Assembly: GCA_977016875.1 (NCBI GenBank)
Contig: CDRNST010000197.1
Span: 186,001-250,000, forward strand
Direction of reading: 5' to 3'
Length of the DNA stretch: 64,000 nucleotides
Source of the DNA: Pavona decussata
Lineage: Eukaryota
This document shows positions 1 to 64,000 of this stretch, in pieces. A program made the position numbers and the translations under genes. How positions within the stretch are numbered: position 1 is the stretch's first letter; every line of letters begins with the position of its first letter. Under the pieces are notes generated by a model that saw nothing but the letters and a program-made list of their open reading frames with translations, was not told where the DNA came from and did not search any database.

Positions 1-3000
1 AACGAGATGCAAGGAAAAGTGGAAGAAATCAGTTCCATGGTAAAAGAGGTAGTGGCAGTTCTAGCAGATCTAAAACCTTTCACCAAGAATTTCTCGCCTA
101 TCCTTGCAACAGCAGGGAAGTTACCTGACTGCCAGCAAATGAAGGAAATAATACTGGATAGCACACGGCCCTGTGTTTACAAAGCACTTAAGATTGGTAA
201 ATCCTTTATCGATCAGTATAAAGACTTAAAAAACGAAATAGAAGTCTTTCGTGGTTTGGTAGCCGACACTTGGAAGAACTTCGAGATCCAGAAATGCACC
301 AAAGGTGGAATTTGCATTTCAAAAGCGTTCATAGAACAGGGAAAGGTAGTTAAAAACAAAGTGGATTCTATCAAAGACAAACTTGAAGAAGCAACAGAGT
401 ACACCAACTTGCTTAAAACGTGTGGAAACGGTGTAGACAATATAATAGCAGTGGTAGACGTTGTAAAGCTTCTCATTGACCAAGTACGAAACTTTTCCAC
501 CAGTGACGATATTCAACGAGTGATAACCGTTTTGCAAACAATCACTGGACGAAATCCGACAGAACTCAAAACTAGACGTGAAAAAAGGCCCATCAAGGAC
601 GCAATAGACCGCATTAACAGAATCTCTGATTATATACAAAAAGCTAAGGAAATGAAGAACAAAATCGAGAACTTCCAAGAAAACACTTTTGAGGCGTTGC
701 AGAGTGTTTACGATGACGCCATACTCAGAAACGTGAAATCACTAAAGGTTGCACGTGTTAAGCTTCAGGTATCGTATAAACTGTGGCAACAGACGAGGAA
801 TGTAGACAATGTTCTAAATACTCTGGATTTAGGAACTAAAAAAGCGTTGGCATTTGCTGGGAAGTTAGAAGACGTGAGTTCTTTGTTCTCGAACCCAACA
901 GTCGACCTTCTTTCTCATACGGCTGAGCTGACTGACGTTGTCAAACCAAATCTCGACAAGTACAACTCAGAGGTCACGGAGGCTGTAGGCAAGGTGAATG
1001 GTTTTATAGACAAAATCAGTGATTTTCTCAATAAAATTCAGACAAGGCAAAGGGGCTTAGATCCAAGCGCTTACAAACCCTGGCAAAAGATATCTTACTG
1101 TTCGGAAGAAGTTTGCTTGCGATTTCTAAGAAGGTCATCATCCTTATATCTATCTACTATTTTCACATGGAAATTTCCTCATCTTGACGACCTATCGTCC
1201 ATGCGAAAAAGTGGCCGTTGGTTGACACCAGGCCTGTTTGATGACTATAAAGTGGAAGGAATATCTCAGTTCTCCAGTAACGAAATGGTTTTAGGAATGC
1301 ATGGCGTGGCAAGTAATCGAGGCAAAGCCTCTCTTCTTGTTATCACAAACTTTGATCAAGGAGTAAGAAAAATTATTCAACTCACCAAACAAGGTCGTCC
1401 TTTGTCAGTGAAAGTCGGTGGAGTCGCCATAGCTAAAAATTTTATCTGGATCAGCAACAGTAATACAAATAAAATTCTATCGGTAAGGAAATCTAGCATC
1501 AAGTCAACGTTTACGTCCCACAAACCTTCAAAGCTTGATATATCCAATGTTGTTTCTGTGGAAGGAACGGCGAGCTCTGTTTCTTATGATGAACCGACGA
1601 ACGTTTTATGGGTAACAAGCAACGCAAATGGGAAAGCTTATGGATATAAGCTGACAGGAACTGGTGATCTGGCGACTACTGGCTTAGCCCCAGATAGAGT
1701 AATTCACATCGGAGAAAACGCTCAGGGGATGGCAATAGTGAGACAATTCGGCAGTGAGTACGCATGTATTTCAAAGTGTGCATTGGTTGCTGGGTTTCAG
1801 TGCAAGATTGAGTTTCATGATCTGAGCAAAGGTGATGAAGTGGGAGACAAAACGCTAGCAAGGGTGGTCCGAACTCCGTCAGGGTTGGAGTCTGTCGCTA
1901 GAGTTGACAATGAAGTTATTGCCGTGGCGTTCTCTAGTGCCACGTTTGCTGAAAAGAAAAATGTAGAACTCGCAGCTGGTGATTATGAAGATCGATACTT
2001 TAAACTGAGGCTGCCAATACTTAACACTACCTTTGGAATAACCGAAAACTGTCTATACTTTAGACTACTCGGGAACTACGTCTTACGACCGAGGACGATT
2101 TTCCCCATTGGAGATGTAATATGTGGATCAAAACGCAAGCGAAACATCGCCCAAGAGCTTTTAGAAAGAGATGTCTATCATGAAAAACTAGAAGAAATCA
2201 TTGGAAGAGGCAAAAGGATTCGTCGGGACTTAACAGCTCCCGGAACTTGCATGAGTTTAACGAAAGGATCATTATTGCGCGGTGCTCATACTTTCTTTGA
2301 AGTGTCAACTACCATTCCAGTGTTTGGAATACCTGTCAGGCTATTTGCAGGAGCTAGAGGTCACTACAGTGTCGGTTACAAGGTAGGGCTGTGCATGAAG
2401 AGTAAAGTTTTTAAATTGGGTCTTATACCAGGGGCGTGGATAACGGCATACGCTGGAGCTAGCTTAGCTCTTTTTGTTGTTGAAGCTGGAGTAACAATTG
2501 AGGCCAGAATCCTCGAGACTTACCTTGTTCCAGAGTTACGCGTGGATATTGGCAAATGGCCCATACAAGCCTGTATCGAGCTAAGGCAACGGATGACGCC
2601 CCTCAGCATCAAAGTTTACCTCTGGTATAGGTTTTTTAAGATTAAAATCAGTAACGTCCGGGTTATTGGCATGGACATCAGCTTCACATTTGGTCCAAAG
2701 AAGACATTCAAAGAATGGTGGTGGTCGGCAAGGCAAATCGATAGAATACTTTTTACCAATTGCAAAATGAATGTAGACACAACGGCACCTGAAGCGGGAT
2801 CCTGCACGGCTCGACAGGTCGCAGACAAGAAATACTTCATTCAGTGGCATGGATTTACCGAAGACACCAAAATAAACGCATACCATGTCCGTATAGGATC
2901 TATTGAAGGTTCTGGTGATGACTACTCTACCTTGGTTGATACATCGCTCAGTCTTATTGTTAGAAATCTTGGAATAATGCATGGCAGAAGCGTTTTTGTA

Positions 3001-6000
3001 AGTGTCATGGCTACGAACGATGAAGGTTTGGAAAGTTCCTTAGTTTATTGCCCCGTGTTCGAAGCAAGGCGAAAGGGACCACAGATTCGTTATGTTTATG
3101 ATGGTACACCGGAAGGAAGGGACGCTGATTACCAACATGATGTGTATTCCCTGGGAATGAACTTTGCATTAAAGAGTGATTTCAGTGAAATTGCAGCTCT
3201 GAAATGGGGAGTTTCTTCACAGTCATCCTGTTTGTTTGATGAATCAGAATCCAACGTGGTAACTTTGACATCTCTCGGTGATTCGAACACAGTCCAGGTA
3301 TCTGGTTTAAGCCTTGAACACGGTAAAAGGTACTTTACTCGCTTGTATGCATTAAATTCATTTGGACTGAAAGCAGTTATGTGCAGTGATGGTATATTAA
3401 TTGACACAACTCCACCCATACCAGTAACTTTTCAAGACGGTGCTGGTGAAGCCGATGTTAAGTTCCTTTCGTCCGTAAGACGTGTTCGTGGAAAATTTAT
3501 TCCTTTTATTGATCCGGAGAGTCCTATAGTTAAGTATGAATGGAAGATTGTGAATAATGTGTCCGGTGAAGATGTTACTCCATTTGTTAGGGTACCCCTC
3601 ACCCAGAAGACACCCCTAATGGAAGGCCTCTCCCTTGAAGCTGGCTCTCCTTACAGGCTTGTCCTTCGTGGAACTAACGCAGCAGGACTTCAAGCAATTA
3701 TTGAGACAAATGGTTTTATACCGGATACCACCTCGCCGAATTGCACCGGGAATGTCATTGATGTGACTGATGAAACAGACACATCTGACGTAGATTTTGT
3801 GAGACATTTATCCAGTATTCAAGCAAAGTGGAAATGCTTTGATCGTGAAAGTGGTATCCATTCTCAGCTGGTGGGTGTAGGAACGTACCCTGGTGGTGAT
3901 GACATAAATGCATTAGAAAATTTCAGGTTTCTTTCGCACTCCTTAATGGAAAACGGAATGTATTACGTACGGTTTCTTAACACGAGCATTTTCCCAAGAG
4001 TAAGATACCATGTTACAATCAAAATCATCAATGGAGCGGGTCTAAAGAAAACAATCTATTCGGACGGCATTTTGATAGACACTACTCCACCTACCGTTGC
4101 GCCTGAGTACATTAAAGATGGCAAAGGGTTAAAAGACAAAAACTTCACCAGTGAACGGTTTGCTTTCAGTGCACACTGGGAACAAGCGTTCAGTGATACG
4201 GAAAGTGGTATAGCGAAATATTATGTCGGCCTTGGTACAAGACCTGGATTAACTGATATTGAAGAATTGAGCGCAGTGGGCTTACAAACAAATGTGACAG
4301 TGACTGGACTGCTCCTGGAAAGTGGCCAGCGTTACTACGCAACTGTTGTGGGTTGTAACAAAGTGGGAATGTGTATTAATGCAAGTAGCAACGGTGCCAC
4401 TGTTGACGCTGTACCTCCTCATTCCGGAAAAGTCATCACAGGATTTAAAGGTCCTCCCGTTTTGTTTCAGTGGATTACTAAATCTGTTTGGGCTAGGTGG
4501 AACTGGTGTTTTGCAGATGAAAAGAGGATTTCTGGCACTCTAAATATCAGCCAATGTAGCAATGACAGTTTCTATGATGTACACAGCGGAATTGACATGT
4601 TTGGCATATCGGTGTTGTCACCAAAATTAGAGCTTCTTGCCCCTTATAAGTTAGCTGGACGCCAACGACTTAGCGGCCGCAATGTAAATCTTCGAGATGG
4701 GGTCTATTCAGTCGTCATCGAAGCCAGAGACAAAGCAGGTGTTAAATCTCGTGGTTTTTCAAACACGTTTATCGTTGACACCACTCCTCCTTTCATAATA
4801 ACTGTACAGCATGGGCATTATGGTGAGACAATAGAGTACGTGAATACTCCGGTTATGACGTTCCGGTCCTTCTTCGCCGTCGAGGACGATCTTTCTATGG
4901 TTACAGCTTACAGAGTTGGCGTTGGTAGTTTTTCTGGAGCCGATGACGTTATCAAATTTGAGACTGTCTCCTTACGCCATCCCACACCATTTCTGCGTGC
5001 CAACTGGACATCTCTCAACTCCACATCTCTAAAAGATAACCGGCGTTATTTTATCACAATATTTGTCAGAAACAGCGCTGGCCTCTTCACCATTAAATCA
5101 TCCTCTCCTCTGGTTTCTGATTTTGAGGCTCCTAAAAATGGATTTGTAATGGATGGATGGGGCTTCAACGACGCTGAATATCAAAGCTTTTCATCTCTCT
5201 ACCGAGCACATTGGTATGGATTTACAGATTTCTCAGGAATCGAGACCGTTTACTTCGGGTTGTCCAGCAAACCTAATTCAACTGTATGTGATGTCATAAA
5301 GGAAGAGATCGTTTCGGGCAAGACCGACTTCCACGTCTTGTCCGGTCTAAACTTGACCTCTGGTACAAAATACTATGCTTGTCTCAAGCTGGTAGACAAG
5401 GCTGGGAATTCTGCAATGATTCAGTCCAACGGAGCAATGGTCGATACTAGTGCTCCACTCCCAGGATATGTTTTGGATGGTGGACCACACCAGCAAATAG
5501 ACATTCAGATTGAGAACTCAGTCCTTAGAGCTTCATGGTGCAATTTCACAGAACGCGAAACAAAAATTGTGTCATATCAACTGGCGTTTGGTTCTTTCCC
5601 AGGGGGCCAAGACATTCAAGAATTTACAGACGTGGGACTTGTCAATACAGCCAGGAGTTCGAAACTAAAGGTTCCAGAACTCACATCTGGTCATCGTTAT
5701 TATGCTTCTGTGATCGCCCTTAATGTACTTGGAATGCCAAGCTCTGTGGTCTCGTCAGACGGTGTGCTAGTGGATTTCACTCCCCCACGTTTCTCACAAC
5801 CAGTTCGTGATGGAAGTGATCATAGTAAAGAGCTAAGTTACACGGCGGAGAACTCTCTAAAGGCAACATGGATCTGCGAAGATCCAGAAACTAATATTTT
5901 GTCCATTGAAATCGCTTTTGGCTCACAGCCAGGGGAAGCAGATGTCCTTAATTACACGAGCCTATCAGTGACGCAAACATCGTTTATGATCAATCATAAG

Positions 6001-8236
6001 CTTCATCTCGGCTATCGATATTTTGGTATTGTTCGATGTACAAACAAACTTAACCTTACAGCTGCCATCTTCTCAGATGGTGTTGTGTATGATGATACGC
6101 CTCCTGATCCAGTTTATATCCAAGATGGAGACTATCAAGACTCAAATAGGACATTGGCGATGTCATTTAAGTTTGTTGATAAGGAAAGTGGTATTCAAAC
6201 ATACAGAGTTGAAGTGTGGGAAGAGGGTTCCTCGGGTCTGTACGGTTCTTTTGTTTTCTATGGTAATGCCACGAGGGTGAATTTACAGCTATCCAAAGAC
6301 CTGGTTAGCGGGAAAAGATATTATGTGAATGTGACAGCAGTAAACGGCGTCGGTTTGGGAATGACAGAACAATCAGATGGATTTATTGTCGATGCGTCTC
6401 CTCCAATATGCTCGCAAGTTTGGGATGGCAAAGGCGATTATCAAGATGACCAGGAATATGCATCAAGTTCAAGCAGATCCGTGATTTCCTGGGTATGCTA
6501 TGACAACGAATCACCTATAGTTCGGTATCGATTTTCAGTCAAGGACGTTCACACATTGGAGCACGCTATTCCATTTTACGCGTCAAAAAGGCGAGTTAAT
6601 TCCTCAGCGCCAGCAATCATTTCGGGAAGGGGTCGGATTAACCCACGATTTCTGGAAGGACATACTTACGCAGGTGGAATTGAGATAACCAACGCTGTCG
6701 GCATGAAAACCGTTTACTGGACAAATGGTGTTACGATTGACAGTACTCCTCCTCTAGTGACGAATCTAAAGATCACATTTTATCCACAAGAGGACTACTT
6801 GAAGGCTGATTGGTTAGTCAGTGACAAAGAGAGTGGCGTGAAGTCAATATTGTGGGGGCTTGGTACTACACCAGAAACAAACGATATAAAGAACTACACT
6901 GTCGTGTCACCGTTTAGTACAAATGTATCCACATCAAGTGTTTCCTTTCAACAGGGACTTACTTGCTTTTTAAATTTGATGGCTGTTAATAACGGCGATT
7001 TATCAACCAAAACGTCTTCACAGGCCGTCATTGTGGATCGCACAGCACCAAATTCCGGAGTCGTAGCTGCATATTATGCTTTTCCGCGTACCTATGATCG
7101 AAATATAAACCAGGTACCAAATTCAACTATTGTTGTGACTTGGACAGGATTTATAGATCAAGAAAGTGGCGTCAAAGAAACCAGCTGGGCTATTGGAATA
7201 GACCGTCAGCAGCTCCACCGAGGTGCGTCGGATGTGTATACTGTAGTGGACCCTGGCGAGTCCGTTGGTGGAGTCATCATAACGAATCTAACTCTTGTGG
7301 GCAATGAAACATATTTCGTTTGTGTGCGAGTTACAAATGGTGTCGGTCTTACAAGAACAGATTGCTCACCAGGAATGCTAGTTGTATTGGGTCAACTCTC
7401 TGCTGGTGTGGTGAGTGACGGGCCGATTACTTCATCGGATGACATTGACTTCCAACTTGACGACAAAGCACTTTGGGCGCATTGGAAAGGTTTTGACGAT
7501 CCAGTGTTTGGTATCTCAAGATATGAATGGTGCATCAGGGATCAGCTGCCCAATCCATCTGGATCAGACTTGTGTAAATGGTCTTTTATGGATATTGATC
7601 ATTTGAAAACTACAGCTAGCCGGTTTCACAATCTGACTCTATTGCATGGAACAAAATATTATGTGACAGTAAAGGCCGAAAACACCAGAGGTGACACCGT
7701 GATGTCGTCTTCGGATGGTGTGGTAGTTGATCGAACACCTCCAATTGGAAACGCAATCCGGATCGCACAATCATCGGGAAGAGAGACTGTGTTTCTAACT
7801 TCAGCTTCTGCTCCAGTAGTTACCTGGTCGATTGACGATACTGAGAGTGGAATCAGCCACTTTCTTGTTGGCGTCGGAAGCTTTCCATTTCAGGATGATC
7901 TATTAACTTTTCAACGCGTCGACAGTCTTAGCCGTTCCATTGACTTAGATCGTGTAAATTTGACGCTTTATGAAGGAATGTCATTCTACGTAACAGTCAC
8001 TGGCGTCAACATGCTTGGTCTAGAGACTACACTGGTATCCGCGCAGGCAGTGGTGGACTGGACGCCACCGGAGTTTGATAAAATCGTGGATGGTAACGTT
8101 ACCAAGCCGCTTACGCAGGGATTTATTGATAGCGATTACGAAAGGGACAAAGGAATGCTATTTTCTCACTGGCGTGGAATTCAAGATCCTGAAAGTGATG
8201 TTATAGAATACCACTGGTGTGTTGGAACATCACAGG
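1..8236 (+). CDS. Giant FN3-like-repeat surface protein, very large exon (5'-partial): helical/coiled region, predicted beta-propeller, beta-rich domain, repeats 1-17
   Basis: Frame is open from base 1 (aac gag atg). Donor CAGG|GTAAGC at 8236/8237, phase 1. Recurrent motif D-x-T-P-P...DG...W-x-x-F-x-D-x-ESGI...Y...G...YY-x-TV-x-A-x-N-x-AGL. Confidence 0.9.
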
Positions 8237-8697
8237 GTAAGCATTTGTTTAGGCTTGTTATTCTTTTTTTTTCGGGTTTCAACACTTAAACACTTAATAT
8301 TTACCGTAAATAAAGCTTTTTAATACTACTAGACCATATTCATGAACATCCAACTGACTTCCCAACAAGAGTTGTGTCCTTGGGCTGATCGAGTTTCATA
8401 TGCATGGACACTGGTTGGAAACCTGTCGAACCTATCACAGGGACTGGAATGTTTACTTTAACTACCAATTCTACATGTTTCTCTTCTATGAACATTATTT
8501 TTGCCACAAAAGAGCGAATTACGATAAATAAAGAAGCAAATTGTGTTTATTCTTTTGTCTCAATGTCAAGAAGGTTTAAAATGGACATTTTAAGGCAACG
8601 TTCTGTGTATTCGAGTAGATAATGTACTTCTACCACATGCTGGGATTTTGTAACTCATTCAATAGCAGAGGTGTTAAAAGGTTCGTTTTATTTTCAG

Positions 8698-10178
8698 GGG
8701 GTTGCCAGGTAAAAGAAATGACAGCTGCTGATCTGCAAACAAGTGTGTGGCACCCACTCGCTTCTCAAGACGGCTTGCAGTATTTCTTTACTGTCGAAGC
8801 AACAAATGGAGCCGGCCTTAAACAATCAGTCTCTTCTGACGATATAATAATCGATACTTCTCCACCTGTGATAAGTGATATTTACCACGGCGCTGAAAAA
8901 GCAGAGAAAAATGCGGCTCACGTGATGTCTCAAAGTGTTGGTGACCAGTTAGCATTCTGTTGGGATAAGCCGTATGACGACGAGAGTGGAATTTTGTCTG
9001 TTAAATGGTGCGCAGGTACCAGCAACAACTCCTGTGACATCATATCGTTGACGTCTGTAGATCCAGGAGATGATTGTGTGAGATATTTCATGTCTAAATC
9101 GCTGACGTCTGGTACGATTGTGTTCATAATGCTGCTAGTCACAAATGGCGCAGGAATAACATCTGAGGTCGTCACCTCACCCCTGTTAATTGATACCACA
9201 CCGCCATCAGAAGGAAACGTGAACATTGGAAATACGGTCAAACTCAAGTATTTCAGAAAGGGGGATTTAATTAAAGCCGAATGGCGTGGTTTCGCTGACA
9301 ATGAGAGTCGTTTGAGCCACTTCGAGTGGGCTATCTGTCAAGTCAGTGCGAAAGACATATGTATTAGCCCATATGTTAACGCTGGAGGTAAGACGACAGT
9401 GGAGATCGACACCTTGGGTCTAAGATATGGAGTTTCATATGCTGTCATTGTCCGAGCCTTTAATAAGGTTGGACTTTTTAGTGAAGCAGCTTCGAGTCAG
9501 TTTATTTTAGATGGTACGAAACCATCTGCTGGAACTATATACGATGGATTACAGGGACGAAAAGATATAGAATTTCAAAGCTCTACCACAGAAATGTCTG
9601 CAAACTGGTCGCCATTTACTGACAGGAATGGAGAGATAGCTGAGTACGAGATGTGTATAGGCATAGAAGTAAGAGCATGTGACGTAAGCGACTTTGTTAG
9701 TATTGGCATCAATCTTAAAGGAACAGTGTCAGGGTTAAGGCTGAAGCACAACGAAAAATTCTTTATTACCGTACGAGCAACAACCGAGTCCGGCTACAGC
9801 CAAACCGCAACATCTAATGGCGTCAGAGTTGATAGCACTCCAGCTGTAACAGGAGAAGTCAGAGACGGACAGACACTCGCGGACATCGACTACCAGGCAG
9901 ATGACACGTACATCTATGCCAACTGGGACAACTTTCAGGATGAAGAATCAGACGTCACCGAGTACACATGGTGTGCCGGCACAGGAAAAGGAATATGTGA
10001 CATTGTTCCAGAAACCAACGTTGGAGATCGCACTAGCGCTAAACAGCAGATTGAACCTGCACTTCCTGAAGGAATAGAAATCTTCGTTACTGTTACCACC
10101 TTTAACAATGCAGGCGCCTCTACCTCGTCTTCTTCAGATGGGTTCAAAGTGGATAAATCTGTTCCTATCCTCTCAAAG
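8698..10178 (+). CDS. Giant protein exon (FN3-like repeats)
   Basis: Acceptor ttttcag|GG completes phase 1. Donor AAG|GTAACT, phase 0. Same repeat motif. Confidence 0.9.
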
Positions 10179-10508
10179 GTAACTAAAGTTGGCTAGAAAT
10201 GTCTCCACTGTTGTCTTACGTCTAGACCACTTTACGATATTTATGTAAATATTATATTTAGGTATTAGCGGGAGTGTCAATAATTAATGTAAGGTGTTTT
10301 ACTAGACTGATTTGAGCAATGCACTTTTCCTGTACTCTAAGAGCGTCGTGGGAAACAAGTTCTTGTAATATTTCATTTGTGTGGTGTCACGTTTTATCTT
10401 CAGGTCATTATATAACTTCTCAAGAGTGGAGGTTTGATTGTAAAAATGACGGGCTTAGGAGACTTTCTGATTTTGAATATTTTTCTGTTTACTCCTTATA
10501 TTCACCAG

Positions 10509-11151
10509 GTCCTGGACTTGCAGCTGGGTTTGGGCGATTCTGATGTTGACTACCTCACCGCAAAGGAAGAGTATTGCGTTAGCTGGGATGCCATGGATGC
10601 TGAGAGTGGCATACTAACAAGCAATGTTTCTGTCTGCTCTGAATTGAACAAGAACGACTGCCCACTGCACAGCCTTGAAGTCGGCAACCAAACGTCTGTC
10701 TGCATGTCTGATATGGAATTTAAAGAAGGTATCCGGTATGTGACGAAGGTTAGCACTGAGAACAACGTTGGGCTATCCACAGAGTTCTTCTCAGATGGCT
10801 TTGTAATTGACACTACTCCACCTGTAATGGGTGAGGTTTTATACCCTGATAAGCCGAAGACAACCGACGAGGAGACTGCAGAAACATTCACACATTCTGA
10901 AATTATTGTCCAGTGGAATGGGTTCTGGGACAAAGAAAGCGGTATTCGGACCACTTATGTTTGTGTTGGTACTCAGCCAGGACAGTGTAACATCAAGAAC
11001 TTTACAGATGCGAGAAATTCCACTTCGTACACCTTTGGAGACTTACCGCTTGTTCAAGGAAAGACGTACTTTGTCTCTGTCCAGGCTGAAAACAGAGCTG
11101 GTCTCAGAAGTGATGTGAAGACATCTGATGCGATTGTTGTTGACAAGACAG
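10509..11151 (+). CDS. Giant protein exon (FN3-like repeats)
   Basis: Acceptor ttcaccag|GTC, phase 0. Donor ACAG|GTGCAC, phase 1. Confidence 0.88.
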
Positions 11152-11509
11152 GTGCACAATTTCTCTCATGAGAAGATTGTTATTAGAGATTGTTACGATC
11201 TTGATAAACAGAGGCGCTGTTATAGATTCATACTTCGAACTGAGCCTTGTGATAATCAGGCAAAGAAAGAACATTACTTTGGCTTTGCGTTCTCCCTTTA
11301 CTTTCTGAGATTCACACTAGTACTCGTAACAAAGAATTGTAGTTCCTTTGCTTTGCTTTCAACAGGGTGAAGAGCGTTCTGATCTTCCATTTTATTGTTG
11401 CATTAAAGATATCTCGGTCCGTAGCATTTGAGGAATAGAATACTCGTCCTGCTTGAATAACGCTAGGGTAATCAGCTAACTGCCTGTTTGTGAACTTTTG
11501 TATTGGCAG

Positions 11510-12049
11510 GACCTATTAATGGAGGTGGAATACAAGCTGGAAGTGAGAGGGGTGGCGACATTGATGTTCAAGAAAGCCGAAGCCATATTGCAGCTTACTG
11601 GAATGCCTTTGAAGATCTGGAAAGTGACGTCATGAAAGTCACGTGGTGTGCGGGACTGTCTTCAGGTGATTGTGACCTCTTGAAAGAGACACAACTGACG
11701 CCAGATAGCACGTCTGTCCGTAAGGTCCTAACGCAGCCAATTAAGAATGGCCAGCAATACTATATCACCGTGACTGCAACAAATACTGCCGGCGTGACAA
11801 CTTCACTTACATCGAATGGCGTGACGGTTGACGATACTCCTCCAATTTCTGGTATCGTGATCGATGGAATTATCTCAGATGTGGATTACTTGAATGGCGA
11901 GGACGATATCAGTGCTAGCTGGTTTGGCTTTGAGGACTTAGAGTCCGGTATCGCGTCTTACGAAGTGGCCTTATGCGACACTAGGAACTTGTCATCCTGC
12001 CCGCAGCCCTTCGCTGGAGTTGGGAAAACAAAGAATGTCACTATCACAG
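11510..12049 (+). CDS. Giant protein exon (FN3-like repeats)
   Basis: Acceptor tggcag|GA. Donor ACAG|GTACAA, phase 1. The repeat continues across both junctions. Confidence 0.88.
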
Positions 12050-12085
12050 GTACAAATATCATTCGCGGCAGTTACCCCTGGCAAG

Positions 12086-12346
12086 TGTGGGAAGTGTGGC
12101 GCGATATGTTCGTTAATTCGATCACAGTTATTGATATCCATCTCCTAATTTTTAGCAATTGGACTATTTAGGACATTTTGTGGGAAGTGTGGCGTGATAT
12201 GTTTGTTAATTCGATCACAGTTATTGATGTCCATCTCCTAATTTTTAGCAATTGGACTATTTAGGACATTTTGTGGGAAGTGTGGCGTAATATGTTCGTT
12301 AATTCGATCACAGTTATTGATATCCATCTCCTTATTTTTAGCAATT
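12086..12346. repeat. Intronic tandem repeat, 93-bp unit, ~2.8 copies
   Basis: tgtgggaagtgtggcg recurs at 12086, 12179 and 12272 with near-identical units. Confidence 0.9.
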
Positions 12347-12405
12347 AGTGGCGGCATCATATTCCCTATTTTAGCCTCTTATTTATTTACTTACCTTTTT
12401 AACAG

Positions 12406-12595
12406 GTCTAGACCTAGAAAGAGGTGTGAAATACATATTTATTGTAAGGGCAATCAACTACGCTGGACTTAATGTTAAGGCTGTTTCCAATGGATTTACA
12501 GTGGATTTTACTCCTCCGACGATTAGCAGTGCATGGATTGGAACTGACATTGAGAATGTTCCTTACCAGTCAGATTCTACCAGGATGGTTATAAG
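12406..12595 (+). CDS. Giant protein exon missed by the ORF track (LDLERGVKYIFIVRAINYAGL...VDFTPP...)
   Basis: Acceptor ttttaacag|GT, donor AG|GTAAAT. Phase 1 to phase 2 fits both neighbours, and it encodes the missing second half of a repeat. Confidence 0.9.
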
Positions 12596-13242
12596 GTAAA
12601 TGCCAACGCTATGTTCATACGATTCATATGAATACGGCTGTGGAAGAATCTCTTTTAGAGCACGCGGACGAAACAGGTTCTTTTCTGCCGAGAAAATTCC
12701 AAGTACAAACCGTAAGATCCGAGAATTGTGGCATGTGGAAATGTTAATTAAGGTTTCACATGTTAAACGCTCCAAATCCTTAGCGATAGGTGATGAAAGT
12801 TCCCGCCTTGTCTTCAACGATTCATATATTTTTAAAAAGCAAAGCAAAAGCTACCAAACTACGTGACGTTTCGTTTTATCCGGTAATGACATGTCATTGT
12901 TCACTTGACTCAGTTGATGTTTCCATAGGAAACATAGCATTTTTTCCCTTATAATGGAAAATTTTTGACCGTAAAAAGTTTACATTTTCCGTTCATTTTA
13001 TAGTTTCTTAGAGCACAAATCTTAGCCCTAGTCCGAGGTTCAGTTACGATGTTTACCTTCACTTCAAAACTTCCATTAGTTATCCGAGCTTTTTGGATGG
13101 TAAAAGGAAAAGCCTTTGATAACCAATCACAAAGACGGGAACCGTGGTAAAAGTTAGGCTTGAATTGGAGTAGCATCCAACCATGGGCAGGTAAATGTAA
13201 TGACCCAATTCAATATTCCTCCCATTTATCACTTTATTGCAG

Positions 13243-16200
13243 CTGGATTCCTTTCATCGACTTCGAAAGTGGTATAGAAAGATATGAAGTTTGTTTAACT
13301 TCTGCTGCACAAAACTGCACAGTCACCAGTTTCATTGATGTTGGTTTGAACACAAGCTACGCGATAGATGGTCTTAACCTAACACATGGAAAAACATACT
13401 ACGCAATTGTGCGTGGTACAAATGGAATCAGACTCTCATCCGAGACGGCAACTAAAGGAACAATGATCGACTTGACGCCACCCTCTCTGAAGGATAATGA
13501 AGATTTGTTACCAAGGAGACCTCCTCCTACAAAACAACCACCCTCAACTAACATGACGTTCAACGCCTCGTCACCTCAAACAAGCAATCCGACATTGTCA
13601 AGAGTAAATCAAAGTATATCTCGAATCGCGTTCAGATGTTCCGAAGAACACCTAATGTCTAGCTGGGATAAGTTTGAAGATCTAGAGAGTGGAGTAGAAG
13701 AGTACAAATGGTGCGTTGGAACAGCAAAGGCTTCATGTGACGTGCTATCTTTAAGGTCTGTTAGATTGAGAACAAGGGATGCTGCTATTGTTCATAGACT
13801 TCGTTCAGGGGTAGTACTTTTCTCCACTGTATATGCTGTCAATAGAGTAAAGCTTAGACAGGAAATAGTATCAGATCCCTGCACCGTTATCACTGTGGCA
13901 CCCAAGTTAGCTGACGTCATTGACATATCAAGACTCAATACGAGCAATCTCACTGACATTGACTGGAAAGCTACTGTCCGAAGTTTGTCACTGAGTTGGA
14001 AAGTCATAGGAAAATATCTAAATGAAGTCTCACGCTTGCGTGTTCAAGTAGCCGTGACGTCCCTATCTTCTAACCTTTCTGTACCAAGACTCATTGAAGA
14101 CCAGTCCTGGGCCGGCGAGCCTCTTAAACAACCCTTTATGAACGTGCTGTCGTGGAAACGCAATGTTACGATTCAAAGCGTCCCTTTTCAATCTTGGAAC
14201 CGTTATCGCGGCGTAGTAAGGGTCTGGAACGAGGGCGATATCTACTCCGAGGCTGCCAGCGATGGAGTGAAACTGGAGCCAAGTCCTCCACCGAAACGTG
14301 GTCTTACAATCCGAGACAAAGCTGCTGAAAAGGAACATTTACGCTGGTGGCCGAATCTGAGGGTTCCTCCTCTTAATCTGAGTAGAGTAGACCCTGACAT
14401 AATATTTATATCATCTCCTGCGGATTTGAAGCTCGTGATCAGCAGTGGTGTCACAAATGAAACCTCTAACAAAACGGATTATATTTTCGATCATCATCTC
14501 TTTAGCCCAACGGCAGAATTTAAAATTGTTGTCAAGAAAGCTGTAAGTGGGGCGAATAATACGAACACAACCTTCCAGTCTAGAACAATGAAAGTCATCC
14601 CTGGTTTCTCTGACGTAGAGGGTCCTTGCTGTGCCAGAAAAGGAGCTGTGGCACCGTCAACATTAAGTGACACGCACTTCAAACCAGCGTTACCAACCGA
14701 AGACTTTGGTGTCTCTCTTGCGGTTTTACCGAATGAGAACGTGGCCATTGGATGTAAAGACAAGGTGATTATACAGTCCCTGAAAAGTCAAAGTGTTATC
14801 CAGTCTGTTGCGTCGGATAACCTCCTTGATCCAAGTGCAAGAGTTAAGATAGCCTCGCATAGAAACGGAACAGGTTTTCTGATCAATAGTAAAGTCCATC
14901 TCTACGAATATTTTGCAGGCAATAAGGACTTACATAAGACCATCGAAATCGGAAAATGCAAGAGCACTTCAAGTCCAGATTGCTCAAAAAATGAAACATG
15001 GGCGGATACCGTTGGTCAGGTGTTCGCTGTCAGTGACCACATAATTGCAGTAAATGGAAAAAATTCAACTTCAAATAACAGCGTCGTGGCTGTTTTCCGA
15101 AAGGCCGGTAAAGGGTGGACGTTTGAGCAAGCACTTGGGCAGGAAATGAAAGATCCACACTTTGGACAGTCAATAACTTTGAATAAACGTTTACTGGCCA
15201 TAGCTTCCGGAGAGGGAAAGAATTGTTGTGTTTTTATTTACTCTTTACCAACACTGGTTCTTCTGAATACAGTCTGTGTAGCTGAATCTTCAAACCACAC
15301 GGCACCGTTGTCGATACACCTTACTGAGACCGATGCGCTTGTGGTATTGTCCAGAACCCCAAGATTGCTGAAGGTATTCCAGATCAACTCCACATCACAC
15401 TCCCACCAAGTGGTCTGCCACTACGATTCCTGGGGCTATAACGAAGAGCTAAGCGGAAACATTGATGTAAACGTACGAGAGGAAGGTTTTATTATTGCCC
15501 TCGGCATCCAAACGGGAGATAAAAGCGATGAAGGTGTAAAGTTACTGGGCTTTCAAGGAACTTACTCTGACAAAGCAGATCAAAAGGGAGAATCTAGTGA
15601 ATGTGCCAACCTAGGAACAGTCCTCGCACGAAAAAGTGGATTACGAGTGGATGGGATGAGTACTCGAACATCAGTGTCGTTCAAAGGAAACAATATCTTA
15701 TTTGGATTGCCCGGTGTCCTTACGTGGCCTAAAAATGATCAGTGGCTTAGCACGGGGAAATTGTTTATGGCAACATATTGTCCCTTGGATCACTTTCGCT
15801 CTAGAGCTTCTGGAGTAGACAGTTTACGTCCCATAACTTGCCTGCCTTGCAAAAAAGGAAGAAAATCATTTGGAGGCTTTGCCGAAACTTGTACGGTGTG
15901 CGCAGGACGAATTTGTTCCCCAATCAATGATTCGTCCATCTTCACGTCAGATATTTGTGATGACGTTTCTTGTGTTTCTACGTCGGTTGCAAATCTCAGC
16001 ACAAATGGAATCAACCTTCACTTAAAGAATGGCTCGTTCTTCTTCCCAGGGTCCGAAAACGTCTACACCGTCGAGTTTATTGAAACTACACGAGCTGGCC
16101 AATCAACAGGTTCTCTTTCAGAATCGTTCGTTATCGACCCGACATCTCCCGAAGTTGGAGTCGTTTACGACGGACTCGGTAGTGACCAAAACATGAACTG

Positions 16201-16594
16201 TTCCCAGAATACGACATTTGGGGAGGACAGTCAGTGCTCCACTCGAAATTTTGAAGACACGGATGTGAATTTTACCAACAACACACGAGAGATTCACGCA
16301 AGATGGATTGACTTCTTGGATAACGAAAGTGGCATTGTAGAGTATTTCTGGTGTGTAGGAACTCAGCCGATGAAAGATGACATCCGGGTGTGCGAAAGTA
16401 CCGGAATGAGACCAAACGGAAGTCATTATGGACTAACTTTACAGCATGGTGATTCCTATTACGTCACAGTTATTGCCTGCAATGGAGCCCGGATGTGCGC
16501 AGCTGTGCCCAGTGACGGTGTTACCATAGACACCACACCGCCTGACATGACATATGTCAGAGATGGAGTCATGGGGCCAGATATGGACTATCAG
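13243..16594 (+). CDS. Giant protein exon: FN3-like repeats, Pro/Thr linker, inserted beta-propeller-like and Cys-rich modules
   Basis: Acceptor ttgcag|C gives S-WIPFIDFESG. Donor CAG|GTAGGG, phase 0. FG-GAP-like motifs EDFGVSLAV and PHFGQSITL; Cys-rich CP...CLPC...GG...CTVC. Confidence 0.88.
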
Positions 16595-16842
16595 GTAGGG
16601 AGACTCGAGCTCTTGAGTTTGACAACATAGATGAGACATTATTTGCGCTATAAATCGAATGTCATTATCCATTCTTTCTCATATTTTTAACGTTGCGTTT
16701 AAAACCTAAATTTCGAAGTGAAGGAAAATGTGGCGTTCTTTAAACTAAATTTAATTATATTATTTGTCCAGCTCTTCGTGCGTTTAGGAACTATTCTTTG
16801 AGATCGTTAATTGGAAATCTTAATGTTTTGCATTGGTGGCAG

Positions 16843-17346
16843 GTTTTTTTGGATATTATTTTTGCCTACTATTCTGCGAGCGACCCAGACAGTGGAGTGA
16901 CGTCATACGAAGTGGCATGGGGAACTGCGCCGGGTTTAGTTGATGTATCAGGCTTTCAAGAAGTCATGAACACTACAGTATGGCGCGCCAAACTCACAGA
17001 TGGTGCTCTCGAGGCCGGGAAAAGGTACTACGCAACCGTGAGAGCAACAAATGGGGCTGGTCTGCAATCAGAAAGGCTATCTTCTAATGGCATCATAGTC
17101 GGAAAATCAGAATACGTCTTCGACAATTCTTCGACAGGGTCGTTTTTCTTCGATAGTGTCAATGTCAAAGACGATGGAACTCGCAAGGATGAAGGAGTAG
17201 GACAGACATACGGGACATTGAGTGTACCCAAGGGAGCTGTGAAAGAAGAAATGAAGCTGCGGTGTTACAGTTTGGACGAAACGACGCTAAGTTCCAACAA
17301 GACTGACGAGGGTCCTGTTAGTAATCCAACTAAGACAAGACCAAAG
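16843..17346 (+). CDS. Giant protein exon: last FN3-like repeat and start of a ZU5-like domain (GTLSVPKGAV)
   Basis: Acceptor ggcag|GTT, donor AAG|GTAT, phase 0 at both ends. Confidence 0.85.
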
Positions 17347-17467
17347 GTATAAAATAAGTACGAGGTACAGCGGGATTTAAAAATGAGTTATAACTGTTTG
17401 TTACCTAAACCTGACGGGATTAAACGATTCACATTAAAACATCTGGATAGAGAAGTAATGTGGCATT

Positions 17468-17615
17468 AAGGGTTTCAGGTGCTGCGTTGATTGGGAATGA
17501 AAACGAATGTTTGGTGTTATCAATAGAGTTAGGTAATTTGGACACCGTAAGAGATTCCTGACGTTTTGGGCGTTAGCCCTTCGTCAGAACGGATTCGTTC
17601 ATCAACCAAACATTC
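17468..17615 (-). mobile_element. 148-bp Penelope-like insertion carrying a degenerate minimal hammerhead ribozyme motif
   Basis: 13-bp direct repeat GTAATGTGGCATT at 17455-17467 and 17616-17628. Minus strand 17558-17587 reads CTGACGA-AGGGCTAACGCCC-AAAACGTCAG. Internal inverted repeat cgaatgtttggt/accaaacattcg. Confidence 0.65.
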
Positions 17616-17942
17616 GTAATGTGGCATTCCGTCTCTTGTTTTTTAAAGAATACAAAAACTAGCGCAAAAAACCAACCAGCTTCTGAACAAAATCGTCACA
17701 CACTCTAGCCAGTTCTTCCTTTCCTGGTAGTACCAGTGTGCCCACTGCGAAAAGAAAACACTAAGTCCTGCTAAGCATGGAGAAGAAGAGTCATTATTAT
17801 GGTGACAGGGGAGAGAGGAAGAGCCGCCCCTCTTGACGTAAAGTGGTATAAGGGCTTCCCCGTTGACCACGTTACTTTTGTATGTTCTTTTTATAATCAT
17901 CGTCGTCATCATCATCATTATCATTTTTTTTTTTTGCGACAG

Positions 17943-18160
17943 CAATTTATGCTAGGAAACTACAGTTTCCAGATCAAAGCTTTGGATCCAGTGAACAACA
18001 CTGTCCAAGAAGGATACCAGTTTGTTAAGCCAATCAAAATATCCATGTTCTATGATGTTGGCAACCTGGTACAAGCCAATCAAAAGCACGTTAACAACGA
18101 ACTGACCAAGGAAGACGTAGATCCGGTGTTGTATCTTTGGGATCCAGAAAATGAAACCTG
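17943..18160 (+). CDS. Giant protein exon: ZU5/GAIN-like domain core (YQFVKPIKISMFY...PVLYLWDPENETW)
   Basis: Poly-T tract then gacag|CAA. Donor TG|GTTAGT, phase 2. Confidence 0.85.
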
Positions 18161-18698
18161 GTTAGTATGCTTTTCCTTATGGCTGAAATAATACGGATCT
18201 TGGTAGAACTGTGGTGAACTGCGAGCTGACTTATTTGTACGACAAGAATGACAATATGAGCATACCTCCTTTGTGGCCATACCCTCTTACAATTTTATAT
18301 CGTTTGAATGCAAGGCCGTTAAGTTACATCAAACATTGGGGGAAAAACGATTTCCAACTTTACTTACAAAACATAGACCATGCAAGGGAAAATGAAAGGT
18401 CTATCCTGATAAGGAATATTGCTGGAATGCCTTCCTATCTAGATAACTCTTCTCTTGTACACGACTCCGATTACCACGTTCAACCTAAAAAAAAATTAAA
18501 TAAGTAAATAAATAAACGTCTCACTGAAAATATGACATAAATTTCGTACCAGTCATCGAAACGTATAGAAACCAGTTCAAGTTTGTCTCTGGGATTATCG
18601 CCTGCATCCATGTTGGTGAAATATAGAGCCTCATGTTTTCTTCAATCACTGATTAGTTAGAAATTAACAACACTGCGGTCCATCCTCGTATCTTTTAG

Positions 18699-18853
18699 GT
18701 TTGACGCGGCCCTCACTTGTCCAGAACCTTGGAGTCACGTGAACCGTTCGATTAAGTTGCTGACAGTTAACGTATGCCACCTGACTCAATTTGCGTTTTT
18801 CTGGTCTTTCATTGCAAAACACGGCTTGGTCCTGTTCGACAAGAATCATTCAA
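18699..18853 (+). CDS. Giant protein exon missed by the ORF track, encoding the GPS-like motif (W)FDAALTCPEPWSHVNRSIKLLTVNVCHLTQFAFFWSF
   Basis: Acceptor tcttttag|G completes TGG. Donor A|GTAAGT, phase 1. Frame is open throughout. Confidence 0.85.
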
Positions 18854-20706
18854 GTAAGTAATAAAGATTGTGCATTTCAGACCATTCCTCCCCGAAAAGC
18901 TGGAATACTGGAGCACCTTAAACTACAGCGACCACAACTTAAATTTCGTTTCCTCCCAAATTTGGACTAACTCCCTATCGTTTTATAAATCACGGCTTAA
19001 TGCAGTAGTGAAAGAAATTAAGCACTTGCTTCACAGTTCAAATTATAATTTACAAGCTACACTGCTTTCATCACTAAATACAAAATAAGGACAAATTATC
19101 TAGAGAACTACAAAGTACTCTCAGCTCTAAAACAATTTAGGAAAAAATGCTCCCCTGACCAAAATATCCCTCCCTTTAAAAAACTTGCCGAAAACCTCAT
19201 TTCATCAAAGAAAGTCGGCCAAAAAAATACCAATATATTGTCAGAAGAAAGGCATTCACGCCAGTGAAAAGTCAAGGAAAGTGACTTTCTGAAGATGTAA
19301 TTTCAAACGTATAAGTGAACTGCGAAAATGCTTACAAGCTTCTCTTCCTATGTACTGTGGAACAAAACTAAGAGTCTTTCAGTTTAAGTTTATTCATGAA
19401 ATGCAATCAAAGGGCAAGTGCATGGATACAGTGTGTTTGAAAAACCGCTAGACAAAACCGTAGCCACTGAAGATGTTTTTAAATCCGTTACACGAAACGC
19501 TACAATCAAATTCCAGTTGTTTTTACTCACTCGTGTTACAAAAAGTGAATTTGTTGTGCCCTTTTCTAAAAATGAGTATGGATTGTTCCATTTCATCATA
19601 AGTTTAAGGGTTGCTCTCCTACACTATAAATGTTATGACGCCTACCCCCGGGACAATTGCCCGGGCGATGTACACTGCAAGATCATGTTAGTCGTGTTTA
19701 TGAATATTCAAAATTGTCATTGTCTAGCCAAATGCTCTTCTGTGATAACTTATGTCTTCTTCGCTAGCCGAGCCTTACCTTTGTTCTGTCCATGGTCTTT
19801 CCTTTGTTTCAATGCCAACCATTTTGCATAATTAGCACGCGCCAATCCCTTAGCAGAAGAATACGTCTCTCGTTCTTTTGTCTTCGCAATTGTCTGGTCT
19901 CCCTTTCGTTGGTGGCCCTTAGCAATTGCTTCCTTTTGTCCCTTGCTTTGCGCAACTTTCTTTTTTCCTCTATTTAACTTTCGCGCGACTTTCATGGCAT
20001 GATCAATCACATTTTCGGAAGGACGCGCTTTCCTCTCGTTCCCTCTAAACAGTACCGTAATACAATTCCGCAATCGCGGTTCAGATGACTTGTATGTGTG
20101 CCCGCGCTTCCATACAGCGATACTCATTATCCAAATTCGAATAGGCAGCAGTTTATTACAAAACAATAGAAAACATTTGCTGGGAAAGCTTTGTTCCGGA
20201 AGTGAATGTACGACAAATAGATCTAAAGGATGGCAATTAGTTTGTGAGCTTTGTGCACGGGACATAGAGGAGTCCCATCTAACGGTATTGAGGCTAACAT
20301 TTTCTTCACCGTGCAATTGCAGCGAAATTCGCGCAAATCGATGTTGTTGATTCATTACAAAACAAAGTAAGTGGCCAAACAAAGCGTCACACGATCGACG
20401 ACGCGTACCTTTTATATGGGTATATATTTATATTTTTGATCGGCGTGATCAATTTGCGATGCAATCACACGGCACCTCTCATTAGACGGTACGTACATAA
20501 GCACCGGCATGCGGCAGGCTTATGTAGTTCGAATTTATTTTCGCCATCTTGTTATATGAGTAGTAATACGGTAATTTTGTGTCGAGTTACGATATTCAAA
20601 AATCACTGTCCAGATCGCAAAGAAAGAAGTGAGAATAACATGAGCCGTTCGTTCATTGTATGACATATTGAATGAGATAACAGACACCTTAGGGAACCAC
20701 AAAGAT

Positions 20707-21465
20707 TTAATCCCTGCGTGAAGTCGTAGTTGCAGTAGACTTCACTTGTGTCCCCTCATGTGCGCAGCAGGGATCTCCTTCTTCACCTCGCCCGACGTAC
20801 ATGTCGGCCACTCTGTGGCATTTGGGTAGGTAGGGATAGGCTGCGTTCAAAAATGACTTCTTAACTGAACTCCTTACAACACTAGTACGATCACTGCATC
20901 CACCTTTCTCTTCAAACGTCTGGTAGACTCTTTCCTCAGCTTCTACTTCAGAGATCTTAGCTCTTAGGCTGAATTGCTTTTGATCTTGTTTCAATTGTAA
21001 CTGCCTTCGTTTCAATTCTAAACCGTCATTCAAAACTTGTACACGAGCCATTAAAGCTGCCTTTCTAGCTGTGGCCTTGAACCTCGCACTGGATGCGGTA
21101 GTCGAAGAGGACTTCTTTGTACTCTGACTAGCTTGGCTAATGCTATCTTCTAGATCTACATTGTCTTCTAAGCAATCACTTGACAGGTCTAATGCACATG
21201 CCACACTCACGCGGTGCTCTGCCAATTTTAATACCTCGCTGCAATTGTACTCAGCTTCAACATAATGCGTTTGGGCCCGGGGAACCTCTTCCGATATACC
21301 AGCCCCCTCCAACAAGTCTATAAGTTTAACATTACAATAAAACAAATTTCCAAGAGCAGCCCTAACCTCTTTAATCCTTCTCCGGACACGATCGACACTC
21401 GCTCCCTTGTCTGAAAAAGCTGAAAAAATACGAAATGAAACAGCTCGCAAACCGGGCATAAACAA
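20707..21465 (-). mobile_element. Degenerate BEL/Pao-type LTR retrotransposon gag N-terminal remnant
   Basis: DSISQAS...SSSTTASSARFKATARKAALMAR followed by a coiled-coil, a pattern typical of BEL/Pao gag N-termini. No pol region present. Confidence 0.5.
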
Positions 21466-22446
21466 ATACAGAAATACTTACAACCGGCTGAAATAAGCGG
21501 TAAAAATGTAAACTCACATATATTTGGGCATCCTGCCGCCTGTCTCTCCAAATCGAGTCATAAAAAGCGAACAAACTACGCTACATAGCAAAGGTACAAA
21601 CTGCCCGAAGCACATGGTCTCACAAAAAAACATCGCGTGACCCACACAAGGGAGGTACGGAAGGGCGCATGACAACAAACTGTCCCTAAGACAGTAAGGC
21701 AGACTGAAACGCATTTATTCTTTTTGTACTTTTTTTCTTTCTTTATGTAATTAGATTTTATTGATCTTAGTATTTTTGCAGTTTTGTAATCTGCAGTTAT
21801 TGTAATTGTTAGCTATCATTTGGCCTTTTTTACTGCATTGTCATTGTATTATTTTGTGGTGTTGTAAAGTATTACATTGTAAATAAAAAACACACAGCAT
21901 TGTAAAAAAATACAGATTATGCTACAATTGACGGATTTAGTATGATCTTCTTACTTAGTAAAGTTATCAAATCGGCGAAGTGTCCCATCACCTCGCAGCC
22001 TTTCACGGGGTTTGTGTACCCTAAGATGGCATGCCACTTCTTATCAGAGTTAACCTAACATTTTGCTCGATTTTCCTAACTGTTCGCTGGGACAAATTCG
22101 TAGACCTGAGAAGAAATAGGAATTGTGAAAAACGTTTCTTGTCAAAGAAAACCACTCGGCATGCCGCCTCCCCCTCGAAGCAATACTAGTCGAAAAAAGT
22201 CTGTTTATCTTCCGATATATGTTAACTTCTCATCGAACAGATAATTGCCTGTATTTTCCATATCAGAACGCCTTGAAATTGTAAAAATTTCTTTTTTTTT
22301 TTTTTTTAATACTCAACTTTATTTCAATTCTACGTCATGTTAACATTCCTTTCATTTAAGTATTTTTTTTTTACATTTATATTTGATGAGTGATAACACA
22401 TATGTATATATGCAAAGTAAAACAAACGTACAAACAGTATTATATA

Positions 22447-22709
22447 CAGCTGTTTCGACAAAGGTTGTCGAAAAAAAGCACAAAAGCGTACGCAACAATG
22501 CCAAAAGGTAATCCGGGAAATACCCCGGCAATAAATTTCAAGAAAAGCTCAGAATCCATAATGCTTCGACCGTACAGCGAAGACTTGAGATGGCGGGCAA
22601 TATGGATTCTGGGCTTTTCTTGAAATTTATTGGGTATTTCACAGACTACCGTTCGGCATTGTCGCGTACGCTTTGACGCTTTTTTGGACAACCTTTGTGG
22701 AAACAGCTG
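22447..22709. mobile_element. Palindromic MITE, TA target-site duplication (Tc1/mariner-type)
   Basis: TA|CAGCTGTTTCgACAAAGGTTGTC ... GACAACCTTTGTgGAAACAGCTG|TA. Internal arms aataaatttcaagaaaagctcagaatccata / tatggattctgggcttttcttgaaatttatt. Confidence 0.85.
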
Positions 22710-22744
22710 TATACAGCCGAGGAAAATTAAAAGATTACAATTTA

Positions 22745-22905
22745 NNNNNNNNNNNNNNNNNNNNNNNNNNNNNNNNNNNNNNNNNNNNNNNNNNNNNNNN
22801 NNNNNNNNNNNNNNNNNNNNNNNNNNNNNNNNNNNNNNNNNNNNNNNNNNNNNNNNNNNNNNNNNNNNNNNNNNNNNNNNNNNNNNNNNNNNNNNNNNNN
22901 NNNNN
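22745..22905. other. Assembly gap (N run)
   Basis: 161 N bases. Confidence 1.
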
Positions 22906-22919
22906 CATCATGCTAACTA

Positions 22920-23440
22920 ATTCTGTTAAAAATTAAAAATCGTATAAAAGTTATTCTAAAGGACTAATCGAGATATGCTCTTTTAAAAAGGAGAGTCTTA
23001 AGTTTCCGTTTAAAAATGTTAAGACTGTGTTCCTTCCTGAGTTCTAGAGGTAGTCCATTCCACAATCGAGGAGCCGCAGTAGCGAAGGCTCGGTCCCCGA
23101 GGGTGGGCAGCGTTTTAACTGCCAGTGGTTTGAGCGTATAGTTATCATTGGATCTCAAACCATAACTGGAGTTCGGCTTCAATGTGATTAAGTCCCGTAT
23201 ATATTTTGGGGCGGTGCCATGGAGAGCTTTATATGTGATTAAAATTATTTTGAAATAAATTCTATGTTTAATATTTAGCCAATGAAGTTCAGTTAATAAT
23301 GGGGTGATATGACAGTATCTAGGAGCTCTAAAAATTAGTCTTGCCGCTGAATTCTGTAGGCGTTGTAGTTTATAAACAAGGCTGTTTGGTAGCCCATACA
23401 ACAGAGAATTGCAATAATCCAAGCGACTAGTGACGAATGC
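22920..23440 (-). mobile_element. CR1/L2-group LINE, 5'-truncated 3' fragment
   Basis: DYCNSLLYGLP...LQRLQNSAARLI...HITPLL..LHWL...GDRAF..AAPRLWNGLP, the C-terminal RT-associated region of L2/CR1 ORF2. Confidence 0.85.
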
Positions 23441-23517
23441 TTCTACGGAAGGCTACTTAGACGCAAAAAAACCTAATAGCTACAATTACGATTGCTTGTA
23501 CTTCAATTAGAGCATTG

Positions 23518-26500
23518 ATCAACTACCTATAACACTGATTAACTTTTTCCATTTTTTTAAATGATAAGTTAATTTATCTCTTTTCCTGGCAATATGGAGC
23601 TCAATAGAATAAACTCTCTTCGTTTTGGCAATGAACCCCTTTTAAGGAAGGCTTGGCGTTTTGGCATTTCCGAGAATAAATATAGTATTTACCCAACAAG
23701 AGAATATGATTGATTACAGGAAAAGAGTAGGTGCTCGATGGATTCGTCCTCTTTTTGGCAGAAAGTACATAGCGGTGATTGCGTAATGCCAAACTGAAAG
23801 AGCTTTTCATTTGTAAAAACAATTCGATTTAGAACTTTGTACTGAAATTCTCTTGATTTAGAGTCCATGGACGAGCAGAAGGATAAAGAATAGACCTTCT
23901 CCCAATCGACAGCAGAGTGTGGGTATTTGTCAGACAATTTCTTTTGAGCAGTAGGCACTTCCTGCTTCTTCCCTGGAACTGGCGATAAATTTGTTTAGAA
24001 GAGACATCAAAAATTTTTAAAGAACTCCCATCAACAGTGATGGTGGGAACATCTGGAACTGGAAAAACTATTGGTAGAAATGAAGCTTCTTTTATTATCG
24101 TGCGCCAATGAACTGGGATGGAGTCAATGATACTCATCACAAAAAAACGTTGCTCAGGATTGAGCAGTAGATTCGTAAAGCTAAATGCTGTACCGTTACC
24201 CGAGATTAAATCCCCTAATTTTAAGAGGCCAATGGTAAAAAGATCCCTTCTAAAAAACGATTTTTTGTCAACACAAAGAAACTTATTGTTCCATACAATT
24301 TGATTCGCAACCTCTTGAAACGAAAGTGGTGTATTGTTGTTCATATCAGACCAGGAATCGAAGCACTTTTCATAGAAGGGCGGCAATGTTACTCTTAACT
24401 TGGTAGTATCGAAATTGCAATGAAGTACAAATTTACCACCCACAGATAACAGACGTTCATCGAGGAAGAACTTCCAAGGACTAGGATAATCTTCCAAATA
24501 TTTCTTTAAACAGGAAACACGTTTTGTACAAATCATTGAGTCAATATCGAGCATGTTTAAGCCACCACTCTCAATGGTGGAGGTGAGAACATTTCTTTTA
24601 ACTTTATCTTTGCCATTCCAGATGAAATTGAAGAAAATGGAATTCGCATTTTTTATAAGTTCTTTAGAAATAGGTATTGCTGATGCCCTGAACATAAATT
24701 TGGGAATCGCGAAGGTTTTAACTATCTGTATCCTCCCTAAAAGTGACAAGCCTCTCCATTTCCATAGATTTAAAGATTTCTTTATCGCCTTTAAAGTTTC
24801 CCTAAAATTTAAGTCGTCCCTTTCTTTATCGTTACCACCGAAATAGATTCCCAGAATTTTTATAACATTGCGAAGGTTGTGCATGTTAGATAAATCTTCC
24901 CATATAGAACTGTCACCAAAGGCTAAGGCTTCTGTCTTCTCATGATTGACTTTCAACCCCGAGCACTCCCCAAAGTCGTCGAGGAGGCGAAATAGGCTGG
25001 TATAAGACCTTTTGTCTTTCAGAAAACATGTCATATCGTCAGCGAATAAGTTGAGCTTTACATTAACTTCACCAATTTTAAAGCCTTGAATGGAATCGTC
25101 GTTTCTTATCCTAATCGCCAAGACCTCTAATGCGATTATAAAAAGATAAGGAGAGAGAGGGTCACCTTGTCTTACCCCTCTTCCTAATGAGAAAGGCCCT
25201 GTTGAAAAACCATTGTTCATCACACAACTTGAGGCATTTTTATACAGCACGCGTATCCACTGGATAAAACTAGGTCCTAAATTAAATTCGTGTAATATTC
25301 TTATTAAATAATTGAAATTAAGAGTGTCAAAAGCTTTCTCAAAGTCAACGGCTACTAAAATTCCAGACAAGCCTTTCTGTTTAGTATGCTCTATTACATC
25401 TTCTATCGTTCTGATCGCATCGAAAATCGTTCTTCCTTTGACAAACGCATTCTGATTGTAGTGAATAATTTCAGGAAGAGTCTTTTCCAAACGTTTTGCT
25501 AGAGCTTTTGACGCTATTTTCGCATCCACATTTATAAGAGATATTGGACGCCAGTTCTTTATCAATCTTTTATCCTTCCCTTTCTTTTCAATTAAGGTTA
25601 TAATAGCCTGTTTCTGTGAATTAGAAAGTTCTCCATACTCAAATGCATGATTTAAACTATCGACTAGCAATGCTCCAATAAGAGGCCAAAAGGCAATATA
25701 GAACTCTACAGTTAAACCGTCATTTCCTGGAGATTTATTCTTTTGGAAAGACCTCAACACATTATAGCACTCTCCATATCCTAGTTTTCCTTCGCAAATA
25801 TTTCTCAGATTTTCAGGCAATTTTGGAATTTGATTTGATTTGCTAATAAATGTAGATATGGCATCCGAGTTTGCACAACTATTTCCATCATAAAGACTCG
25901 AGTAATAAGACTCTAATTCATTCATAATTTTTTGGGGGTCGTGTGTCAATGATCCCTCACTTGTAAAAACTTTTCTTACGCTGGTTTTCTTTTTATTAGA
26001 ATTTTCAAGATTGAGAAAGTATTTATTGTTCCTCTCACCCATTTCGTACCAAGTCGCACGAGAGCGTATGATAGCTCCCTGTGTAATAAAGTCGTACAAG
26101 TTCTCATATTCTGCTTCTAGAGATTCCAGTTCCTCAAAATTTTGAGGAGGGGTCCTTGTCACATTTATGAGAGCATTCTTTTATACATTCCTCAACCTCT
26201 TGCAATTTTGCTTTTCTTTCGCGAGCTTTACTTTTACTATACTCAATAGTACACTGACGTATTCTATATTTAACTAAATCCCACAGAACTCGTTTATCCA
26301 AAACCTCCTTAAATTCCTCTAACCAAACATTATAATTTGCGCTAATTAGTTGACAGTAATCTGAATCGGTATCAATGTCCACTTGCAGACAATCGCTGAC
26401 CAGCCAGTAATCTAGACGTCTTTGGATAATTGGTGTTTTTTGGCGCCATGTAAGCCTTGTATCGGTAGGATTGCGAATGCGCCAAATATCTATTAAGTCG

Positions 26501-27045
26501 TGTTCTACACACATTTCTTCGACAAATTTAGCAGACTCTTTCCTCTTCTTGTTCCCTCCCCGCCCGTCTAAAACCTCGTCAAGAGTTACGTTAAAAACGC
26601 CTCCGACAATGAGATATGAATCACATTCTGCTGTCAAAGACTTAATTTCTTCTGAAATATTTTGAAAATATTGAATTTGCTCGCTGCACTTATTTGGAGC
26701 GTAAATATTCAGAAGACAATAACGCGAATCCTGTATAATTGCGTCCAACGTAATGAAACGGCCTTCAGGGTCTGTCTTAATTGTTTGCAAATTAAAATCC
26801 AAATTGTTCTTTACAAGCACCAAAACTCCTTTGTTATGGCATGTTCCATGAGAAAAAAACAAATCACCCCTCCACTGTTTCTTCCAAATATTTTCCACGT
26901 CACGAGTACTATAAGTTTCCTGCAAGAAACAAATTTCCGCGCCAGATTTACTGAGCCAATTGAATATGGCTTTCCGCTTTTCAAAGGTACGAATCCCTCG
27001 AACATTTAAGGACAATAATTTAAAATTAACATTGCTAGGCCCCAT
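23518..27045 (-). pseudogene. L1/Tx1 ORF2 (EN-RT-zinc knuckle), frameshifted
   Basis: Split across track ORFs 26134..27066, 23829..26162, 23689..23958 and 23601..23822. The end of the EN domain appears deleted (DIDT/DSDY junction). Confidence 0.88.
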
Positions 27046-27486
27046 GTGACTGAGAGAAAAAGACAATAGTACAATGGAAAAAGCTGAACAAAAAAAAAAC
27101 AGTTTTGTTTAAAAAATACTAATGAAGTAACAATGACAACTAAGAATTGAGGATGTAAATCAGATTTTGACACGTCCAAATAGCCATCAGCGAAAACAAG
27201 AGAAAAAAACGCAAACAGAAACAATATACGTAAACAATTGCACAAGGAAACAAAATTTAAATTTAAATTTAAGAGGGCAACAAAGAAAAATATCCCGAGT
27301 GCTGCCCTTGAGAGTGGAACTCGTATCGAATAAGAAAGCCTGACCAGTCTTGGCCGCTTAATCAGCTAGGCCGGTAAAGGCTCCACTGCACCTTATTATA
27401 GTATTATAATAGAGTAGACTGAAACGCAGCTTATCTAAAGAATAATTCTAAATAGCATAATATTCAAACAATAAACAGTTCAAAGT

Positions 27487-28376
27487 TTATGAAACAACCT
27501 TTCCGTTAATTATTAGCTTGTCGGGTTCTGATTTACTAAAGGATACCCTTAGCCCTTTCTCCTTGGCTTCTTTGAGCTTTGGCATCTTCTTGCGCCTCTT
27601 CTCGATTATTATTTGTGGAAAATCTTGAAGTATCATATATTCAGTGTCTTTTAGTTCGAAGCCTTGGCTGAGAATTCTTTCTCGATCTTGGAACCGCAAA
27701 AAGCGTGCAAGAATTGGCCTGGGTTTACCATTGATGGACTTACCGACCCGGTGTACGCGCTGGATCTCTATAGTGTTACTTGGGTCATGGAAGCCGAGCG
27801 CCGTTTCCAAAAAATGGTTTAGGACCGTCCTTGTGTCAAGGGCTTCACCGCCTTCTACAGCGTTGACTTCTTTCTCTGGAATGCCAAAGAACTTCAGGTT
27901 TTCACGCCGACTGTACGATTCAAGATAGAGATGCTTCATGTGTAGCTCGTTGATCTGCTTTTCCTTTTCCGTGAGTTTACCTCGCAGCGCGGATACTTCG
28001 TCATTTAAATTAGTGAGCCCAGCGTCCATTGTGTCGATCTTCGAATCCATCTTGCGTGTCTCACTTTCCAATTTCTCCACAGTCGTTTCTGTCCTGGCAA
28101 GTCTAGAAGAAATGTCCCTCAAGATAGATCAATGGCATCCAGTTTCTCTCGTTTCTTTAGAGTCATATCCAGTACTGGTTTAATGTCCTGGTTATCCGGT
28201 GTGTTTGTCATATCGCGAACCGTTTCTTCTTCGATCTCAGCGACTTCAATTTCACACCTTCCGAGGTCGCTTTTCTTAGTTTTGGAACGTTTATCTTTCG
28301 GTGAACTCGATTCTGTGGAACTCGTACTACTTCTCTCGGATCTAGTGCGCTTTGATGATATATTTGTCTTTTCCAT
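27487..28376 (-). pseudogene. L1/Tx1 ORF1 RNA-binding protein, one frameshift near 28125
   Basis: Track ORFs 28119..28523 (from MEKTN) and 27487..28122 join into a basic N-terminus, coiled-coil, RRM and CTD. Confidence 0.8.
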
Positions 28377-28550
28377 TAAAAGGCTACGCTCAAAAATTAA
28401 AAAAAGGCCGCGTCGGGGCGGAGCCTTGCAAGACACGACTATTTGGCAGCCATGCTCGTTCCATGCTCGTTTCTCTACGTTACATTGCTGTTGAATTATA
28501 TTGCCAATGATTATGGTGTTCACTCATAACTTATTTTTCCTTTCTGATAG

Positions 28551-28996
28551 TGTACGATTCAGATGGGGACATCAGAGTAAAGCGGGGACAAAAAGTTACT
28601 AAACTGGAAATTACCGTTCGCCGATCCAAAGGTTCCCAAGGTGACATCACAGTGCATTGGTCTCTGTATCACACTGATGACTCGTCAGAGAGCGCTGATC
28701 TTATATGGCCATCATCTGGGACAGTGTCCATGACTGACGGCCAGTGGAGTGAATCGTTCATTGTAAATGTCGCCAACAACAGAAAGGAAGTGCCCGAAAG
28801 CGTGGTCTTTGTGCAACTCGAAGATGCCACGGGTGGGGCTTTGTTAGCTTCCAGGGACGAGACAACCGCAATGATCGTGATTGCTTCGAACATGAGGAAC
28901 GACCATGGTGCGTTGATTATCACTGAGGTCAGCGTTTGTGATTGCACTACTAACAGTTTCCGTTGTCGTGAATGCACAAAGAAGGAAAAGAAGACG
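28551..28996 (+). CDS. Giant protein exon: Calx-beta domain plus transmembrane helix (frameshift at ~28917-28935)
   Basis: Acceptor tttctgatag|TG matches phase 1. Calx-beta signature TVRRSKGSQGDITVHW...SGTVSMTDGQ...F-x-V-x-V...VFVQL-x-DATGGALL...TAMIVI. The +1 frame reads AFVIALLTVSVVVNAQRRKRRR. Donor CG|GTAAGT. Confidence 0.8.
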
Positions 28997-29438
28997 GTAA
29001 GTATCGGGTATTTAAGATTTGCAAAACCATATAAACTTACACCGAACACGCTAAGATAAGAACAGAAACATGAAGAGTGTATCATCCAATCAATGGCTCA
29101 TAACTTTTCAAAGTTTCCGGAAGAAATTCATGCATCCTTGTCCATTTTCCCATCTGAATTTTAGTTTCACCAAAAACTTTTTGTCAATCTATAAGATAGG
29201 TGTGGGCCTAAGCAGAGTACCACGGGCAAAACAGATACCGTCATTCTTCATTTATCGTCATGTGGCATCAGATGACGGCCTTGCCACAATGCAGTGAGCA
29301 TTGGTAAAAATTACTAGACCCTTTGCTTACGTCATCGTCAAAGAAAGAACGCCTCAGTTTAACTTGCATTGCGTGCTATCTTGTACAATACTGGTTATTG
29401 CATTAGAAAAAGACTCAGTTTTCATTGTCTGTTTTCAG

Positions 29439-29488
29439 AGTTATCAGGCAGAAACAGGCACCAAACCAAGAATTTGAGATGTCACCTC
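29439..29488 (+). CDS. Giant protein cytoplasmic-tail exon (RVIRQKQAPNQEFEMSP)
   Basis: Acceptor gttttcag|A, donor C|GTAAGT. Open in the TM (+1) frame; the unshifted frame hits TGA. Confidence 0.65.
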
Positions 29489-29812
29489 GTAAGTAGAGAT
29501 GTTCTTCAACTTGTATTGCAAAAAAGCAATCTGCCGCCTTTTTAATGTGAGCAAAGTGTTAAAATTTATAATCAACGCTAAGGTTTTCTATCTCTCTCTC
29601 AGTTTCTGTTATAATATTTAATTGTCATGCGTCCTAGTGTGATCGATATCGGATGAGTAAACTTCCTCAGCAAAAACGCAGGAAATATTTTGCATGAAGT
29701 CTCCTCCTATTGCCTTAGTGTCGTATGCAGAATTGCTTCCAAGTAAGAGAATTTATGTGCTCAAGATTTGACTAACCCACTCCCCGTTTTGTTTTTTAGT
29801 TCTTTCTCATAG

Positions 29813-29874
29813 GACTGGAACTGGTCATGAGGCTGCACGATCCTGAAGACCCTGAAAACAATGCTTTTGACTAA
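29813..29874 (+). CDS. Probable terminal coding exon (...LELVMRLHDPEDPENNAFD*)
   Basis: Pyrimidine tract then catag|GA, phase 1 compatible. An alternative acceptor at 29799 and a possible extra exon at ~29671-29742 cannot be excluded. Confidence 0.4.
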
Positions 29875-32800
29875 AAGAGAAGTTAAAAACGTTTACCTTT
29901 GCTTGATAAAAGGCACATTACTCATCTTTAATTATAGTGAAGTTAAGGTTGTAGTTTTGGCAAAAGCGATAATAACAGTTTAGGTTTGAGTGAATTGAAC
30001 TAACACCTAAGATATAGCCAAACGCTTACATAAATGCATGGCAATCATTTGCTAGTGTTTATAGTGTACGTCCGTACGCTGGCGTGACACTCGGTAACAT
30101 TTATAATCAGTAAAGTGATGATATTTTACCTAAACTTGGACTAAAAGGCTGCATGCTATTTACATGGCCTTTTCGTAGTTATAGTATTTTTAAAACCGTT
30201 AAGTTTTCATTTCAATTTATACCATGATTACCAAGGCAATTACAACATAGAGCAAGCAAGCTAGAATAAATAATTGTTTTTGGAGCCTGTAGCTGTTGAA
30301 GGCATAAAGTTAAGCTGCTTTGTTCGTATTTTTAGCATTAAACTTGTTTGGTAACATTGTACAGCTAATTTTGTATCAGTATCTCATGTTTTGAGTAAAA
30401 AAGTTTTTAAATATATCTTTGCACTATTATGGAATCCATTTTTCTTGACGAATGTCACGTTCGAATGTAGTTTATAGGTAAAACTGCAGGATTTAAGTCC
30501 ACTCTTGGCCTGTGGTACGCGCTCCAGAGGCGAATGGCGCCAAGAATTGATGTGTGTGATAAAGAGCCAATAGTCAATAGTAGGGACCTTACTAAGCCTT
30601 TCAATAACATGCGTACTCTAAAGCTTAAGATTCAACTAGCCGTTACCGTTTTCGCTGCCGTCAATCGCTGAGGTGGACCTCAGTAGGAAAACTAAACGTT
30701 TGGCTCAACGGAGTCCAAAGGTCATATTGCTGTTCTGTGATTGCCGGTTTCGATCCACCTTGTCGGTTTCTGTATAATTCTCCATAATTCTCTCCACCTA
30801 ATGACTTTTTCACAAGCGGACATACTTGTGCTCCTAGTTGAACACTATCTATCAGACAAAAAAAGATAAGAGACTGCTTTCTGGAATGTTTGATGTAGCT
30901 AACAGAACTACCTGTTCCTGGGATAATGGTCTAACCCATGTGAACGAACCCGGTATTTTGGAAGGGAGCTCTCGGGGAGATCACGGACACATGTACATTG
31001 CCTGACTGCGCAAGTTCAACATTTGCATTCAAAGATTTTTCCCAGGGATTGATGGATCTTCAGGACGACTTTTCCGTATGTCCACTCCCTCCCCCCCTCC
31101 CTCCATTCCTCCCTCTCTCCCTCCCTCCCTCCCTCACTTCCCACATTTAACTACATGTCCAATATAGATAAACGGATGAGGTCTGTTAAAACAACTTTAC
31201 AATACGATGTGTACAGACTGTAAAAGTAGAAGTCGGTCCGTTAATGATATGTACCTCGTTAATCGTTATTGCCAGTGAACGTTTTACGATCCATACTGTC
31301 TGCACAGCTACGGACTGTAAAAGAAAAATTCGTTCTGATCTCGGTCCGTTAATAATATACATTTGTCATTTTGACCATCCTTAGTACTTAAAGTCGCTCA
31401 CTATTTTCCCTTATCTCCTTTAATTTCATTTAACCGATCACCGATTTGTTGTTGTTCACTACCTATAAAAAGGCTGACGTCGTGCAACCAAGTTGTAGTT
31501 TACTATGGTTAAGGCGTACATGGGACCGCTACGATTTTTCGCACTGAGGCATACATTCTTCACGAATCCGAATTATTTATAAAAATCAAGCGATAATAAT
31601 CAAACTGGCGGGAAAACTTGAACTGCTGACGCATCAACAGCTTTTACCGATTCCAGCGCATTTTGCGAGATTCAGCGCATTCTGGAGAAAGCTCGCAAAT
31701 GCGAGATTTTTGCTAAGTTTCTCCTACTAATCCTGATTGAGATTTAACGTAAGCATCATGTAGAATTATGAGAGGTCCCTTAGTCTACATGATGTTCAAA
31801 TAATCCCAACAGCGTTAAACAGGGTCCCGCACTATAAAAGGGATAGCTCATACTTTTGTCACATAGCTGACCGCTTCAACGTCACATTAGGGATAGCGAA
31901 CATAGTGAGCAAGCAGGAAGTTACCGTTGTGGAACCGATATTTCAAGAGATAAAGCCAAATATGTGTGTTGAAAAAATAGCCTAAGCTATTAAAAGAACA
32001 TTTTGAATTTAACAATTTAAAAGCAAATTAGCAAATCTCTAACTTTTTCACGAGGTTAATTCACAGATAAATTTCAAATTTATTCTATCAATATTCTATT
32101 GCATCTTGCCGCATGGATTCTGCGATGTTCACAACTCAGTGTCTACGATGAAATGACCGGCGGCTTGGTTATGCCAAGGTTGCTTTTATGTCGCTGGTCC
32201 GTCTTCAATGTTCAAATATCTCTGTGCGTTATTGTTTGACACTTCCCTGTCCTGGTTCTTTAACAAAAAATAAAGACGAGACATTACTCGCACTGTTATA
32301 TTATACATGACCACTGTAGCAAAGTGATAGAGCGTTTTGAAGAAGTGTACAGCTTTACACGCTTTACTTCGTCAAATCATGTAAGTGGCACCCGTAGTCC
32401 ATCAGCTAAAAGTTGTATGGCTCCCTTAAGAGGAACAAACGAAACTTAGCTAATCTTAACCTTTGACTATTAAGCAACGTAAAAATGTATGATAGTTCTA
32501 ATGCTTTGTGAAGCATAATAGCGTGATATTCATATCTAATACTAAAGAAAAGATTTATTTTTATTTTTCAGCCCGATTCTCAGCTGCATTGTAGGCACAC
32601 AAACCTCTAGTTTATTCATAAATCACCAGCAGGGGGGTGGGAGGGGGAAGGGCTGGCAGCGAGGCCTGGAACCGTCAGTCAATACGTAAAATCATTCCAA
32701 ATACTTAATCTTTCTTCTACTGGGTCGTGACTTGTGTTATCCGCTCTTTGAACAAAAATCAATCAAATTCCCTAATTCCCTCCAGCGTAGGGAGCTGTTT

Positions 32801-34864
32801 TTTACGTACAAAAAACGACAAAAACACGGGTATGGATAACATAAGTTTTACTTCAATATGGATTATCTTACAATGATGTTGTTAATTACTGAACAGCTTT
32901 TAACATTCATTTACAATCAGAGGGAATCAAAGATTGCGATCCTACTCTTACGGGGCGGAACTCTGGATCATCAGTAAAACAATGTTAGCAGAAAAGCTAA
33001 ATTACCACTTGGCTAAACGTTCCTACAGCTAGTTCTTATAGCTTCCTCGTGATATTGTAGTAAGGTACTATAGCTATCTGTGCCTACTGTATCTGTCTAT
33101 CTACCTATCTGTATCTACTGTAGTTCTAAGTGTTCTTGCGCTGCTCAGAATCGTTATAAATGCAATGCAATTGCGCTCACCAACTTACACTAAACTTTAT
33201 CTTAATCTTATACTTAAACATAATCGACAATAGAAATACTTAATTGCAAATACACTAATTTTCAATCAATTCAAACTAAGAAAGAAACAAAATTTAATCT
33301 CAACGTTGTAAGTACTTCCCATGCTAACTTTAACATTCCCTATATAATAAAATAGCTACATACTGGTGATAAGCAACTGCAAATGACACTGACTTAAGCT
33401 TATCTATAACGAGCTCGCGAAAAACCTACCACTGGCGTAAATCGCTGGGTCAACGAACAACAAACAACTTGCCACCTTAGCAACTGCAATGACTGCGCTG
33501 AAAAAAAGAGCAGCGCTGTTACATCTGCCTACATTCCTATTTCATAAAATGGCCGATCGAACAGCCTTAAAAAGACTCATGGTTGATATTCAATTTATTT
33601 GTTCAGACACGAAGATTACAACTGAGTAACATGACTCCTACAAATTCGCTGTCACGGAGCACCTCAAGTAGTAGCCTTAAATAATCTTCGAAGATAGGCC
33701 TTACGTTGATCGACAAAGAGATCTGTAATTAGCCTCTAGATGAACCTGACCTTATGAGTCTTATTGCTGGGAAATCTCACGTAAGCTCGAACAAACTGGT
33801 AACAAGGTAGAATCGACACTAAGAAAAGCTAAAAAGTCGGATGAAGTTTAATTAGAAGTCTACCAATTAATTTCAGTGACAAGCGATTACCTGGTCCCCC
33901 TCCCAATCTCATTGACCCAATTTGGACACCTCGGTACATTCAAAACCGCCACAATATCAGCGCTTGCTATCTCATTTAAAAGAGCAATGTCACCTATTTA
34001 TAGTGTCGCTTCGAAAAGCCCAAAAAGTTATCTTTATCAAACGTTTAAGGGGGTACTAACTCAACTACCATATTGTTCCTGTGGAAAGTAAACATTAACT
34101 TCAACAGAGAAGTTGTTTGGACAATTTTTTTCTATTTGAAAGGTTTTCAAGATTTTCGAGTCACAACCATATTTGACAAGTCGCGTAACCAAAACAGAAA
34201 AAGGCGTAAAACTTAAACGGTGAACACGGAAAAATTGAAAACATTGCCAATAGTTAAAGATCGTCAGAACGAGACGTAACAATTTTTCGAAATTTGAATT
34301 TTATAAAAGTTATGACGTCATAAACACGCATATTTACCCACTTTCTTCAGTAGCAGTTATATTATTTTCAAAAACAGTAAACGCTTACGTTAGGTTATAA
34401 CAGGCTCTAGTTTGATCTTCCTCTAGTAAGCACCTAAGGACGTTCGCGCGGAAAATCGATACATTCCTTTTTTGGTAAAACTTTTGCTGTAGCTGGGTAA
34501 TCAGTTAGTCGTGTTAGAAATGCCAAAAATTGGGGAGGGGGAGGGGGGGACCACTGACTTTGCTCCGAAGGTATATCTAAAAAATCACCCCAGTTTGAAA
34601 AAATTGGTCTCCTTATATCCATATGACCCCACTGTCTGTTAGTGTAACAATTTCTTTCATTCGTGCTACTTCAGGATTATTTCAAAGCGTTCAAATTTTA
34701 CGGAAACTAATCTCTCGTAAAAGAGGGGAAGAGGTCACGAATCATTCGAGAGAGTTAAGTCCAATCAAAGTAACCCAACGGCTACAAGAACTATATGTGG
34801 TTAGATTTCTGAGTATGAGCGCACGCTCGTGCATGACATAGCTTGACATTACGACGTGAATTAA

Positions 34865-35083
34865 GGACGGTGCCTACTAATACCGAAGTATTTTTGCGCC
34901 ATTTTTGACTATGCGGGAAAAGCAGACTTTAGCTAGGGCTATTGGAATCCAAATAAGAAATTGGGGGTGGCCACGCTTTTTTTCAGAGATACTGAAGCAA
35001 CAATTATTCAATAAAGTAGTAAAATAGAAAGCAATGTATGGCGTTTTTATCATATTGAAGGTTTGTTATCTCTGAAAAATGCG

Positions 35084-35116
<33 letters not shown>

Positions 35117-35257
35117 GCCACTTGCTAAGTTTTGCTTTGTTTGCATAGTTTTAAACCGCGCAAAAATATCCCCATGTTATTTGGCACCACCCATAGGAAA
35201 ACCGAGTATCTCGAGATGCGCAGAACATATGCGCAGTAACAAAAGTAGGCACCGTCC
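34865..35257. mobile_element. MITE with TTAA TSD and GG termini (Kolobok-like)
   Basis: TTAA|GGACGGTGCCTACT ... AGTAGGCACCGTCC|TTAA, perfect 14-bp TIR. Confidence 0.85.
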
Positions 35258-35482
35258 TTAAGTGCGCGGTAAGGATGCGCAAACACAATTAGCCCGTACG
35301 TCCCCAATATTTTCTTCTTGGAGCGCTGAGAGCTTTTACGTGTTCGAGCAAAAGTACTTTGTCAATTTGTTTTGTAGTTTGACCAAAACACAGCCATTAC
35401 CCTATGACAGTGCCCATTTAATCCCTGGCAATGATCTAACACGCTAGAATTTACGTTAAAGGAAAGTCTAGTTCAACTTTAA

Positions 35483-35961
35483 CCCTTTCACTCCCATGGG
35501 AAATGTCGTATTTTTGTAAAATGGCAACTGTGAACCCCTACACCAACTGTAATACACCAATTAAAAGGTTTTATCTGGGGCATTTTATAAATCATTCCAG
35601 CTAAGACAAAGGAAGTAACAGAAGAGAATTAAAAGTGTTTAAAACGAGAAAATATAAACCTTAAAATACATCTCACTTCTCGTATACACTGGGTATACCC
35701 CTAAACTATAGCTTAATTTGCAGATCTCAGCGCATAGTTTCTTGTCAAATGGTGACTTGGTCTTAAAAGTGTAAGAGGAAAAAGTTACAAAAAATGGAGG
35801 GGTGGTTAATCATGTCTTATGTAGGAGGGGGGTAAGATTTTATGCTTCCGTTGTGCAGATCTCTCCAAGGTCTGTTTGGTGTCCAAATTTGATACAAATT
35901 GACCCAATATTGGGCACGTAATGACTTTTTGTGCCATATGGCACTCTTGGGAGTGAGAGGG
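35483..35961. mobile_element. piggyBac-type MITE
   Basis: TTAA|CCCTTTCACTCCCA ... TGGGAGTGAGAGGG|TTAA (TIR with 1 mismatch). Confidence 0.85.
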
Positions 35962-36063
35962 TTAAGTTTCCCAGCTAATCACTACTTTAAATTTCTTAGA
36001 TTCTCTTATGACAACAACAAAACCATCATTCTTCAGGGAAAGAGACCCACTTCGCTTTTAAAT

Positions 36064-36686
36064 TTAAAGGGCGTCCAAAATGCGGATCTTTAACTGATCA
36101 CCACTCTCTTGCGCAAGTTTACGCAATGCAACTGGATCGCGGCTACTGGACATCCAGACCTCAAACGGCCACCTTTTCTTCAAACCTACTGTTATGGCTG
36201 GTATCATGTAAGGATCGACATTCACAATAACTACTGTTCCTTTCTTTACACCTCGTCTTGAAACTACACTCACAATGTCACTAACCAAACTAGTGTGAGA
36301 AGACATTTTTAAGACTAATGTCGACTCATGTTTACTTATTTTATCCCAAACAGTATCTGATGATCCAGGTTTGTATCCATACAAAGTTGCCATGGCAAAT
36401 TCTCTGTCACTGACAACAAAACCTATTAAGTGCCCAATGTCTTTACTCATCACTTCCAAACTAGGACTATAGTCTACAAACATATACAAAACCTCCTTTT
36501 TGGTGTTGCACGATGGAAGCAGATGAATTGGCTCTGTGCACTGTTCGTCAAGACAAGTATGGCTGCTAGTATCCCACAATTGATCACAAACACAGCTATC
36601 GCACGCTATGTGCTCCTTGCTGCATTGCCAGCGCTTGTCAAACTTTGTTAGGGGCTCTTGGCATTCTTTACATGACCAGTACTTGC
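36064..36686 (-). CDS. GT4-RING-NYN protein, last exon: RING-type zinc finger plus degenerate NYN (PIN-fold) domain
   Basis: Minus-strand acceptor gttgttcttag|GC, phase 1. C-x2-C-x12-C-x3-H-x2-C-x2-C-x12-C-x4-C, followed by FVD...DIG...LYG..P...DTVW.KI...LVSDI...TVVIV..D...IPA...W.FEVW...LD. Confidence 0.75.
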
Positions 36687-37334
36687 CTAAGAACAACAAC
36701 AACAAAAATGGAATTATTATACATTTTACTTACACCTTTCAAAAGCTCTATTTTCACTGGACTCAGCTGCATTGTTTTTAACTCGTGAATGCGCGCATGC
36801 GCAATGAATGAGTTTTCAGGATGCGTACTCTGGCGAAAAATGTCTGATTGGTTGAAATTCAACCACGTGACTAAGTAGTTTACTCGACGCGCGGAGCCTG
36901 AACCATAACTACAATGCCTATCAAAATGACAGCCGATGATCTACATGATGGCGGGATTTTTCAAAGTTTTACGACCGGCATGAAGAAAATTTTCAAACTG
37001 TCCTTGTCGTGAAATCTCTATAACGTAGTTTATTTGTAGAGGATTTTAAGTTTGTACAAGAGAGGGAAAAAGCAGACGAACATAAACGCTTATCGCGAGA
37101 AGGGTGTACGTAAGATGTCTTGAAAGATAACAGTAGATAATTATACTTCGTGGTGTTCTCGGCCGAGAGCTGTACGTGTGGACTAATGCTCATATTAAGA
37201 AGAAGAACCAGAGCAGGTGAAGAGTGCCATGGCAACTTGAGAGGATTCGATGAGTTTACGACTCGATTTTCGGGTGCTAACGCAAGTAAACTGTGCGTTC
37301 CACTTTCGTCACTGGATGAGAGCCTCTAAAGAAG

Positions 37335-37868
37335 CAAATGAATAGTAACTTGGATGATCTGTTCCGGGCACAAGGGTGGCGAAAACTTTCTCATCAAAGA
37401 TTGGATAAGAAATCATTTATAATGTATAAAACTTTAAATGGGATGACACCAGAATATTTAAGATCAAACTTTAAGTTTTTCGCGATAATTTGAATTCTTA
37501 TCATTTAAGGAATACTGAAAACACGCTACATTTTCCACAACCGCGCACTGATTATTTAAACAAACGTTTCTCATAATGTGGAGCTCAGTTGTGGAACAGT
37601 TTGCCAATAGAATTACGGCAAGCAACTTCCTTGAATGATTTAAAGACTAAATTGAGACGCCACAGTTATAAGTAAGAGTTTTAAGCACGGCCTCCATGAA
37701 AAGCAGCATTTATTGTTTAGTTTTGTTTTATTTTTTAAACTTTTTATAATCAGAGTTAGGTAGATAGATAGTTAGTTGATAACGATAATCTAAGTAGCTG
37801 TTAGAAAAACCGTGTATAAGTAAAGTTATCCTATCCTATCCTATCCTATCCTATCCTATCCTATCCTA
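37335..37868 (+). mobile_element. CR1/L2-group LINE 3' fragment ending in an (ATCCT)n tail
   Basis: Degenerate GW..L..QR...MYK.LNG.TP.YL...PQPRTDYL...GAQLWNSLP. Microsatellite tail at 37828-37868. Confidence 0.7.
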
Positions 37869-37882
37869 CTGTTGCAACCAAC

Positions 37883-38002
37883 CTGTCACAGTATCCTCAG
37901 ACTCTCCAGCAGCCATTTCGTCATCTGGCTTCAACACAAGGCAAGTCGGTTCCATTTCATGCTCACCGTCATCTTGCAATCCTGGACCTTTATCTTGTTT
38001 GT
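37883..38002 (-). CDS. GT4-RING-NYN protein, middle exon missed by the ORF track (acidic linker DKQDKGPGLQDDGEHEMEPTCLVLKPDDEMAAGESEDTVT)
   Basis: Minus-strand ataatccag|AC ... ACAG|GTTGGT. 120 nt, phase 1 to 1, open frame bridging both neighbours. Confidence 0.7.
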
Positions 38003-38118
38003 CTGGATTATAGATCAACCAGAAAAATTGAAATGTTAGGGGAAAGGTAGCTTGCGTAGCAGGTGTAATTGGGCAGTGGGAAAGGGAACGAGAAAAAGTG
38101 AAAGATGATGCAACTAGT

Positions 38119-38314
38119 CTATTTTTAGATTATGAACTCATCGTTTCCAATAGCATTATAACCTCCACCCCTCTACCCGATAATGAACTATTCTATTTTA
38201 AGGCTATGAAGTATCCGTTTCCAACAGCGTAACCTCCACCCCCTCTACCCGATGATGGAACTATTCTATTTTTAGATTATGAACTCATCGTTTCCAATAG
38301 TGTAACCTCCACCC
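38119..38314. repeat. Tandem repeat, ~72-74 bp unit, ~2.7 copies
   Basis: Recurring ctatttt.ag..tatgaa...cgtttccaa.ag...taacctccaccc. Confidence 0.75.
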
Positions 38315-39046
38315 TATGACGCCATCGCCGTTAATGCATTCCCCCTTAAAAATTCCGGCCCAAAACATCCCTACTGGACTACGGTCAGCGTTTTTTTAAT
38401 GAAAGAAAATGCTCAAACAAAAAGCGATTTCTTTACAGGTTATTTTCAACTTGATAGTATCTGCTGGATGTTTTTCAAAATGCGATGAATTTTGAAAGCG
38501 GTTTCAAACATTTCGAAAACATAGCTTGTTTTTTCACGATAACCGGTAACATTTATTCGATTGGGCAGTGAAAATAACCGGTTACCGGCTCCTAACAAGA
38601 AGCCTGCCATCCAAAATTGTTATTTTTTCTCAACATTAAACAAATTCAATTGTTGCCAGTGAATGATATTTTTCGATGAAAGAAAGTTTCCCTTCTCCCC
38701 TCTGAAATTATTTCCTGGGTCATTGACTCCCCCCCCCCCCCCCAAGCCCACCCCTCTGCAATTTCGAGTTCCCTAAGTGGTGGAGGTGTGGATATTTTCT
38801 GGAACCACACAATCACGTTCATTAACAATCGGTGAAGAGGGCTCGCTTTAGAAAACCAAAAGGATCGGTTGGTAGAAAGCTTCAACCACTTTCCACAAAG
38901 AAAAGACTATGTTGGTGACGGCCCCTCTCAACCCCCTCAGTATAGAAAACAAAACAACACAGATGAAACGAAACTTAAAGGAATTACTGGGTTCCTTGCA
39001 TGGAGGATCGAGGGTTTTTCTTTTGTTTGTTTGTTTTCATACGTAC

Positions 39047-40205
39047 CATTGGGCATGTTCCTTATCATATCAACAACAACACTGCACTGCTCTTCCCAAT
39101 TATATGTCTTGGCATAGTTATCGAGTAAAATTTGCGCTTCTTCCAGTCGACGTTCATAGCCTTTGTGCAGTATTTTCTGAATCTTTTTCACCCACTCCAT
39201 AACGTCATCAGAGCTAACCACATACTGTGAACCAAACGGAACTTTCTTCAGGACTTGTCCTAATCCCGTTTTGTCTGTTATAAGAACAGGCAGATTTGCT
39301 GATATCCCTTCCAGAGCAGCGAAGCCAAATTCCCCGGTTATCGATGGCATAATGGCAAGATCCACCTCAGACAACAATTGTTTATAACTTTCCCAGCAGT
39401 CTATATTTCTCACTGTCAGGCACTTTGGAGGAACATTACATTCTTTTAAAAGAGATGCTACTTCATCTTGTTTCTTCCCTGGTGGGACAAGAAAGATAAA
39501 ATTAACTTCATCTTTCAGCAGACCAACAGCTTCAGCGGCGATGTCAACTCCCTTTAGAGAGAAACCTTCGGTATCACCACGATCAAATACTAGGACTCGA
39601 AACTTGTCTCCTTCTTGCTTCCTCTGCACTGCGTTGTCAAACTCGCTGAAAATTCCCGGTGTAAAAACAAGCAGATTTTGGTCTTTCGCTCTGCAGCGAA
39701 GAAAGGAGCGGTAAGCATCTTTCAGCTTAGGCCCGACTGCTACGACAAGATCAGCCATCTTACAAAGGTCCACTTCTCGATCCTTTTTTTGCGCCTTTGA
39801 CATGGCACCGGGGTAAGCTTTGGACATTCCCAGATCCTCCGGGTCAGTATGAACAAACTGGACCCACTTACAATTGCGGATTTCCTGAATGATTTTCGCT
39901 TGGAGACCAAGTGAGACCTCATGTCCGATTACACAGTGAATCTGAAGGTCTTTTGGAGGAAAAGGAAACAATTTGGACTCATCGTAAAATTCAGGTCCCC
40001 TTGATGCCTGAATTAGAGTAACATTCTTCTTCAGAGCTGAATCCTTTTCTTCTTGGTCGCATTGTGGGACAAAGACGGACACTTGTACATCAGGGCGTTT
40101 TGCAAGTTGTATGGCCAACTCCCTATGGAAAATCGACAGCCCGTCACGCTTCGATCCCCACTCTGAGGCCAGTAGCAACAATTTCAATTTTGAGGATGAT
40201 GCCAT
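39047..40205 (-). CDS. GT4 (Glycos_transf_1, GT-B fold) glycosyltransferase exon of the GT4-RING-NYN protein
   Basis: LLASEWGS...GLS...RELA..LA, WVQFVHT.PE.LGM, LC..ADLVVAVGPKL, KG.DIAA.AV, DLAIMPS...FG..ALE..SA.LP. Donor AATG|GTACGT, phase 1. Possible acceptor at 40226/40227. Confidence 0.85.
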
Positions 40206-41561
40206 TGTTCTTGAATCCAGTTGTCCCTTTAATTAAAAAATAAATAAATAAAATTATCAGTGATAAAAACTAAAAGCAGCCGCTGATGTGGTCGTGTTAT
40301 TACAATAATAAGAACATTAAACCTACATTATCACGACTTCAAAAAAAATCTATACCTTAAAAATACCTACTCTTACTTTACATTGAAAAATGCCTATTCA
40401 CAAGGAAGTGTCTCTATAAAAACCTACTTAAAATTCAACTTCTTATGGTACTTTTGTCCGGTATGCCTCTAGTTTGATTAACTACCGAGCTCCCCACGAT
40501 ATCGCCTTATACCTTGATTAATTATGAAGAAAGACAGTTATAGGTTTTGGAACCATAAAATTTCATTTTCTTTGAACATTGAATATTAAAAAATAGTGAA
40601 GGTTCAAAAAATGCTTAAAATACGCTAAAAGTTCCCTTTGAAAATGTACGTGTCCAAAGCGCTCGACTTGTTTTAAAAAAGGCGATTTCCTGCGGAAGAG
40701 ATGGTAATCGTTACCTGTATACAGCCATTTGTCAGAACACTGCTCTGTCCCACCCCAAAAACTCACAGCACAAAACCTGTATGGCTGAACATTGAGGGTA
40801 ACGAAAGGTCATACTTGTATGCAGGTGGATGTTCATGTTTAACCAAACTATTTGCAAAAACCGCAATTTGAGCTGGTAAATTAACCAGCTACTGGTGTTT
40901 GCTTGCATTAAACACTTGTTTTTGATTTCAAATTTGTCTTCCTATCCACATATCACAACGGAATGTCACAAAGTTTAGGATTCCAACAAAGTCCTGTCAT
41001 GCCCGCTGATAATTTTGTGCTGTGATCGATTCAAAGTAAATAAAATAAATCACTACAATACACGGAATACTTTGACATGTCAGTCCCCAGTAATTTAAAT
41101 TTCAATATGGGTAAATATAAATGGCATCTTGGCAAGTAAGTAGATGGAAATAAAAGGTAAGGGCACGCGTGCCGGTAAAATCACATTGTCATACATCAGA
41201 GGAGAAAAAAGCCAAAAAACCAATAAAAATATATCATTATAATAAAAACCTTCCCAGAATCCTTTGCACCTGAAATTCGCAAGAGCCGAATAACTTTGAC
41301 AATTTCAAGCCCAGGAGGATTCCACACCACATGGAAATAACACTTGCCATAAAAATCACTCATATTTAAAATCTAGTGTAATGACGTCATCAGTCACGTG
41401 ACAACACCCCAAAATGCGTTTAACCTCATCGCAAAATTGGATATCTATCAATTCAAAAAGAGATTGGTGTGACGTATATAGAAATGGCCATTAACGACCT
41501 TGCATCTTAAAATTAAGGGGGCCATAGACAAAAGACACAAAACTGAAAATGTGGGGGACTT

Positions 41562-41904
41562 GTACTCCCATGCGGAAGGTCATGGGTTCAACCCCGGCAG
41601 GACCAACACTCAGGGTCTTTAATTAAATAACTGAGAAAGTGCTGCCTTTGTAATTACATCTGCAAATGGTTAGACTTTCAAGTCTTCTTTTCTTGGATAA
41701 GGACTATAAACCGTAGGCCCTGTTCGAAAAGAGTAGGGGATGTTGTGGTTTGGCCTTGTTCTGGAAGGGGGAATCTTTCACTTCTTTAATTAACTGTAAA
41801 CTGTGTAACAAGCAGTATGACTAAAAGTCCCCCAAACAGTATTGTAAATTAGTCCTGAAAAGCCCAGAGGGGAGTGACTAATCTCGCCAGTATTGTATTG
41901 TATT
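41562..41904 (+). mobile_element. tRNA-derived SINE with a Nin/Deu-like central domain, 5'-truncated
   Basis: B-box-like GGGTTCAACCCC, central GGATAAGGACTATAAACCGTAGG, (TATTG)n tail, GGGACTT direct repeats at 41555 and 41905. Confidence 0.7.
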
Positions 41905-42677
41905 GGGACTTAGTCCAGAGGGATACCTTGTTGAGTTTAAGGCACATTTGAAATTAAATTTGCATGGGTATAGATGTTATTTGAAGTACCTTCTATAACA
42001 TTTTTACCATGGTGAAGACATCGGTCATGTGACCAGGATGCTCTGAATTTTCTGAGGGTTTTTTTAAAACTATATTAAGCACAATGAAAGAGCGACTGGT
42101 AGGTCGCTGCTTGTAGATATTTTAGTAAAACATTTAAAAGGGGCACGAGATCTGTTACATGTCTCCTCTTGAGCGACTTGTCAAGTTAAAAATAAAAGCA
42201 AACTCCTATATGAGGTTTGAATGTATGCTCTTGCTAATGGGATCGAAGGTTTTCCTCCATTCTGACCCAAAAGGAGGCTAATATTATCTGGTGCCTTTTT
42301 TTCATGGCTAAACCATTCAGCTAGATTCAGCTATTATACATGCAATATGCCTGGAGGACGTGGTTAAGTGCATGAAATCGAGGCTTAAGATACATTGATT
42401 GGTGAAACATGGCTCAGTTTTCTAGTATACAGGTGTTAGTAAACGTTTTTTGCAAACTAAGTACTTCTGGGTGCCCAAACTTAGCATGGTGCAAGATTAA
42501 CTAAGAAGGAATGTATTTTGAACATACTTTAACAGGTTTATCTCCTATGAGTCTATTATTGATTGACTACTCATTGATCGTTGCCATTAATCAATGACTA
42601 ATCAGCTGATTACCTATTGATTACCTATTAATTACTCCTTGATTTCATTGATGTCATGGATTAGTTATGTCTGGCAT

Positions 42678-42895
42678 ATAATGATGATGATGATGATAAT
42701 AAATAGGTCAAATTGGAATTTGAAAATGTTGGTTTTTTGTGGAGGGAGGAAAACCGGAGAACCCGGAGAAAAACCCTCGGAGCAAGGACGAGAACCAACA
42801 ACAAACTCAACCCACATTACGCTGAGACCACAAATCAAACCCGGGCCACATTGGTGGGAGGCAAGTGCTCTCATCACTGCATCATCCCTGCTCCC
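42678..42895 (-). mobile_element. tRNA-derived SINE with a V-domain-like core
   Basis: Minus strand GGGAGCAGGGATGATGCAGTGATGAGAGCAC...CCCGGGTTTGAT (A/B-box-like), GGGTTTTTCTCCGGGTTCTCCGGTTTTCCTCCC, (ATC)n tail. Confidence 0.75.
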
Positions 42896-44719
42896 AGATA
42901 ATTTCATCCTTTGGGAGTTTCTAAAATGAGTGTCGAAGTGAAAAGGGATATCATTATCAATTGACAATGTATTGATATCGTAAGGAGAAATTACACATTG
43001 ATCACTTCTGGAAGTAAAAGGGTTAAAGTAGTACATTAGTACTGTGAAAAAGAGCAATGTAGTTGTTGCCAAGCTTGTGGCACATTATTGTAAGACAATG
43101 AAAGAATTGCCAACTGATTTCTATTATAAGTAATGCTTTTCTTTTCCATTACAGATGCTTAATTGTAAGGGGTGGGGGCACTCCTATCAGGAGTACTCCT
43201 CACTCCTCAAAAAGAAGGCAGTAAGGGGTTGGGAACATGGCGGCTGGAGTGATCATGGTGGTAGTGGTGTTGGCTGCAGTCATGACGGGGGGAGGGGGGT
43301 TCCTCCCTATAACAATTGCGGGGGTGGTCTTCATACCTTGTCGGAGGTAAAATTTATGGATTTGTACCGAGCTTTGGGTGCTAAAGTCTAAAGGCACCAC
43401 CACTAGAGTTGTTGTGGTACCTTTTAGTTGCCTTTAAGGTTAGATCCTCAAATAGGATAAAGATTTATGACAATACTTTCAAAAAATCTTGATCACATGT
43501 TGTTTGGAAGAGTCAGCTTTACCAGTATTTATCTTTTAACCCCTATTAAATATCAATGAACAAATGTCATGTCCCATACTTTTCTTATAAAAGTACTGGG
43601 GAGAAGTGAATAAAATATCAAGGAGATTCACCTTGGGTGATCATATCCTTAATTCTCATAATTGGTACCTGTAAAGGGTGAAGAGAATTTGGATCACGCT
43701 CACAAAAGTAGATTCTGGTACCTTTTAGGGGTGTTTTTGAAATGTTCTGACAAGCACCAAGCACCCCCATCATTTTTATAGTCTATAACCCCCCCCCCCC
43801 CCTCCTAGAGTCATGGCTGTCACCAAGTCATATTACAGTTTTTTTTTTTTGTTTACTCTTGTTTGTATCTGCATGGACGCAGTAAAACAGTAAAACAGTG
43901 CTTTTAAATTTTGTTTATTCTTTGTTTAAGTATCAGACTACCAACAAAACCCTCACAAGACCTTTCCTTAACAGCTTTTAACAGGATAAAAACCCATATT
44001 GCCCTGCTCTCAATGCTTCTCAGCTGGTTTACAATAAGGCCCTAGTGACTGGCCCCAAGGGAGTGAGGCTGAGCCGAGGAAAACATTCTGGGTTGAGGGA
44101 AACAAAACTCACTGTTTCCATCTGAACAGTTATTAAGCAATTTCTTACACCTCTCAACTCAGCTTTACAGTGTATGCGCCATCCTTAACTCTGCAGGAAT
44201 TTGAGCTACAGTTAGTTTAGTTTTTCAAATGCTTTTTCCTAAAATATGATTTATGAACTGTATCCAACCAAATCAAGATGAGGGATGACGAGGATAATGA
44301 ACATCAGCCAGGCGATAATGTCTGATGTAACACTTAAACTCTCAGAAACAAGAGCACAGAAAGCTAAAAACTGGGCTCTCAAGCTTCTTAAAATTTATTT
44401 CTTAGTTAAAAAAGCATGACCTGTAAGAGCATTAACAAAGTAGGCAAGCATGTCACAAAACATCCATGGTCTACATGATTCTCAGTAATCTTTAGCGTGA
44501 CGTGCCTGCTCAAGCTTTCTTCTTGTACATCTCACACACACAAACTAACACTAAGGGATATGCTGGTAATTTTAATTAATATATTACTTTAGCCAGTTCT
44601 AATAATAATTATAATAATAATAATATATAGTATAGAATAGTATAGAGCTACATTGTAACTTCCACACAATGTTCAGACGTGCATGATAATTACAAAATGC
44701 AATAACTGAATATAATAAT

Positions 44720-45737
44720 TTGGGGTATGGAGATCTCGGACTCTCAAGCCAGGATTAACTCACGTGATCAAGTAGCTAGACTGGAAAAAACGCTACAAGA
44801 GAGCACGAGAAATCTACCGTGCGATGCACAGATGGAGGGTGCAGCAAATTCAAAAGCTATTACAACTGTGCCTTGAAATACAGATTTATCTATTCTTGAA
44901 GTAAGCGAATCGCAATATGCTAATTTGCTAACAACATCACGCAAAGATTTGCATACAACCAGTACTTCTCAAATCCCACGAGACTAAGAGCAAATAGAGC
45001 AAGGTGAAAACAATGTAAGCAGACCGGGATGCCTTCCAGACTACAATACTGTTTACAAACTGTCTATGATTAACTGGGGAGAACGAAGTGATGATTCTGC
45101 AATTGTCATACCGACGTCAATCATAATGGATGCCTACAACAAGATCGCAACATGGAGAAAGAACATGTTTCTTGTGCCAAATGGGAAAGTAGGAAAGGAC
45201 TTTATTGATCAAAAAACATTGCACATTAATGACTGGAATAGCGGCTTTGACAATCAGTACATACCCCTCAAAGCAGCCTTTGTGCACCTTGCCCTAGGGC
45301 TCCAAAAACTACCAGCAGCTACCAGAAGATTCACTCGTAAAATCAGCACAACAGGCAGTAACAAAGGAAAGTTCAAAGGAACTTGAAGATAGGGCAAAGT
45401 GTATTAAGGAGATGGCACCTCAGAAGACCAAGCACTAGATCTGGCAGCAGAAAAAGGATCATCGGCATGGTTTACAGTTCTCCCTCTTCAAGATCTGGGT
45501 TTTAACCTGAATAAAAGGCAGTTCCCTGACGCTGCTAAACTATGCAACAACTGGCCAGTGGATGATATCCCCTCCACATGTGCCTGTGGTGACGTTTTTC
45601 TGGTAGACCACTCTACGATTTGCAAACTACATGTAGGAGGTTTTGTTATTCAGCGCTTCAACGAGCTAAGAGATCTGGAAGCTGAACTCACGAGTACAGT
45701 ATGCAGTGATGTTGAGACTGAGCGAGTTCTCTGGAGA
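44720..45737 (+). mobile_element. CRE-clade non-LTR retrotransposon remnant, 5' part (RT deleted)
   Basis: AYNKI..WRKNMF.VP.GK.GK.FI, EKGSSAW.TVLPL...GF.LNK, zinc knuckle CACG...DH..IC, QRFNELRDLEAEL. The 5' boundary is approximate. Confidence 0.7.
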
Positions 45738-45927
45738 ACAGCTTTTGAATTGAATTTAATGAATTCGTCACTGAGGATATTATACAATAGAAATACAATA
45801 AAAATACAGTAAAAAATACAGGCTGTGATGGGGAAAAGAAACAGAACTTGTATCCCTATTGCAATCTGACCCCCTACTACAAGAAAAAGCTACAATAGTA
45901 AGTAAATAACAATCGTAAGTAGATTTA

Positions 45928-46890
45928 CAGTTGAGCCAGGTCAAACGTACCCCCCCCCCTAGATTCTATTAATGACTCTATTATTTGAAAATTGAACACA
46001 TTAGTCGTTTCAAGAATTCAAATCAAAGTTCGATTTCTGATTGGATTATACGAACAATGCACGAAACCAGAAAACCAGAAAGCCTGCCATAAAACCCCTC
46101 TCAACATATTCAGAGCAGTAATTCTTGATTTATATAATAGTGGGTTTTCCAAAAAGCAGATTTCTCATGTTTTGCAGCAGTCAGCGCGTACTGCCAGAAA
46201 CAAAATTCGCCATTTTCAACCGGGTACGGTGTGAATGGGTCCTGGACATTTTACGTTTACGCACTTGCATTTATTTCGTTAGTTATTCAAAAAAAATTAA
46301 AAAAGGATTGGAAGTGCTTTATCATAATAAGCAGTTCTCTTCTTGAGGTATATGCAAATTAATTTAGCGAAAAGTATGTGAGCCCACAGTGAAAGATGAT
46401 CATTTCAGTTGACCTTCGACAATGGAAATGACCCTCGGCACATGTGTTGCGCTATTCTTCGCAGTATAATGGACAGTCTGGTGAAATATATACCAAACTT
46501 TTTCATGCTTCAAGGTGGGTATTGCTATACATGAAAGATAAATTGGAAGTTTCAGCCCGGCTCATTTGCAAGCACTTGACTTTGTGCTCTTGCCATGACC
46601 AAATTTGCATAATGAATTATATGAACGTGTCAACAATATGCAGGAACAGTTTGAAGGAACAAGCTGTTTCAAATGTACTGTAGTTTGAATTTTATATGCT
46701 TTTGCTTTTACTGTTAGCGTGGATCAATGTTCAAATTAAAAGCCAATGAGAATCGAATTTTAATTTGAACATTGATCCGCGCTAACAATGAATTAATGAA
46801 TGCCTTCTTTGAAACGACTAATGGGTTCGATTTTCGAATGATCGATCCATTAATAGAGTCTAGGGGGGTACGCTTGACCTGGTTCAACTG
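45928..46890 (+). mobile_element. Internally deleted Tc1/mariner element
   Basis: TA|CAGTTGAGCCAGGTCAAACGTACCCCCC...CTAGATTCTATTAATG with a matching inverted end ...GACCTGGTTCAACTG|TA. HTH remnant RAVILDLYNSGFSKKQISHVL...TARNKIRHF. Confidence 0.82.
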
Positions 46891-47296
46891 TAAGCTACAC
46901 TGTAGGGAGTGAATGAGGAGTGAATTAGTTGCTTTAGTGCAAAAAAGGAACAAGTTCCACAATTCACCAGTCCTAATGGAAAAGATTTCCTATAATAATC
47001 CCGATTGTGTTTATATTTTATATAGTAATTATTAGGGTCATAGTTTCTCGTACCGTGCTTTGGCTGGAAGGTACGAAGGTAATTGCTAACTTCAGTAGAT
47101 ATAAGACCATTTCTGGACTTAAAAAATAAAAGTAAGTCAGATATTTCTTTACGATGTTCTAGAGGCAATAAAATAACAAAGTTTGCTAAATCTTTTATCG
47201 TGTGTCATTTTCTGGGGATAGTTGACAGTATGAATTTAGTTGCTCTTCACTGCACATTCTCAGTGAGGGCACAATGTTTGATGGTGTATGGTGACC

Positions 47297-48156
47297 TAGT
47301 CTCATACGCAGCCGTTCATAGTGTCGTCACGCAACGCTTCTCCTCACAAACGACTGCTGTAAACCAAACCACATTCCTTTCCCTTTGTGTTTGCGGTCTA
47401 ACGAACAAACCAATGACGTATCACAAATTCACAATGGATACATGTCAGCTCTAAGAACATAATACTTGTCAATCACGAAGCGACTGAGCTGAAAACAATT
47501 GCAAGAGGCCAAAGCTCTCGAAAGCGAGAGACAACATTGATCAACTTTGTAAAGACGTGGATCTGTTAGACTCTCACATACACGATAAACAAACATTATG
47601 CAATCTCATTGCAGAAAAGCATGAAATCACAAGTAACAAAATCCACGGATCAAAATTAATGTCTTCATAGATAGCATTTACTGAGCCCTGTGTGATATCT
47701 TGCAGTTGATCCGAGCCATTAAACCTAAACACATGCCACAGACTCTAGGATACCCAATGGCATATGAAAAACTTCTCCCAACGGCTCAGAATGATCATTA
47801 AGAAAACCTCCATTCACTATATTTGAGTTCAGTTTCCCTTCATGATCAAGATTAACATCATTAAGCAGAGCTAAGGTACCGTTGAAGGTTTTACTACAAA
47901 TCTATTTGCGAACTGCAGGAGTCGCGTTGGCCCGTCAACACTTATTAACACGCCATTTTGTTTGCTTTGTCAGTATAAACTAGGTTATGATTGGACGAGA
48001 CACAGAACTGAAAACTTGGCCCGAGGAGCTTCCAGAAAATGGAAGTTTGAACCTGATAGGTTAATTATCGGGAAAGGAATGTGGTTCGGTTTACAGCAGC
48101 CGTTTGTGGGGAGAAGCGTTGCGTGACGACACTAAAAACGACTGCGTAGGAGACTA
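47297..48156. mobile_element. Non-autonomous DNA transposon with ~85-bp TIRs and a 9-bp TSD
   Basis: TAGTCTC.TACGCAG.CGTT..TAGTGTCGTCACGCAACGCTTCTCC...CCACATTCCTTTCCC mirrored at 48070-48156. TSD ATGGTGACC / ATGGCGACC. Superfamily unresolved. Confidence 0.85.
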
Positions 48157-48447
48157 ATGGCGACCATACACTGCTACCATACTCTAGCTTCGGGAGGATT
48201 AATGCACAGTACTTTTGAGCGGTACTGTAGGAGCTTTTTGGTACTTGCATCCCGCACATCATAACAAATTCTTTTAAGGAGGCCAAGAGTCTTGTTGGCC
48301 TTGGCAATGGTGACTTCAATGTGTCTTGAACAAGACAAGTCACTGGTTATCATTATACCGAGGTCACTTATTGAAAAGGCACATTCTAACTAGTGGCCTT
48401 CCAGGGTATAACTTCGGTTAGATGTTACGGGAGTTTTTTTCTGGAGA

Positions 48448-48945
48448 TCTGAAGAACTTTGCATTTGGTTCCATTAAGTAGAGGATCTAACAAAGCACAA
48501 GATGTGACATTGGATATGCATGCTTGTGGGTTCTGGGAGCAACAACAATTGTTATTCTTTGATGTAAGGGTTTGCCAACCATATGCTGAATCGTATAAGG
48601 ACCTGGAGCAGCAACAGATCTATCGTATGCATAAGAATGAGAAAAAGCGCCTGTACTCAAGGAGAGTTCTCGACATTGAGCATGGAACATTTACATGTAC
48701 ACCTTTGGTCTTCACTACAATCGGTGGAGTAGGAAAGGAATGCTTGAGATACCATAGTCAATTAGCAGAGCTGATTGTTATCAAGAAAGGGGAGCAAAAT
48801 GCCACAACCATGTCATGGATCAGAAGCCGAGTTTCATTCACATTACTAAGATCTGCACTTGTCTGTTTTAGAGGTTCTAGGGCAATATGACGATTCAATG
48901 TAACACCAAGAACACGGACATTGACATTGAAACAGCAGAAGGGTT
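48448..48945 (+). mobile_element. CRE-clade remnant, 3' part: restriction-like endonuclease domain
   Basis: LDMHACGFW...FFDVRV...[30 protein letters not shown]...[21 protein letters not shown]. Confidence 0.75.
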
Positions 48946-51900
48946 TTTTGTTTTTTTTGTTGTGATACTTGACTCCAAATATTCCATAATGACTCCAAAA
49001 TTCACACTGACTCCTCTCATCATTAAAATTTGCAAACCCTGATAATTATAGTTTCTAAGTAAACGTTAACAAAAGGAAAATACAGGAAACTAATATTTGG
49101 TTGTGGCCTGAAATACTTGAGCACTTAAAATTTGTGCTCGTTTACAAGCGCATGGTTAACAGTTCTGTTCAAATATTATATTCCCCACAAATATGTCCTA
49201 TGGTTTCAATTTAAGTATCTCTGTATAGTTTGAAATACATTAAATATCTATTTTGTGGTTTGTTGGGTCCTGTTTGAGTATAGTAGTTTTGACCACTTCC
49301 CACATACCTGGTTATTAAGACCGCTAAGTCATGGTGATTAGGATGCTTCTCTGATTTAGGATTGATGAGTGATGCCCAGCAGCAGAAGTGTTTCAGGGTG
49401 TGACTAGCATGTTGAGTTACCTTCAATGCACTCTGAGAATAAAAAAAGGAATAGATATATTTTCATGAATAAGTGAATGATCATCAGACTTCCTTTCTAC
49501 AACCGCTTAAGCTGCATACATAACTGGGATGATCATTAACTAATTATGCGGGATGCCCTGAGGGGCATACCGTGTCTAAAAACGGGTAGACTTCATTTTT
49601 TTTTTCCTTTGTCGTAGTCACAAATCTGCACATTAATTTATTCATTAAACTCTGCCCTCTCCTAGTAGGGATGTATTGTTCTGATTGTCTTCAACAAAAG
49701 CAGGCCAATCAAAATCCATTCTTGTCGCGTATATCACAAGGGAGGGGACCCACTCACCCCTAGCTGTGTGACGTCAAAGCATCGTTTGATTTATTCATAA
49801 ACCCGGATTAAATTTGTGGTGGCCATACTGTTAACATGTTGTGGACTCAAGTGTGCCTTTTTCAAACGGAAATTTAACCATTTTGAAGTGGTAAATCGAA
49901 AGAATAACTTTTAAGGAGTACTCCACATTTAAAATGGTGGAAATTGGAGGGTTCCTGGTGAAGGAATCGTGCTTTGTTTGACAGTTCTAGAACCACAATG
50001 CGCGAAGGAAAGGTCACTGATAAGCATGACCTTATGAGAAAGTCATTTCCGGTATGATTTCTAGTAACACAACGCTAAAATATTACGCAGTAATGGAATT
50101 TCCAGTACAATGATAAGAGGCGTAACACAAGGGAAACAACATAACACTACATGTATCTTTGTGACTCAGACAATTCCATTACCTAGGATAGTTTTATGAA
50201 TCTGCAAACCACACAACGAGAATCAATGAGGCCACATTAAGCATCACAAGTAAATGCCAGCATAGGCATCTTGTTCATTCTTTCTTCCGCAGTTCAAATC
50301 AATTCTCATTCATCATCAGTTTTCATTCATGGATTCATATATCATGTTCAAGATGTCCCCATTTTTTAACGTATAGCTTAATAGTGACCGTTGCATTGAA
50401 ATTTTGAAATTTCTGTATTGCTACGAAACCTAAATTGAGATAATAAAACATCGAGAATAAGATTGTTGAATTCTTGACTTACTGTAAGATGAATATAAGT
50501 TACAACAGCACTTTGGATTTAAGAAAAAGTGATCTTAATCCGAGATGCCACTGTCATATAATTAAGATAGAAAGTTATCTTATCATAAGAATCATATTCA
50601 AATGAGATTTACATGTAAGCACTCTCTTACCACAGCACCAGAATTAAGTTTAAAGGAGAACAGAAAATTACAAGACCAACATTTTTTATCAGGACATTTA
50701 CAGAAATAGCGTTGAATTTTCAGACACAATAATAAAAAGTAATGTTTTGTTACCAAAAGTGCTAAGAACTGGGATAATTCTTACCCTTTCTGCGATATTA
50801 AATGTCAGCCATTTTGTGCACATGTCTTCTGGTTACTTCCAAAAAAGGAATGCCAGTCGCCATGTTGTGACATCACTGCGCTCATGCGATTGTTCACGAT
50901 GCGATACCAGTGTGTTTTCTTACTAAAACGTGTGTATGGCCGCTGTTCTTATTTATATAAATTGTCGATTAATCCATGGCAACAGCCAAATTTGAGCCTT
51001 ATTAGTACACTGCACTATTATAAGAACTCGAACTCGAACTCCCCCCCCCCCTAACTTGAACCGTTTTTCCGTCTCCCTTCAGAGTTCAAGTTACTGGGGT
51101 TCTACTGTATTTTAAGGTTTTCCCCGACAAACCCAACAATTTCAGACAGCTTGTCGTTAGTTTTGCTGCTGAAGGGATGACTAGGTTTCAAACGCAACTT
51201 AACAATGGAATTTCAGGTGTCGTTTCTATTTTCATTAGTTCTTGGATCGGTGTTTCATGAGTATAAAGTTTCATCACTGAGTAAGTTTGAGGGAGTTTTT
51301 GCCCGAAGGCATTCATTTCAGGGAAAGCTACTTATTGCTGTTAAGCGTAAAAATTTGAGACAGAGAATTATGTACAGCTACGGTCATCCCGGATCATTCG
51401 AGATCCTGCTGTCATAACAAACAAAAAAGCACATACAACTTACAGAAACATGAACAACGAAACTGGGTTTTCAAAAGATGTTGGCTTTCACAAGAAAACA
51501 AGTTGAAAATTTCTGCTTCATCAGCCTGCTGTGTTGGGCCAGACTGAAGCATAGACTCCTTACTTCAAAAGAAAAGAAAACATATTTTAATTGATGCGAT
51601 TGAAAATTTACATCAGTGTTGACAGTTTTTGATGCATTTCTAGGCATTTTAGAAGACTTTAAGTTTAAAATTTTTCCGGGGATAGCATCCTGCTGGACCA
51701 CCATAGTTCTCTTGTGCTAACGCATTCACTTTAACCCCCCCCCCTCCCCCACTTCAAAACCAGCTGCGCTGACCCTGCATAAGCTTTGTTGCCGGGAATA
51801 GCAAAATGATCAGACACAGGTTTGTAATGAAATGTTGGATCAAGCTTACGTATGGAAAACCATTGAAATGCAAAGTTGAGAGCCGGCTAAACATGCCAGC

Positions 51901-51960
51901 ATTCCAACACCATATTCAATGAAAATGTCAGTGGATCACGTTGTCGGGGCTTCAACATAC

Positions 51961-53309
51961 AAGGACGTAACACATCGATCGAAATCGATCATCCGAAACC
52001 TAATCGATAAATCGATATTACTCGATTTTACTCGATAATAATCAATCGATTAATCACAGACGTTCGGACATCAGAAATCGATTTCTATCGATTTTGAGAA
52101 ACTGTCCGAGGATACTGCGAGAAACAACCGCTCATAATTTTCCCAGGAAGGCAATTTGATCGAAACAATAGTGTTAAGAGTTAAACCTAGGCATCGAGAA
52201 TGTAGAAAAATGAACACTGACTTCCAGTCTGTGACTTGTTAGCATCTTTTTAACCATCGCTTCAGACCTTACAACGGCAACTCTCAAGCGTTGAACTCTA
52301 GCAAACCTTCGCAAACGCATTTCGTCAGCAGTTGGCCATCACTCTCGGTAAAGACCAAAGCTGTTTATAGTTTATCACCAAACCCTGCTTGTTTGTGATT
52401 TTTTATTACGACGACAGAAAGGAACGTTTGTTAAATTTGCTATGGCAGTTACTGTTTTTATTACAAGTCGTTGGAGTTTATTTAGACATACTAATGTACC
52501 AACGAGCGCTTTGCTTAGTGATGTTAGCATCCATGTATCAGTATTGCCTAGTGCGGGTTCTTGCTGGGTTCATTCATATATGGATGGAAGTTCTTTCTGC
52601 CTGGTTGTACGCCAAAGTCAAAAAGAGGCAATTGCTGATAACTCTCTTATTGAACTAACAAGATAACTCTGAACACAATCTTACTTCAGCTGACTAAATA
52701 GGCCGTTGTCCGTGGTCTGTTGCCAGTCAAAATGTGAGACTCTGTTTACAAAAGGTTCAATGCCGTTTTCAACACGTTGTCTTCGTCACGATAAGTCTCA
52801 GTAAATTTTTATCAGTTTTATTTGAAGTCACTGTCGTTTTATGATGAAATCGATAGTCAATCTGTTGTAATTAAAGTTAAATTTTAAGTTGAATCACTGC
52901 TTCGCCTGGGTACCGATAAGCATGCTTACCAGTTTAGCAGTATCTATCATGCAGGTTCACATCTTACACCGTTTCAATGCATGAAAAAGGTTTGGGAGAT
53001 ACAAATAAAGCAGATAAACGATTGCTCAAACAAAGTATAGCTCAGGTTTGATACAACTTATAACGTCTTGGAAGTCTATCTTATCTCCCCATTTACACTT
53101 ACGCGGATGAAAACCAGTAGCCTTCCGTCTCCGATATTATCGAACAAAATCAATACTTATCGAACCTTGATTATTGAAATTGATCAACATCGATAATCAC
53201 AAATAATCTGGCAATCGATTTTTATCGATTTCCGATATTAATCGATTAATTCATATTGATTTGAATCAATTTTGGTCGAGTATCGGAATTATCGATGTGT
53301 TACATCCTG
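51961..53309. mobile_element. Non-autonomous DNA transposon (P- or hAT-like) with ATCGAT-rich subtermini
   Basis: aAGGACGTAACACATCGAT ... ATCGATGTGTTACATCCTG TIR. AACATAC direct repeats at 51954-51960 and 53310-53316. Confidence 0.75.
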
Positions 53310-53830
53310 AACATACTTTATCTAACATTTGCCTTTAAAACACATAAGATTAAGTTAACATTGAAATGAAATGAGATGGTACATGTATTTGGGGTATTCT
53401 GGCTTTGAAGACTAAGACGACCTTTAAGTGGGCGAAATTCGCAAAATAAACTATAAAATTTTTAACGGCAATGCCAAAATCGTCAATAATCAAAGAAAGA
53501 ACAAAGTAGGTCAAGCATTTAGCTACATGGCGGTAAGGGGAGTGGTACCAAGTTATGAGTCTGTTGTACAACCAGCGTGGCGCTTGGCGTAGCGAATTTT
53601 ATGCTAAAATCGTGGCGTACAACTTCGGCGGATGAAATGAGATACGAACTTTCCAGTATGACTATGATAAATGGAATCAAAAAGATTTTTGGACAACATG
53701 TCTCAATTAGAGGGAAATATTGAATCTTACTTACCGATCGAATGAAGAAACATGGCTATCCAAATACAGCGGATACAGCGTCGAATCAGTCGTCAGTCTT
53801 GCGCAAAAGGAAAGAGCTCTTTTGGGAAGC

Positions 53831-53903
53831 CAATCTCGTTCCCAGAGCCCTCGTTACTCTTGTCCGCTAGACAGGGGTAACGAGGGCTCTGGGAACGAGA
53901 TTG
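53831..53903. repeat. 73-bp hairpin mini-element
   Basis: Perfect 27-bp arms CAATCTCGTTCCCAGAGCCCTCGTTAC / GTAACGAGGGCTCTGGGAACGAGATTG. A half-copy lies at ~58438-58455. Confidence 0.85.
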
Positions 53904-54165
53904 TTGGGAGGTGAGAAAAGGGAGGTGACGTCATCGGGTTATTCCCGATTATACCGGAAATTGACCTGCAGTCACTCTCTTTTGGTAGTAATGGCGGACG
54001 ACGTCGGTGAAATAATGACTTCGAACGTTTGTTAGGATTCGTTATGGTAGAATACAGAGTTCTTTCTACTTTCGTTTCTCGGCGTCGGAGCACTGATCTC
54101 AAGGATTTTACGCTCGATTTGTGGAAGAAACGTGGAACCGTGAAAACAGTCATGATTTGCTCAGG

Positions 54166-54228
54166 TAACATCGACCTACGGGAGGTTAACATCGACCTAC
54201 GGGAGGTTAACATCGACCTAAGGGAGGT
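54166..54228 (+). repeat. 21-bp tandem repeat x3 (TAACATCGACCTA[C/A]GGGAGGT)
   Basis: Read directly. A further degenerate copy lies at ~54398-54419. Confidence 0.9.
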
Positions 54229-54873
54229 ACGTTTTATAGCACCACGTTTGTATCGTATGTATTATACTGGCACAATCGTACACATGGAAAGCTTATTTGC
54301 AAGCATTAAAACTTACAATCTTGCCGGGGCTTTTCTAATCGTTGACCTGAGTGTCATTTCATTTATTACCAACTCATAACATCCACCTACAGGAGGTAAA
54401 CATCTACCTAAGGGAGGTTATGATTTTTATAGCACCATGCAAGTAGGTATTATAATAAGGAACGATTGACTTGAAAAAAGCTTACGAATCTTAAGGGGCT
54501 TTTGCATTCCGTGTACATGCCGTTTTAGAATAAATTTATTTATAAAGAATTATTATTATTATTATTATTATTATTAAAGATGATTTTTCACTCTGTGAGA
54601 GTAAACTTCACTTCCCCCCCCTCCCATTTGCCAGCCCCCGCCCCCCATAAATGATGAACACTCCCTTAGGGGATTTGCTGAATAGGTGTGAAGAAGAAAA
54701 TTGCTTGTATATATGGTGATTAAAAATTATAGTGAGAGCACCCCACCTCCTCTCCGTCCCAGGGCTCATAACCGTGATTTTAGCCAGTATAAGGGTATAT
54801 GGACAACGCTCTCCAATGCTGAGGTTTATAAAAACTAAATACCTTCCAATTCACTGTTTTACTTTTCATTCAG

Positions 54874-55652
54874 GGCATTGCCTATGACTTGGACGCCCGA
54901 AAAGGACGAAGCCCTCTGTAAGCAAATCATTCTAATGGAACCGTTTAGATTTCGACCAAGGACAAAAGAGAGTGGAAACGCATGGTCGCAAGTTGCTGAT
55001 GACTTAAAACAGATCACGTCTCTTAACATGAACGTTGACCAGAGAGCTGTTCGAGAGCGTTACAAGATACTTAAGTCCCACTTCCTTCAAAAGATGAGAG
55101 AGGAGGAAAATGGTTCCGGTATAGCGCCTCCCGAGCTGACCCCAGTTGAAGCAGCATTGGAGGAGATCATCGAGAAAGAAAAGGAGTTTGAGAAGAAGCA
55201 CACCACTGAAGACTCGGATAAAAAGGAAAAGGTTGAGAAAGACAGGAAAACAGCCGAAGAGATGCGCCAGGAATCTCTAGAAACTTTCGCAGAAACCAAA
55301 AAGAGAAAGGCTTCAAATGGCAAAGAAGAGGAAACAGAAGGAGCGAAGTTTAAAAAAAAACCGGCGTTCAGGTACAGATACGCTTGCGTATCTCAAAGAT
55401 AAATCAGATCAAGAGTTGGTAGTAAAGAAGAAGGAGTTGGAAATGCAGAAACAAATGCAAGAAGAACAACTAAATGAGCAAAGAAACATGAGGCAACAAC
55501 AGGCCGGCATGATAGAGGCTTTCAGCAGTATGCAGCAGTCCATGCAGAGGCAACTGCAACAGCAAACGGAGCTGCAACAACAGCAGCAACAACAAAACAA
55601 CCAGTTTATGATGATGATGATGCAGATGATGCAAAACATGAAAAACAGTTAG
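54874..55652 (+). pseudogene. Harbinger-associated Myb/SANT-like DNA-binding protein with a Q/M-rich tail, frameshift at an A-run (~55352-55360)
   Basis: WTPEKDEALC...NAWSQVADDL...VDQRAVRERY..L. Track ORFs 54878..55402 and 55317..55652 overlap at the homopolymer. Acceptor-like ttttcattcag at 54873. Confidence 0.75.
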
Positions 55653-56335
55653 AAAATTGATTTAACTGTTTTTTTACTGACTGACAATGTTTTCGTCAGT
55701 AAAATGTTGTGTTAGAGCAAGGCAGTTGTTTCTCTATAGGTTTTATAAATTTGAGAAAAGTTTTGGAATTATACTTAGTTGAAAGTTGGTGGACACCCTT
55801 TCCTTTTATCAACGTCATTTGTAACACAAAAGCAAAAGTTTAATGTTTCTTTAATAGTTGTTTCCTCTCTTTATTATAACATTTTTAGCAATAAATGTCT
55901 GATGCTGACATGAAGTATATTGCCTTGGTTATTACAACAGCATCCCCTGGGGTACTCCCCTTTATAAGCTATAAAGGTATGTCCCCCAAATTAGTTTAGC
56001 CAGAGTGAACCGCTCCACACGCGAATCTCCCTTCTCTAACGGAGCGGTTACTCAGGCTAAACTAATTTGGGGGACATACCTATGGCTAAAATGAGATGAA
56101 GTTGATTACAACGTGTTCAAAATCTGAAGGTAGACATACGGTCAGAATTTGTTTTTTGCTAGCTAGCTAGCCTGAAACATGGTATGAATTTCGTAGGGAA
56201 ATTCATCTATTTGGCCTGAAATGAGTAAGGGTTTAAAGAAATGGCCAATTAATTTTACAGTTGTAAGCAGCAATAGGACTAACTAAACGCAACAACTGTT
56301 AAACACAGTTCAAAGTTTTTATCCAATACTCGATT

Positions 56336-57949
56336 TCACTGGAAATACGCTTCCAACGTAGGTGGATCCAAGCCAAAATACGACGATGTTACGGACTGGT
56401 AAAGACATGTGCGGGCATTCGTCAGCAGGGCACACACCATGTACATTTTGCCAACTGCGCTTAAACGAATTTTCAAGTTCTTCTTCAAATCCATAAAAGC
56501 GAAGTAATTTATAATGTCTCCGAAAACCCACTCTACTGATGTTCTAACACTGCTCATTGCACTGTTGTATTCATTCTGTAGAGGGGTAATCCTGGCACCT
56601 TTGAATGGTCCTTGAAGGTGTATATTTAAGGGGTAGGCCGGATCCCCATATACACATAAGGGTTGACCAAGAGGGGAAAATGAGTGGCGTTGCAAATCGC
56701 CAAGTAAAGCAGACTCTACTAACATACCACTGTCATGTCGTCTCCCTTCAACTGGACCATACAGGTTAGCTATCAATCCATTTGGGGCGGCAACGGACTG
56801 AAATTTTATGGCATGGACCCTCTTGTGTCCGTTGTACAGAACTCTTTGGTTTTTCCCAGGCCTAGAAACTGGCCTAACCGTTCCATCGATAAAACCCCAA
56901 CAGTTTTGAAGCGGAGCTCCTTTAGCATGAATTACATCGGCATAATTCTGAAGATTGGCCTGAGAAAGCCATGGCTGGTTAAAACTTCGTAAACGGTGAT
57001 TTTGTGTTTGATAAATGAAGTTCATCATTTGGTTCGATATCATGCAAAGTTGTGGCACGGGTCTTGCAAATCTTGGCAGCATATCCGAATATCTACATGG
57101 GTATGCAAATCGTTTAAGAAAAATACACAGAGCTTCAATTCCGTCCACAACAACACGATTATATATATCTTATTCGATGGTTTTACATATAATACGCGCG
57201 GATATTTTGCGAGTTGCGTAGTATTTTTCCGAGCCCCGAAGGGGCGAGGAAAAATACGAGCAATGAGCAAAATGTCCGCGAGTATTATATGTAAAACCAT
57301 CGAATAAGAGATTTATTATTCCACTACAAAAAGATTTTGTTATTTTGGCTTCTCTGTTTTGGTAACAGTTTTCAAATGCACCCGGCATCAACTGTCCATC
57401 GGTTTATGGCGCGTACGAATGATGTAAACAACACAGAAAGCCAGTTAAATGTCTTTAATTTGATTAGATAAAATGAAAAGATAAATGACAAGTGAAACTT
57501 GTTTTCGAGTCTGCATCGTTTCAAAAACTATTCTTCGTCCAGTCCGGACATTGTTGCTCCTTTTTTCTGCCTTTTCCGTCCGTATTCGCTCTGTTGTAAA
57601 CCGGTCAAACCGGGACACTACAGCGTATTACGGTCTCATATTTTGCGCGTTCTCTTGACCTTATTTGGTGAAATGACATAATAGTGGAATAATAAAGCAT
57701 CTTATTTCATCTGGAACATGCGCGCATCACTTCAGCAAGACGGTAAACGCCGTTCTTGAGGAATCTGAATTCCGACTTGCATTCATCGTCCGTTAGCAGA
57801 TCAAGGTCAAACTGGTCGTAGCTCCAATACGGTAGATCAAGGTTGTTTGACTTGTTTAAATCGTACAAAAGCAAAAATTCTTCATCGTTTATCAACTTAT
57901 CACTGTGAGCAAAAAGCAAGGTATCTCTAACTTCTCTTAGAGAAGGCAT
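56336..57949 (-). pseudogene. HARBI1-like DDE transposase (DDE_Tnp_4), split by an insertion and a frameshift
   Basis: CWGFIDGT, YNGHKRVHAIKFQ, GRRHDSG, YGDPAY, RTSVEWVFG. The N-terminal part (MPSLREVRD...ECKSEFRF) rejoins as VPDEIRC|YNRVVVDGIEALC across the insertion. Confidence 0.88.
57164..57696. mobile_element. Asymmetric palindromic non-autonomous element inserted in the transposase
   Basis: Hairpin tcttattcgatggttttacatataatac / gtattatatgtaaaaccatcgaataaga around a GC core gccccgaaggggc. Second inverted pair tttattattccacta (57312) / tagtggaataataaa (57682). Confidence 0.75.
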
Positions 57950-59809
57950 ACCGTATATCAAGAGCAGGAATACAAATTGTTAAATCATTAGTCGATCAAA
58001 TATAAACACAAGACAAGTCGCCGATAAACTCGACATTTTCCCGCCGAAATGAGTGATTTGCATTTCGCGCCAAAACCAACCGCCGTCCTAGAATCCATCG
58101 TTGCGTAACGCAACTCGACAGTCGACGGACTGAGTTTGTCGGATCTCGGATCGTGGCTGCTCCGAAGAATAACCCGATGACGTCACCTCCCTTAGGCCGA
58201 TGTTATCTTTTCTCAACCAACAGGGTAACAAGGTAACAGAGTAACTAAAATAACAGAGTAACAAGGTAAGTTACAATCGTAACAGAGTGACAATGGCAAC
58301 ACAGTATTCAAATATAAAATTGGGGGACATAATGATTTCAAAAAGAATTTGGGTACATACTTATCAAAATAAAAAGTGAGGACATAATAATTACCATATA
58401 TGAAGTACCTGATCTAACCGCTGACCAAAAGATCGTAGGCTCTGGGAACGAGGATGACCTAAGCGTGCAGCGCACGCGCAATAGAGTCCTCTTTGCAACT
58501 TGAGGCTTGCGAAGAAATCCTATTTTATAGGCTCTCCGCCCAAGCAATGGGCGATACCTCAGAGAAGAAAAAGGATTCCTGCCATTGGAGAGGGAAAGAA
58601 GTGAGTGTTGCGTTTTAGCTTTAACTTCGCATGTTGTCCGTGAATTTGAGATTCGTTTGATCGTTCGTGATCTCTATGATCATGACATAGGAAGTCACTC
58701 CCGGCGCTCAAGAGTACATGAAAAGCTTAGATTGCAATAATTACTATTGTACATTCATTTCTAGTTAGAAAAATTCTTTTACTGACTTGTTAATTCTTTT
58801 CATTACTTTTTACATTGATTATTCATCAGTCAATTGAATGATTGCAAGAGCAAGGCATTACGCATCTGATCTTAACAAAGTCTACTTTAGGCTGGTCGTA
58901 AGAGCGCTTCGACCTAGTGAAAATCAAAAATTGGAGTTATAAGCGCGACAGAATCGGAGTCGGAAGAATCAGAATGGTTCCATTTTCTTCCGATTCTGCT
59001 TATGACTCCGACGCTTATGATCCACTGAAGTCGAAGTTGCAAGCCGAAGCGTAAGAACCAACTCCCGGGTTGAGGGTACTTTTACACATTGTTTAATGGC
59101 AATAGTAATTACATATTAAGGCCCACTGTCACTTAACCGAACGTGATATTTCACGCTTTGAAAGTACCAATCACGACAGATAAAATAATACATTACTGGC
59201 TAGAAGTGATGGCGAAAAACTCCAAAATTTCGCATTAACAGCGGTGAACTTTAGGTGGAAACTTAATGTTTTGCATAATGCGCATATTTTTGCCGAAAAA
59301 CTTTGTAAAGGACTAATAAATGCGTGTTAATAAATGCGTGTTTCACATATCTTGCATATTTTTTGTAAAAGAATAAATAGGTCAGTACGTGCCTCGCTTC
59401 ATAAAGCAGAAGTGAAGGCAACCAGAATTTTTGACAACGTAAAACACTAAACTTAATCGTTAATAAACTCAGTGTTTGTTCAAAAATCTGGCTAAAGTCG
59501 ACGTCTCTTCCGAAAGGGAAAACATATACCCAATTCAGTCAAAAATTCTGTTCAAGAAAGGAGCAGACGACGACGGCACAAACTCAAGAATCAATGGTTC
59601 AAGTCTAAAGCCCACGAACAGCCCAGAGAACGACACAAGTTGGCGACAAAAGGCAGTGAAAGCTCAGGACAACAAAGAATCAAGCAGCATTCAGGACAGT
59701 CGAGTTTGTCAGCCAAACCGAAGGTAAAATAATTCCTTATTCGTTCATCGAAACAAGAAACAAACGGAGCAAGACTGTCTAAGACAAGTTCAGGAGATAC
59801 AGCAATTGT

Positions 59810-59822
59810 TGGCGCTGGAGAA
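59810..59822 (+). promoter_or_regulatory. Candidate primer-binding site of the BEL/Pao element
   Basis: TGGCGCTGGAGAA a few nt after ...CA and ~300 nt upstream of gag. No second LTR is available to confirm it. Confidence 0.4.
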
Positions 59823-60112
59823 TCCGACAACCAATTGAAAGTTTGAAAACTGTTGAACTTGAGATATTTGAGAAAGTGTGACATTGTAGTTTACTTTCTA
59901 AGACTTGTAGAAAATACCAGTCAGTTCACAAGTAATTTCAAGAACTCTTTGAACTTTGATTCCCTACGATAATTAACAATAGTTAAGATATTTTTACATT
60001 ATCCATTACAAGTAATCGGCGGGATAGCAAATAAGTTATCTAAGTTTATAGTAGAACGAACTACACTGTTAGTAAGCTTGAGCAATTTAGTCGTCAAATA
60101 GTAGCGTGGAAA

Positions 60113-62700
60113 ATGCCTCCTAAAGTCGACGTAACAGTGCTAATTGCAAAAAGGGACAGGGTTCATTATACGATCTTCTTGAAGAATTTAACATGCTTTG
60201 CGAAGTCCAACCAGTGATAAATATACTCGAAAACGTTTACAAAGAAGTGGAAATTAAGTACAGAAGCGTGAAAAAGCAACAAGAGACAATTGCGGACAAG
60301 TTGTGTGAAGTTAGCACAGAAGGTTCCGAAGAATTAATGAAAGTTAATCAAGGGCTCGGAGAAAAAGCCAAATTTGATTTTCTGCAATGCAGTGAAAAAT
60401 TCGCAACTTATCAAAAGGCGTGCGGCGTTCAAAAATCGTCCGTTGAACACAATGCGCTTGATGTTATGGCAGAAGCAGTGACAAAAATGGCCGAAGTGTT
60501 AAGCTCGCAAAAGAACGTTAGTCACGGACTTGAGAAATTGTCAGTTCCAAAATGGGATGGCAACAGGAAAACTTATGCCACTTGGAAACGCGAATTTAAA
60601 TATTGGATGATCAAATATAAACAAGACGATGACGAACAGCTTCAGCGTCTCCGAAAAGCGCTTCCCAAAAACCCCTTTTGGTCCGATCAAGTTAAGCCAA
60701 GTACGACAATTGAGCAGGCGTGGAAAATTCTCGACTCGGAATTTAGTGATGAAAGAAAATTGATGGACACGTTGCTGAATGAAATTACTAATCTCAGACC
60801 TGTCAAAAGCGACTCATTCTCGCTTTCTCGTTACGCATCAAGAATCCAAAGCTTCGTAAATAACATGGAACAAAACGGTTGTCATGTAACAAGTTCCTCT
60901 GAAGCTCCCTTTGTTATGTCACAATTATTGTCCAAATTAGATGGCAAAGACAGTGTTGAATTTGGCCGCGAAATGCAGCGCACTGGAAAAAGAGAAAACG
61001 TGACAAATCTGATTGATTGGCTGTTGAATGAAGCAAGTCTGCGATCACGCATCAAAAGGGAAACTAATTATCAGCGAAGTAATTCAGGCGTCGGTTCCGA
61101 CAATCATGCCAACGATAGCGACGCAAATACCGATGAGAAATGCCCGCTTGGATGCGAATTAAGACACCTACTTTCGGCATGTCCTACTTATCAAAAGGCA
61201 GATGTAAACCAAAGATGGGAAATTGTAAAACAAAACAACCGTTGCAGAAAATGCCTACGTGCTCATCACACGAACATTTGTAAAAAACCCGATGGCACTA
61301 CTTGCAACAAATGCACTCGACGCCATCACCGTTCCCTACATAACGAAAGCATGTCAACGACAGAAACCAGACAAGATCCTGAAAATGTATCGGCTTCAAA
61401 TGCAAGCCAAGAGGCCAGTAATAACAATATTCAAGGAAAAAGAAGCGTTCTCTCTATTTGCCCTGTCCAAATGGTGAAGATAAGAGACAAAGACGGAAAT
61501 TACATCGAAGTATTAGCTATGCTCAATAGTGGTTCAAACACAAGCTTCATCTCAAAGAATGTTGCAAAGAAACGTGGGATCCGTGGTTACAAAACACATC
61601 TCACGATGAACCTCGCAGGAGGTCAAAAGAAGTCTGAAGAATCGGAGCTCATCGATCTAGCTGTTTCCTCTACCCTGGAACAATGCGTTAAGAAATCTAT
61701 GCAAGCTTATGCCATTAACAAGCCATGCAGTTCAGCGAGAACAGTTTCAAGAACAGCATTAGAAAGATATCCTCATTTAAAACCAATCGCAAACAATTTG
61801 CATTTATCAGGTGGAACAGTGGACCTGTTGATTGGTACAGATTTTGCAGACGCCTTCAATGCATGCGGAGAGCCGATAGCTAAACGAAATTGCTTTGGGT
61901 GGTATGTCATCGGAACATTTGCTGGTCAAGTAAATCAGCAGTTGACAAGAATTAGTTCAGTGGATGTTGGAACTGTCAGCGTGCTAGAGGACATGAAGAA
62001 ACTTCTCACTCAAGATTTGATGGGAGTGAGACCAACCGAACTCTGTACGTGTAGAGATAGCGATCTCCAGGAGAACAAGTTTATCAAATCGATTTTGGAG
62101 TCCACCAAAATCATAGACGGCAGAGTACAGGTTCGAATGCCCTGGAGAGGAAATGGACCTCCAAATGAATCTAACTACGACGCTGCTTACAAGAGAATGA
62201 TTTCTGCAGAAAAGTCCTTCAAGAAAAAGGATTGCACCGAAATAATCGACTCTGAAGTACAAAAGCTGGTAGAACTAGACGTCATCACAGAAATACCCCC
62301 TTCAGAAGTGAATCACAATCTGCCAGAATGGTATCTTCCTTTGCAAGTGGTATTCACTCCCGAGAGAACAACCCAAGTCAGACTAACTAGTGTTCGATGC
62401 AAGTGCGAAAGGTCCAAACGGAAAATCTCTCAATGACTACCTTGAAAAGGGACCGAACTACATTAACAGTTTATTAAACGTGTTAATGGCTTGGCGTTAT
62501 GATAATGTAGCATACACTGGAGACGTCCGAAAAATGTTCAACCAAGTATTGATCCACCCAGAAGATCAAGTCTTTCACCGTTTCCTATGGAGACCAAACG
62601 GATATGAGATGCCTAGAGTTTATCAGTGGAAAAGATTGAACTTCGGAGATAAACCGGCCCCAGACATCGCTGCTGGAGCTATCAACACCTTGGCAAAAGG
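60113..62700 (+). mobile_element. BEL/Pao LTR retrotransposon gag-protease-RT, frameshifted and 3'-truncated
   Basis: LEKLSVPKWDG (DUF1759-like gag), three Cys/His knuckles, protease MLNSGSNTSF, RT VFDASAK...SLND.LEKGPN...GDV.KMFNQV...RFLW...RL.FG. Frameshift at ~62385. No RNase H or integrase. Confidence 0.9.
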
Positions 62701-62939
62701 CCTTGCGCACGGTGTTGGTTACCACTGTAAAATTTTACTAACGACTTGTGTTTGATTGTAATTTATCGTCAGCAGAAGCCCAATTAGCTCCTGCATTCCT
62801 CACAAATGTGTGGATAGAAGGCTAAATATTACCATGTTTCTAGGTAGATGCACAGATAGCCTACGAGCGCGAAGTAAAAAGGGAAAGAATTTCGAAAACC
62901 AGTCGAAAAACCGCACTTCCGGCGTAACAAACAAGGAGT

Positions 62940-63175
62940 ATCGTGCGCTATCGTGCCTATTGGTACAGTCTCCAAATATTGTGCCTATCGTGCCAAGTTT
63001 TCGTTCCCTAATCGTGCCTATTTTGCGTTCCCTGATCGTGCCCACTTTTCGTTCCCTGATCGTGCCTTTTATCGTTCCTGTCGTGCCCTTATTTGCATTG
63101 TACACATCGTGCCCTTTATAAGGTATGAAGGTATGATGTGTTGTCCTATTGTTCCATATCGTGTGTATCGTTCCT
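62940..63175. repeat. ATCGTGCC-based tandem array with 24-bp core units
   Basis: Repeating atcgtgcc....ttt.cgttccct. Confidence 0.75.
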
Positions 63176-64000
63176 TCCACGCGCATAGTTCGTATATTAA
63201 CAAAACTAGACCGACATCATTCGTTTAGATCGTTCGAAGCGTTTGGCATTTTTAGTTTCGATTGTTTCAGGCGTTTGAGAGTGTAGATAAAATACATTGG
63301 CTTATCTTTCGCATCTCACGGCAACATGTTTTCGGTAAACCCTTTGCCTGTTATTAGAAATGAACCACCGAAGGAATAACAACTTTTCAATACGGATCTG
63401 TGCGTAACTACAAAAAATTGAAGGACAAATCAAGTAGATATCAATTATTACTACTGTATATTCGAAAAAATAAAAGCTACTTAAAACGCACCAAAAAAAA
63501 TTGACTTATCTTGATCAATCAGTTTTTCTCATGCCCAACAGCTCCAAAAGCCCACAAGAATCAGGGCCGCTTGGTGAATTGTGGCGTACTCAAGATATTT
63601 CAGCGCTTATTTTGCGTAAAAGCAAAATTTTATGAATGAAACATATCATTTTAATAGAACAGGATGCAAAGTTTAGAGTTTTTCAACAGTTTAAAAAAGA
63701 CATAACATCGACTGAGCTTGAAAGGACTACTTCAATATCCGTTCCTGAAGCGGAACGACCAATTAATCTGATCAAGAGTAATTAAATTTTACACTCTCGG
63801 GAACTGCAAATTTATCGTTAGTTTTGCTTCATTGTTTCTTTGCTTGATTCAGAAGGGAATATGGATTTCATTGGAAATAACTGCGGTTGGTTGACAGTTT
63901 ATTCCGATAAGGTCAGATTTATAACCAGTAAAATTATGAAGAGGAAACGCGGCAAGGTACGTAAACTAATGAAACGATCAAAACGCACCAAAACAGTCAA

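Follow-up and report, generated by a model that had tools for sequence, protein, structure and literature searches.

The window is a 64,000-nucleotide stretch of a Pavona decussata contig, and its positions 1-29874 hold 12 coding exons of a single plus-strand gene. These exons, the protein regions that they encode and the element inserted in intron 10 are as follows.

1-8236, plus strand: 3' two thirds of exon E2, an open frame with a GTAAGC donor after 8236; codes for the last part of the helical region, then for propeller and beta-hairpin domain, and for FN3 units 1 through 17a
1180-2031, plus strand: 5-bladed beta-propeller (AF2 model mc0c76b9f1cc3, residues 29-312)
2125-2226, plus strand: linker with two dibasic clusters, RKR and KRxRR, conserved across orthologues (pLDDT <50)
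2251-2760, plus strand: long-hairpin beta domain, its strands 22-30 residues in length (residues 386-555 of the model; pLDDT about 80-88)
2815-8236, plus strand: FN3 units 1-16 and first half of unit 17 (repeat HMM; Pfam fn3)
8698-10178, plus strand: exon E3, FN3 unit 17 (second half) and units 18-21 (orthologue mapping, junctions, repeat HMM)
10509-11151, plus strand: exon E4, FN3 units 22-23 (same three lines of evidence)
11510-12049, plus strand: exon E5, FN3 unit 24 and first part of 25 (same three)
12406-12595, plus strand: exon E6, completes FN3 unit 25 and begins unit 26 (same three)
13243-16594, plus strand: exon E7, completes FN3 unit 26 and holds unit 27, the degenerate unit 28, an insert, unit 29 and the beginning of unit 30
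16843-17346, plus strand: exon E8, completes FN3 unit 30 and holds the first third of a ZU5-like domain
17943-18160, plus strand: exon E9, middle part of the ZU5-like domain (orthologue mapping, junctions)
18699-18853, plus strand: exon E10, last part of the ZU5-like domain, including a GPS-type motif (junctions, spliced contig)
18775-18792, plus strand: codons for C-H-L-T-Q-F (25-sequence alignment; model)
18854-28550, plus strand: intron 10, 9.7 kb, containing an assembly gap at 22745-22905
22964-28523, minus strand: non-LTR retrotransposon (LINE) with endonuclease and reverse transcriptase ORFs, in intron 10
28551-28996, plus strand: exon E11, with the Calx-beta domain up to about 28890 and the transmembrane (TM) helix region behind it (orthologue mapping, junctions, fold)
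28929-28996, plus strand: TM-helix remnant and basic stop-transfer stretch (three-frame translation, frame 3 only)
29439-29488, plus strand: exon E12, start of the cytoplasmic tail (sequence; joints in X5 contigs)
29813-29874, plus strand: exon E13, putative last coding exon (sequence and phase only)

In homology-guided junction tests every intron showed canonical GT..AG borders and compatible phases, and protein mapping placed the exons colinear with six full-length anthozoan orthologues of 6,300-6,900 amino acids, from Montipora, Oculina (three), Nematostella and Dendronephthya, which were mapped over every exon. Frame 1 has no stop over bases 1-8286 of the window, and upstream of it the same frame stays open for 1,277 further codons. 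The whole of exon E2 runs from G000:C197:182196 to window position 8236 (about 4,014 codons), and its frame matches the database ORF P0001 at 100% and coral ORFs of about 4,030 amino acids at 59-87%. The acceptor of E7 at 13243 was picked by its fit to the orthologues, and the entire exon is found in Montipora, Oculina, Nematostella and Dendronephthya proteins. An earlier note, made from the sequence alone, had proposed one giant gene of more than 5,200 codons in which six large open reading frames and several smaller or unlisted exons are joined by GT/AG introns in matching phases. The junction tests agree with this splicing pattern, the open frames, phases and colinear orthologues with a single gene, and the in-window exons, which total 15,877 nt or about 5,292 codons, with its size. 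As for the extent, the in-window part is real, but it is only the C-terminal four fifths of the protein. The gene as a whole spans about 71 kb, with about 6,700 codons in 14 coding exons, from G000:C197:144484, which is 41.5 kb left of the window edge, to window position 29874. The upstream exons and signal peptide, which the earlier note had suggested recovering, were located: the first exon carries both a start methionine and a signal peptide. At the 3' end, the acceptor of E13 is uncertain, and an alternative at 29800 would move the end to 29846.

Intron 10 raises the question of whether the Calx-beta, TM and tail exons to the right of the gap are part of another gene, placed here by a scaffolding artefact. 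The gap is of estimated length, and a LINE, recognized by its RVT_1 (E 1.6e-37) and Exo_endo_phos (E 5.4e-8) Pfam matches, also lies between E10 and E11. We consider this reading extremely improbable. The phases of E10 and E11 match, and in nine orthologous proteins the sequence of the CHLTQF exon is continued by that of the Calx-beta exon without loss of a residue, as in Oculina P0103, where residue 6362 belongs to the left exon and residue 6363 to the right exon. Furthermore, a contig of X5, which is taken as an RNA run only by guess from its record but whose contig joints are spliced, has the final 16 bases of E10 immediately before base 28553. The gap leaves the reading frame of the single gene untouched, and the only uncertain quantity is the length of the intron.

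The head of the protein, upstream of the window, is a lipid-transfer domain of the vitellogenin/apoB type (LLTP). Pfam Vitellogenin_N (PF01347), for which the cut-off is 24 bits, was matched in the orthologues with scores of 56, 47.6 and 57.5, and the match in Dendronephthya spans profile positions 3-527 of 590. Exon E2 of the window gene taken alone scores 21.7 bits over positions 350-544, which is under this cut-off. The head is followed by about 1,000 residues of apolipoprotein-like helices, matched by apolipoprotein models only below their cut-offs. As in vitellogenin, apoB/apolipophorin and MTP, Vitellogenin_N, which consists of a barrel and a helical part, is N-terminal behind a signal peptide, and amphipathic helical and beta regions as well as dibasic processing sites come after it. 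No DUF1943 or VWD domains were found in this LLTP-headed protein. Whereas the known LLTPs are secreted or lumenal and soluble, the coral family is tethered via 30 FN3 units to a TM helix. Membership in this family of proteins suggests that the head may bind lipid.

After the helices comes the beta-propeller, modeled with block pLDDT values of mostly 74-93 through residue 280 and similar in structure to the bacterial glutaminyl cyclase 3mbr (Z 19.2, rmsd 2.5, 209 aligned residues). In alignment A3 of the linker behind it, R347 is invariant and K348, R349, R374 and R377 are conserved at 90% or above. The two dibasic clusters are candidate proprotein-convertase sites, at which the chain may be cleaved. 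The beta-hairpin domain that follows was covered by no match and could not be assigned to a fold. With the addition of the N-terminal 2,200 residues or so, comprising the signal peptide, head, helices, propeller and hairpin domain, the likely purpose of the molecule reads differently.

The stalk consists of 30 FN3 units of about 112 amino acids separated by DTTPP linkers, in line with the approximately 31 FN3-like repeats with D-x-T-P-P-like linkers counted in the earlier note. An HMM built from the repeats gave 33 matches, which merge to this number; three of the units are split by introns. Pfam fn3 was matched in exon E2 at 56.6 bits, and a profile of 23 units matches FN3 structures from titin (6e-21), Dscam (7e-9), contactin and fibronectin. 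The insert of about 615 amino acids in E7 (14294-16138) is located between units 28 and 29 and has no Pfam match. With its more than 5,000 residues, long FN3 stalk, single TM helix and short tail, usherin (USH2A) resembles the coral family. However, usherin has a laminin-type N-terminal domain, EGF and LamG domains and is without the LLTP head, the ZU5/GPS-like domain and Calx-beta, whereas laminin N-terminal, laminin EGF and LamG domains were absent in Pfam scans of the window exons and of the N-terminal 2,400 residues of the orthologues.

Directly after FN3 unit 30, at about 17110, begins the ZU5-like domain of about 190 residues encoded by exons E8-E10, which the earlier note had described as an autoproteolytic, ZU5/GAIN-like domain. 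Ankyrin, UNC5, PIDD and the FIIND of NLRP1/CARD8 have ZU5 domains of the same size, and these give the best fold match to the model, which was built on 25 sequences (pLDDT 79.8): the ankyrin ZU5 structures 3ud1 and 3f59 align with Z 10.8 (rmsd 3.0-3.1, 130-139 residues) and 6m3q with Z 10.1. The beta-sandwich is also similar to GAIN subdomain B, with Z 7.3-8.8 to CD97, BAI3, CELSR1, GPR126 and GPR97. The CHLTQF motif is located at the turn of the last hairpin of the model, which is formed by strands 177-184 and 187-194. Among the 25 sequences, which are 27-87% identical, C-H-L-T is invariant and Q and F are conserved at 90% or more, and the scissile bond is predicted between L (18781-18783) and T (18784-18786). 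GAIN, ZU5/FIIND and Nup98 are considered to share a single ancient fold that is autoproteolytic and has sites of the form H-(L/F)-(T/S) (Liao et al. 2014, cited through PMC11697300 and PMC9539791; PMC3321182). The coral family shares with the GAIN/GPS proteins (ADGRV1, latrophilin, CD97; polycystin-1/REJ) the H-L-T at the turn before the last strand, a conserved Trp and Cys pair ahead of it and the placement on a giant ectodomain of adhesion type; the pairing of the domain with Calx-beta occurs in ADGRV1 as well. In self-cutting ZU5 members the corresponding last hairpin has H-F-S or S-F-S, where the coral family has H-L-T. The known ZU5 domains reside in the cytoplasm, in many cases ahead of UPA and death domains, whereas the coral domain is extracellular by topology, being N-terminal of the single TM helix and behind the signal peptide.

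The ZU5/GAIN-like domain of the earlier proposal stands, in that it belongs to the ZU5/GAIN-B fold class and has a GPS-type HL/T motif, but it is not a full GAIN. Subdomain A, which in GAIN consists of six alpha-helices ahead of the beta-sandwich (PMC3321182), is absent, and the model has only four helices of 4-10 residues each in a domain of about 190 rather than about 320 residues. Only C164 and C183 are invariant in the 25-sequence alignment, corresponding to one Cys pair, whereas the cleavage turn of GAIN is surrounded by two conserved disulphides formed by four Cys. Nor is the domain membrane-adjacent: about 130 residues of Calx-beta separate it from the membrane side and one TM helix comes next, instead of 7 or 11 helices directly. 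One explanation is that the architecture is the same but CHLTQF is merely structural, such that there is no self-cut and the chain stays covalently intact as that of an adhesion or matrix receptor. Ankyrin ZU5 and some GAIN domains, for example BAI3, do not self-cut, and the closest structures are those of the non-autoproteolytic ankyrin ZU5. Likewise, there is one conserved Cys pair and not the two disulphides that fix the GAIN kinked loop, and the Pfam GPS, GAIN and ZU5 models gave no match at E values up to 1 or 10. Nevertheless, packing alone hardly explains a motif so conserved in such divergent sequences, and H-L-T at the last hairpin is the exact catalytic triplet of the cleaving GAIN domains. 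We therefore consider a purely structural motif possible but rather unlikely, and favor the interpretation that the domain may cleave itself at CHL/TQF.

The placement of a Calx-beta domain between the GPS-type site and the membrane, as noted earlier, is confirmed by fold, and the sequence comparisons agree in part. The fold matches the NCX1 CBDs, CALX CBD1 and integrin beta4 (Z 12.9-13.8; Foldseek E 2e-8; TM-score 0.74-0.82 normalised to the target), and the sequence is 28-37% identical to many ADGRV1 repeats. The ADGRV1 matches are confined to the Calx-beta part, or 15-31% of the query. A phmmer search with the domain retrieved 1,076 library proteins, most of which contain multiple Calx-beta domains. 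The Pfam Calx-beta model scores 12.8 bits in an orthologue, against a cut-off of 27, and the window exon is without a Pfam match. Of the acidic cluster that coordinates Ca2+ in the exchanger Calx-beta domains, a part is kept: where CALX CBD1 has D-D-D, the coral domain has D-N-E, and some of the next acidic residues are retained. FRAS1 has Calx-beta near a single TM helix, like the coral family, in which the CSPG repeats of FRAS1/FREM are absent.

In every orthologue a single strong hydrophobic segment follows the cleavage motif and the TM helix is in frame, in agreement with the earlier claim of a single-pass protein without a 7TM C-terminus. The claim of one TM helix and a short tail holds for the family but not for the window copy, where the helix is out of frame: it is read in frame 3 and the upstream Calx-beta part in frame 2, with a break near 28938-28940. 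Since, in addition, the in-window exon sum is 1 mod 3, this copy has no in-frame TM helix. As read, it runs into a stop at 29475-29477 in E12, 36 codons past the shift, and it would yield a product without an anchor that ends there, or no product. With the in-frame anchor missing, the window allele may do nothing. One possibility, which we regard as doubtful, is that the window copy is a decaying duplicate with a broken 3' end and that the family function in Pavona decussata resides with a paralogue on contig C125, which is intact, its TM helix being read in the frame of its Calx-beta domain. The DNA contigs of X1 and X3, two samples, are identical to the window at the frameshift, and the tail of the window gene is short, lacks NPxY and has no recognizable similarity to the orthologue tails, eight of ten of which contain NPxY/F. 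However, about 6,600 codons upstream of the shift are without stops or frameshifts, so that any loss must be very recent, and a secreted form could still act. Furthermore, X5 contigs about 96% identical to the window, which come from different samples under the same species label, have 11 extra bases at the frame break, keep the TM helix in frame and are spliced across the E10-E11 and E11-E12 joints (the latter 28995/28971 to 29454/29459), which argues for a within-species variant rather than a dead locus.

The same design recurs in corals, sea anemones and soft corals (Anthozoa), in the order signal peptide, LLTP head, helices, propeller, dibasic sites, hairpin domain, 30 FN3 units with insert, ZU5-like domain, Calx-beta, TM helix and tail. 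The earlier note had recognized no counterpart to the architecture and had suggested a search for orthologues with the same domain order; such orthologues are the colinear anthozoan proteins, and none of the full-length orthologues found bears a function name. In the literature we found no paper on the family and no studied member. We believe that the family protein is probably a surface protein of type I, about 6,700 residues long, with an LLTP head, a stalk of about 30 FN3 units, a self-cutting ZU5-like domain, Calx-beta and a TM helix. In the mechanism that we consider most likely, the ZU5-like domain would cleave itself between Leu and Thr, and the last beta-strand would stay docked after the cut. 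The ectodomain of about 6,400 residues would then be held non-covalently on a small stub consisting of the last strand, Calx-beta, the TM helix and the tail, from which pulling could free it. Such a cut-and-hold scheme would resemble that of the GAIN-domain and SEA-domain proteins; SEA mucins are self-cleaved, non-covalently held and force-releasable single-pass tethers, although their cleavage fold and motif (G/SVVV) differ from those of the coral family. The protein might serve as a sheddable, Ca2+- or force-sensitive tether. Its likely working end would be the lipoprotein-like head, which could reach out more than 100 nm from the membrane and bind either lipid or a lipoprotein receptor there.

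The plus-strand open reading frames at the start of the window belong to one giant gene. Frame 1 is open over window positions 1-8286, further plus-strand open stretches follow in changing frames as far as 18853, and positions 19750-28523 contain open reading frames on the minus strand only. The plus-strand stretches are matched colinearly by full-length proteins from Montipora, Oculina (three), Nematostella and Dendronephthya, and by a partial protein from Acropora digitifera. All GT or GC donors and AG acceptors were scored for reading frame, lack of stop codons and fit to the orthologues, and this junction test gave a canonical GT..AG pair for every intron and the following in-window exons:

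1-8236, plus strand, in-window part of the giant exon E2
8698-10178, plus strand, E3
10509-11151, plus strand, E4
11510-12049, plus strand, E5
12406-12595, plus strand, E6
13243-16594, plus strand, E7
16843-17346, plus strand, E8
17943-18160, plus strand, E9
18699-18853, plus strand, E10
28551-28996, plus strand, E11
29439-29488, plus strand, E12
29813-29874, plus strand, E13 (acceptor uncertain, 29800 being a possible alternative)

These exons sum to 15,877 nt or about 5,292 codons, which bears out the estimate in the earlier note of a protein of more than 5,200 residues. The giant exon reaches 1,268 codons further upstream of the window, to position 182196 of the same contig (C197), and is preceded there by two coding exons:

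C197:144484-144690, first coding exon, with Met, a typical signal peptide and a GTAAGT donor
about C197:161625-161870, second coding exon

In total, the gene spans about 71.4 kb with about 6,700 codons, and the orthologous proteins have 6,319-6,916 residues. Modules that span several exons were examined in the public orthologue proteins, and for phase just the intron-flanking codons of the window gene were joined.

The introns of the gene carry retroelement open reading frames. Reverse transcriptase-like and integrase-like frames lie at C197:176058-179714 and 171746-175998 (stretches L003:58-3714 and L004:5746-9998, respectively), within the 20-kb intron that separates the giant exon from the second coding exon. 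Downstream of the gene, the depth of DNA contigs rises 5- to 40-fold at window positions 30530-30930, 31730-32330 and 34130-34330, which points to dispersed repeats.

A run of N at 22745-22905 sits within the 9.7-kb intron that separates E10 from E11, beside a LINE on the minus strand (22964-28523), which has endonuclease and reverse transcriptase frames and fills much of this intron. No residue is missing from the orthologues across the gap; in the Oculina orthologue P0103, residue 6362 closes E10 and residue 6363 opens E11. The phases of the two exons are compatible, and a contig from sequencing run X5, placed from 28553, has 19 loose letters in front, 16 of which are the last 16 bases of E10. 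Because of the continuous orthologues, the phases and the X5 contig, the two sides of the gap belong together and only the length of the intron is affected. That the gap joins two separate genes is thus excluded for practical purposes.

The N-terminal head of the protein resembles vitellogenin. The Pfam model Vitellogenin_N scores above its 24-bit cut-off in the orthologues from Desmophyllum (56 bits), Nematostella (47.6 bits) and Dendronephthya (57.5 bits), the last of these matches spanning profile positions 3-527 of 590, and exon E2 of the window gene, with no more of the domain than its helical half, reaches 21.7 bits. Lipid binding by this LLTP-type head may be expected from its family membership. 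A basic cluster follows the domain C-terminally, and then a region of about 1,000 residues to which models of apolipoproteins A1/A4/E and apoLp-III match, all below their cut-offs. Two Paramuricea clavata proteins homologous to the head and the helices (P0066 and P0069) are labelled “DNA double-strand break repair Rad50 ATPase, partial” at NCBI, which looks like a misnaming due to the long helical region.

Further along, an AlphaFold2 model of window residues 366-942 (46 sequences, pLDDT 70) contains a five-bladed propeller, which aligns with bacterial glutaminyl cyclase over 209 residues (Z 19.2, rmsd 2.5). C-terminal to the propeller is a disordered linker with conserved dibasic clusters, at which the protein may be processed. 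The final domain of the model (window 2251-2760) consists of beta-hairpins 22-30 residues long, modelled with good confidence, and it includes a strongly hydrophobic stretch (Kyte-Doolittle value about 2.1 in the Nematostella orthologue). Among the Foldseek matches of the whole model was microsomal triglyceride transfer protein, at low coverage. Structure searches matched no known fold to this hairpin domain; a shape search of the ESM Atlas recognised the propeller alone, a feature search there with window residues 351-940 gave no usable match, and a profile search of PDB sequences with an alignment of both domains returned nothing meaningful.

The stalk that follows is made of fibronectin type III (FN3) repeats. 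A hidden Markov model built from the window's own repeats, with a DTTPP-bounded consensus of 112 residues, gave 33 matches at E below 0.01, which merge into 30 units, 29 of them clear and one degenerate. Three units are split by introns, and a fourth spans the E7/E8 intron. A profile of 23 units matched FN3 domains of titin (6e-21), Dscam (7e-9), contactins and fibronectin in the PDB, and exon E2 scores 56.6 bits against the Pfam fn3 model. The stalk is interrupted in E7 by an insert of about 615 residues (window 14294-16138), which is kept in all full-length orthologue proteins mapped and left out of the A. digitifera RefSeq model. No family matched the insert in Pfam or the ESM Atlas, the latter giving just a weak Ephrin_rec_like lead (0.76); an FG-GAP-like propeller and an ephrin-receptor-like cysteine-rich module are the weak leads for this region.

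C-terminal to FN3 unit 30 are about 190 residues that end in VCHLTQFAFF. Among 25 aligned sequences, whose identity to the first is 27-87%, the C, H, L and T of this motif are invariant, as are one more Cys and one Trp upstream of it, and the Q and F are conserved in at least 90%. In the AlphaFold2 model (pLDDT 79.8), H-L-T sits in the turn that joins the final two strands. A fold comparison of residues 1-195 with 48,161 PDB chains placed ankyrin ZU5 domains first (Z 10.8, rmsd 3.0-3.1, 130-139 residues aligned), followed by the GAIN domains of CD97, BAI3, CELSR1, GPR126 and GPR97 (Z 7.3-8.8). Unlike the GAIN domain, the features of which were taken from PMC3321182, the coral domain lacks the helical subdomain A and has just one conserved Cys pair. 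The GAIN, ZU5/FIIND and Nup98 domains are held to share one ancestral autoproteolytic fold with the motif H-(L/F)-(T/S) (Liao et al., 2014, as cited in PMC11697300 and PMC9539791). Given the fold matches, the missing subdomain A, the single Cys pair and the failure of the Pfam GPS, GAIN and ZU5 models to match, we file the modelled domain in this GAIN/ZU5/FIIND/Nup98 fold class and not as a GAIN domain.

That the motif is invariant and lies at this turn of the model suggests that the protein may cleave itself between Leu and Thr, in which case the ectodomain would be held non-covalently and could be released. Self-cleavage is the reading that we favor; one of the two main alternatives is that the ZU5-like domain is structural and stays uncleaved. 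The ZU5-like module with an identical CHLTQF is also present in metagenomic proteins 4,800-7,900 residues long, in which PKD, REJ or TSP1 domains and, late in the chain, a single transmembrane helix come after it:

stretches L013 and L014, metagenomic giants with CHLTQF
proteins P0134, P0136, P0109-P0113, P0251 and P0247, likewise

The ZU5-like domain is followed by a Calx-beta fold of about 110 residues, with Z-scores of 12.9-13.8 to the Ca2+-binding domains of NCX1 and CALX and to integrin beta4, and with Foldseek matches at E 2e-8 and TM-scores of 0.74-0.82 normalised to the target. Its sequence is 28-37% identical to many ADGRV1 repeats, and an exhaustive phmmer search recovered 1,076 proteins, mostly with multiple Calx-beta domains. 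The acidic Ca2+ site is retained only in part, and Pfam's Calx-beta model scores below its cut-off. Because Pfam gave nothing on the single window exons for the Calx-beta, ZU5-like and insert modules, these were examined through orthologue proteins, alignments and folds; a profile search of PDB sequences with the joint ZU5-like/Calx-beta alignment returned nothing meaningful.

Every orthologue has a single strong hydrophobic segment C-terminal to the Calx-beta domain, and its tail is 40-230 residues long. NPxY/F motifs are present in 8 of the 10 tails and may serve uptake or adaptor binding. A homology search located none of the tail exons because the tails are too divergent; E12 was located by RNA joints, and E13 by sequence and phase only.

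In the window gene, this anchor is out of frame. Within E11, the Calx-beta domain is read in frame 2, and the helix-like stretch with its basic stop-transfer run (28929-28996) is found only in frame 3. The exon total is 1 modulo 3, and the product as read stops at 29475-29477, 36 codons past the frameshift. The other main alternative reading is that the window gene is a decaying copy. The junctions downstream of the helix are in phase with frame 3 only, which is the ancestral frame. Over 28801-29975, contigs from DNA runs X1 and X3, which come from two samples in one study, equal the window exactly. Contigs from run X5, which are spliced from 28995/28971 to 29454/29459, are about 96% identical and bring the helix into frame through 11 additional bases at about 28938, with a further 4-codon indel just upstream of this insertion; the exon that follows E12 in X5 is absent from the window and the genome with up to 3 mismatches allowed. 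The genome contains a single paralogue, with 69-73% identity:

C125:278777-282063 (stretch L008) and C125:296980-303079, minus strand, paralogue

Its giant exon is open for 4,035 codons, and its Calx-beta domain and transmembrane helix share one frame. Since the X1 and X3 contigs match the window while the X5 contigs and the paralogue keep the helix in frame, the frameshift is real in this DNA, and it may be a variant within the species label.

Giant-exon counterparts of about 4,000 codons are present in many coral assemblies. Full-length models are available from Montipora, Oculina, Nematostella (EDO42273, LOC5514171) and Dendronephthya, and shorter or partial ones from Acropora digitifera and Actinia, all titled uncharacterized, hypothetical or predicted protein. 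Outside the Cnidaria, named proteins matched only the FN3 or Calx-beta parts. We rejected an orthologue of ADGRV1 or another adhesion GPCR, as there is no seven-transmembrane region, and likewise of Usherin or FRAS1, the defining domains of which are absent. Literature searches by orthologue accession, with supplements outside the search, found no paper, and topic searches returned general LLTP and GAIN/ZU5 papers and none on the giant-protein family.

The juxtamembrane domains known to cleave themselves are mainly those of adhesion GPCRs, polycystins and SEA mucins, and to our knowledge ZU5 domains are known only from inside the cell. A ZU5-sized domain outside the cell, bearing a GPS-type site and separated by one domain from a single transmembrane helix, would widen the known settings of this ancient cleavage module and would also offer a simple system for force-dependent release, without a seven-transmembrane body. 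One speculative scheme, which we regard as improbable, is that the principle of the adhesion GPCRs operates here in a protein that is not a GPCR: the extracellular ZU5-type domain would cut itself, the lipoprotein-like ectodomain would be freed by tension along an FN3 stalk over 100 nm long (or by Ca2+ acting on the Calx-beta domain), and the remaining stub of strand and Calx-beta domain would signal or be internalised via the NPxY tail. If so, the capture of lipids or particles far from the cell surface would be coupled to an intracellular response, and the metagenomic proteins with the same cleavage module before PKD/REJ domains would belong to an old and so far neglected class of surface proteins that cleave themselves.

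The lipid-transfer proteins known from the vitellogenin/apoB family are soluble carriers. An LLTP that is tethered to the membrane by a very long stalk and conserved from sea anemones to reef and soft corals suggests an unstudied form of lipid or particle handling at the cnidarian surface. Such a tethered protein may have a bearing on feeding, yolk supply or symbiosis, and the Nematostella orthologue LOC5514171 makes the idea testable.

Follow-up and report, generated by a model that had tools for sequence, protein, structure and literature searches.

The ZU5 domain of PIDD cleaves itself at an HFS motif, the ZU5 domains of ankyrin, UNC5 and ZO-1 as well as some GAIN domains do not cleave, and the mucin SEA domain, which lies next to the membrane in giant surface glycoproteins, cleaves itself into two halves that remain associated until pulled apart. 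For GAIN domains, there is continuing debate over how the scissile bond is activated by the fold. ZU5, GPS and Nup98 have been placed in one superfamily (Zhang et al. 2012, PMC3482391), related ZU5 domains are carried by large bacterial cell-surface proteins with adhesion modules (PMC3482391), and bacterial ZU5 autopeptidases have already been published (PMC3482391; Liao et al. 2014, as cited in PMC9539791 and PMC11697300). The described range of GAIN domains extends from Tetrahymena to mammals; cleavage is said to need the entire domain of 320 residues, and the latrophilin-1 domain has the disulfides C801-C832 and C820-C834 (PMC3321182).

The stretch of DNA analysed here, referred to as the window, comprised 64,000 nucleotides of the stony coral Pavona decussata (GenBank:CDRNST010000197.1, positions 186,001 to 250,000). 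Three exons in it encode a beta domain of approximately 200 residues terminating in VCHLTQFAFF, and the features around it, in window coordinates, are as follows.

16798..17103, plus strand: final FN3-like module of the many in the giant ectodomain, sharing its exon with the start of the ZU5-like domain
17104..17346, plus strand: exon 1 part of the ZU5-like domain, with the first strands, the VPKGAV strand and a variable loop
17347..17942, plus strand: intron 1 (GT..AG); runs X1 and X2 both have spliced contigs with the joint 17346>17943
17943..18160, plus strand: exon 2 of the ZU5-like domain, with the FMLGNYSF and F.KPI.ISMFY core strands and LYLWDPENETW
18161..18698, plus strand: intron 2 (GT..AG), phase 2, splitting a Trp codon; joint 18160>18699 in runs X1 and X2
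18699..18853, plus strand: exon 3 of the ZU5-like domain, with DAALTC, the last two strands and the CHLTQFAFF hairpin
18775..18786, plus strand: Cys-His-Leu-Thr codons, with the predicted scissile bond between Leu (18781-18783) and Thr (18784-18786)
18854..28550, plus strand: intron 3 of 9.7 kb, containing a minus-strand LINE-type retrotransposon
28551..28990, plus strand: next exon, encoding a beta-rich module and then a membrane-anchor region, matched by tblastn to P0047 1530-1657

The transcript evidence consisted of contigs of two runs (X1 and X2) from two studies, the joints of which have GT..AG ends. Exon 1, whose VPKGAV strand is the equivalent of the ZU5 'IPxGA', is followed by a phase-0 donor GT at 17347 and aligns with residues 1325-1405 of the Montipora protein P0047; exon 2 is bordered by an acceptor AG at 17941-2 and a donor GT at 18161, and exon 3 by an acceptor AG at 18697-8 and a donor GTAAGT at 18854. 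In the transcript contig of run X1, the sequence after 18853 was that of the window from 28551 onward. The spliced NCBI models of Stylophora (P0009) and Montipora (P0047) had the identical exon order and the identical CHLTQFAFF. The three-exon structure and the expression of the window copy are thus established, and the exons and translations given in the original prediction were borne out by the GT..AG borders, the spliced contigs and both coral models. The domain predicted there is real, but its start, placed at 17200, was about 100 bases late and lies near 17104 (KSEYVF...), because in the structural model the VPKGAV strand is preceded by two others. Exon 3, thought to be absent from the open reading frames, in fact sits in a 40-aa ORF (18739-18861) that was too short for the default track. 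It was also noticed that intron 1 holds a (CAT)n-like simple repeat and a repeated element, and that the retrotransposon in intron 3 matched RVT_1 (E 1.6e-37) and Exo_endo_phos (E 5e-8).

The host is a giant (>5,000 aa), FN3-rich type I cell-surface protein, in which FN3-like modules are followed by the ZU5-like domain, a beta module and a membrane anchor. The FN3-like module adjoining the domain had a Pfam fn3 match of E 0.0015, under the cut-off, and upstream exons gave fn3 matches reaching E 3e-15; the large upstream exons are all open in the window copy. The module after the ZU5-like domain appeared Calx-beta-like by eye, gave no match to PF03160 in Pfam, had a weak phmmer match to the NCX1 chain 3us9 of the PDB (E 0.88), and was modelled by AF2 with a low pLDDT of 52. 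About 140 residues separate the ZU5-like domain from a single transmembrane helix in Montipora and in a coral paralogue on contig C125, and this paralogue keeps both an intact helix and CHLTQFAF. In the window copy, the membrane-anchor region within 28551..28990 goes out of frame where the membrane helix begins, so that anchoring of this paralogue may differ from that of the others.

For fold prediction and the large homology search, the spliced Montipora segment P0047:1325-1535, which is 67-86% identical to the window domain exon by exon, was used as its proxy. Alignment of 56 family sequences revealed [IV]PxGAV close to the beginning and W..A..TC...[IV]CHL[TS]xF[AG] at the end; C161, C180 and H181 were invariant, as was F90, and P42, F108, P111, L144 and W154 were conserved in at least 90%. 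C161 and C180 were the only conserved cysteines. When 109 domain instances were counted, C-H-[L/F]-[T/S]-x-F was found in 107 (L in 102 and F in 5; T in 94 and S in 13; final F in 101), the two exceptions being internal bacterial copies with CQFS and CRLS, in which the His is lost.

AlphaFold (AF2) modelled the 211 residues with pLDDT 88.5 and pTM 0.82 as a beta structure with three short helices, in which H181-L182-T183 are located in the hairpin joining strands 174-181 and 184-191. The best Foldseek matches were ankyrin ZU5, UNC5b and the GAIN domains of BAI2, BAI3, CELSR1 and CD97 (E 8e-5). VIA-align gave Z scores of 11.8 for ankyrin ZU5, 9.2 for CD97, 8.7 for BAI3 and 7.0 for both UNC5b and the NLRP1 FIIND; no unrelated fold exceeded 5.7. 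An independent scan of 48,161 representative PDB chains produced the same ranking; the best 19 of these (Z 5.8-11.4, unrelated folds at 5.6 or less) were ZU5, GAIN, FIIND or axonemal doublet-microtubule chains. N-terminal chains that end at the cleavage site, namely those of cleaved GPR56 (residue 382) and human NLRP1 (residue 1212), aligned up to model residue 182, and those of GPR110, GPR97, Gpr126 and ADGRL3 did likewise. The BAI3 alignment ended with 192 on 866, so that, provided the last strand has no gap, L182/T183 fall on L856/S857; L856 is the cleavage-site residue of BAI3 (PMC3321182), from which S857 was deduced as the next residue. As modelled, the domain has the fold of the ZU5 superfamily (ZU5, GAIN-B, FIIND and Nup98-C). 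In Atlas, a search by shape found the fold in SpvB/ZU5 and Chloroflexota surface proteins, and a search by feature gave low scores of 0.79-0.81 (a HYDIN fragment and ZU5), to be taken as leads rather than evidence.

Each part of the expectations about the domain itself that could be examined was upheld by these analyses: the ZU5-like start and GPS-like end correspond to the conserved [IV]PxGAV and CHL[TS]xF[AG], the two of four GPS cysteines are C161 and C180, the HLT is conserved in relatives as counted above, and the similarity to ZU5 and GAIN structures was recovered for the predicted model by Foldseek and both VIA-align searches. A bacterial C-terminal domain to which the original prediction had pointed was found in Chloroflexota proteins; in a search of 1.8 billion library proteins these matched the coral domain significantly, with E values of 9e-8 to 2e-4. 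The term 'intermediate ZU5/GAIN' is apt as a description but not as a demonstrated evolutionary position, since the domain is nearer to ZU5 than to GAIN and has no subdomain A.

Profile comparison with the coral's own ZU5 exons by hhalign gave a probability of 91.6% (E 8e-7), and that with its own GPS exons placed HLT on HLT (E 2.8e-4, probability 41%); a second, smaller comparison with six long ZU5 open frames gave 63%, with the C-terminal motif mis-registered so that HFS did not fall on HLT. Pfam applied exon by exon returned nothing relevant for the domain exons. Pfam ZU5 (PF00791) matched neither the spliced Montipora domain (E up to 10) nor the 56 members (E up to 1), and Pfam GPS (PF01825) matched neither of them. 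In scans of the coral's own genome the two profiles found 39 and 69 loci, respectively, and the window domain was absent from both sets. Neither the single sequence nor the 56-sequence profile found a ZU5 or GAIN match among PDB sequences, and NCBIfam left the domain unmatched, finding the YLP-box alone. The CHL[T/S]xF[A/G] family is in neither Pfam nor NCBIfam and is an uncatalogued variant of a published fold class.

The ZU5 domain, known from ankyrin, UNC5 and ZO-1, is the best structural match (Z 11-11.8 over 130-142 residues, rmsd about 3 A). It has in common with the coral domain an early IPxGA-like strand, a core strand with F.KP[IV] and a catalytic-type H-[F/L]-[S/T] in the last hairpin. 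However, ZU5 is cytoplasmic and the coral domain extracellular, no UPA or death domain follows the latter, and it has the HLT motif of GPS in place of HFS, with a conserved Cys pair in the family. Like GAIN-B/GPS (Z 8.3-9.2 for CD97, BAI3, Gpr126 and CELSR1), the coral domain is extracellular and membrane-proximal, with HL|T-x-FA in the hairpin before the last strand and the common pattern W...W...C...C-HLT. It differs from GAIN in that an FN3-like module directly precedes a beta model without the helical subdomain A, in having one Cys pair instead of two disulfides, in the ~140 residues and single transmembrane helix that follow where GAIN adjoins 7TM or 11TM, and in occurring in bacteria, beyond the described range of GAIN. 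Its Cys is one residue nearer to the His than in the GPS C-x-C-x-HLT, and so the hairpin geometry may differ. The FIIND of NLRP1 and CARD8 has the same fold (Z 5.1-7.0; the NLRP1 chain ends at F1212), but is cytoplasmic, with an SF|S motif and UPA-CARD after the site. The SEA domain of mucins is a functional analogue only, its fold and motif (G|SVVV) being unrelated by description.

Family members were found in anthozoans, one stramenopile, many marine eukaryotes and about 10% of the sampled Chloroflexota. The Chloroflexota proteins, among them the Caldilineaceae protein P0277, end in W[VI]DAATTC...ICHL[ST]EFALF followed by a YLP-box, the motif lying 20-27 residues before the C-terminus. In the bacterial relative P0232, the YLP-box NF053834 scored 11.9 bits against a cut-off of 10, and in a 16-sequence bacterial alignment the YLPxxxR-like tail had P130 invariant and L129 conserved in at least 90%. 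Polymorphic-toxin ZU5 domains are N-terminal with SpvB/RHS, whereas the Chloroflexota copies of the coral family are the last domain.

Taken as a whole, the three-exon module is a membrane-proximal ZU5-superfamily beta-sandwich of an FN3-rich surface protein and probably cleaves itself in cis, at a site that we infer to be Leu|Thr. By analogy with GAIN cis-autoproteolysis (H836/L837/T838 of latrophilin-1), the His would act as general base and the Thr hydroxyl would attack the Leu carbonyl in an N-to-O acyl shift, the predicted disulfide between the Cys of ..TC.. and the Cys before the His probably pinning the hairpin. Hydrolysis of the ester would then leave an N-terminal fragment ending in ...VCHL and a C-terminal fragment beginning with TQFAFF.... 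Since the cleaved last strand would remain buried in the sandwich, the giant ectodomain would stay non-covalently attached to the stalk/anchor fragment and might be released by force or unfolding, so that cleavage may serve for shedding, act as a mechanical fuse or expose a tethered strand.

It is unlikely, by our assessment, that the domain is a non-cleaving adhesion or scaffold module of ZU5 fold in which C-H-L-T-x-F is kept for folding, through a hairpin pinned by the disulfide and a buried Leu/Phe, or for partner binding. The top structural matches are indeed non-cleaving ankyrin ZU5 domains, the two bacterial copies without His have nonetheless been retained, and BAI3 with RLS is uncleaved in its crystal structure (PMC3321182). 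However, packing alone hardly explains an invariant His and a position restricted to Thr or Ser in a surface hairpin from Chloroflexota to corals, and GAIN and ZU5 autopeptidases have exactly these catalytic residues at the identical structural position.

Decay of the window copy as a duplicate, with the motif a functionless relic in this gene, is less probable still. It would fit the frame loss at the start of the membrane helix, a beta-module exon more diverged from Montipora than that of the C125 paralogue (52% versus 64% identity) and the LINE inside the 9.7-kb intron, but the copy is transcribed and correctly spliced into the next exon, its large upstream exons are open, and its domain exons differ from those of the C125 paralogue by dN of 0.07-0.11 with dS saturated. 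The frame loss at the anchor could be an assembly error or could yield a secreted form, and decay would touch the window copy alone, leaving the nature of the domain unaffected.

That the domain is a genuine divergent GAIN domain of the aGPCR/PKD1 family proper is highly improbable: there is a resemblance to the GPS motif in its HLTxFA and its pairs of Trp and Cys, HLT falls on HLT in the GPS exon comparison and GAIN structures reach Z 8-9, but ZU5 scores higher, and four defining features reject it, namely the GPS match (found at 69 other loci and missed here), subdomain A (absent here, with an FN3-like module directly upstream), the four Cys (a single pair here) and the adjoining 7TM/11TM (~140 residues and a single helix here). 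A chance motif is ruled out by C-H-[L/F]-[T/S] in 107/109 homologous instances.

Returning to the self-cleaving ZU5-type module, a superfamily of ZU5, GPS and Nup98 with bacterial roots is already published, and the present family is therefore an extension and not a new principle. It offers a concrete outgroup against which the emergence of GAIN-B can be dated. Tentatively, it is possible that, of all surviving relatives, the CHL[T/S]xF[A/G] family stands closest to the GAIN-B ancestor. A complete catalytic hairpin of GPS type, with its disulfide, would then have been present on a bare ZU5 sandwich in Chloroflexota surface proteins and have entered eukaryotes before subdomain A and 7TM were added; cleavage in Chloroflexota would leave a strand of ~20 residues plus the YLP-box, and the mature protein would be held on the cell only by a non-covalently bound strand, as a prokaryotic 'tethered strand' anchor. 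Should the domain cleave, it would be the smallest natural GPS-type HL|T context, of ~190 residues with one disulfide and without subdomain A, and a tractable model, spanning bacteria, protists and corals, for activation of a scissile bond by the fold. For Chloroflexota, the finding adds an uncatalogued C-terminal domain linked to the YLP-box sorting signal, and in corals a giant FN3-rich surface protein is predicted to consist of two chains separable by force.

Reading of the DNA placed the domain on three exons of the plus strand:

Exons and cleavage-site codons of the domain
ending at 17346, plus strand: E1, with a GT donor in phase 0
17943-18160, plus strand: E2
18699-18853, plus strand: E3, with GTAAGT directly after it
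18775-18786, plus strand: Cys-His-Leu-Thr codons

The translations were the same peptides as those in which a GPS-like HLT site on a ZU5-like scaffold had been predicted, and intron 2 interrupted a Trp codon. Contigs assembled from two runs of two studies carried the joints 17346>17943 and 18160>18699 with GT..AG ends, intron depth being absent at both, and one transcript contig joined 18853 directly to the next exon (28551 onward). In the NCBI gene models of Stylophora (LOC111337483; P0009) and Montipora foliosa (P0047), the three pieces were present in identical order, with CHLTQFAFF. The observation behind the original prediction is confirmed. It was also noticed that summed RNA contig depth in intron 1 was very high (up to ~14,000) at 17440-17590 and 17884-17957; one peak fell on a simple repeat (CAT/ATC), the second on a short repeated element, and the many loose contig ends there suggest copies at other genomic sites or in other transcripts. 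The genome had one paralogue, on contig C125, which kept CHLTQFAF and was 81% (E2) and 86% (E3) identical to the window copy. Since dN between the two was 0.07-0.11 while dS was saturated, an old duplication with purifying selection on the domain is indicated.

The domain is part of a single giant gene on the plus strand of the window, with the following open exons:

Open exons with FN3-like repeats
7-8289, plus strand: 2760 aa
8622-10196, plus strand
10434-11171, plus strand
11503-12171, plus strand
13160-16630, plus strand: 1156 aa
16798-17346, plus strand

The 1156-aa exon, upstream of the domain, had its best protein matches among ENA proteins (up to 93% identity), followed among named proteins by those of Stylophora pistillata (64%) and M. 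foliosa (57%); its sole report in Pfam was a weak fn3 match. In this exon, FG-x-S/FG-GAP-like repeats (e.g. FGQSITLN and FGVSLAVL) were interspersed with FN3-like modules, which suggests a beta-propeller within the ectodomain. Outside the window, the minus strand of the same contig (C197, 62437-117946) gave ~18 Calx-beta matches (Pfam PF03160), ~11 of them above cut-off, indicating a putative second giant gene of Calx-beta repeats ~70-120 kb upstream of the window.

The Montipora protein continues beyond the domain (~1325-1535) with a beta-rich module of ~110 residues, a single transmembrane helix and a tail of ~210 residues. The beta module of the window (28551 onward) lies 9.7 kb 3' of the domain, beyond an intron that holds a LINE-type retrotransposon with endonuclease and reverse transcriptase:

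Retrotransposon in the 9.7-kb intron
19750-28523, minus strand: LINE-type retrotransposon
23829-26162, minus strand: reverse transcriptase ORF
26134-27066, minus strand: endonuclease/exonuclease/phosphatase ORF
27487-28122, minus strand: coiled-coil ORF

Judged by eye, the beta module is a Calx-beta candidate, which searches and modelling failed to confirm; it had no Pfam match, the only match in a PDB sequence search was NCX1 chain 3us9 (E 0.88), and its structure model was poor (pLDDT 52). At 28900-28990 the window copy read ...ALIITEVSV and then CDCTTNSF..., with the anchor region out of frame; a +1 shift gave FVIALLTVSVVV and a basic stop-transfer sequence, and the hydrophobic helix was intact in the C125 paralogue (L087, 8154-8609, minus strand). 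The loss of frame may reflect a true frameshift or an error of assembly, or it may offer a path to a secreted form; it leaves the identity of the domain unaffected.

The window was searched exon by exon, and spliced P0047:1325-1535 served as stand-in for the folded domain. An AlphaFold2 model built on a 56-sequence family alignment was confident (pLDDT 88.5, pTM 0.82), and Foldseek against the PDB matched it to ankyrin ZU5, UNC5b and the GAIN domains of BAI2, BAI3, CELSR1 and CD97 (E 8e-5 to 1e-2). VIA-align was run twice, on Foldseek's list and separately on 48,161 representative chains:

VIA-align scores against the model
ankyrin ZU5: Z 11.0-11.8 (130-142 residues, rmsd ~3 A)
CD97 GAIN: Z 9.2
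BAI3 GAIN: Z 8.7
Gpr126 GAIN: Z 8.4
CELSR1 GAIN: Z 8.3
ZO-1 ZU5: Z 7.5
UNC5b ZU5: Z 7.0
NLRP1 FIIND: Z up to 7.0
CARD8 FIIND: Z 6.2-6.4
first unrelated folds: Z 5.6-5.7

The predicted ZU5/GAIN-like structure was thus borne out by both programs. Separately, axonemal doublet-microtubule chains of mammals, Chlamydomonas and Leishmania (9fqr_Hn, 8glv_AE, 9y6s_9f/9K, 8j07_k3) scored Z 6.4-9.0 and probably also have a ZU5-like sandwich; a HYDIN fragment was likewise among the Atlas feature search results.

In the model, H181-L182-T183 formed the turn joining the final pair of strands (174-181 and 184-191). The N-terminal chains of cleaved proteins all aligned as far as residue 182, opposite which the chains of GPR56 (ends 382), human NLRP1 (ends 1212), GPR110, GPR97, Gpr126 and ADGRL3 ended; residues 382 and 1212 are P1 at L382-T383 and F1212-S1213, respectively. 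For uncleaved BAI3 the alignment ended at 192<->866, so that L182 falls on L856, the cleavage-site residue according to Arac et al. (PMC3321182). Because the cleaved chains stop opposite 182 and BAI3 L856 pairs with L182, the model places the L182-T183 bond at the scissile-bond position of GAIN and FIIND.

Pfam ZU5 and GPS neither matched the spliced Montipora domain nor recognised any of the 56 family members, and genome scans found 39 ZU5 and 69 GPS loci elsewhere in the Pavona genome, the domain locus not being among them. Profile-profile comparison of the family with alignments made from the coral's own loci gave 91.6% probability for ZU5 (E 8e-7, 132 columns), the signal coming chiefly from the IPxGA and F.KP[IV] strands, and 63% (E 7e-5) for a cleaner, smaller ZU5 set, with the C-terminal motif mis-registered. 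With GPS exons the probability was 41% (E 2.8e-4, 43 columns), and the W, the Cys of ..[GT]C and HLTxFA were in alignment. The pre-His Cys of the family reached the last GPS Cys only with a one-residue gap, and its match to the C820-C834 pair of latrophilin-1 (PMC3321182) was approximate. Unlike GAIN, the family has the GPS-type catalytic hairpin without GAIN subdomain A. Based on the Pfam silence and the profile comparisons, the domain is therefore a distinct family of the ZU5 superfamily, overall closer to ZU5, and the mixed ZU5/GPS nature originally proposed holds in this form.

When 1.84 billion representatives were searched in full by HMMER, the Montipora domain as query yielded 163 matches at E <=1e-3, comprising coral exon fragments, eukaryotic proteins and bacterial proteins. 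The eukaryotic members (300 to 8,000 residues) included the sea anemone Actinostola and the stramenopile Cantina marsupialis, the remainder being marine metatranscriptome and metagenome sequences; they usually had one hydrophobic helix 100-1,000 residues C-terminal to the motif, with K319L-like PKD, TSP1 or EGF modules between. One eukaryote-like JGI metagenome protein (P0183, 2125 aa, CHFTQF) had at least 4 hydrophobic segments 270-430 residues past the motif, a region without Pfam match, which suggests a multi-pass membrane protein. The bacterial members were Chloroflexota (Caldilineaceae, Promineifilaceae, Anaerolineae and Ardenticatenaceae), and 31 of 301 genomes drawn evenly from the phylum had a match at E <=1e-5. 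In these proteins the domain always came last: the motif stood 20-27 residues short of the C-terminus, and the tail was the YLP-box, a putative sorting motif (NCBIfam NF053834). Their N-terminal parts were diverse, including solute-binding protein, Ycf48-like propeller, PKD, Reg_prop and DUF11 (L066-L083; P0232, P0261, P0265 etc.). The bacterial C-terminal domain referred to in the original prediction therefore exists, its consensus being W[VI]DAATTC...[VI].ICHL[TS]EFALF.

In the 56-sequence alignment, F90, C161, C180 and H181 were invariant, and P42, F108, P111, L144, W154, A157, L182 and F185 were at least 90% conserved. Conservation of HLT across relatives was also found, C-H-[L 102/F 5]-[T 94/S 13]-x-[F 101] being present in 107 of the 109 domain instances covering the site; the two exceptions were extra internal copies within two bacterial proteins. 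That His and Thr/Ser stay nearly invariant in a surface hairpin across members as far apart as bacteria and corals is the chief reason to regard the site as catalytic. ZU5 and GAIN domains that do not cleave are common, which speaks against cleavage; on balance, we consider the predicted autocleavage at the motif likely. Homology suggests that His181 would abstract the proton of the Thr183 hydroxyl, and that this hydroxyl would attack the Leu182 carbonyl to form an ester that is then hydrolysed, the last strand, TQFAFFWSF, staying within the sandwich after the cut. The coral product would be two chains, a giant FN3 ectodomain held non-covalently by a C-terminal fragment of strand, beta module, transmembrane helix and tail; the Chloroflexota fragment would consist of strand and YLP-box only.

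In 2012, Zhang, Aravind and co-workers (PMC3482391) brought ZU5, GPS and the autoproteolytic domain of Nup98 together as the 'ZU5 superfamily'; their paper reports ZU5 autopeptidases from polymorphic toxins and kindred domains in large bacterial surface proteins. The same kinship was reportedly argued for GAIN-B, ZU5 and Nup98 by Liao, Pei, Cheng and Grishin in 2014, a work cited in PMC9539791 and PMC11697300. The principle of a shared fold with bacterial members was therefore already known, as published in 2012 and 2014, and in an Atlas shape search the fold also turned up in numerous surface proteins of bacteria and archaea. Neither ZU5 nor prokaryotes are mentioned in the adhesion-GPCR review by a consortium in 2026, and the strings CHLTQF, HLTQFA and CHLTEF were absent from the literature searched. 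The original interpretation is supported, and the family, with its exact HLT-x-FA motif, single putative disulfide, pairing with the YLP-box and spread over corals, protists and Chloroflexota, appears to be uncatalogued.

Follow-up and report, generated by a model that had tools for sequence, protein, structure and literature searches.

The Pavona decussata sequence analyzed here (GCA_977016875.1 CDRNST010000197.1:186001-250000; hereafter the window, 64,000 nt in length, within which all positions are counted) carries on its minus strand a three-exon gene model, the predicted product of which is 633 aa long and would consist of a GT4-like domain, a linker, a RING-like module, and a NYN-like domain. 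With moderate confidence, we interpret the gene as a lineage-specific chimera of the GT4-conflict family that is transcribed into one spliced mRNA and encodes a fast-evolving, non-catalytic binding or adaptor protein.

The original prediction joined three exons by phase-1 GT/AG junctions into a stop-free 1,902-nt CDS, and its coordinates, arithmetic, splice sites, and frames were all confirmed (Table 1). The three pieces sum to 633 codons plus the stop, all splice sites are canonical GT/AG, and the phase is 1 throughout, with GAC and GGC as the predicted junction codons. We infer that splicing joins them into one mRNA. Upstream of its ATG, exon 1 has in-frame stops, and it ends with a phase-1 donor (AATG/GTACGT). 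Exon 2 is bounded by the acceptor CCAG/AC and the donor ACAG/GTTGGT, and its 39 inner codons contain no stop when read in phase 1. Exon 3 begins after a pyrimidine tract and the acceptor TTAG/GC and has 206 open codons before the TAA stop (36064-36066). There is no in-frame ATG ahead of the RING in exon 3, and therefore an upstream coding exon is needed; an unspliced gene consisting of exon 3 alone is thereby ruled out. Additional exons beyond exon 3 were also ruled out, as tblastn with five family members over the whole window detected no family-derived sequence downstream. The region downstream of exon 3 contains a dispersed repeat (34063-34560) that is present in at least 46 copies and a unique segment without an ORF (33497-33890). 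A Pfam profile scan gave no NTPase match in any of the three exons, as had been proposed: the NACHT/NB-ARC NTPase of NLR/STAND receptors is absent, and no other coding block was found between or after the exons.

Table 1. Features of the gene model, in window positions (sp2 is one of the two coral assemblies used for comparison).
Feature	Position	Strand	Description
Exon 1	39047-40205	-	1,159 nt; ATG and complete GT4-conflict domain; 386 open codons plus 1 nt
Degenerate EX7E motif	39306-39347	-	From column analysis against 117 homologs
Intron 1	38003-39046	-	1,044 nt; part matches a tandemly repeated stretch in sp2
Exon 2	37883-38002	-	120-nt symmetric phase 1-1 acidic linker exon (KQDKGPGLQDD...EDTVT)
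Intron 2	36687-37882	-	1,196 nt
Palindrome TGCGCATGCGCG	36792-36803	-	Inside intron 2, ~105 nt upstream of exon 3
Candidate alternative first coding exon	36736-36772	-	37 nt; ATG...AAAG/GT, phase 1; 49-nt intron to exon 3
Exon 3	36064-36686	-	Terminal, 623 nt; RING-like Cys module and degenerate NYN domain
RING-like module	36529-36672	-	Residues 5-49 of the exon-3 product
NYN-fold domain	36067-36495	-	Residues 64-206 of the exon-3 product

Exons 1, 2, and 3 were analyzed singly throughout. Exon 1 matched the GT4-conflict profile PF20706 with an E-value of 5e-66 and 223.7 bits (curated cut-off, 26 bits) over profile positions 1-382 of 385, which agrees with the proposal that the N-terminal domain is the GT4 type known from expanded coral NLR-like genes (PMC4083563, PMC8195603). 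The Pavona decussata genome harbors at least 107 GT4 exons, and in all 15 of the paralogous and orthologous loci compared, the phase-1 donor of exon 1 (G/GTA) falls at the homologous codon. The closest GT4 paralogs in the same genome are followed by PNP_UDP_1 and Death exons, and the subclade is therefore NTPase-less. None of the 120 best-matching relatives of exon 1 was a full-length GT4+RING+NYN protein.

Both Glu residues of the EX7E motif are the catalytic signature of retaining GT4 enzymes. A phmmer search of PDB sequences with exon 1 gave no match and a family profile was required; in PDB profile comparison, this profile placed the motif on EX7E of glycogen synthase 2bis. The motif reads PSITGEFGFAALEG in the window versus PSRTEGFGLAALEA in the family, with the first Glu replaced by Gly and R289 by Ile. 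The first Glu is 95% conserved among 117 homologs and is retained in both of the other coral assemblies; the second is retained in the window GT4, and a Glu adjoining the lost position might compensate. The window GT4 also deviates at 34 of 159 columns with a conservation of at least 90%, compared with a background median of 3 and maximum of 24.

The Cys module of exon 3 has the spacing C-x2-C-x12-C-x3-H-x2-C-x2-C-x12-C-x4-C, and none of the eight ligands varies among the four loci compared. Set against the C3HC4 RING consensus of eight zinc ligands, C-x2-C-x(9-39)-C-x(1-3)-H-x(2-3)-C-x2-C-x(4-48)-C-x2-C, every ligand is present, and the last Cys pair is separated by x4 instead of x2, as in several family members. 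When the N-terminal part of the family profile was compared with the PDB, only RING fingers were retrieved (best TRIM56, E 0.0079), and a profile of the lineage only aligned with the PCGF5 RING at E 0.21 with the ligands in register. Pfam matches of two family members were weak (zf-RING_5, E 4.8; zf-C3HC4, E 0.64), the nearest named language-model clusters of the Cys module were RING families (score 0.77), and the RING-like region of the structure model described below had a pLDDT of 85-96. We consider the module a probable RING, the own statistics of which never reach significance. The C-x-[ILV]-C position, which is usually hydrophobic in RINGs, is Glu in exon 3, and this residue is not encouraging for E2 binding or ubiquitin-ligase activity.

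Direct scans of exon 3 with Pfam and NCBIfam gave neither RING nor NYN, and the product did not match Pfam NYN (PF01936) even at E 5. The RING/NYN tail of the original prediction thus failed at the level of direct profiles, an outcome that the prediction itself had named as refuting, and its NYN part was recovered only through relatives and fold. Exon 3 matched a NYN paralog in its own genome (L002) at 3.6e-17 in the genome search and 7e-25 in pairwise comparison, and this paralog scored 35.5 bits on the NYN profile. PF01936 was matched by 23 of 28 aligned members of the exon-3 family (best 1.2e-16). The pLDDT of a single-sequence AlphaFold model was only 41.5, and an alignment-based model with a pLDDT of 89.6 was used instead. 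VIA-align placed this model on 2qip (Z 14.1) and the Marf1 NYN domain 5yaa (Z 13.2), with the next entry at 9.6; the rmsd to NYN structures was 2.5-3.0 over 128-131 residues at a sequence identity of 9-12%, and the target-normalized TM-scores of Foldseek against the MARF1 NYN were 0.57-0.61. Homology through relatives and the predicted fold together assign the C-terminal part of exon 3 to the NYN-fold domains. A search of 1.84 billion representatives yielded 26 relatives of exon 3, none of which (0/26) combined GT4, RING, and NYN. A second independent GT4-NYN fusion, for which P0003/P0147 had been a candidate, was rejected, as no GT4 lies within 10 kb of this copy and a frameshift separates its RING and NYN parts.

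The active-site motifs of this NYN domain are degenerate. FVDYS stands where FVDxSN and the helix behind it would be expected, a deletion at 36289-36303 removes the GKEKQVD loop, and NVDPY occupies the position of the expected SGDAD (36208-36222). The metal-binding active site of NYN domains reportedly contains four conserved acidic residues. Two of the four conserved Asp residues are kept here, namely the Asp of FVD and the first Asp of GDAD; the KQVD loop is gone and the second Asp of GDAD is Tyr. With half of these acidic residues lost, RNase activity of the exon-3 NYN domain is unlikely. In KHNYN, activity requires the active-site Asp residues (PMC11670115). The same motif losses were found in the orthologs and in P0002-P0004, and the degenerate motif N-G/V-D-x-Y is conserved within the subclade. 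To judge from these residues, the protein is most likely neither a glycosyltransferase nor an RNase but a non-catalytic binding or adaptor protein, because the NYN domain lacks two of four Asp residues and the motif loop, and the window GT4 lacks the first EX7E Glu and many other conserved residues. Given the same losses, a sugar-nucleotide enzyme coupled to an RNase is unlikely as a catalytic description of the gene.

To assess conservation, we compared the window with two other coral assemblies, sp2 (loci L017/L024) and the more distant sp3 (loci L025/L015). Exon order, strand, phase, and splice sites are retained in both. Collinearity between sp2 and the window extends over window positions 48750 to 31509, with exons 1, 2, and 3 on one strand. 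The amino acid identity of exon 1 is 75% in sp2 and 59% in sp3 with open frames, that of exon 2 is 82% and 75-79% with acceptor and donor kept and a 6-nt in-frame indel, and that of exon 3 is 87% and 70% with a conserved acceptor. The length of intron 2 varies from 1.2 kb in the window to 4.2 kb in sp3 and 9.2 kb in sp2, where it carries a retrotransposon (reverse-transcriptase fragments); in sp3, the intron neighboring the conserved exons is no longer alignable. The GT4 exon, two linker-like exons, and exon 3 of sp3 are located on one strand within 24 kb, and a single transcription unit is less certain there, given the 24 kb that separate the GT4 exon from exon 3 and the two linker-like exons between them. 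Exon 2-like exons also follow other GT4 exons in sp3, and a search of the Pavona decussata genome with exon 2, as a 39-aa query a weak probe, found only its own copy. On the evidence of the conserved donor, exon 2, and the exon-3 acceptor across loci and assemblies, the exon pattern exceeds chance. The proposed phase-1 exon shuffling fits the invariant donor phase and the exon layout in sp2 and sp3. As for the same architecture in other cnidarians, the exon layout is present in the two coral assemblies, but no full-length protein was found among the relatives of exons 1 and 3 listed above.

These comparisons suggest the following origin. In the GT4-conflict family, a self-contained 5' GT4 exon with a phase-1 donor is spliced to variable downstream modules. 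Here, the GT4 exon would be followed by the acidic linker exon and then by a tail exon that replaces the Death/PNPase exons of the closest paralogs or the NACHT of NLR-like members. The source of this terminal exon was probably a RING+NYN+CCCH RNA-regulator gene, of which only the 5' half was copied, with the cut directly behind the NYN domain. The folds of GT4 and NYN could serve as surfaces for binding of ligands or partners (sugar-nucleotide or glycan, RNA), and the RING, with its eight zinc ligands intact, would be the only module still capable of an output, either ubiquitin ligation or oligomerization. The gene appears to evolve fast, in the manner of immune-type genes.

An alternative that we regard as rather unlikely, albeit the most serious one, is that the region contains two transcription units: a short GT4+linker gene ending soon after exon 2, and an independent RING-NYN gene driven by the palindrome in intron 2 and starting in the 37-nt mini-exon, so that the fusion would be only apparent or a minor read-through isoform. 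The palindrome TGCGCATGCGCG is a candidate internal promoter element; it occurs once in the window, where 0.01 copies are expected by chance, and is conserved in all three species. A conserved ATG, an open phase-1 segment, and a GT donor of the mini-exon are present in the window and sp3, but the sp2 counterpart has an in-frame TAG, is in phase 0, and is closed, although sp2 exon 3 is open at 87% identity. Moreover, the implied intron between the mini-exon and exon 3 is only 45-52 nt long. Read-through of the exon-2 donor in the window would give GWLQQ and a stop, and the ~18 nt beyond this donor are also conserved; however, the stop itself is not, as the sp2 and sp3a copies read on. Acropora annotations include many 'GT4-only' proteins of 400-490 aa, and stand-alone relatives of exon 3 without a nearby GT4 exist (L016, L026), which is consistent with separate genes. 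On the other hand, exon 2 keeps its donor and phase in the other assemblies, and downstream of it no acceptor or coding block other than exon 3 was found.

We consider it improbable that a GT4 exon and a truncated RING-NYN copy were juxtaposed by accident and are drifting toward a pseudogene, at least in Pavona decussata. The dN/dS ratio is 0.68-0.93 across all exons, and a ratio near 1 together with the loss of catalytic motifs would also be expected of a decaying gene, which counts against a functional chimera. The off-consensus GT4 columns, including the EX7E Glu, the vanished NYN active-site motifs, the missing C-terminal half of the donor gene, the frameshifts in truncated related copies elsewhere (L026), and the transposon-rich neighborhood point in the same direction. 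By contrast, about 630 codons are open in three species, where the reading frames of all exons are intact and indels inside exons are in-frame only; in neutral simulations, exon 1 stayed free of stops with a probability of 0.002 and <0.0002, and exon 3 with a probability of 0.15 and 0.016. The splice sites are likewise intact in the three species, all eight RING ligands are invariant, and the sharing of the degenerate NYN motifs within the subclade suggests a settled derived state rather than random decay. Very doubtful is an 'integrated-decoy'-style sensor, in which the dead GT4 and NYN domains would be baits or ligand sensors for sugar-nucleotide or glycan, RNA, or pathogen factors that target active versions elsewhere in the immune repertoire, and the RING would report by ubiquitination or RING-mediated oligomerization with no STAND NTPase switch.

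If the spliced mRNA of the favored GT4-conflict chimera exists, the gene would be a clean, datable case of the coral GT4 immune-type expansion gaining new tails, in which phase-1 exon shuffling captured half of an RNA-regulator gene, and the published GT4 partners would be joined by an RNA- and ubiquitin-linked tail. With catalytic motifs lost from both enzyme-like domains but frames and zinc ligands kept in three species, the product is a candidate pseudo-enzyme adaptor, which bears on the question of whether the GT4 heads of coral proteins have any enzymatic role. The gene opens no new class of system.

GT4-conflict proteins with variable C-terminal modules have been described in corals and other invertebrates (Kaur, Iyer, Burroughs, Aravind, eLife 2021, PMC8195603; PMC12314368), and coral proteins of the type 'glycosyl transferase group 1 + NACHT' were reported by Hamada et al. 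2013, as summarized in PMC4083563. The window gene shares with this family the N-terminal domain, the lineage-specific expansion, the separate 5' phase-1 exon, and the swapped downstream modules; it differs in its RING+NYN tail and in a GT4 domain that is unusually derived at conserved positions. Published NTPase-less GT4 fusions include DEATH, CASPASE, PNPase, TIR, UBI, and PIN+HEPN, and the published eukaryotic GT4 table lists neither 'NYN' nor 'RING+NYN' (PMC8195603). The GT4+RING+NYN combination was not found in published lists or database searches, but the architecture is not of a new kind: both kinds of component, NTPase-less GT4 fusions and RING+NYN+CCCH proteins, have already been published.

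Exon 3 shares homology with the RING+NYN+CCCH proteins found in corals and other marine invertebrates across both its Cys module and its NYN domain; the Cys spacing agrees, and the P0002 gene has its acceptor at the matching position. Unlike these proteins, the window copy ends after the NYN domain; no middle domain, CCCH fingers, or CCHC knuckle follow. Neither the DxSN helix nor the GKEKQVD loop is present in its NYN, and the second Asp of SGDAD is missing as well. A RING+NYN+CCCH immune cassette fused to Death+TRADD-N has been published in amphioxus; we liken it to the coral proteins by its published architecture and not by family membership. The exon-3 domain has the fold of MARF1/LabA-type NYN domains (PF01936; 5yaa, 6fdl, 2qip; Z 13.2-14.1), from which it differs in its low sequence identity, the absence of a direct Pfam match, and the loss of two of four acidic residues. 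In vertebrate antiviral RNA decay, the ZAP-TRIM25-KHNYN complex (PMC11685948, PMC11670115) brings together CCCH RNA recognition, a RING E3, and a NYN nuclease, and the resemblance may be taken as a functional analogy only: these are different proteins with no demonstrated whole-protein homology, and the window gene has no CCCH and a degenerate NYN. In the invertebrate RING+NYN+CCCH family, all three modules are found in one chain.

The window DNA is eukaryotic, with ~40% GC, and belongs to a stony-coral genome of 602 Mb. The gene under study was analyzed exon by exon. Splice sites, open codons and exon lengths (1159 + 120 + 623 = 1,902 nt) agree with the original prediction of an open CDS with GT/AG junctions, all in phase 1, at these coordinates. 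Because there is no in-frame ATG 5' of the RING, exon 3 needs an upstream coding exon.

Coordinates of the predicted gene, a candidate alternative start, and tail exons at related GT4 loci of the same genome
Feature	Position	Strand	Details
ORF, 422 codons	38937-40205	minus	begins at ATG; in-frame stops 5' of ATG
Exon 1	40205-39047, 1159 nt	minus	donor AATG|GTACGT at 39047
Exon 2	38002-37883, 120 nt	minus	acceptor CCAG|AC, donor ACAG|GTTGGT; 39 inner codons open
Exon 3	36686-36064, 623 nt	minus	pyrimidine tract + TTAG|GC, then 206 codons, TAA stop
Palindrome, then conserved ATG and short open segment with GT donor	36736-36803	minus	from sequence
PNP_UDP_1/Death exons after GT4 paralogues	L021 7165-7527; L022 3294-4064, 7733-8071	same as GT4	
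PNP_UDP_1/Death exons after GT4 paralogues	L023 3-686, 4838-5149; L020 7179-7886	same as GT4	

Exon 1 matched the Pfam GT4-conflict family along the full length of the profile (PF20706, 5e-66), in line with its original assignment to GT4; NCBIfam gave only distant GT4 enzymes with scores far under their cut-offs. The genome contains at least 107 GT4-conflict exons, in agreement with the coral expansion reported for this domain (PMC8195603; PMC4083563; PMC12314368). G|GTA breaks the GT4 frame in phase 1, exactly at the homologous codon, in 15/15 loci, paralogous or orthologous; by family design, therefore, the GT4 ORF is a 5' exon rather than a gene standing on its own.

The gene was compared with two other coral assemblies. 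In the closer relative, sp2 (ENA ERZ26692669, L017/L024), collinearity extends over window positions 48750 to 31509, and exon order, strand and all splice sites are retained, with amino acid identities of 75%, 82% and 87% for exons 1, 2 and 3, respectively. In the more distant sp3 (ERZ26692694, L025/L015), one strand carries a GT4 exon (59%), exon 3 (70%) and a pair of linker-like exons, spread over at most 24 kb; the intron adjoining exon 2 is unalignable there, while exon 2 is conserved with its splice sites, as is a 6-nt in-frame indel. By this comparison, the predicted three-exon gene is well supported.

Several features of the surrounding DNA were also recorded. Intron 2 of sp2 is 9.2 kb long and contains reverse-transcriptase fragments; collinearity stops exactly at window 37868, the edge of a (GGATA)n microsatellite (37845-37867, minus strand) that directly follows the conserved stretch beyond the exon 2 donor, and restarts at 36817, those fragments lying in the sp2 gap. 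Part of intron 1 (38104-38314, minus strand) matches L017 13772-14190 and is present in several tandem copies just 5' of exon 2 in sp2, so that the two species differ in copy number in a minisatellite-like manner. In sp3, a second GT4 exon on contig ctg14912 (ERZ26692694; L018 14578-20949) is followed by four exon 2-like linker copies, one of them inverted; the linker exon there is a family module that duplicates. Downstream of exon 3, some of the apparent conservation is due to a dispersed repeat (34063-34560), of which the genome has at least 46 copies. The segment 33497-33890 is unique in the genome, conserved with sp2 and sp3 at about 76-78% of nucleotides, and free of ORFs reaching 70 aa; either it is a non-coding element under conservation, or it belongs to a UTR or neighbouring gene that has gone unrecognised. 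Elsewhere in the window lie LINE-like retrotransposon ORFs (23829-27063, minus strand; reverse transcriptase, 1.6e-37; endonuclease/exonuclease/phosphatase domain, 5.4e-08), a DDE_Tnp_4 (Harbinger-type) transposase ORF (56336-57145, minus strand; 1.5e-23), and a 747-aa ORF (60193-62433, plus strand) with weak aspartyl-protease and DUF1759 matches, which looks like a retroelement gag-protease.

Neither the RING nor the NYN profile of Pfam matched the exon 3 product directly, an outcome that the original prediction had named as counting against it. The NYN assignment nevertheless stood on other evidence. An exhaustive HMMER search of 1.84 billion representatives found only 26 relatives, one cluster including a Pocillopora meandrina 'NYN domain-containing protein', and NYN was matched by 23 of the 28 aligned sequences of the family, whose layout is a Cys module, NYN, middle region, CCCH fingers and CCHC knuckle. 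The AlphaFold model of exon 3 built with this alignment was confident (pLDDT 89.6, pTM 0.86). A structure search independent of Foldseek placed two entries clearly above the next row (9.6): 2qip, a structure of NYN type (Z 14.1, rmsd 3.0, 131 residues), and 5yaa, the NYN domain of Marf1 (Z 13.2, rmsd 2.5, 128 residues); Foldseek agreed more weakly. On homology to NYN-matching relatives and these structural matches, residues 64-206 are therefore assigned to an NYN-fold domain, as judged from sequence and model.

The preceding Cys module is probably a RING, as originally proposed. Its spacing is C-x2-C-x12-C-x3-H-x2-C-x2-C-x12-C-x4-C, with 8 of 8 ligands invariant at four loci. Among solved structures, the N-terminus of the family profile retrieved only RING fingers (TRIM56, 0.008; TRIM32, 0.015; RNF4, 0.025; then RNF168, BRCA1, RING2 and others), and a lineage-only profile aligned with the PCGF5 RING with ligands in register (E 0.21). 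Of the Atlas clusters that have names, the closest belong to RING families, with scores below threshold. An amphioxus cassette has been labelled 'RING+NYN+CCCH-ZF' by Aravind's group.

Both enzyme-like domains look catalytically compromised, based on their motifs. Canonical family members share FVDxSNxWIEAKK, GKEKQVD and SGDAD. The window copy, its two orthologues and the relatives P0002-P0004 keep the first Asp, but their GKEKQVD loop is lost in full, and the SGDAD site, which reads N-V/G-D-x-Y, is without its second Asp; the Asn and the helix after it are lost in the window copy and P0001. NYN retains two of its four conserved acidic residues; in KHNYN, the active-site Asp residues are required (PMC11670115). 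For GT4, we scored the 159 columns that are at least 90% conserved among 117 homologues, and found 34, 29 and 18 changes in the window, sp2 and sp3, respectively, against a background median of 3 and maximum of 24. The family motif PSRTEGFGLAALEA aligns with the EX7E motif of glycogen synthase; its window equivalent is PSITGEFGFAALEG, with the first Glu changed to Gly in this species only, and R289, G208, G96, D90 and S313 are altered as well. The RING ligands are intact. The original domain reading was thus largely right, except that NYN and GT4 are degenerate and RING is only probable.

Under the most likely reading, the predicted protein would evolve fast and serve as a non-catalytic adaptor or sensor, for which RING would be the only possible output. 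The main rival is that RING-NYN is made without GT4, as an isoform, or that there are two separate genes or transcription units. About 105 nt 5' of exon 3 lies a palindrome, TGCGCATGCGCG, which occurs once in the window (0.01 expected by chance), is kept in 3/3 species, and resembles an NRF1-type core-promoter motif. The conserved ATG that follows opens a segment whose phase fits exon 3 (phase 1) both in the window (37 nt, then a 49-nt intron) and in sp3 (43 nt), but in sp2 it is closed by an in-frame TAG and is in the wrong phase. Palindrome and segment may represent an internal promoter and alternative first exon, and the rival is therefore possible. Also among the main rivals is a slowly decaying chimera. 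dN/dS is 0.68-0.93 for each exon, yet the frames are open in 3/3 species; if substitution were neutral at the divergence seen, a frame without a stop would have a probability of 0.002 and <0.0002 (exon 1) or 0.15 and 0.016 (exon 3).

As for the origin of the predicted gene, PNP_UDP_1 (phosphorylase-type) and Death-domain exons lie after the closest GT4 paralogues in the genome (59-66%), on the strand of the GT4, and by sequence these loci are GT4+PNPase+Death-type genes without an NTPase. Annotated Oculina proteins of 552 aa have GT4+linker+Death. These relatives place the gene in an NTPase-less subclade in which the tail exon was replaced: a RING-NYN exon would have been swapped in, with the RING+NYN+CCCH family as donor. 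The single exon 3 paralogue in the genome (L002; 3.6e-17, pairwise 7e-25) is likely an intact version of that family. It is a 492-aa single-ORF protein (682-2160, minus strand; G000:C118:2411615-2415013) with a partial RING, a canonical NYN (DDSN, KQVD, SGDAD) exceeding the Pfam cut-off, a middle region, two CCCH-like fingers and a CCHC knuckle. In the stand-alone relative P0002, an acceptor lies at the position equivalent to that of exon 3, and NYN is already degenerate; a genome search found no other copy of this subtype in the window's genome, and no remnant of the family's C-terminal half was found downstream of exon 3. Another coral (ERZ25071797, L026 9808-10414) carries a related truncated copy, a remnant of RING and degenerate NYN with a frameshift between the two; GT4 is absent from the 10 kb around it, and it probably represents a pseudogene of this subfamily.

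The published table of eukaryotic GT4 fusions (PMC8195603) lists GT4 with NACHT, APATPase, DEATH, CASPASE, PNPase, SidE, UBI, ANK, RNA-helicase, TIR and PIN+HEPN, and contains neither NYN nor RING+NYN. These fusions share the GT4 domain family with the predicted gene. Similar tails could hide in the 'GT4'-only entries of 650-950 aa, because the window NYN escapes Pfam. The candidate new architecture originally proposed, GT4-RING-NYN, is a new domain combination within a published, notoriously shuffling family rather than a new kind of architecture.
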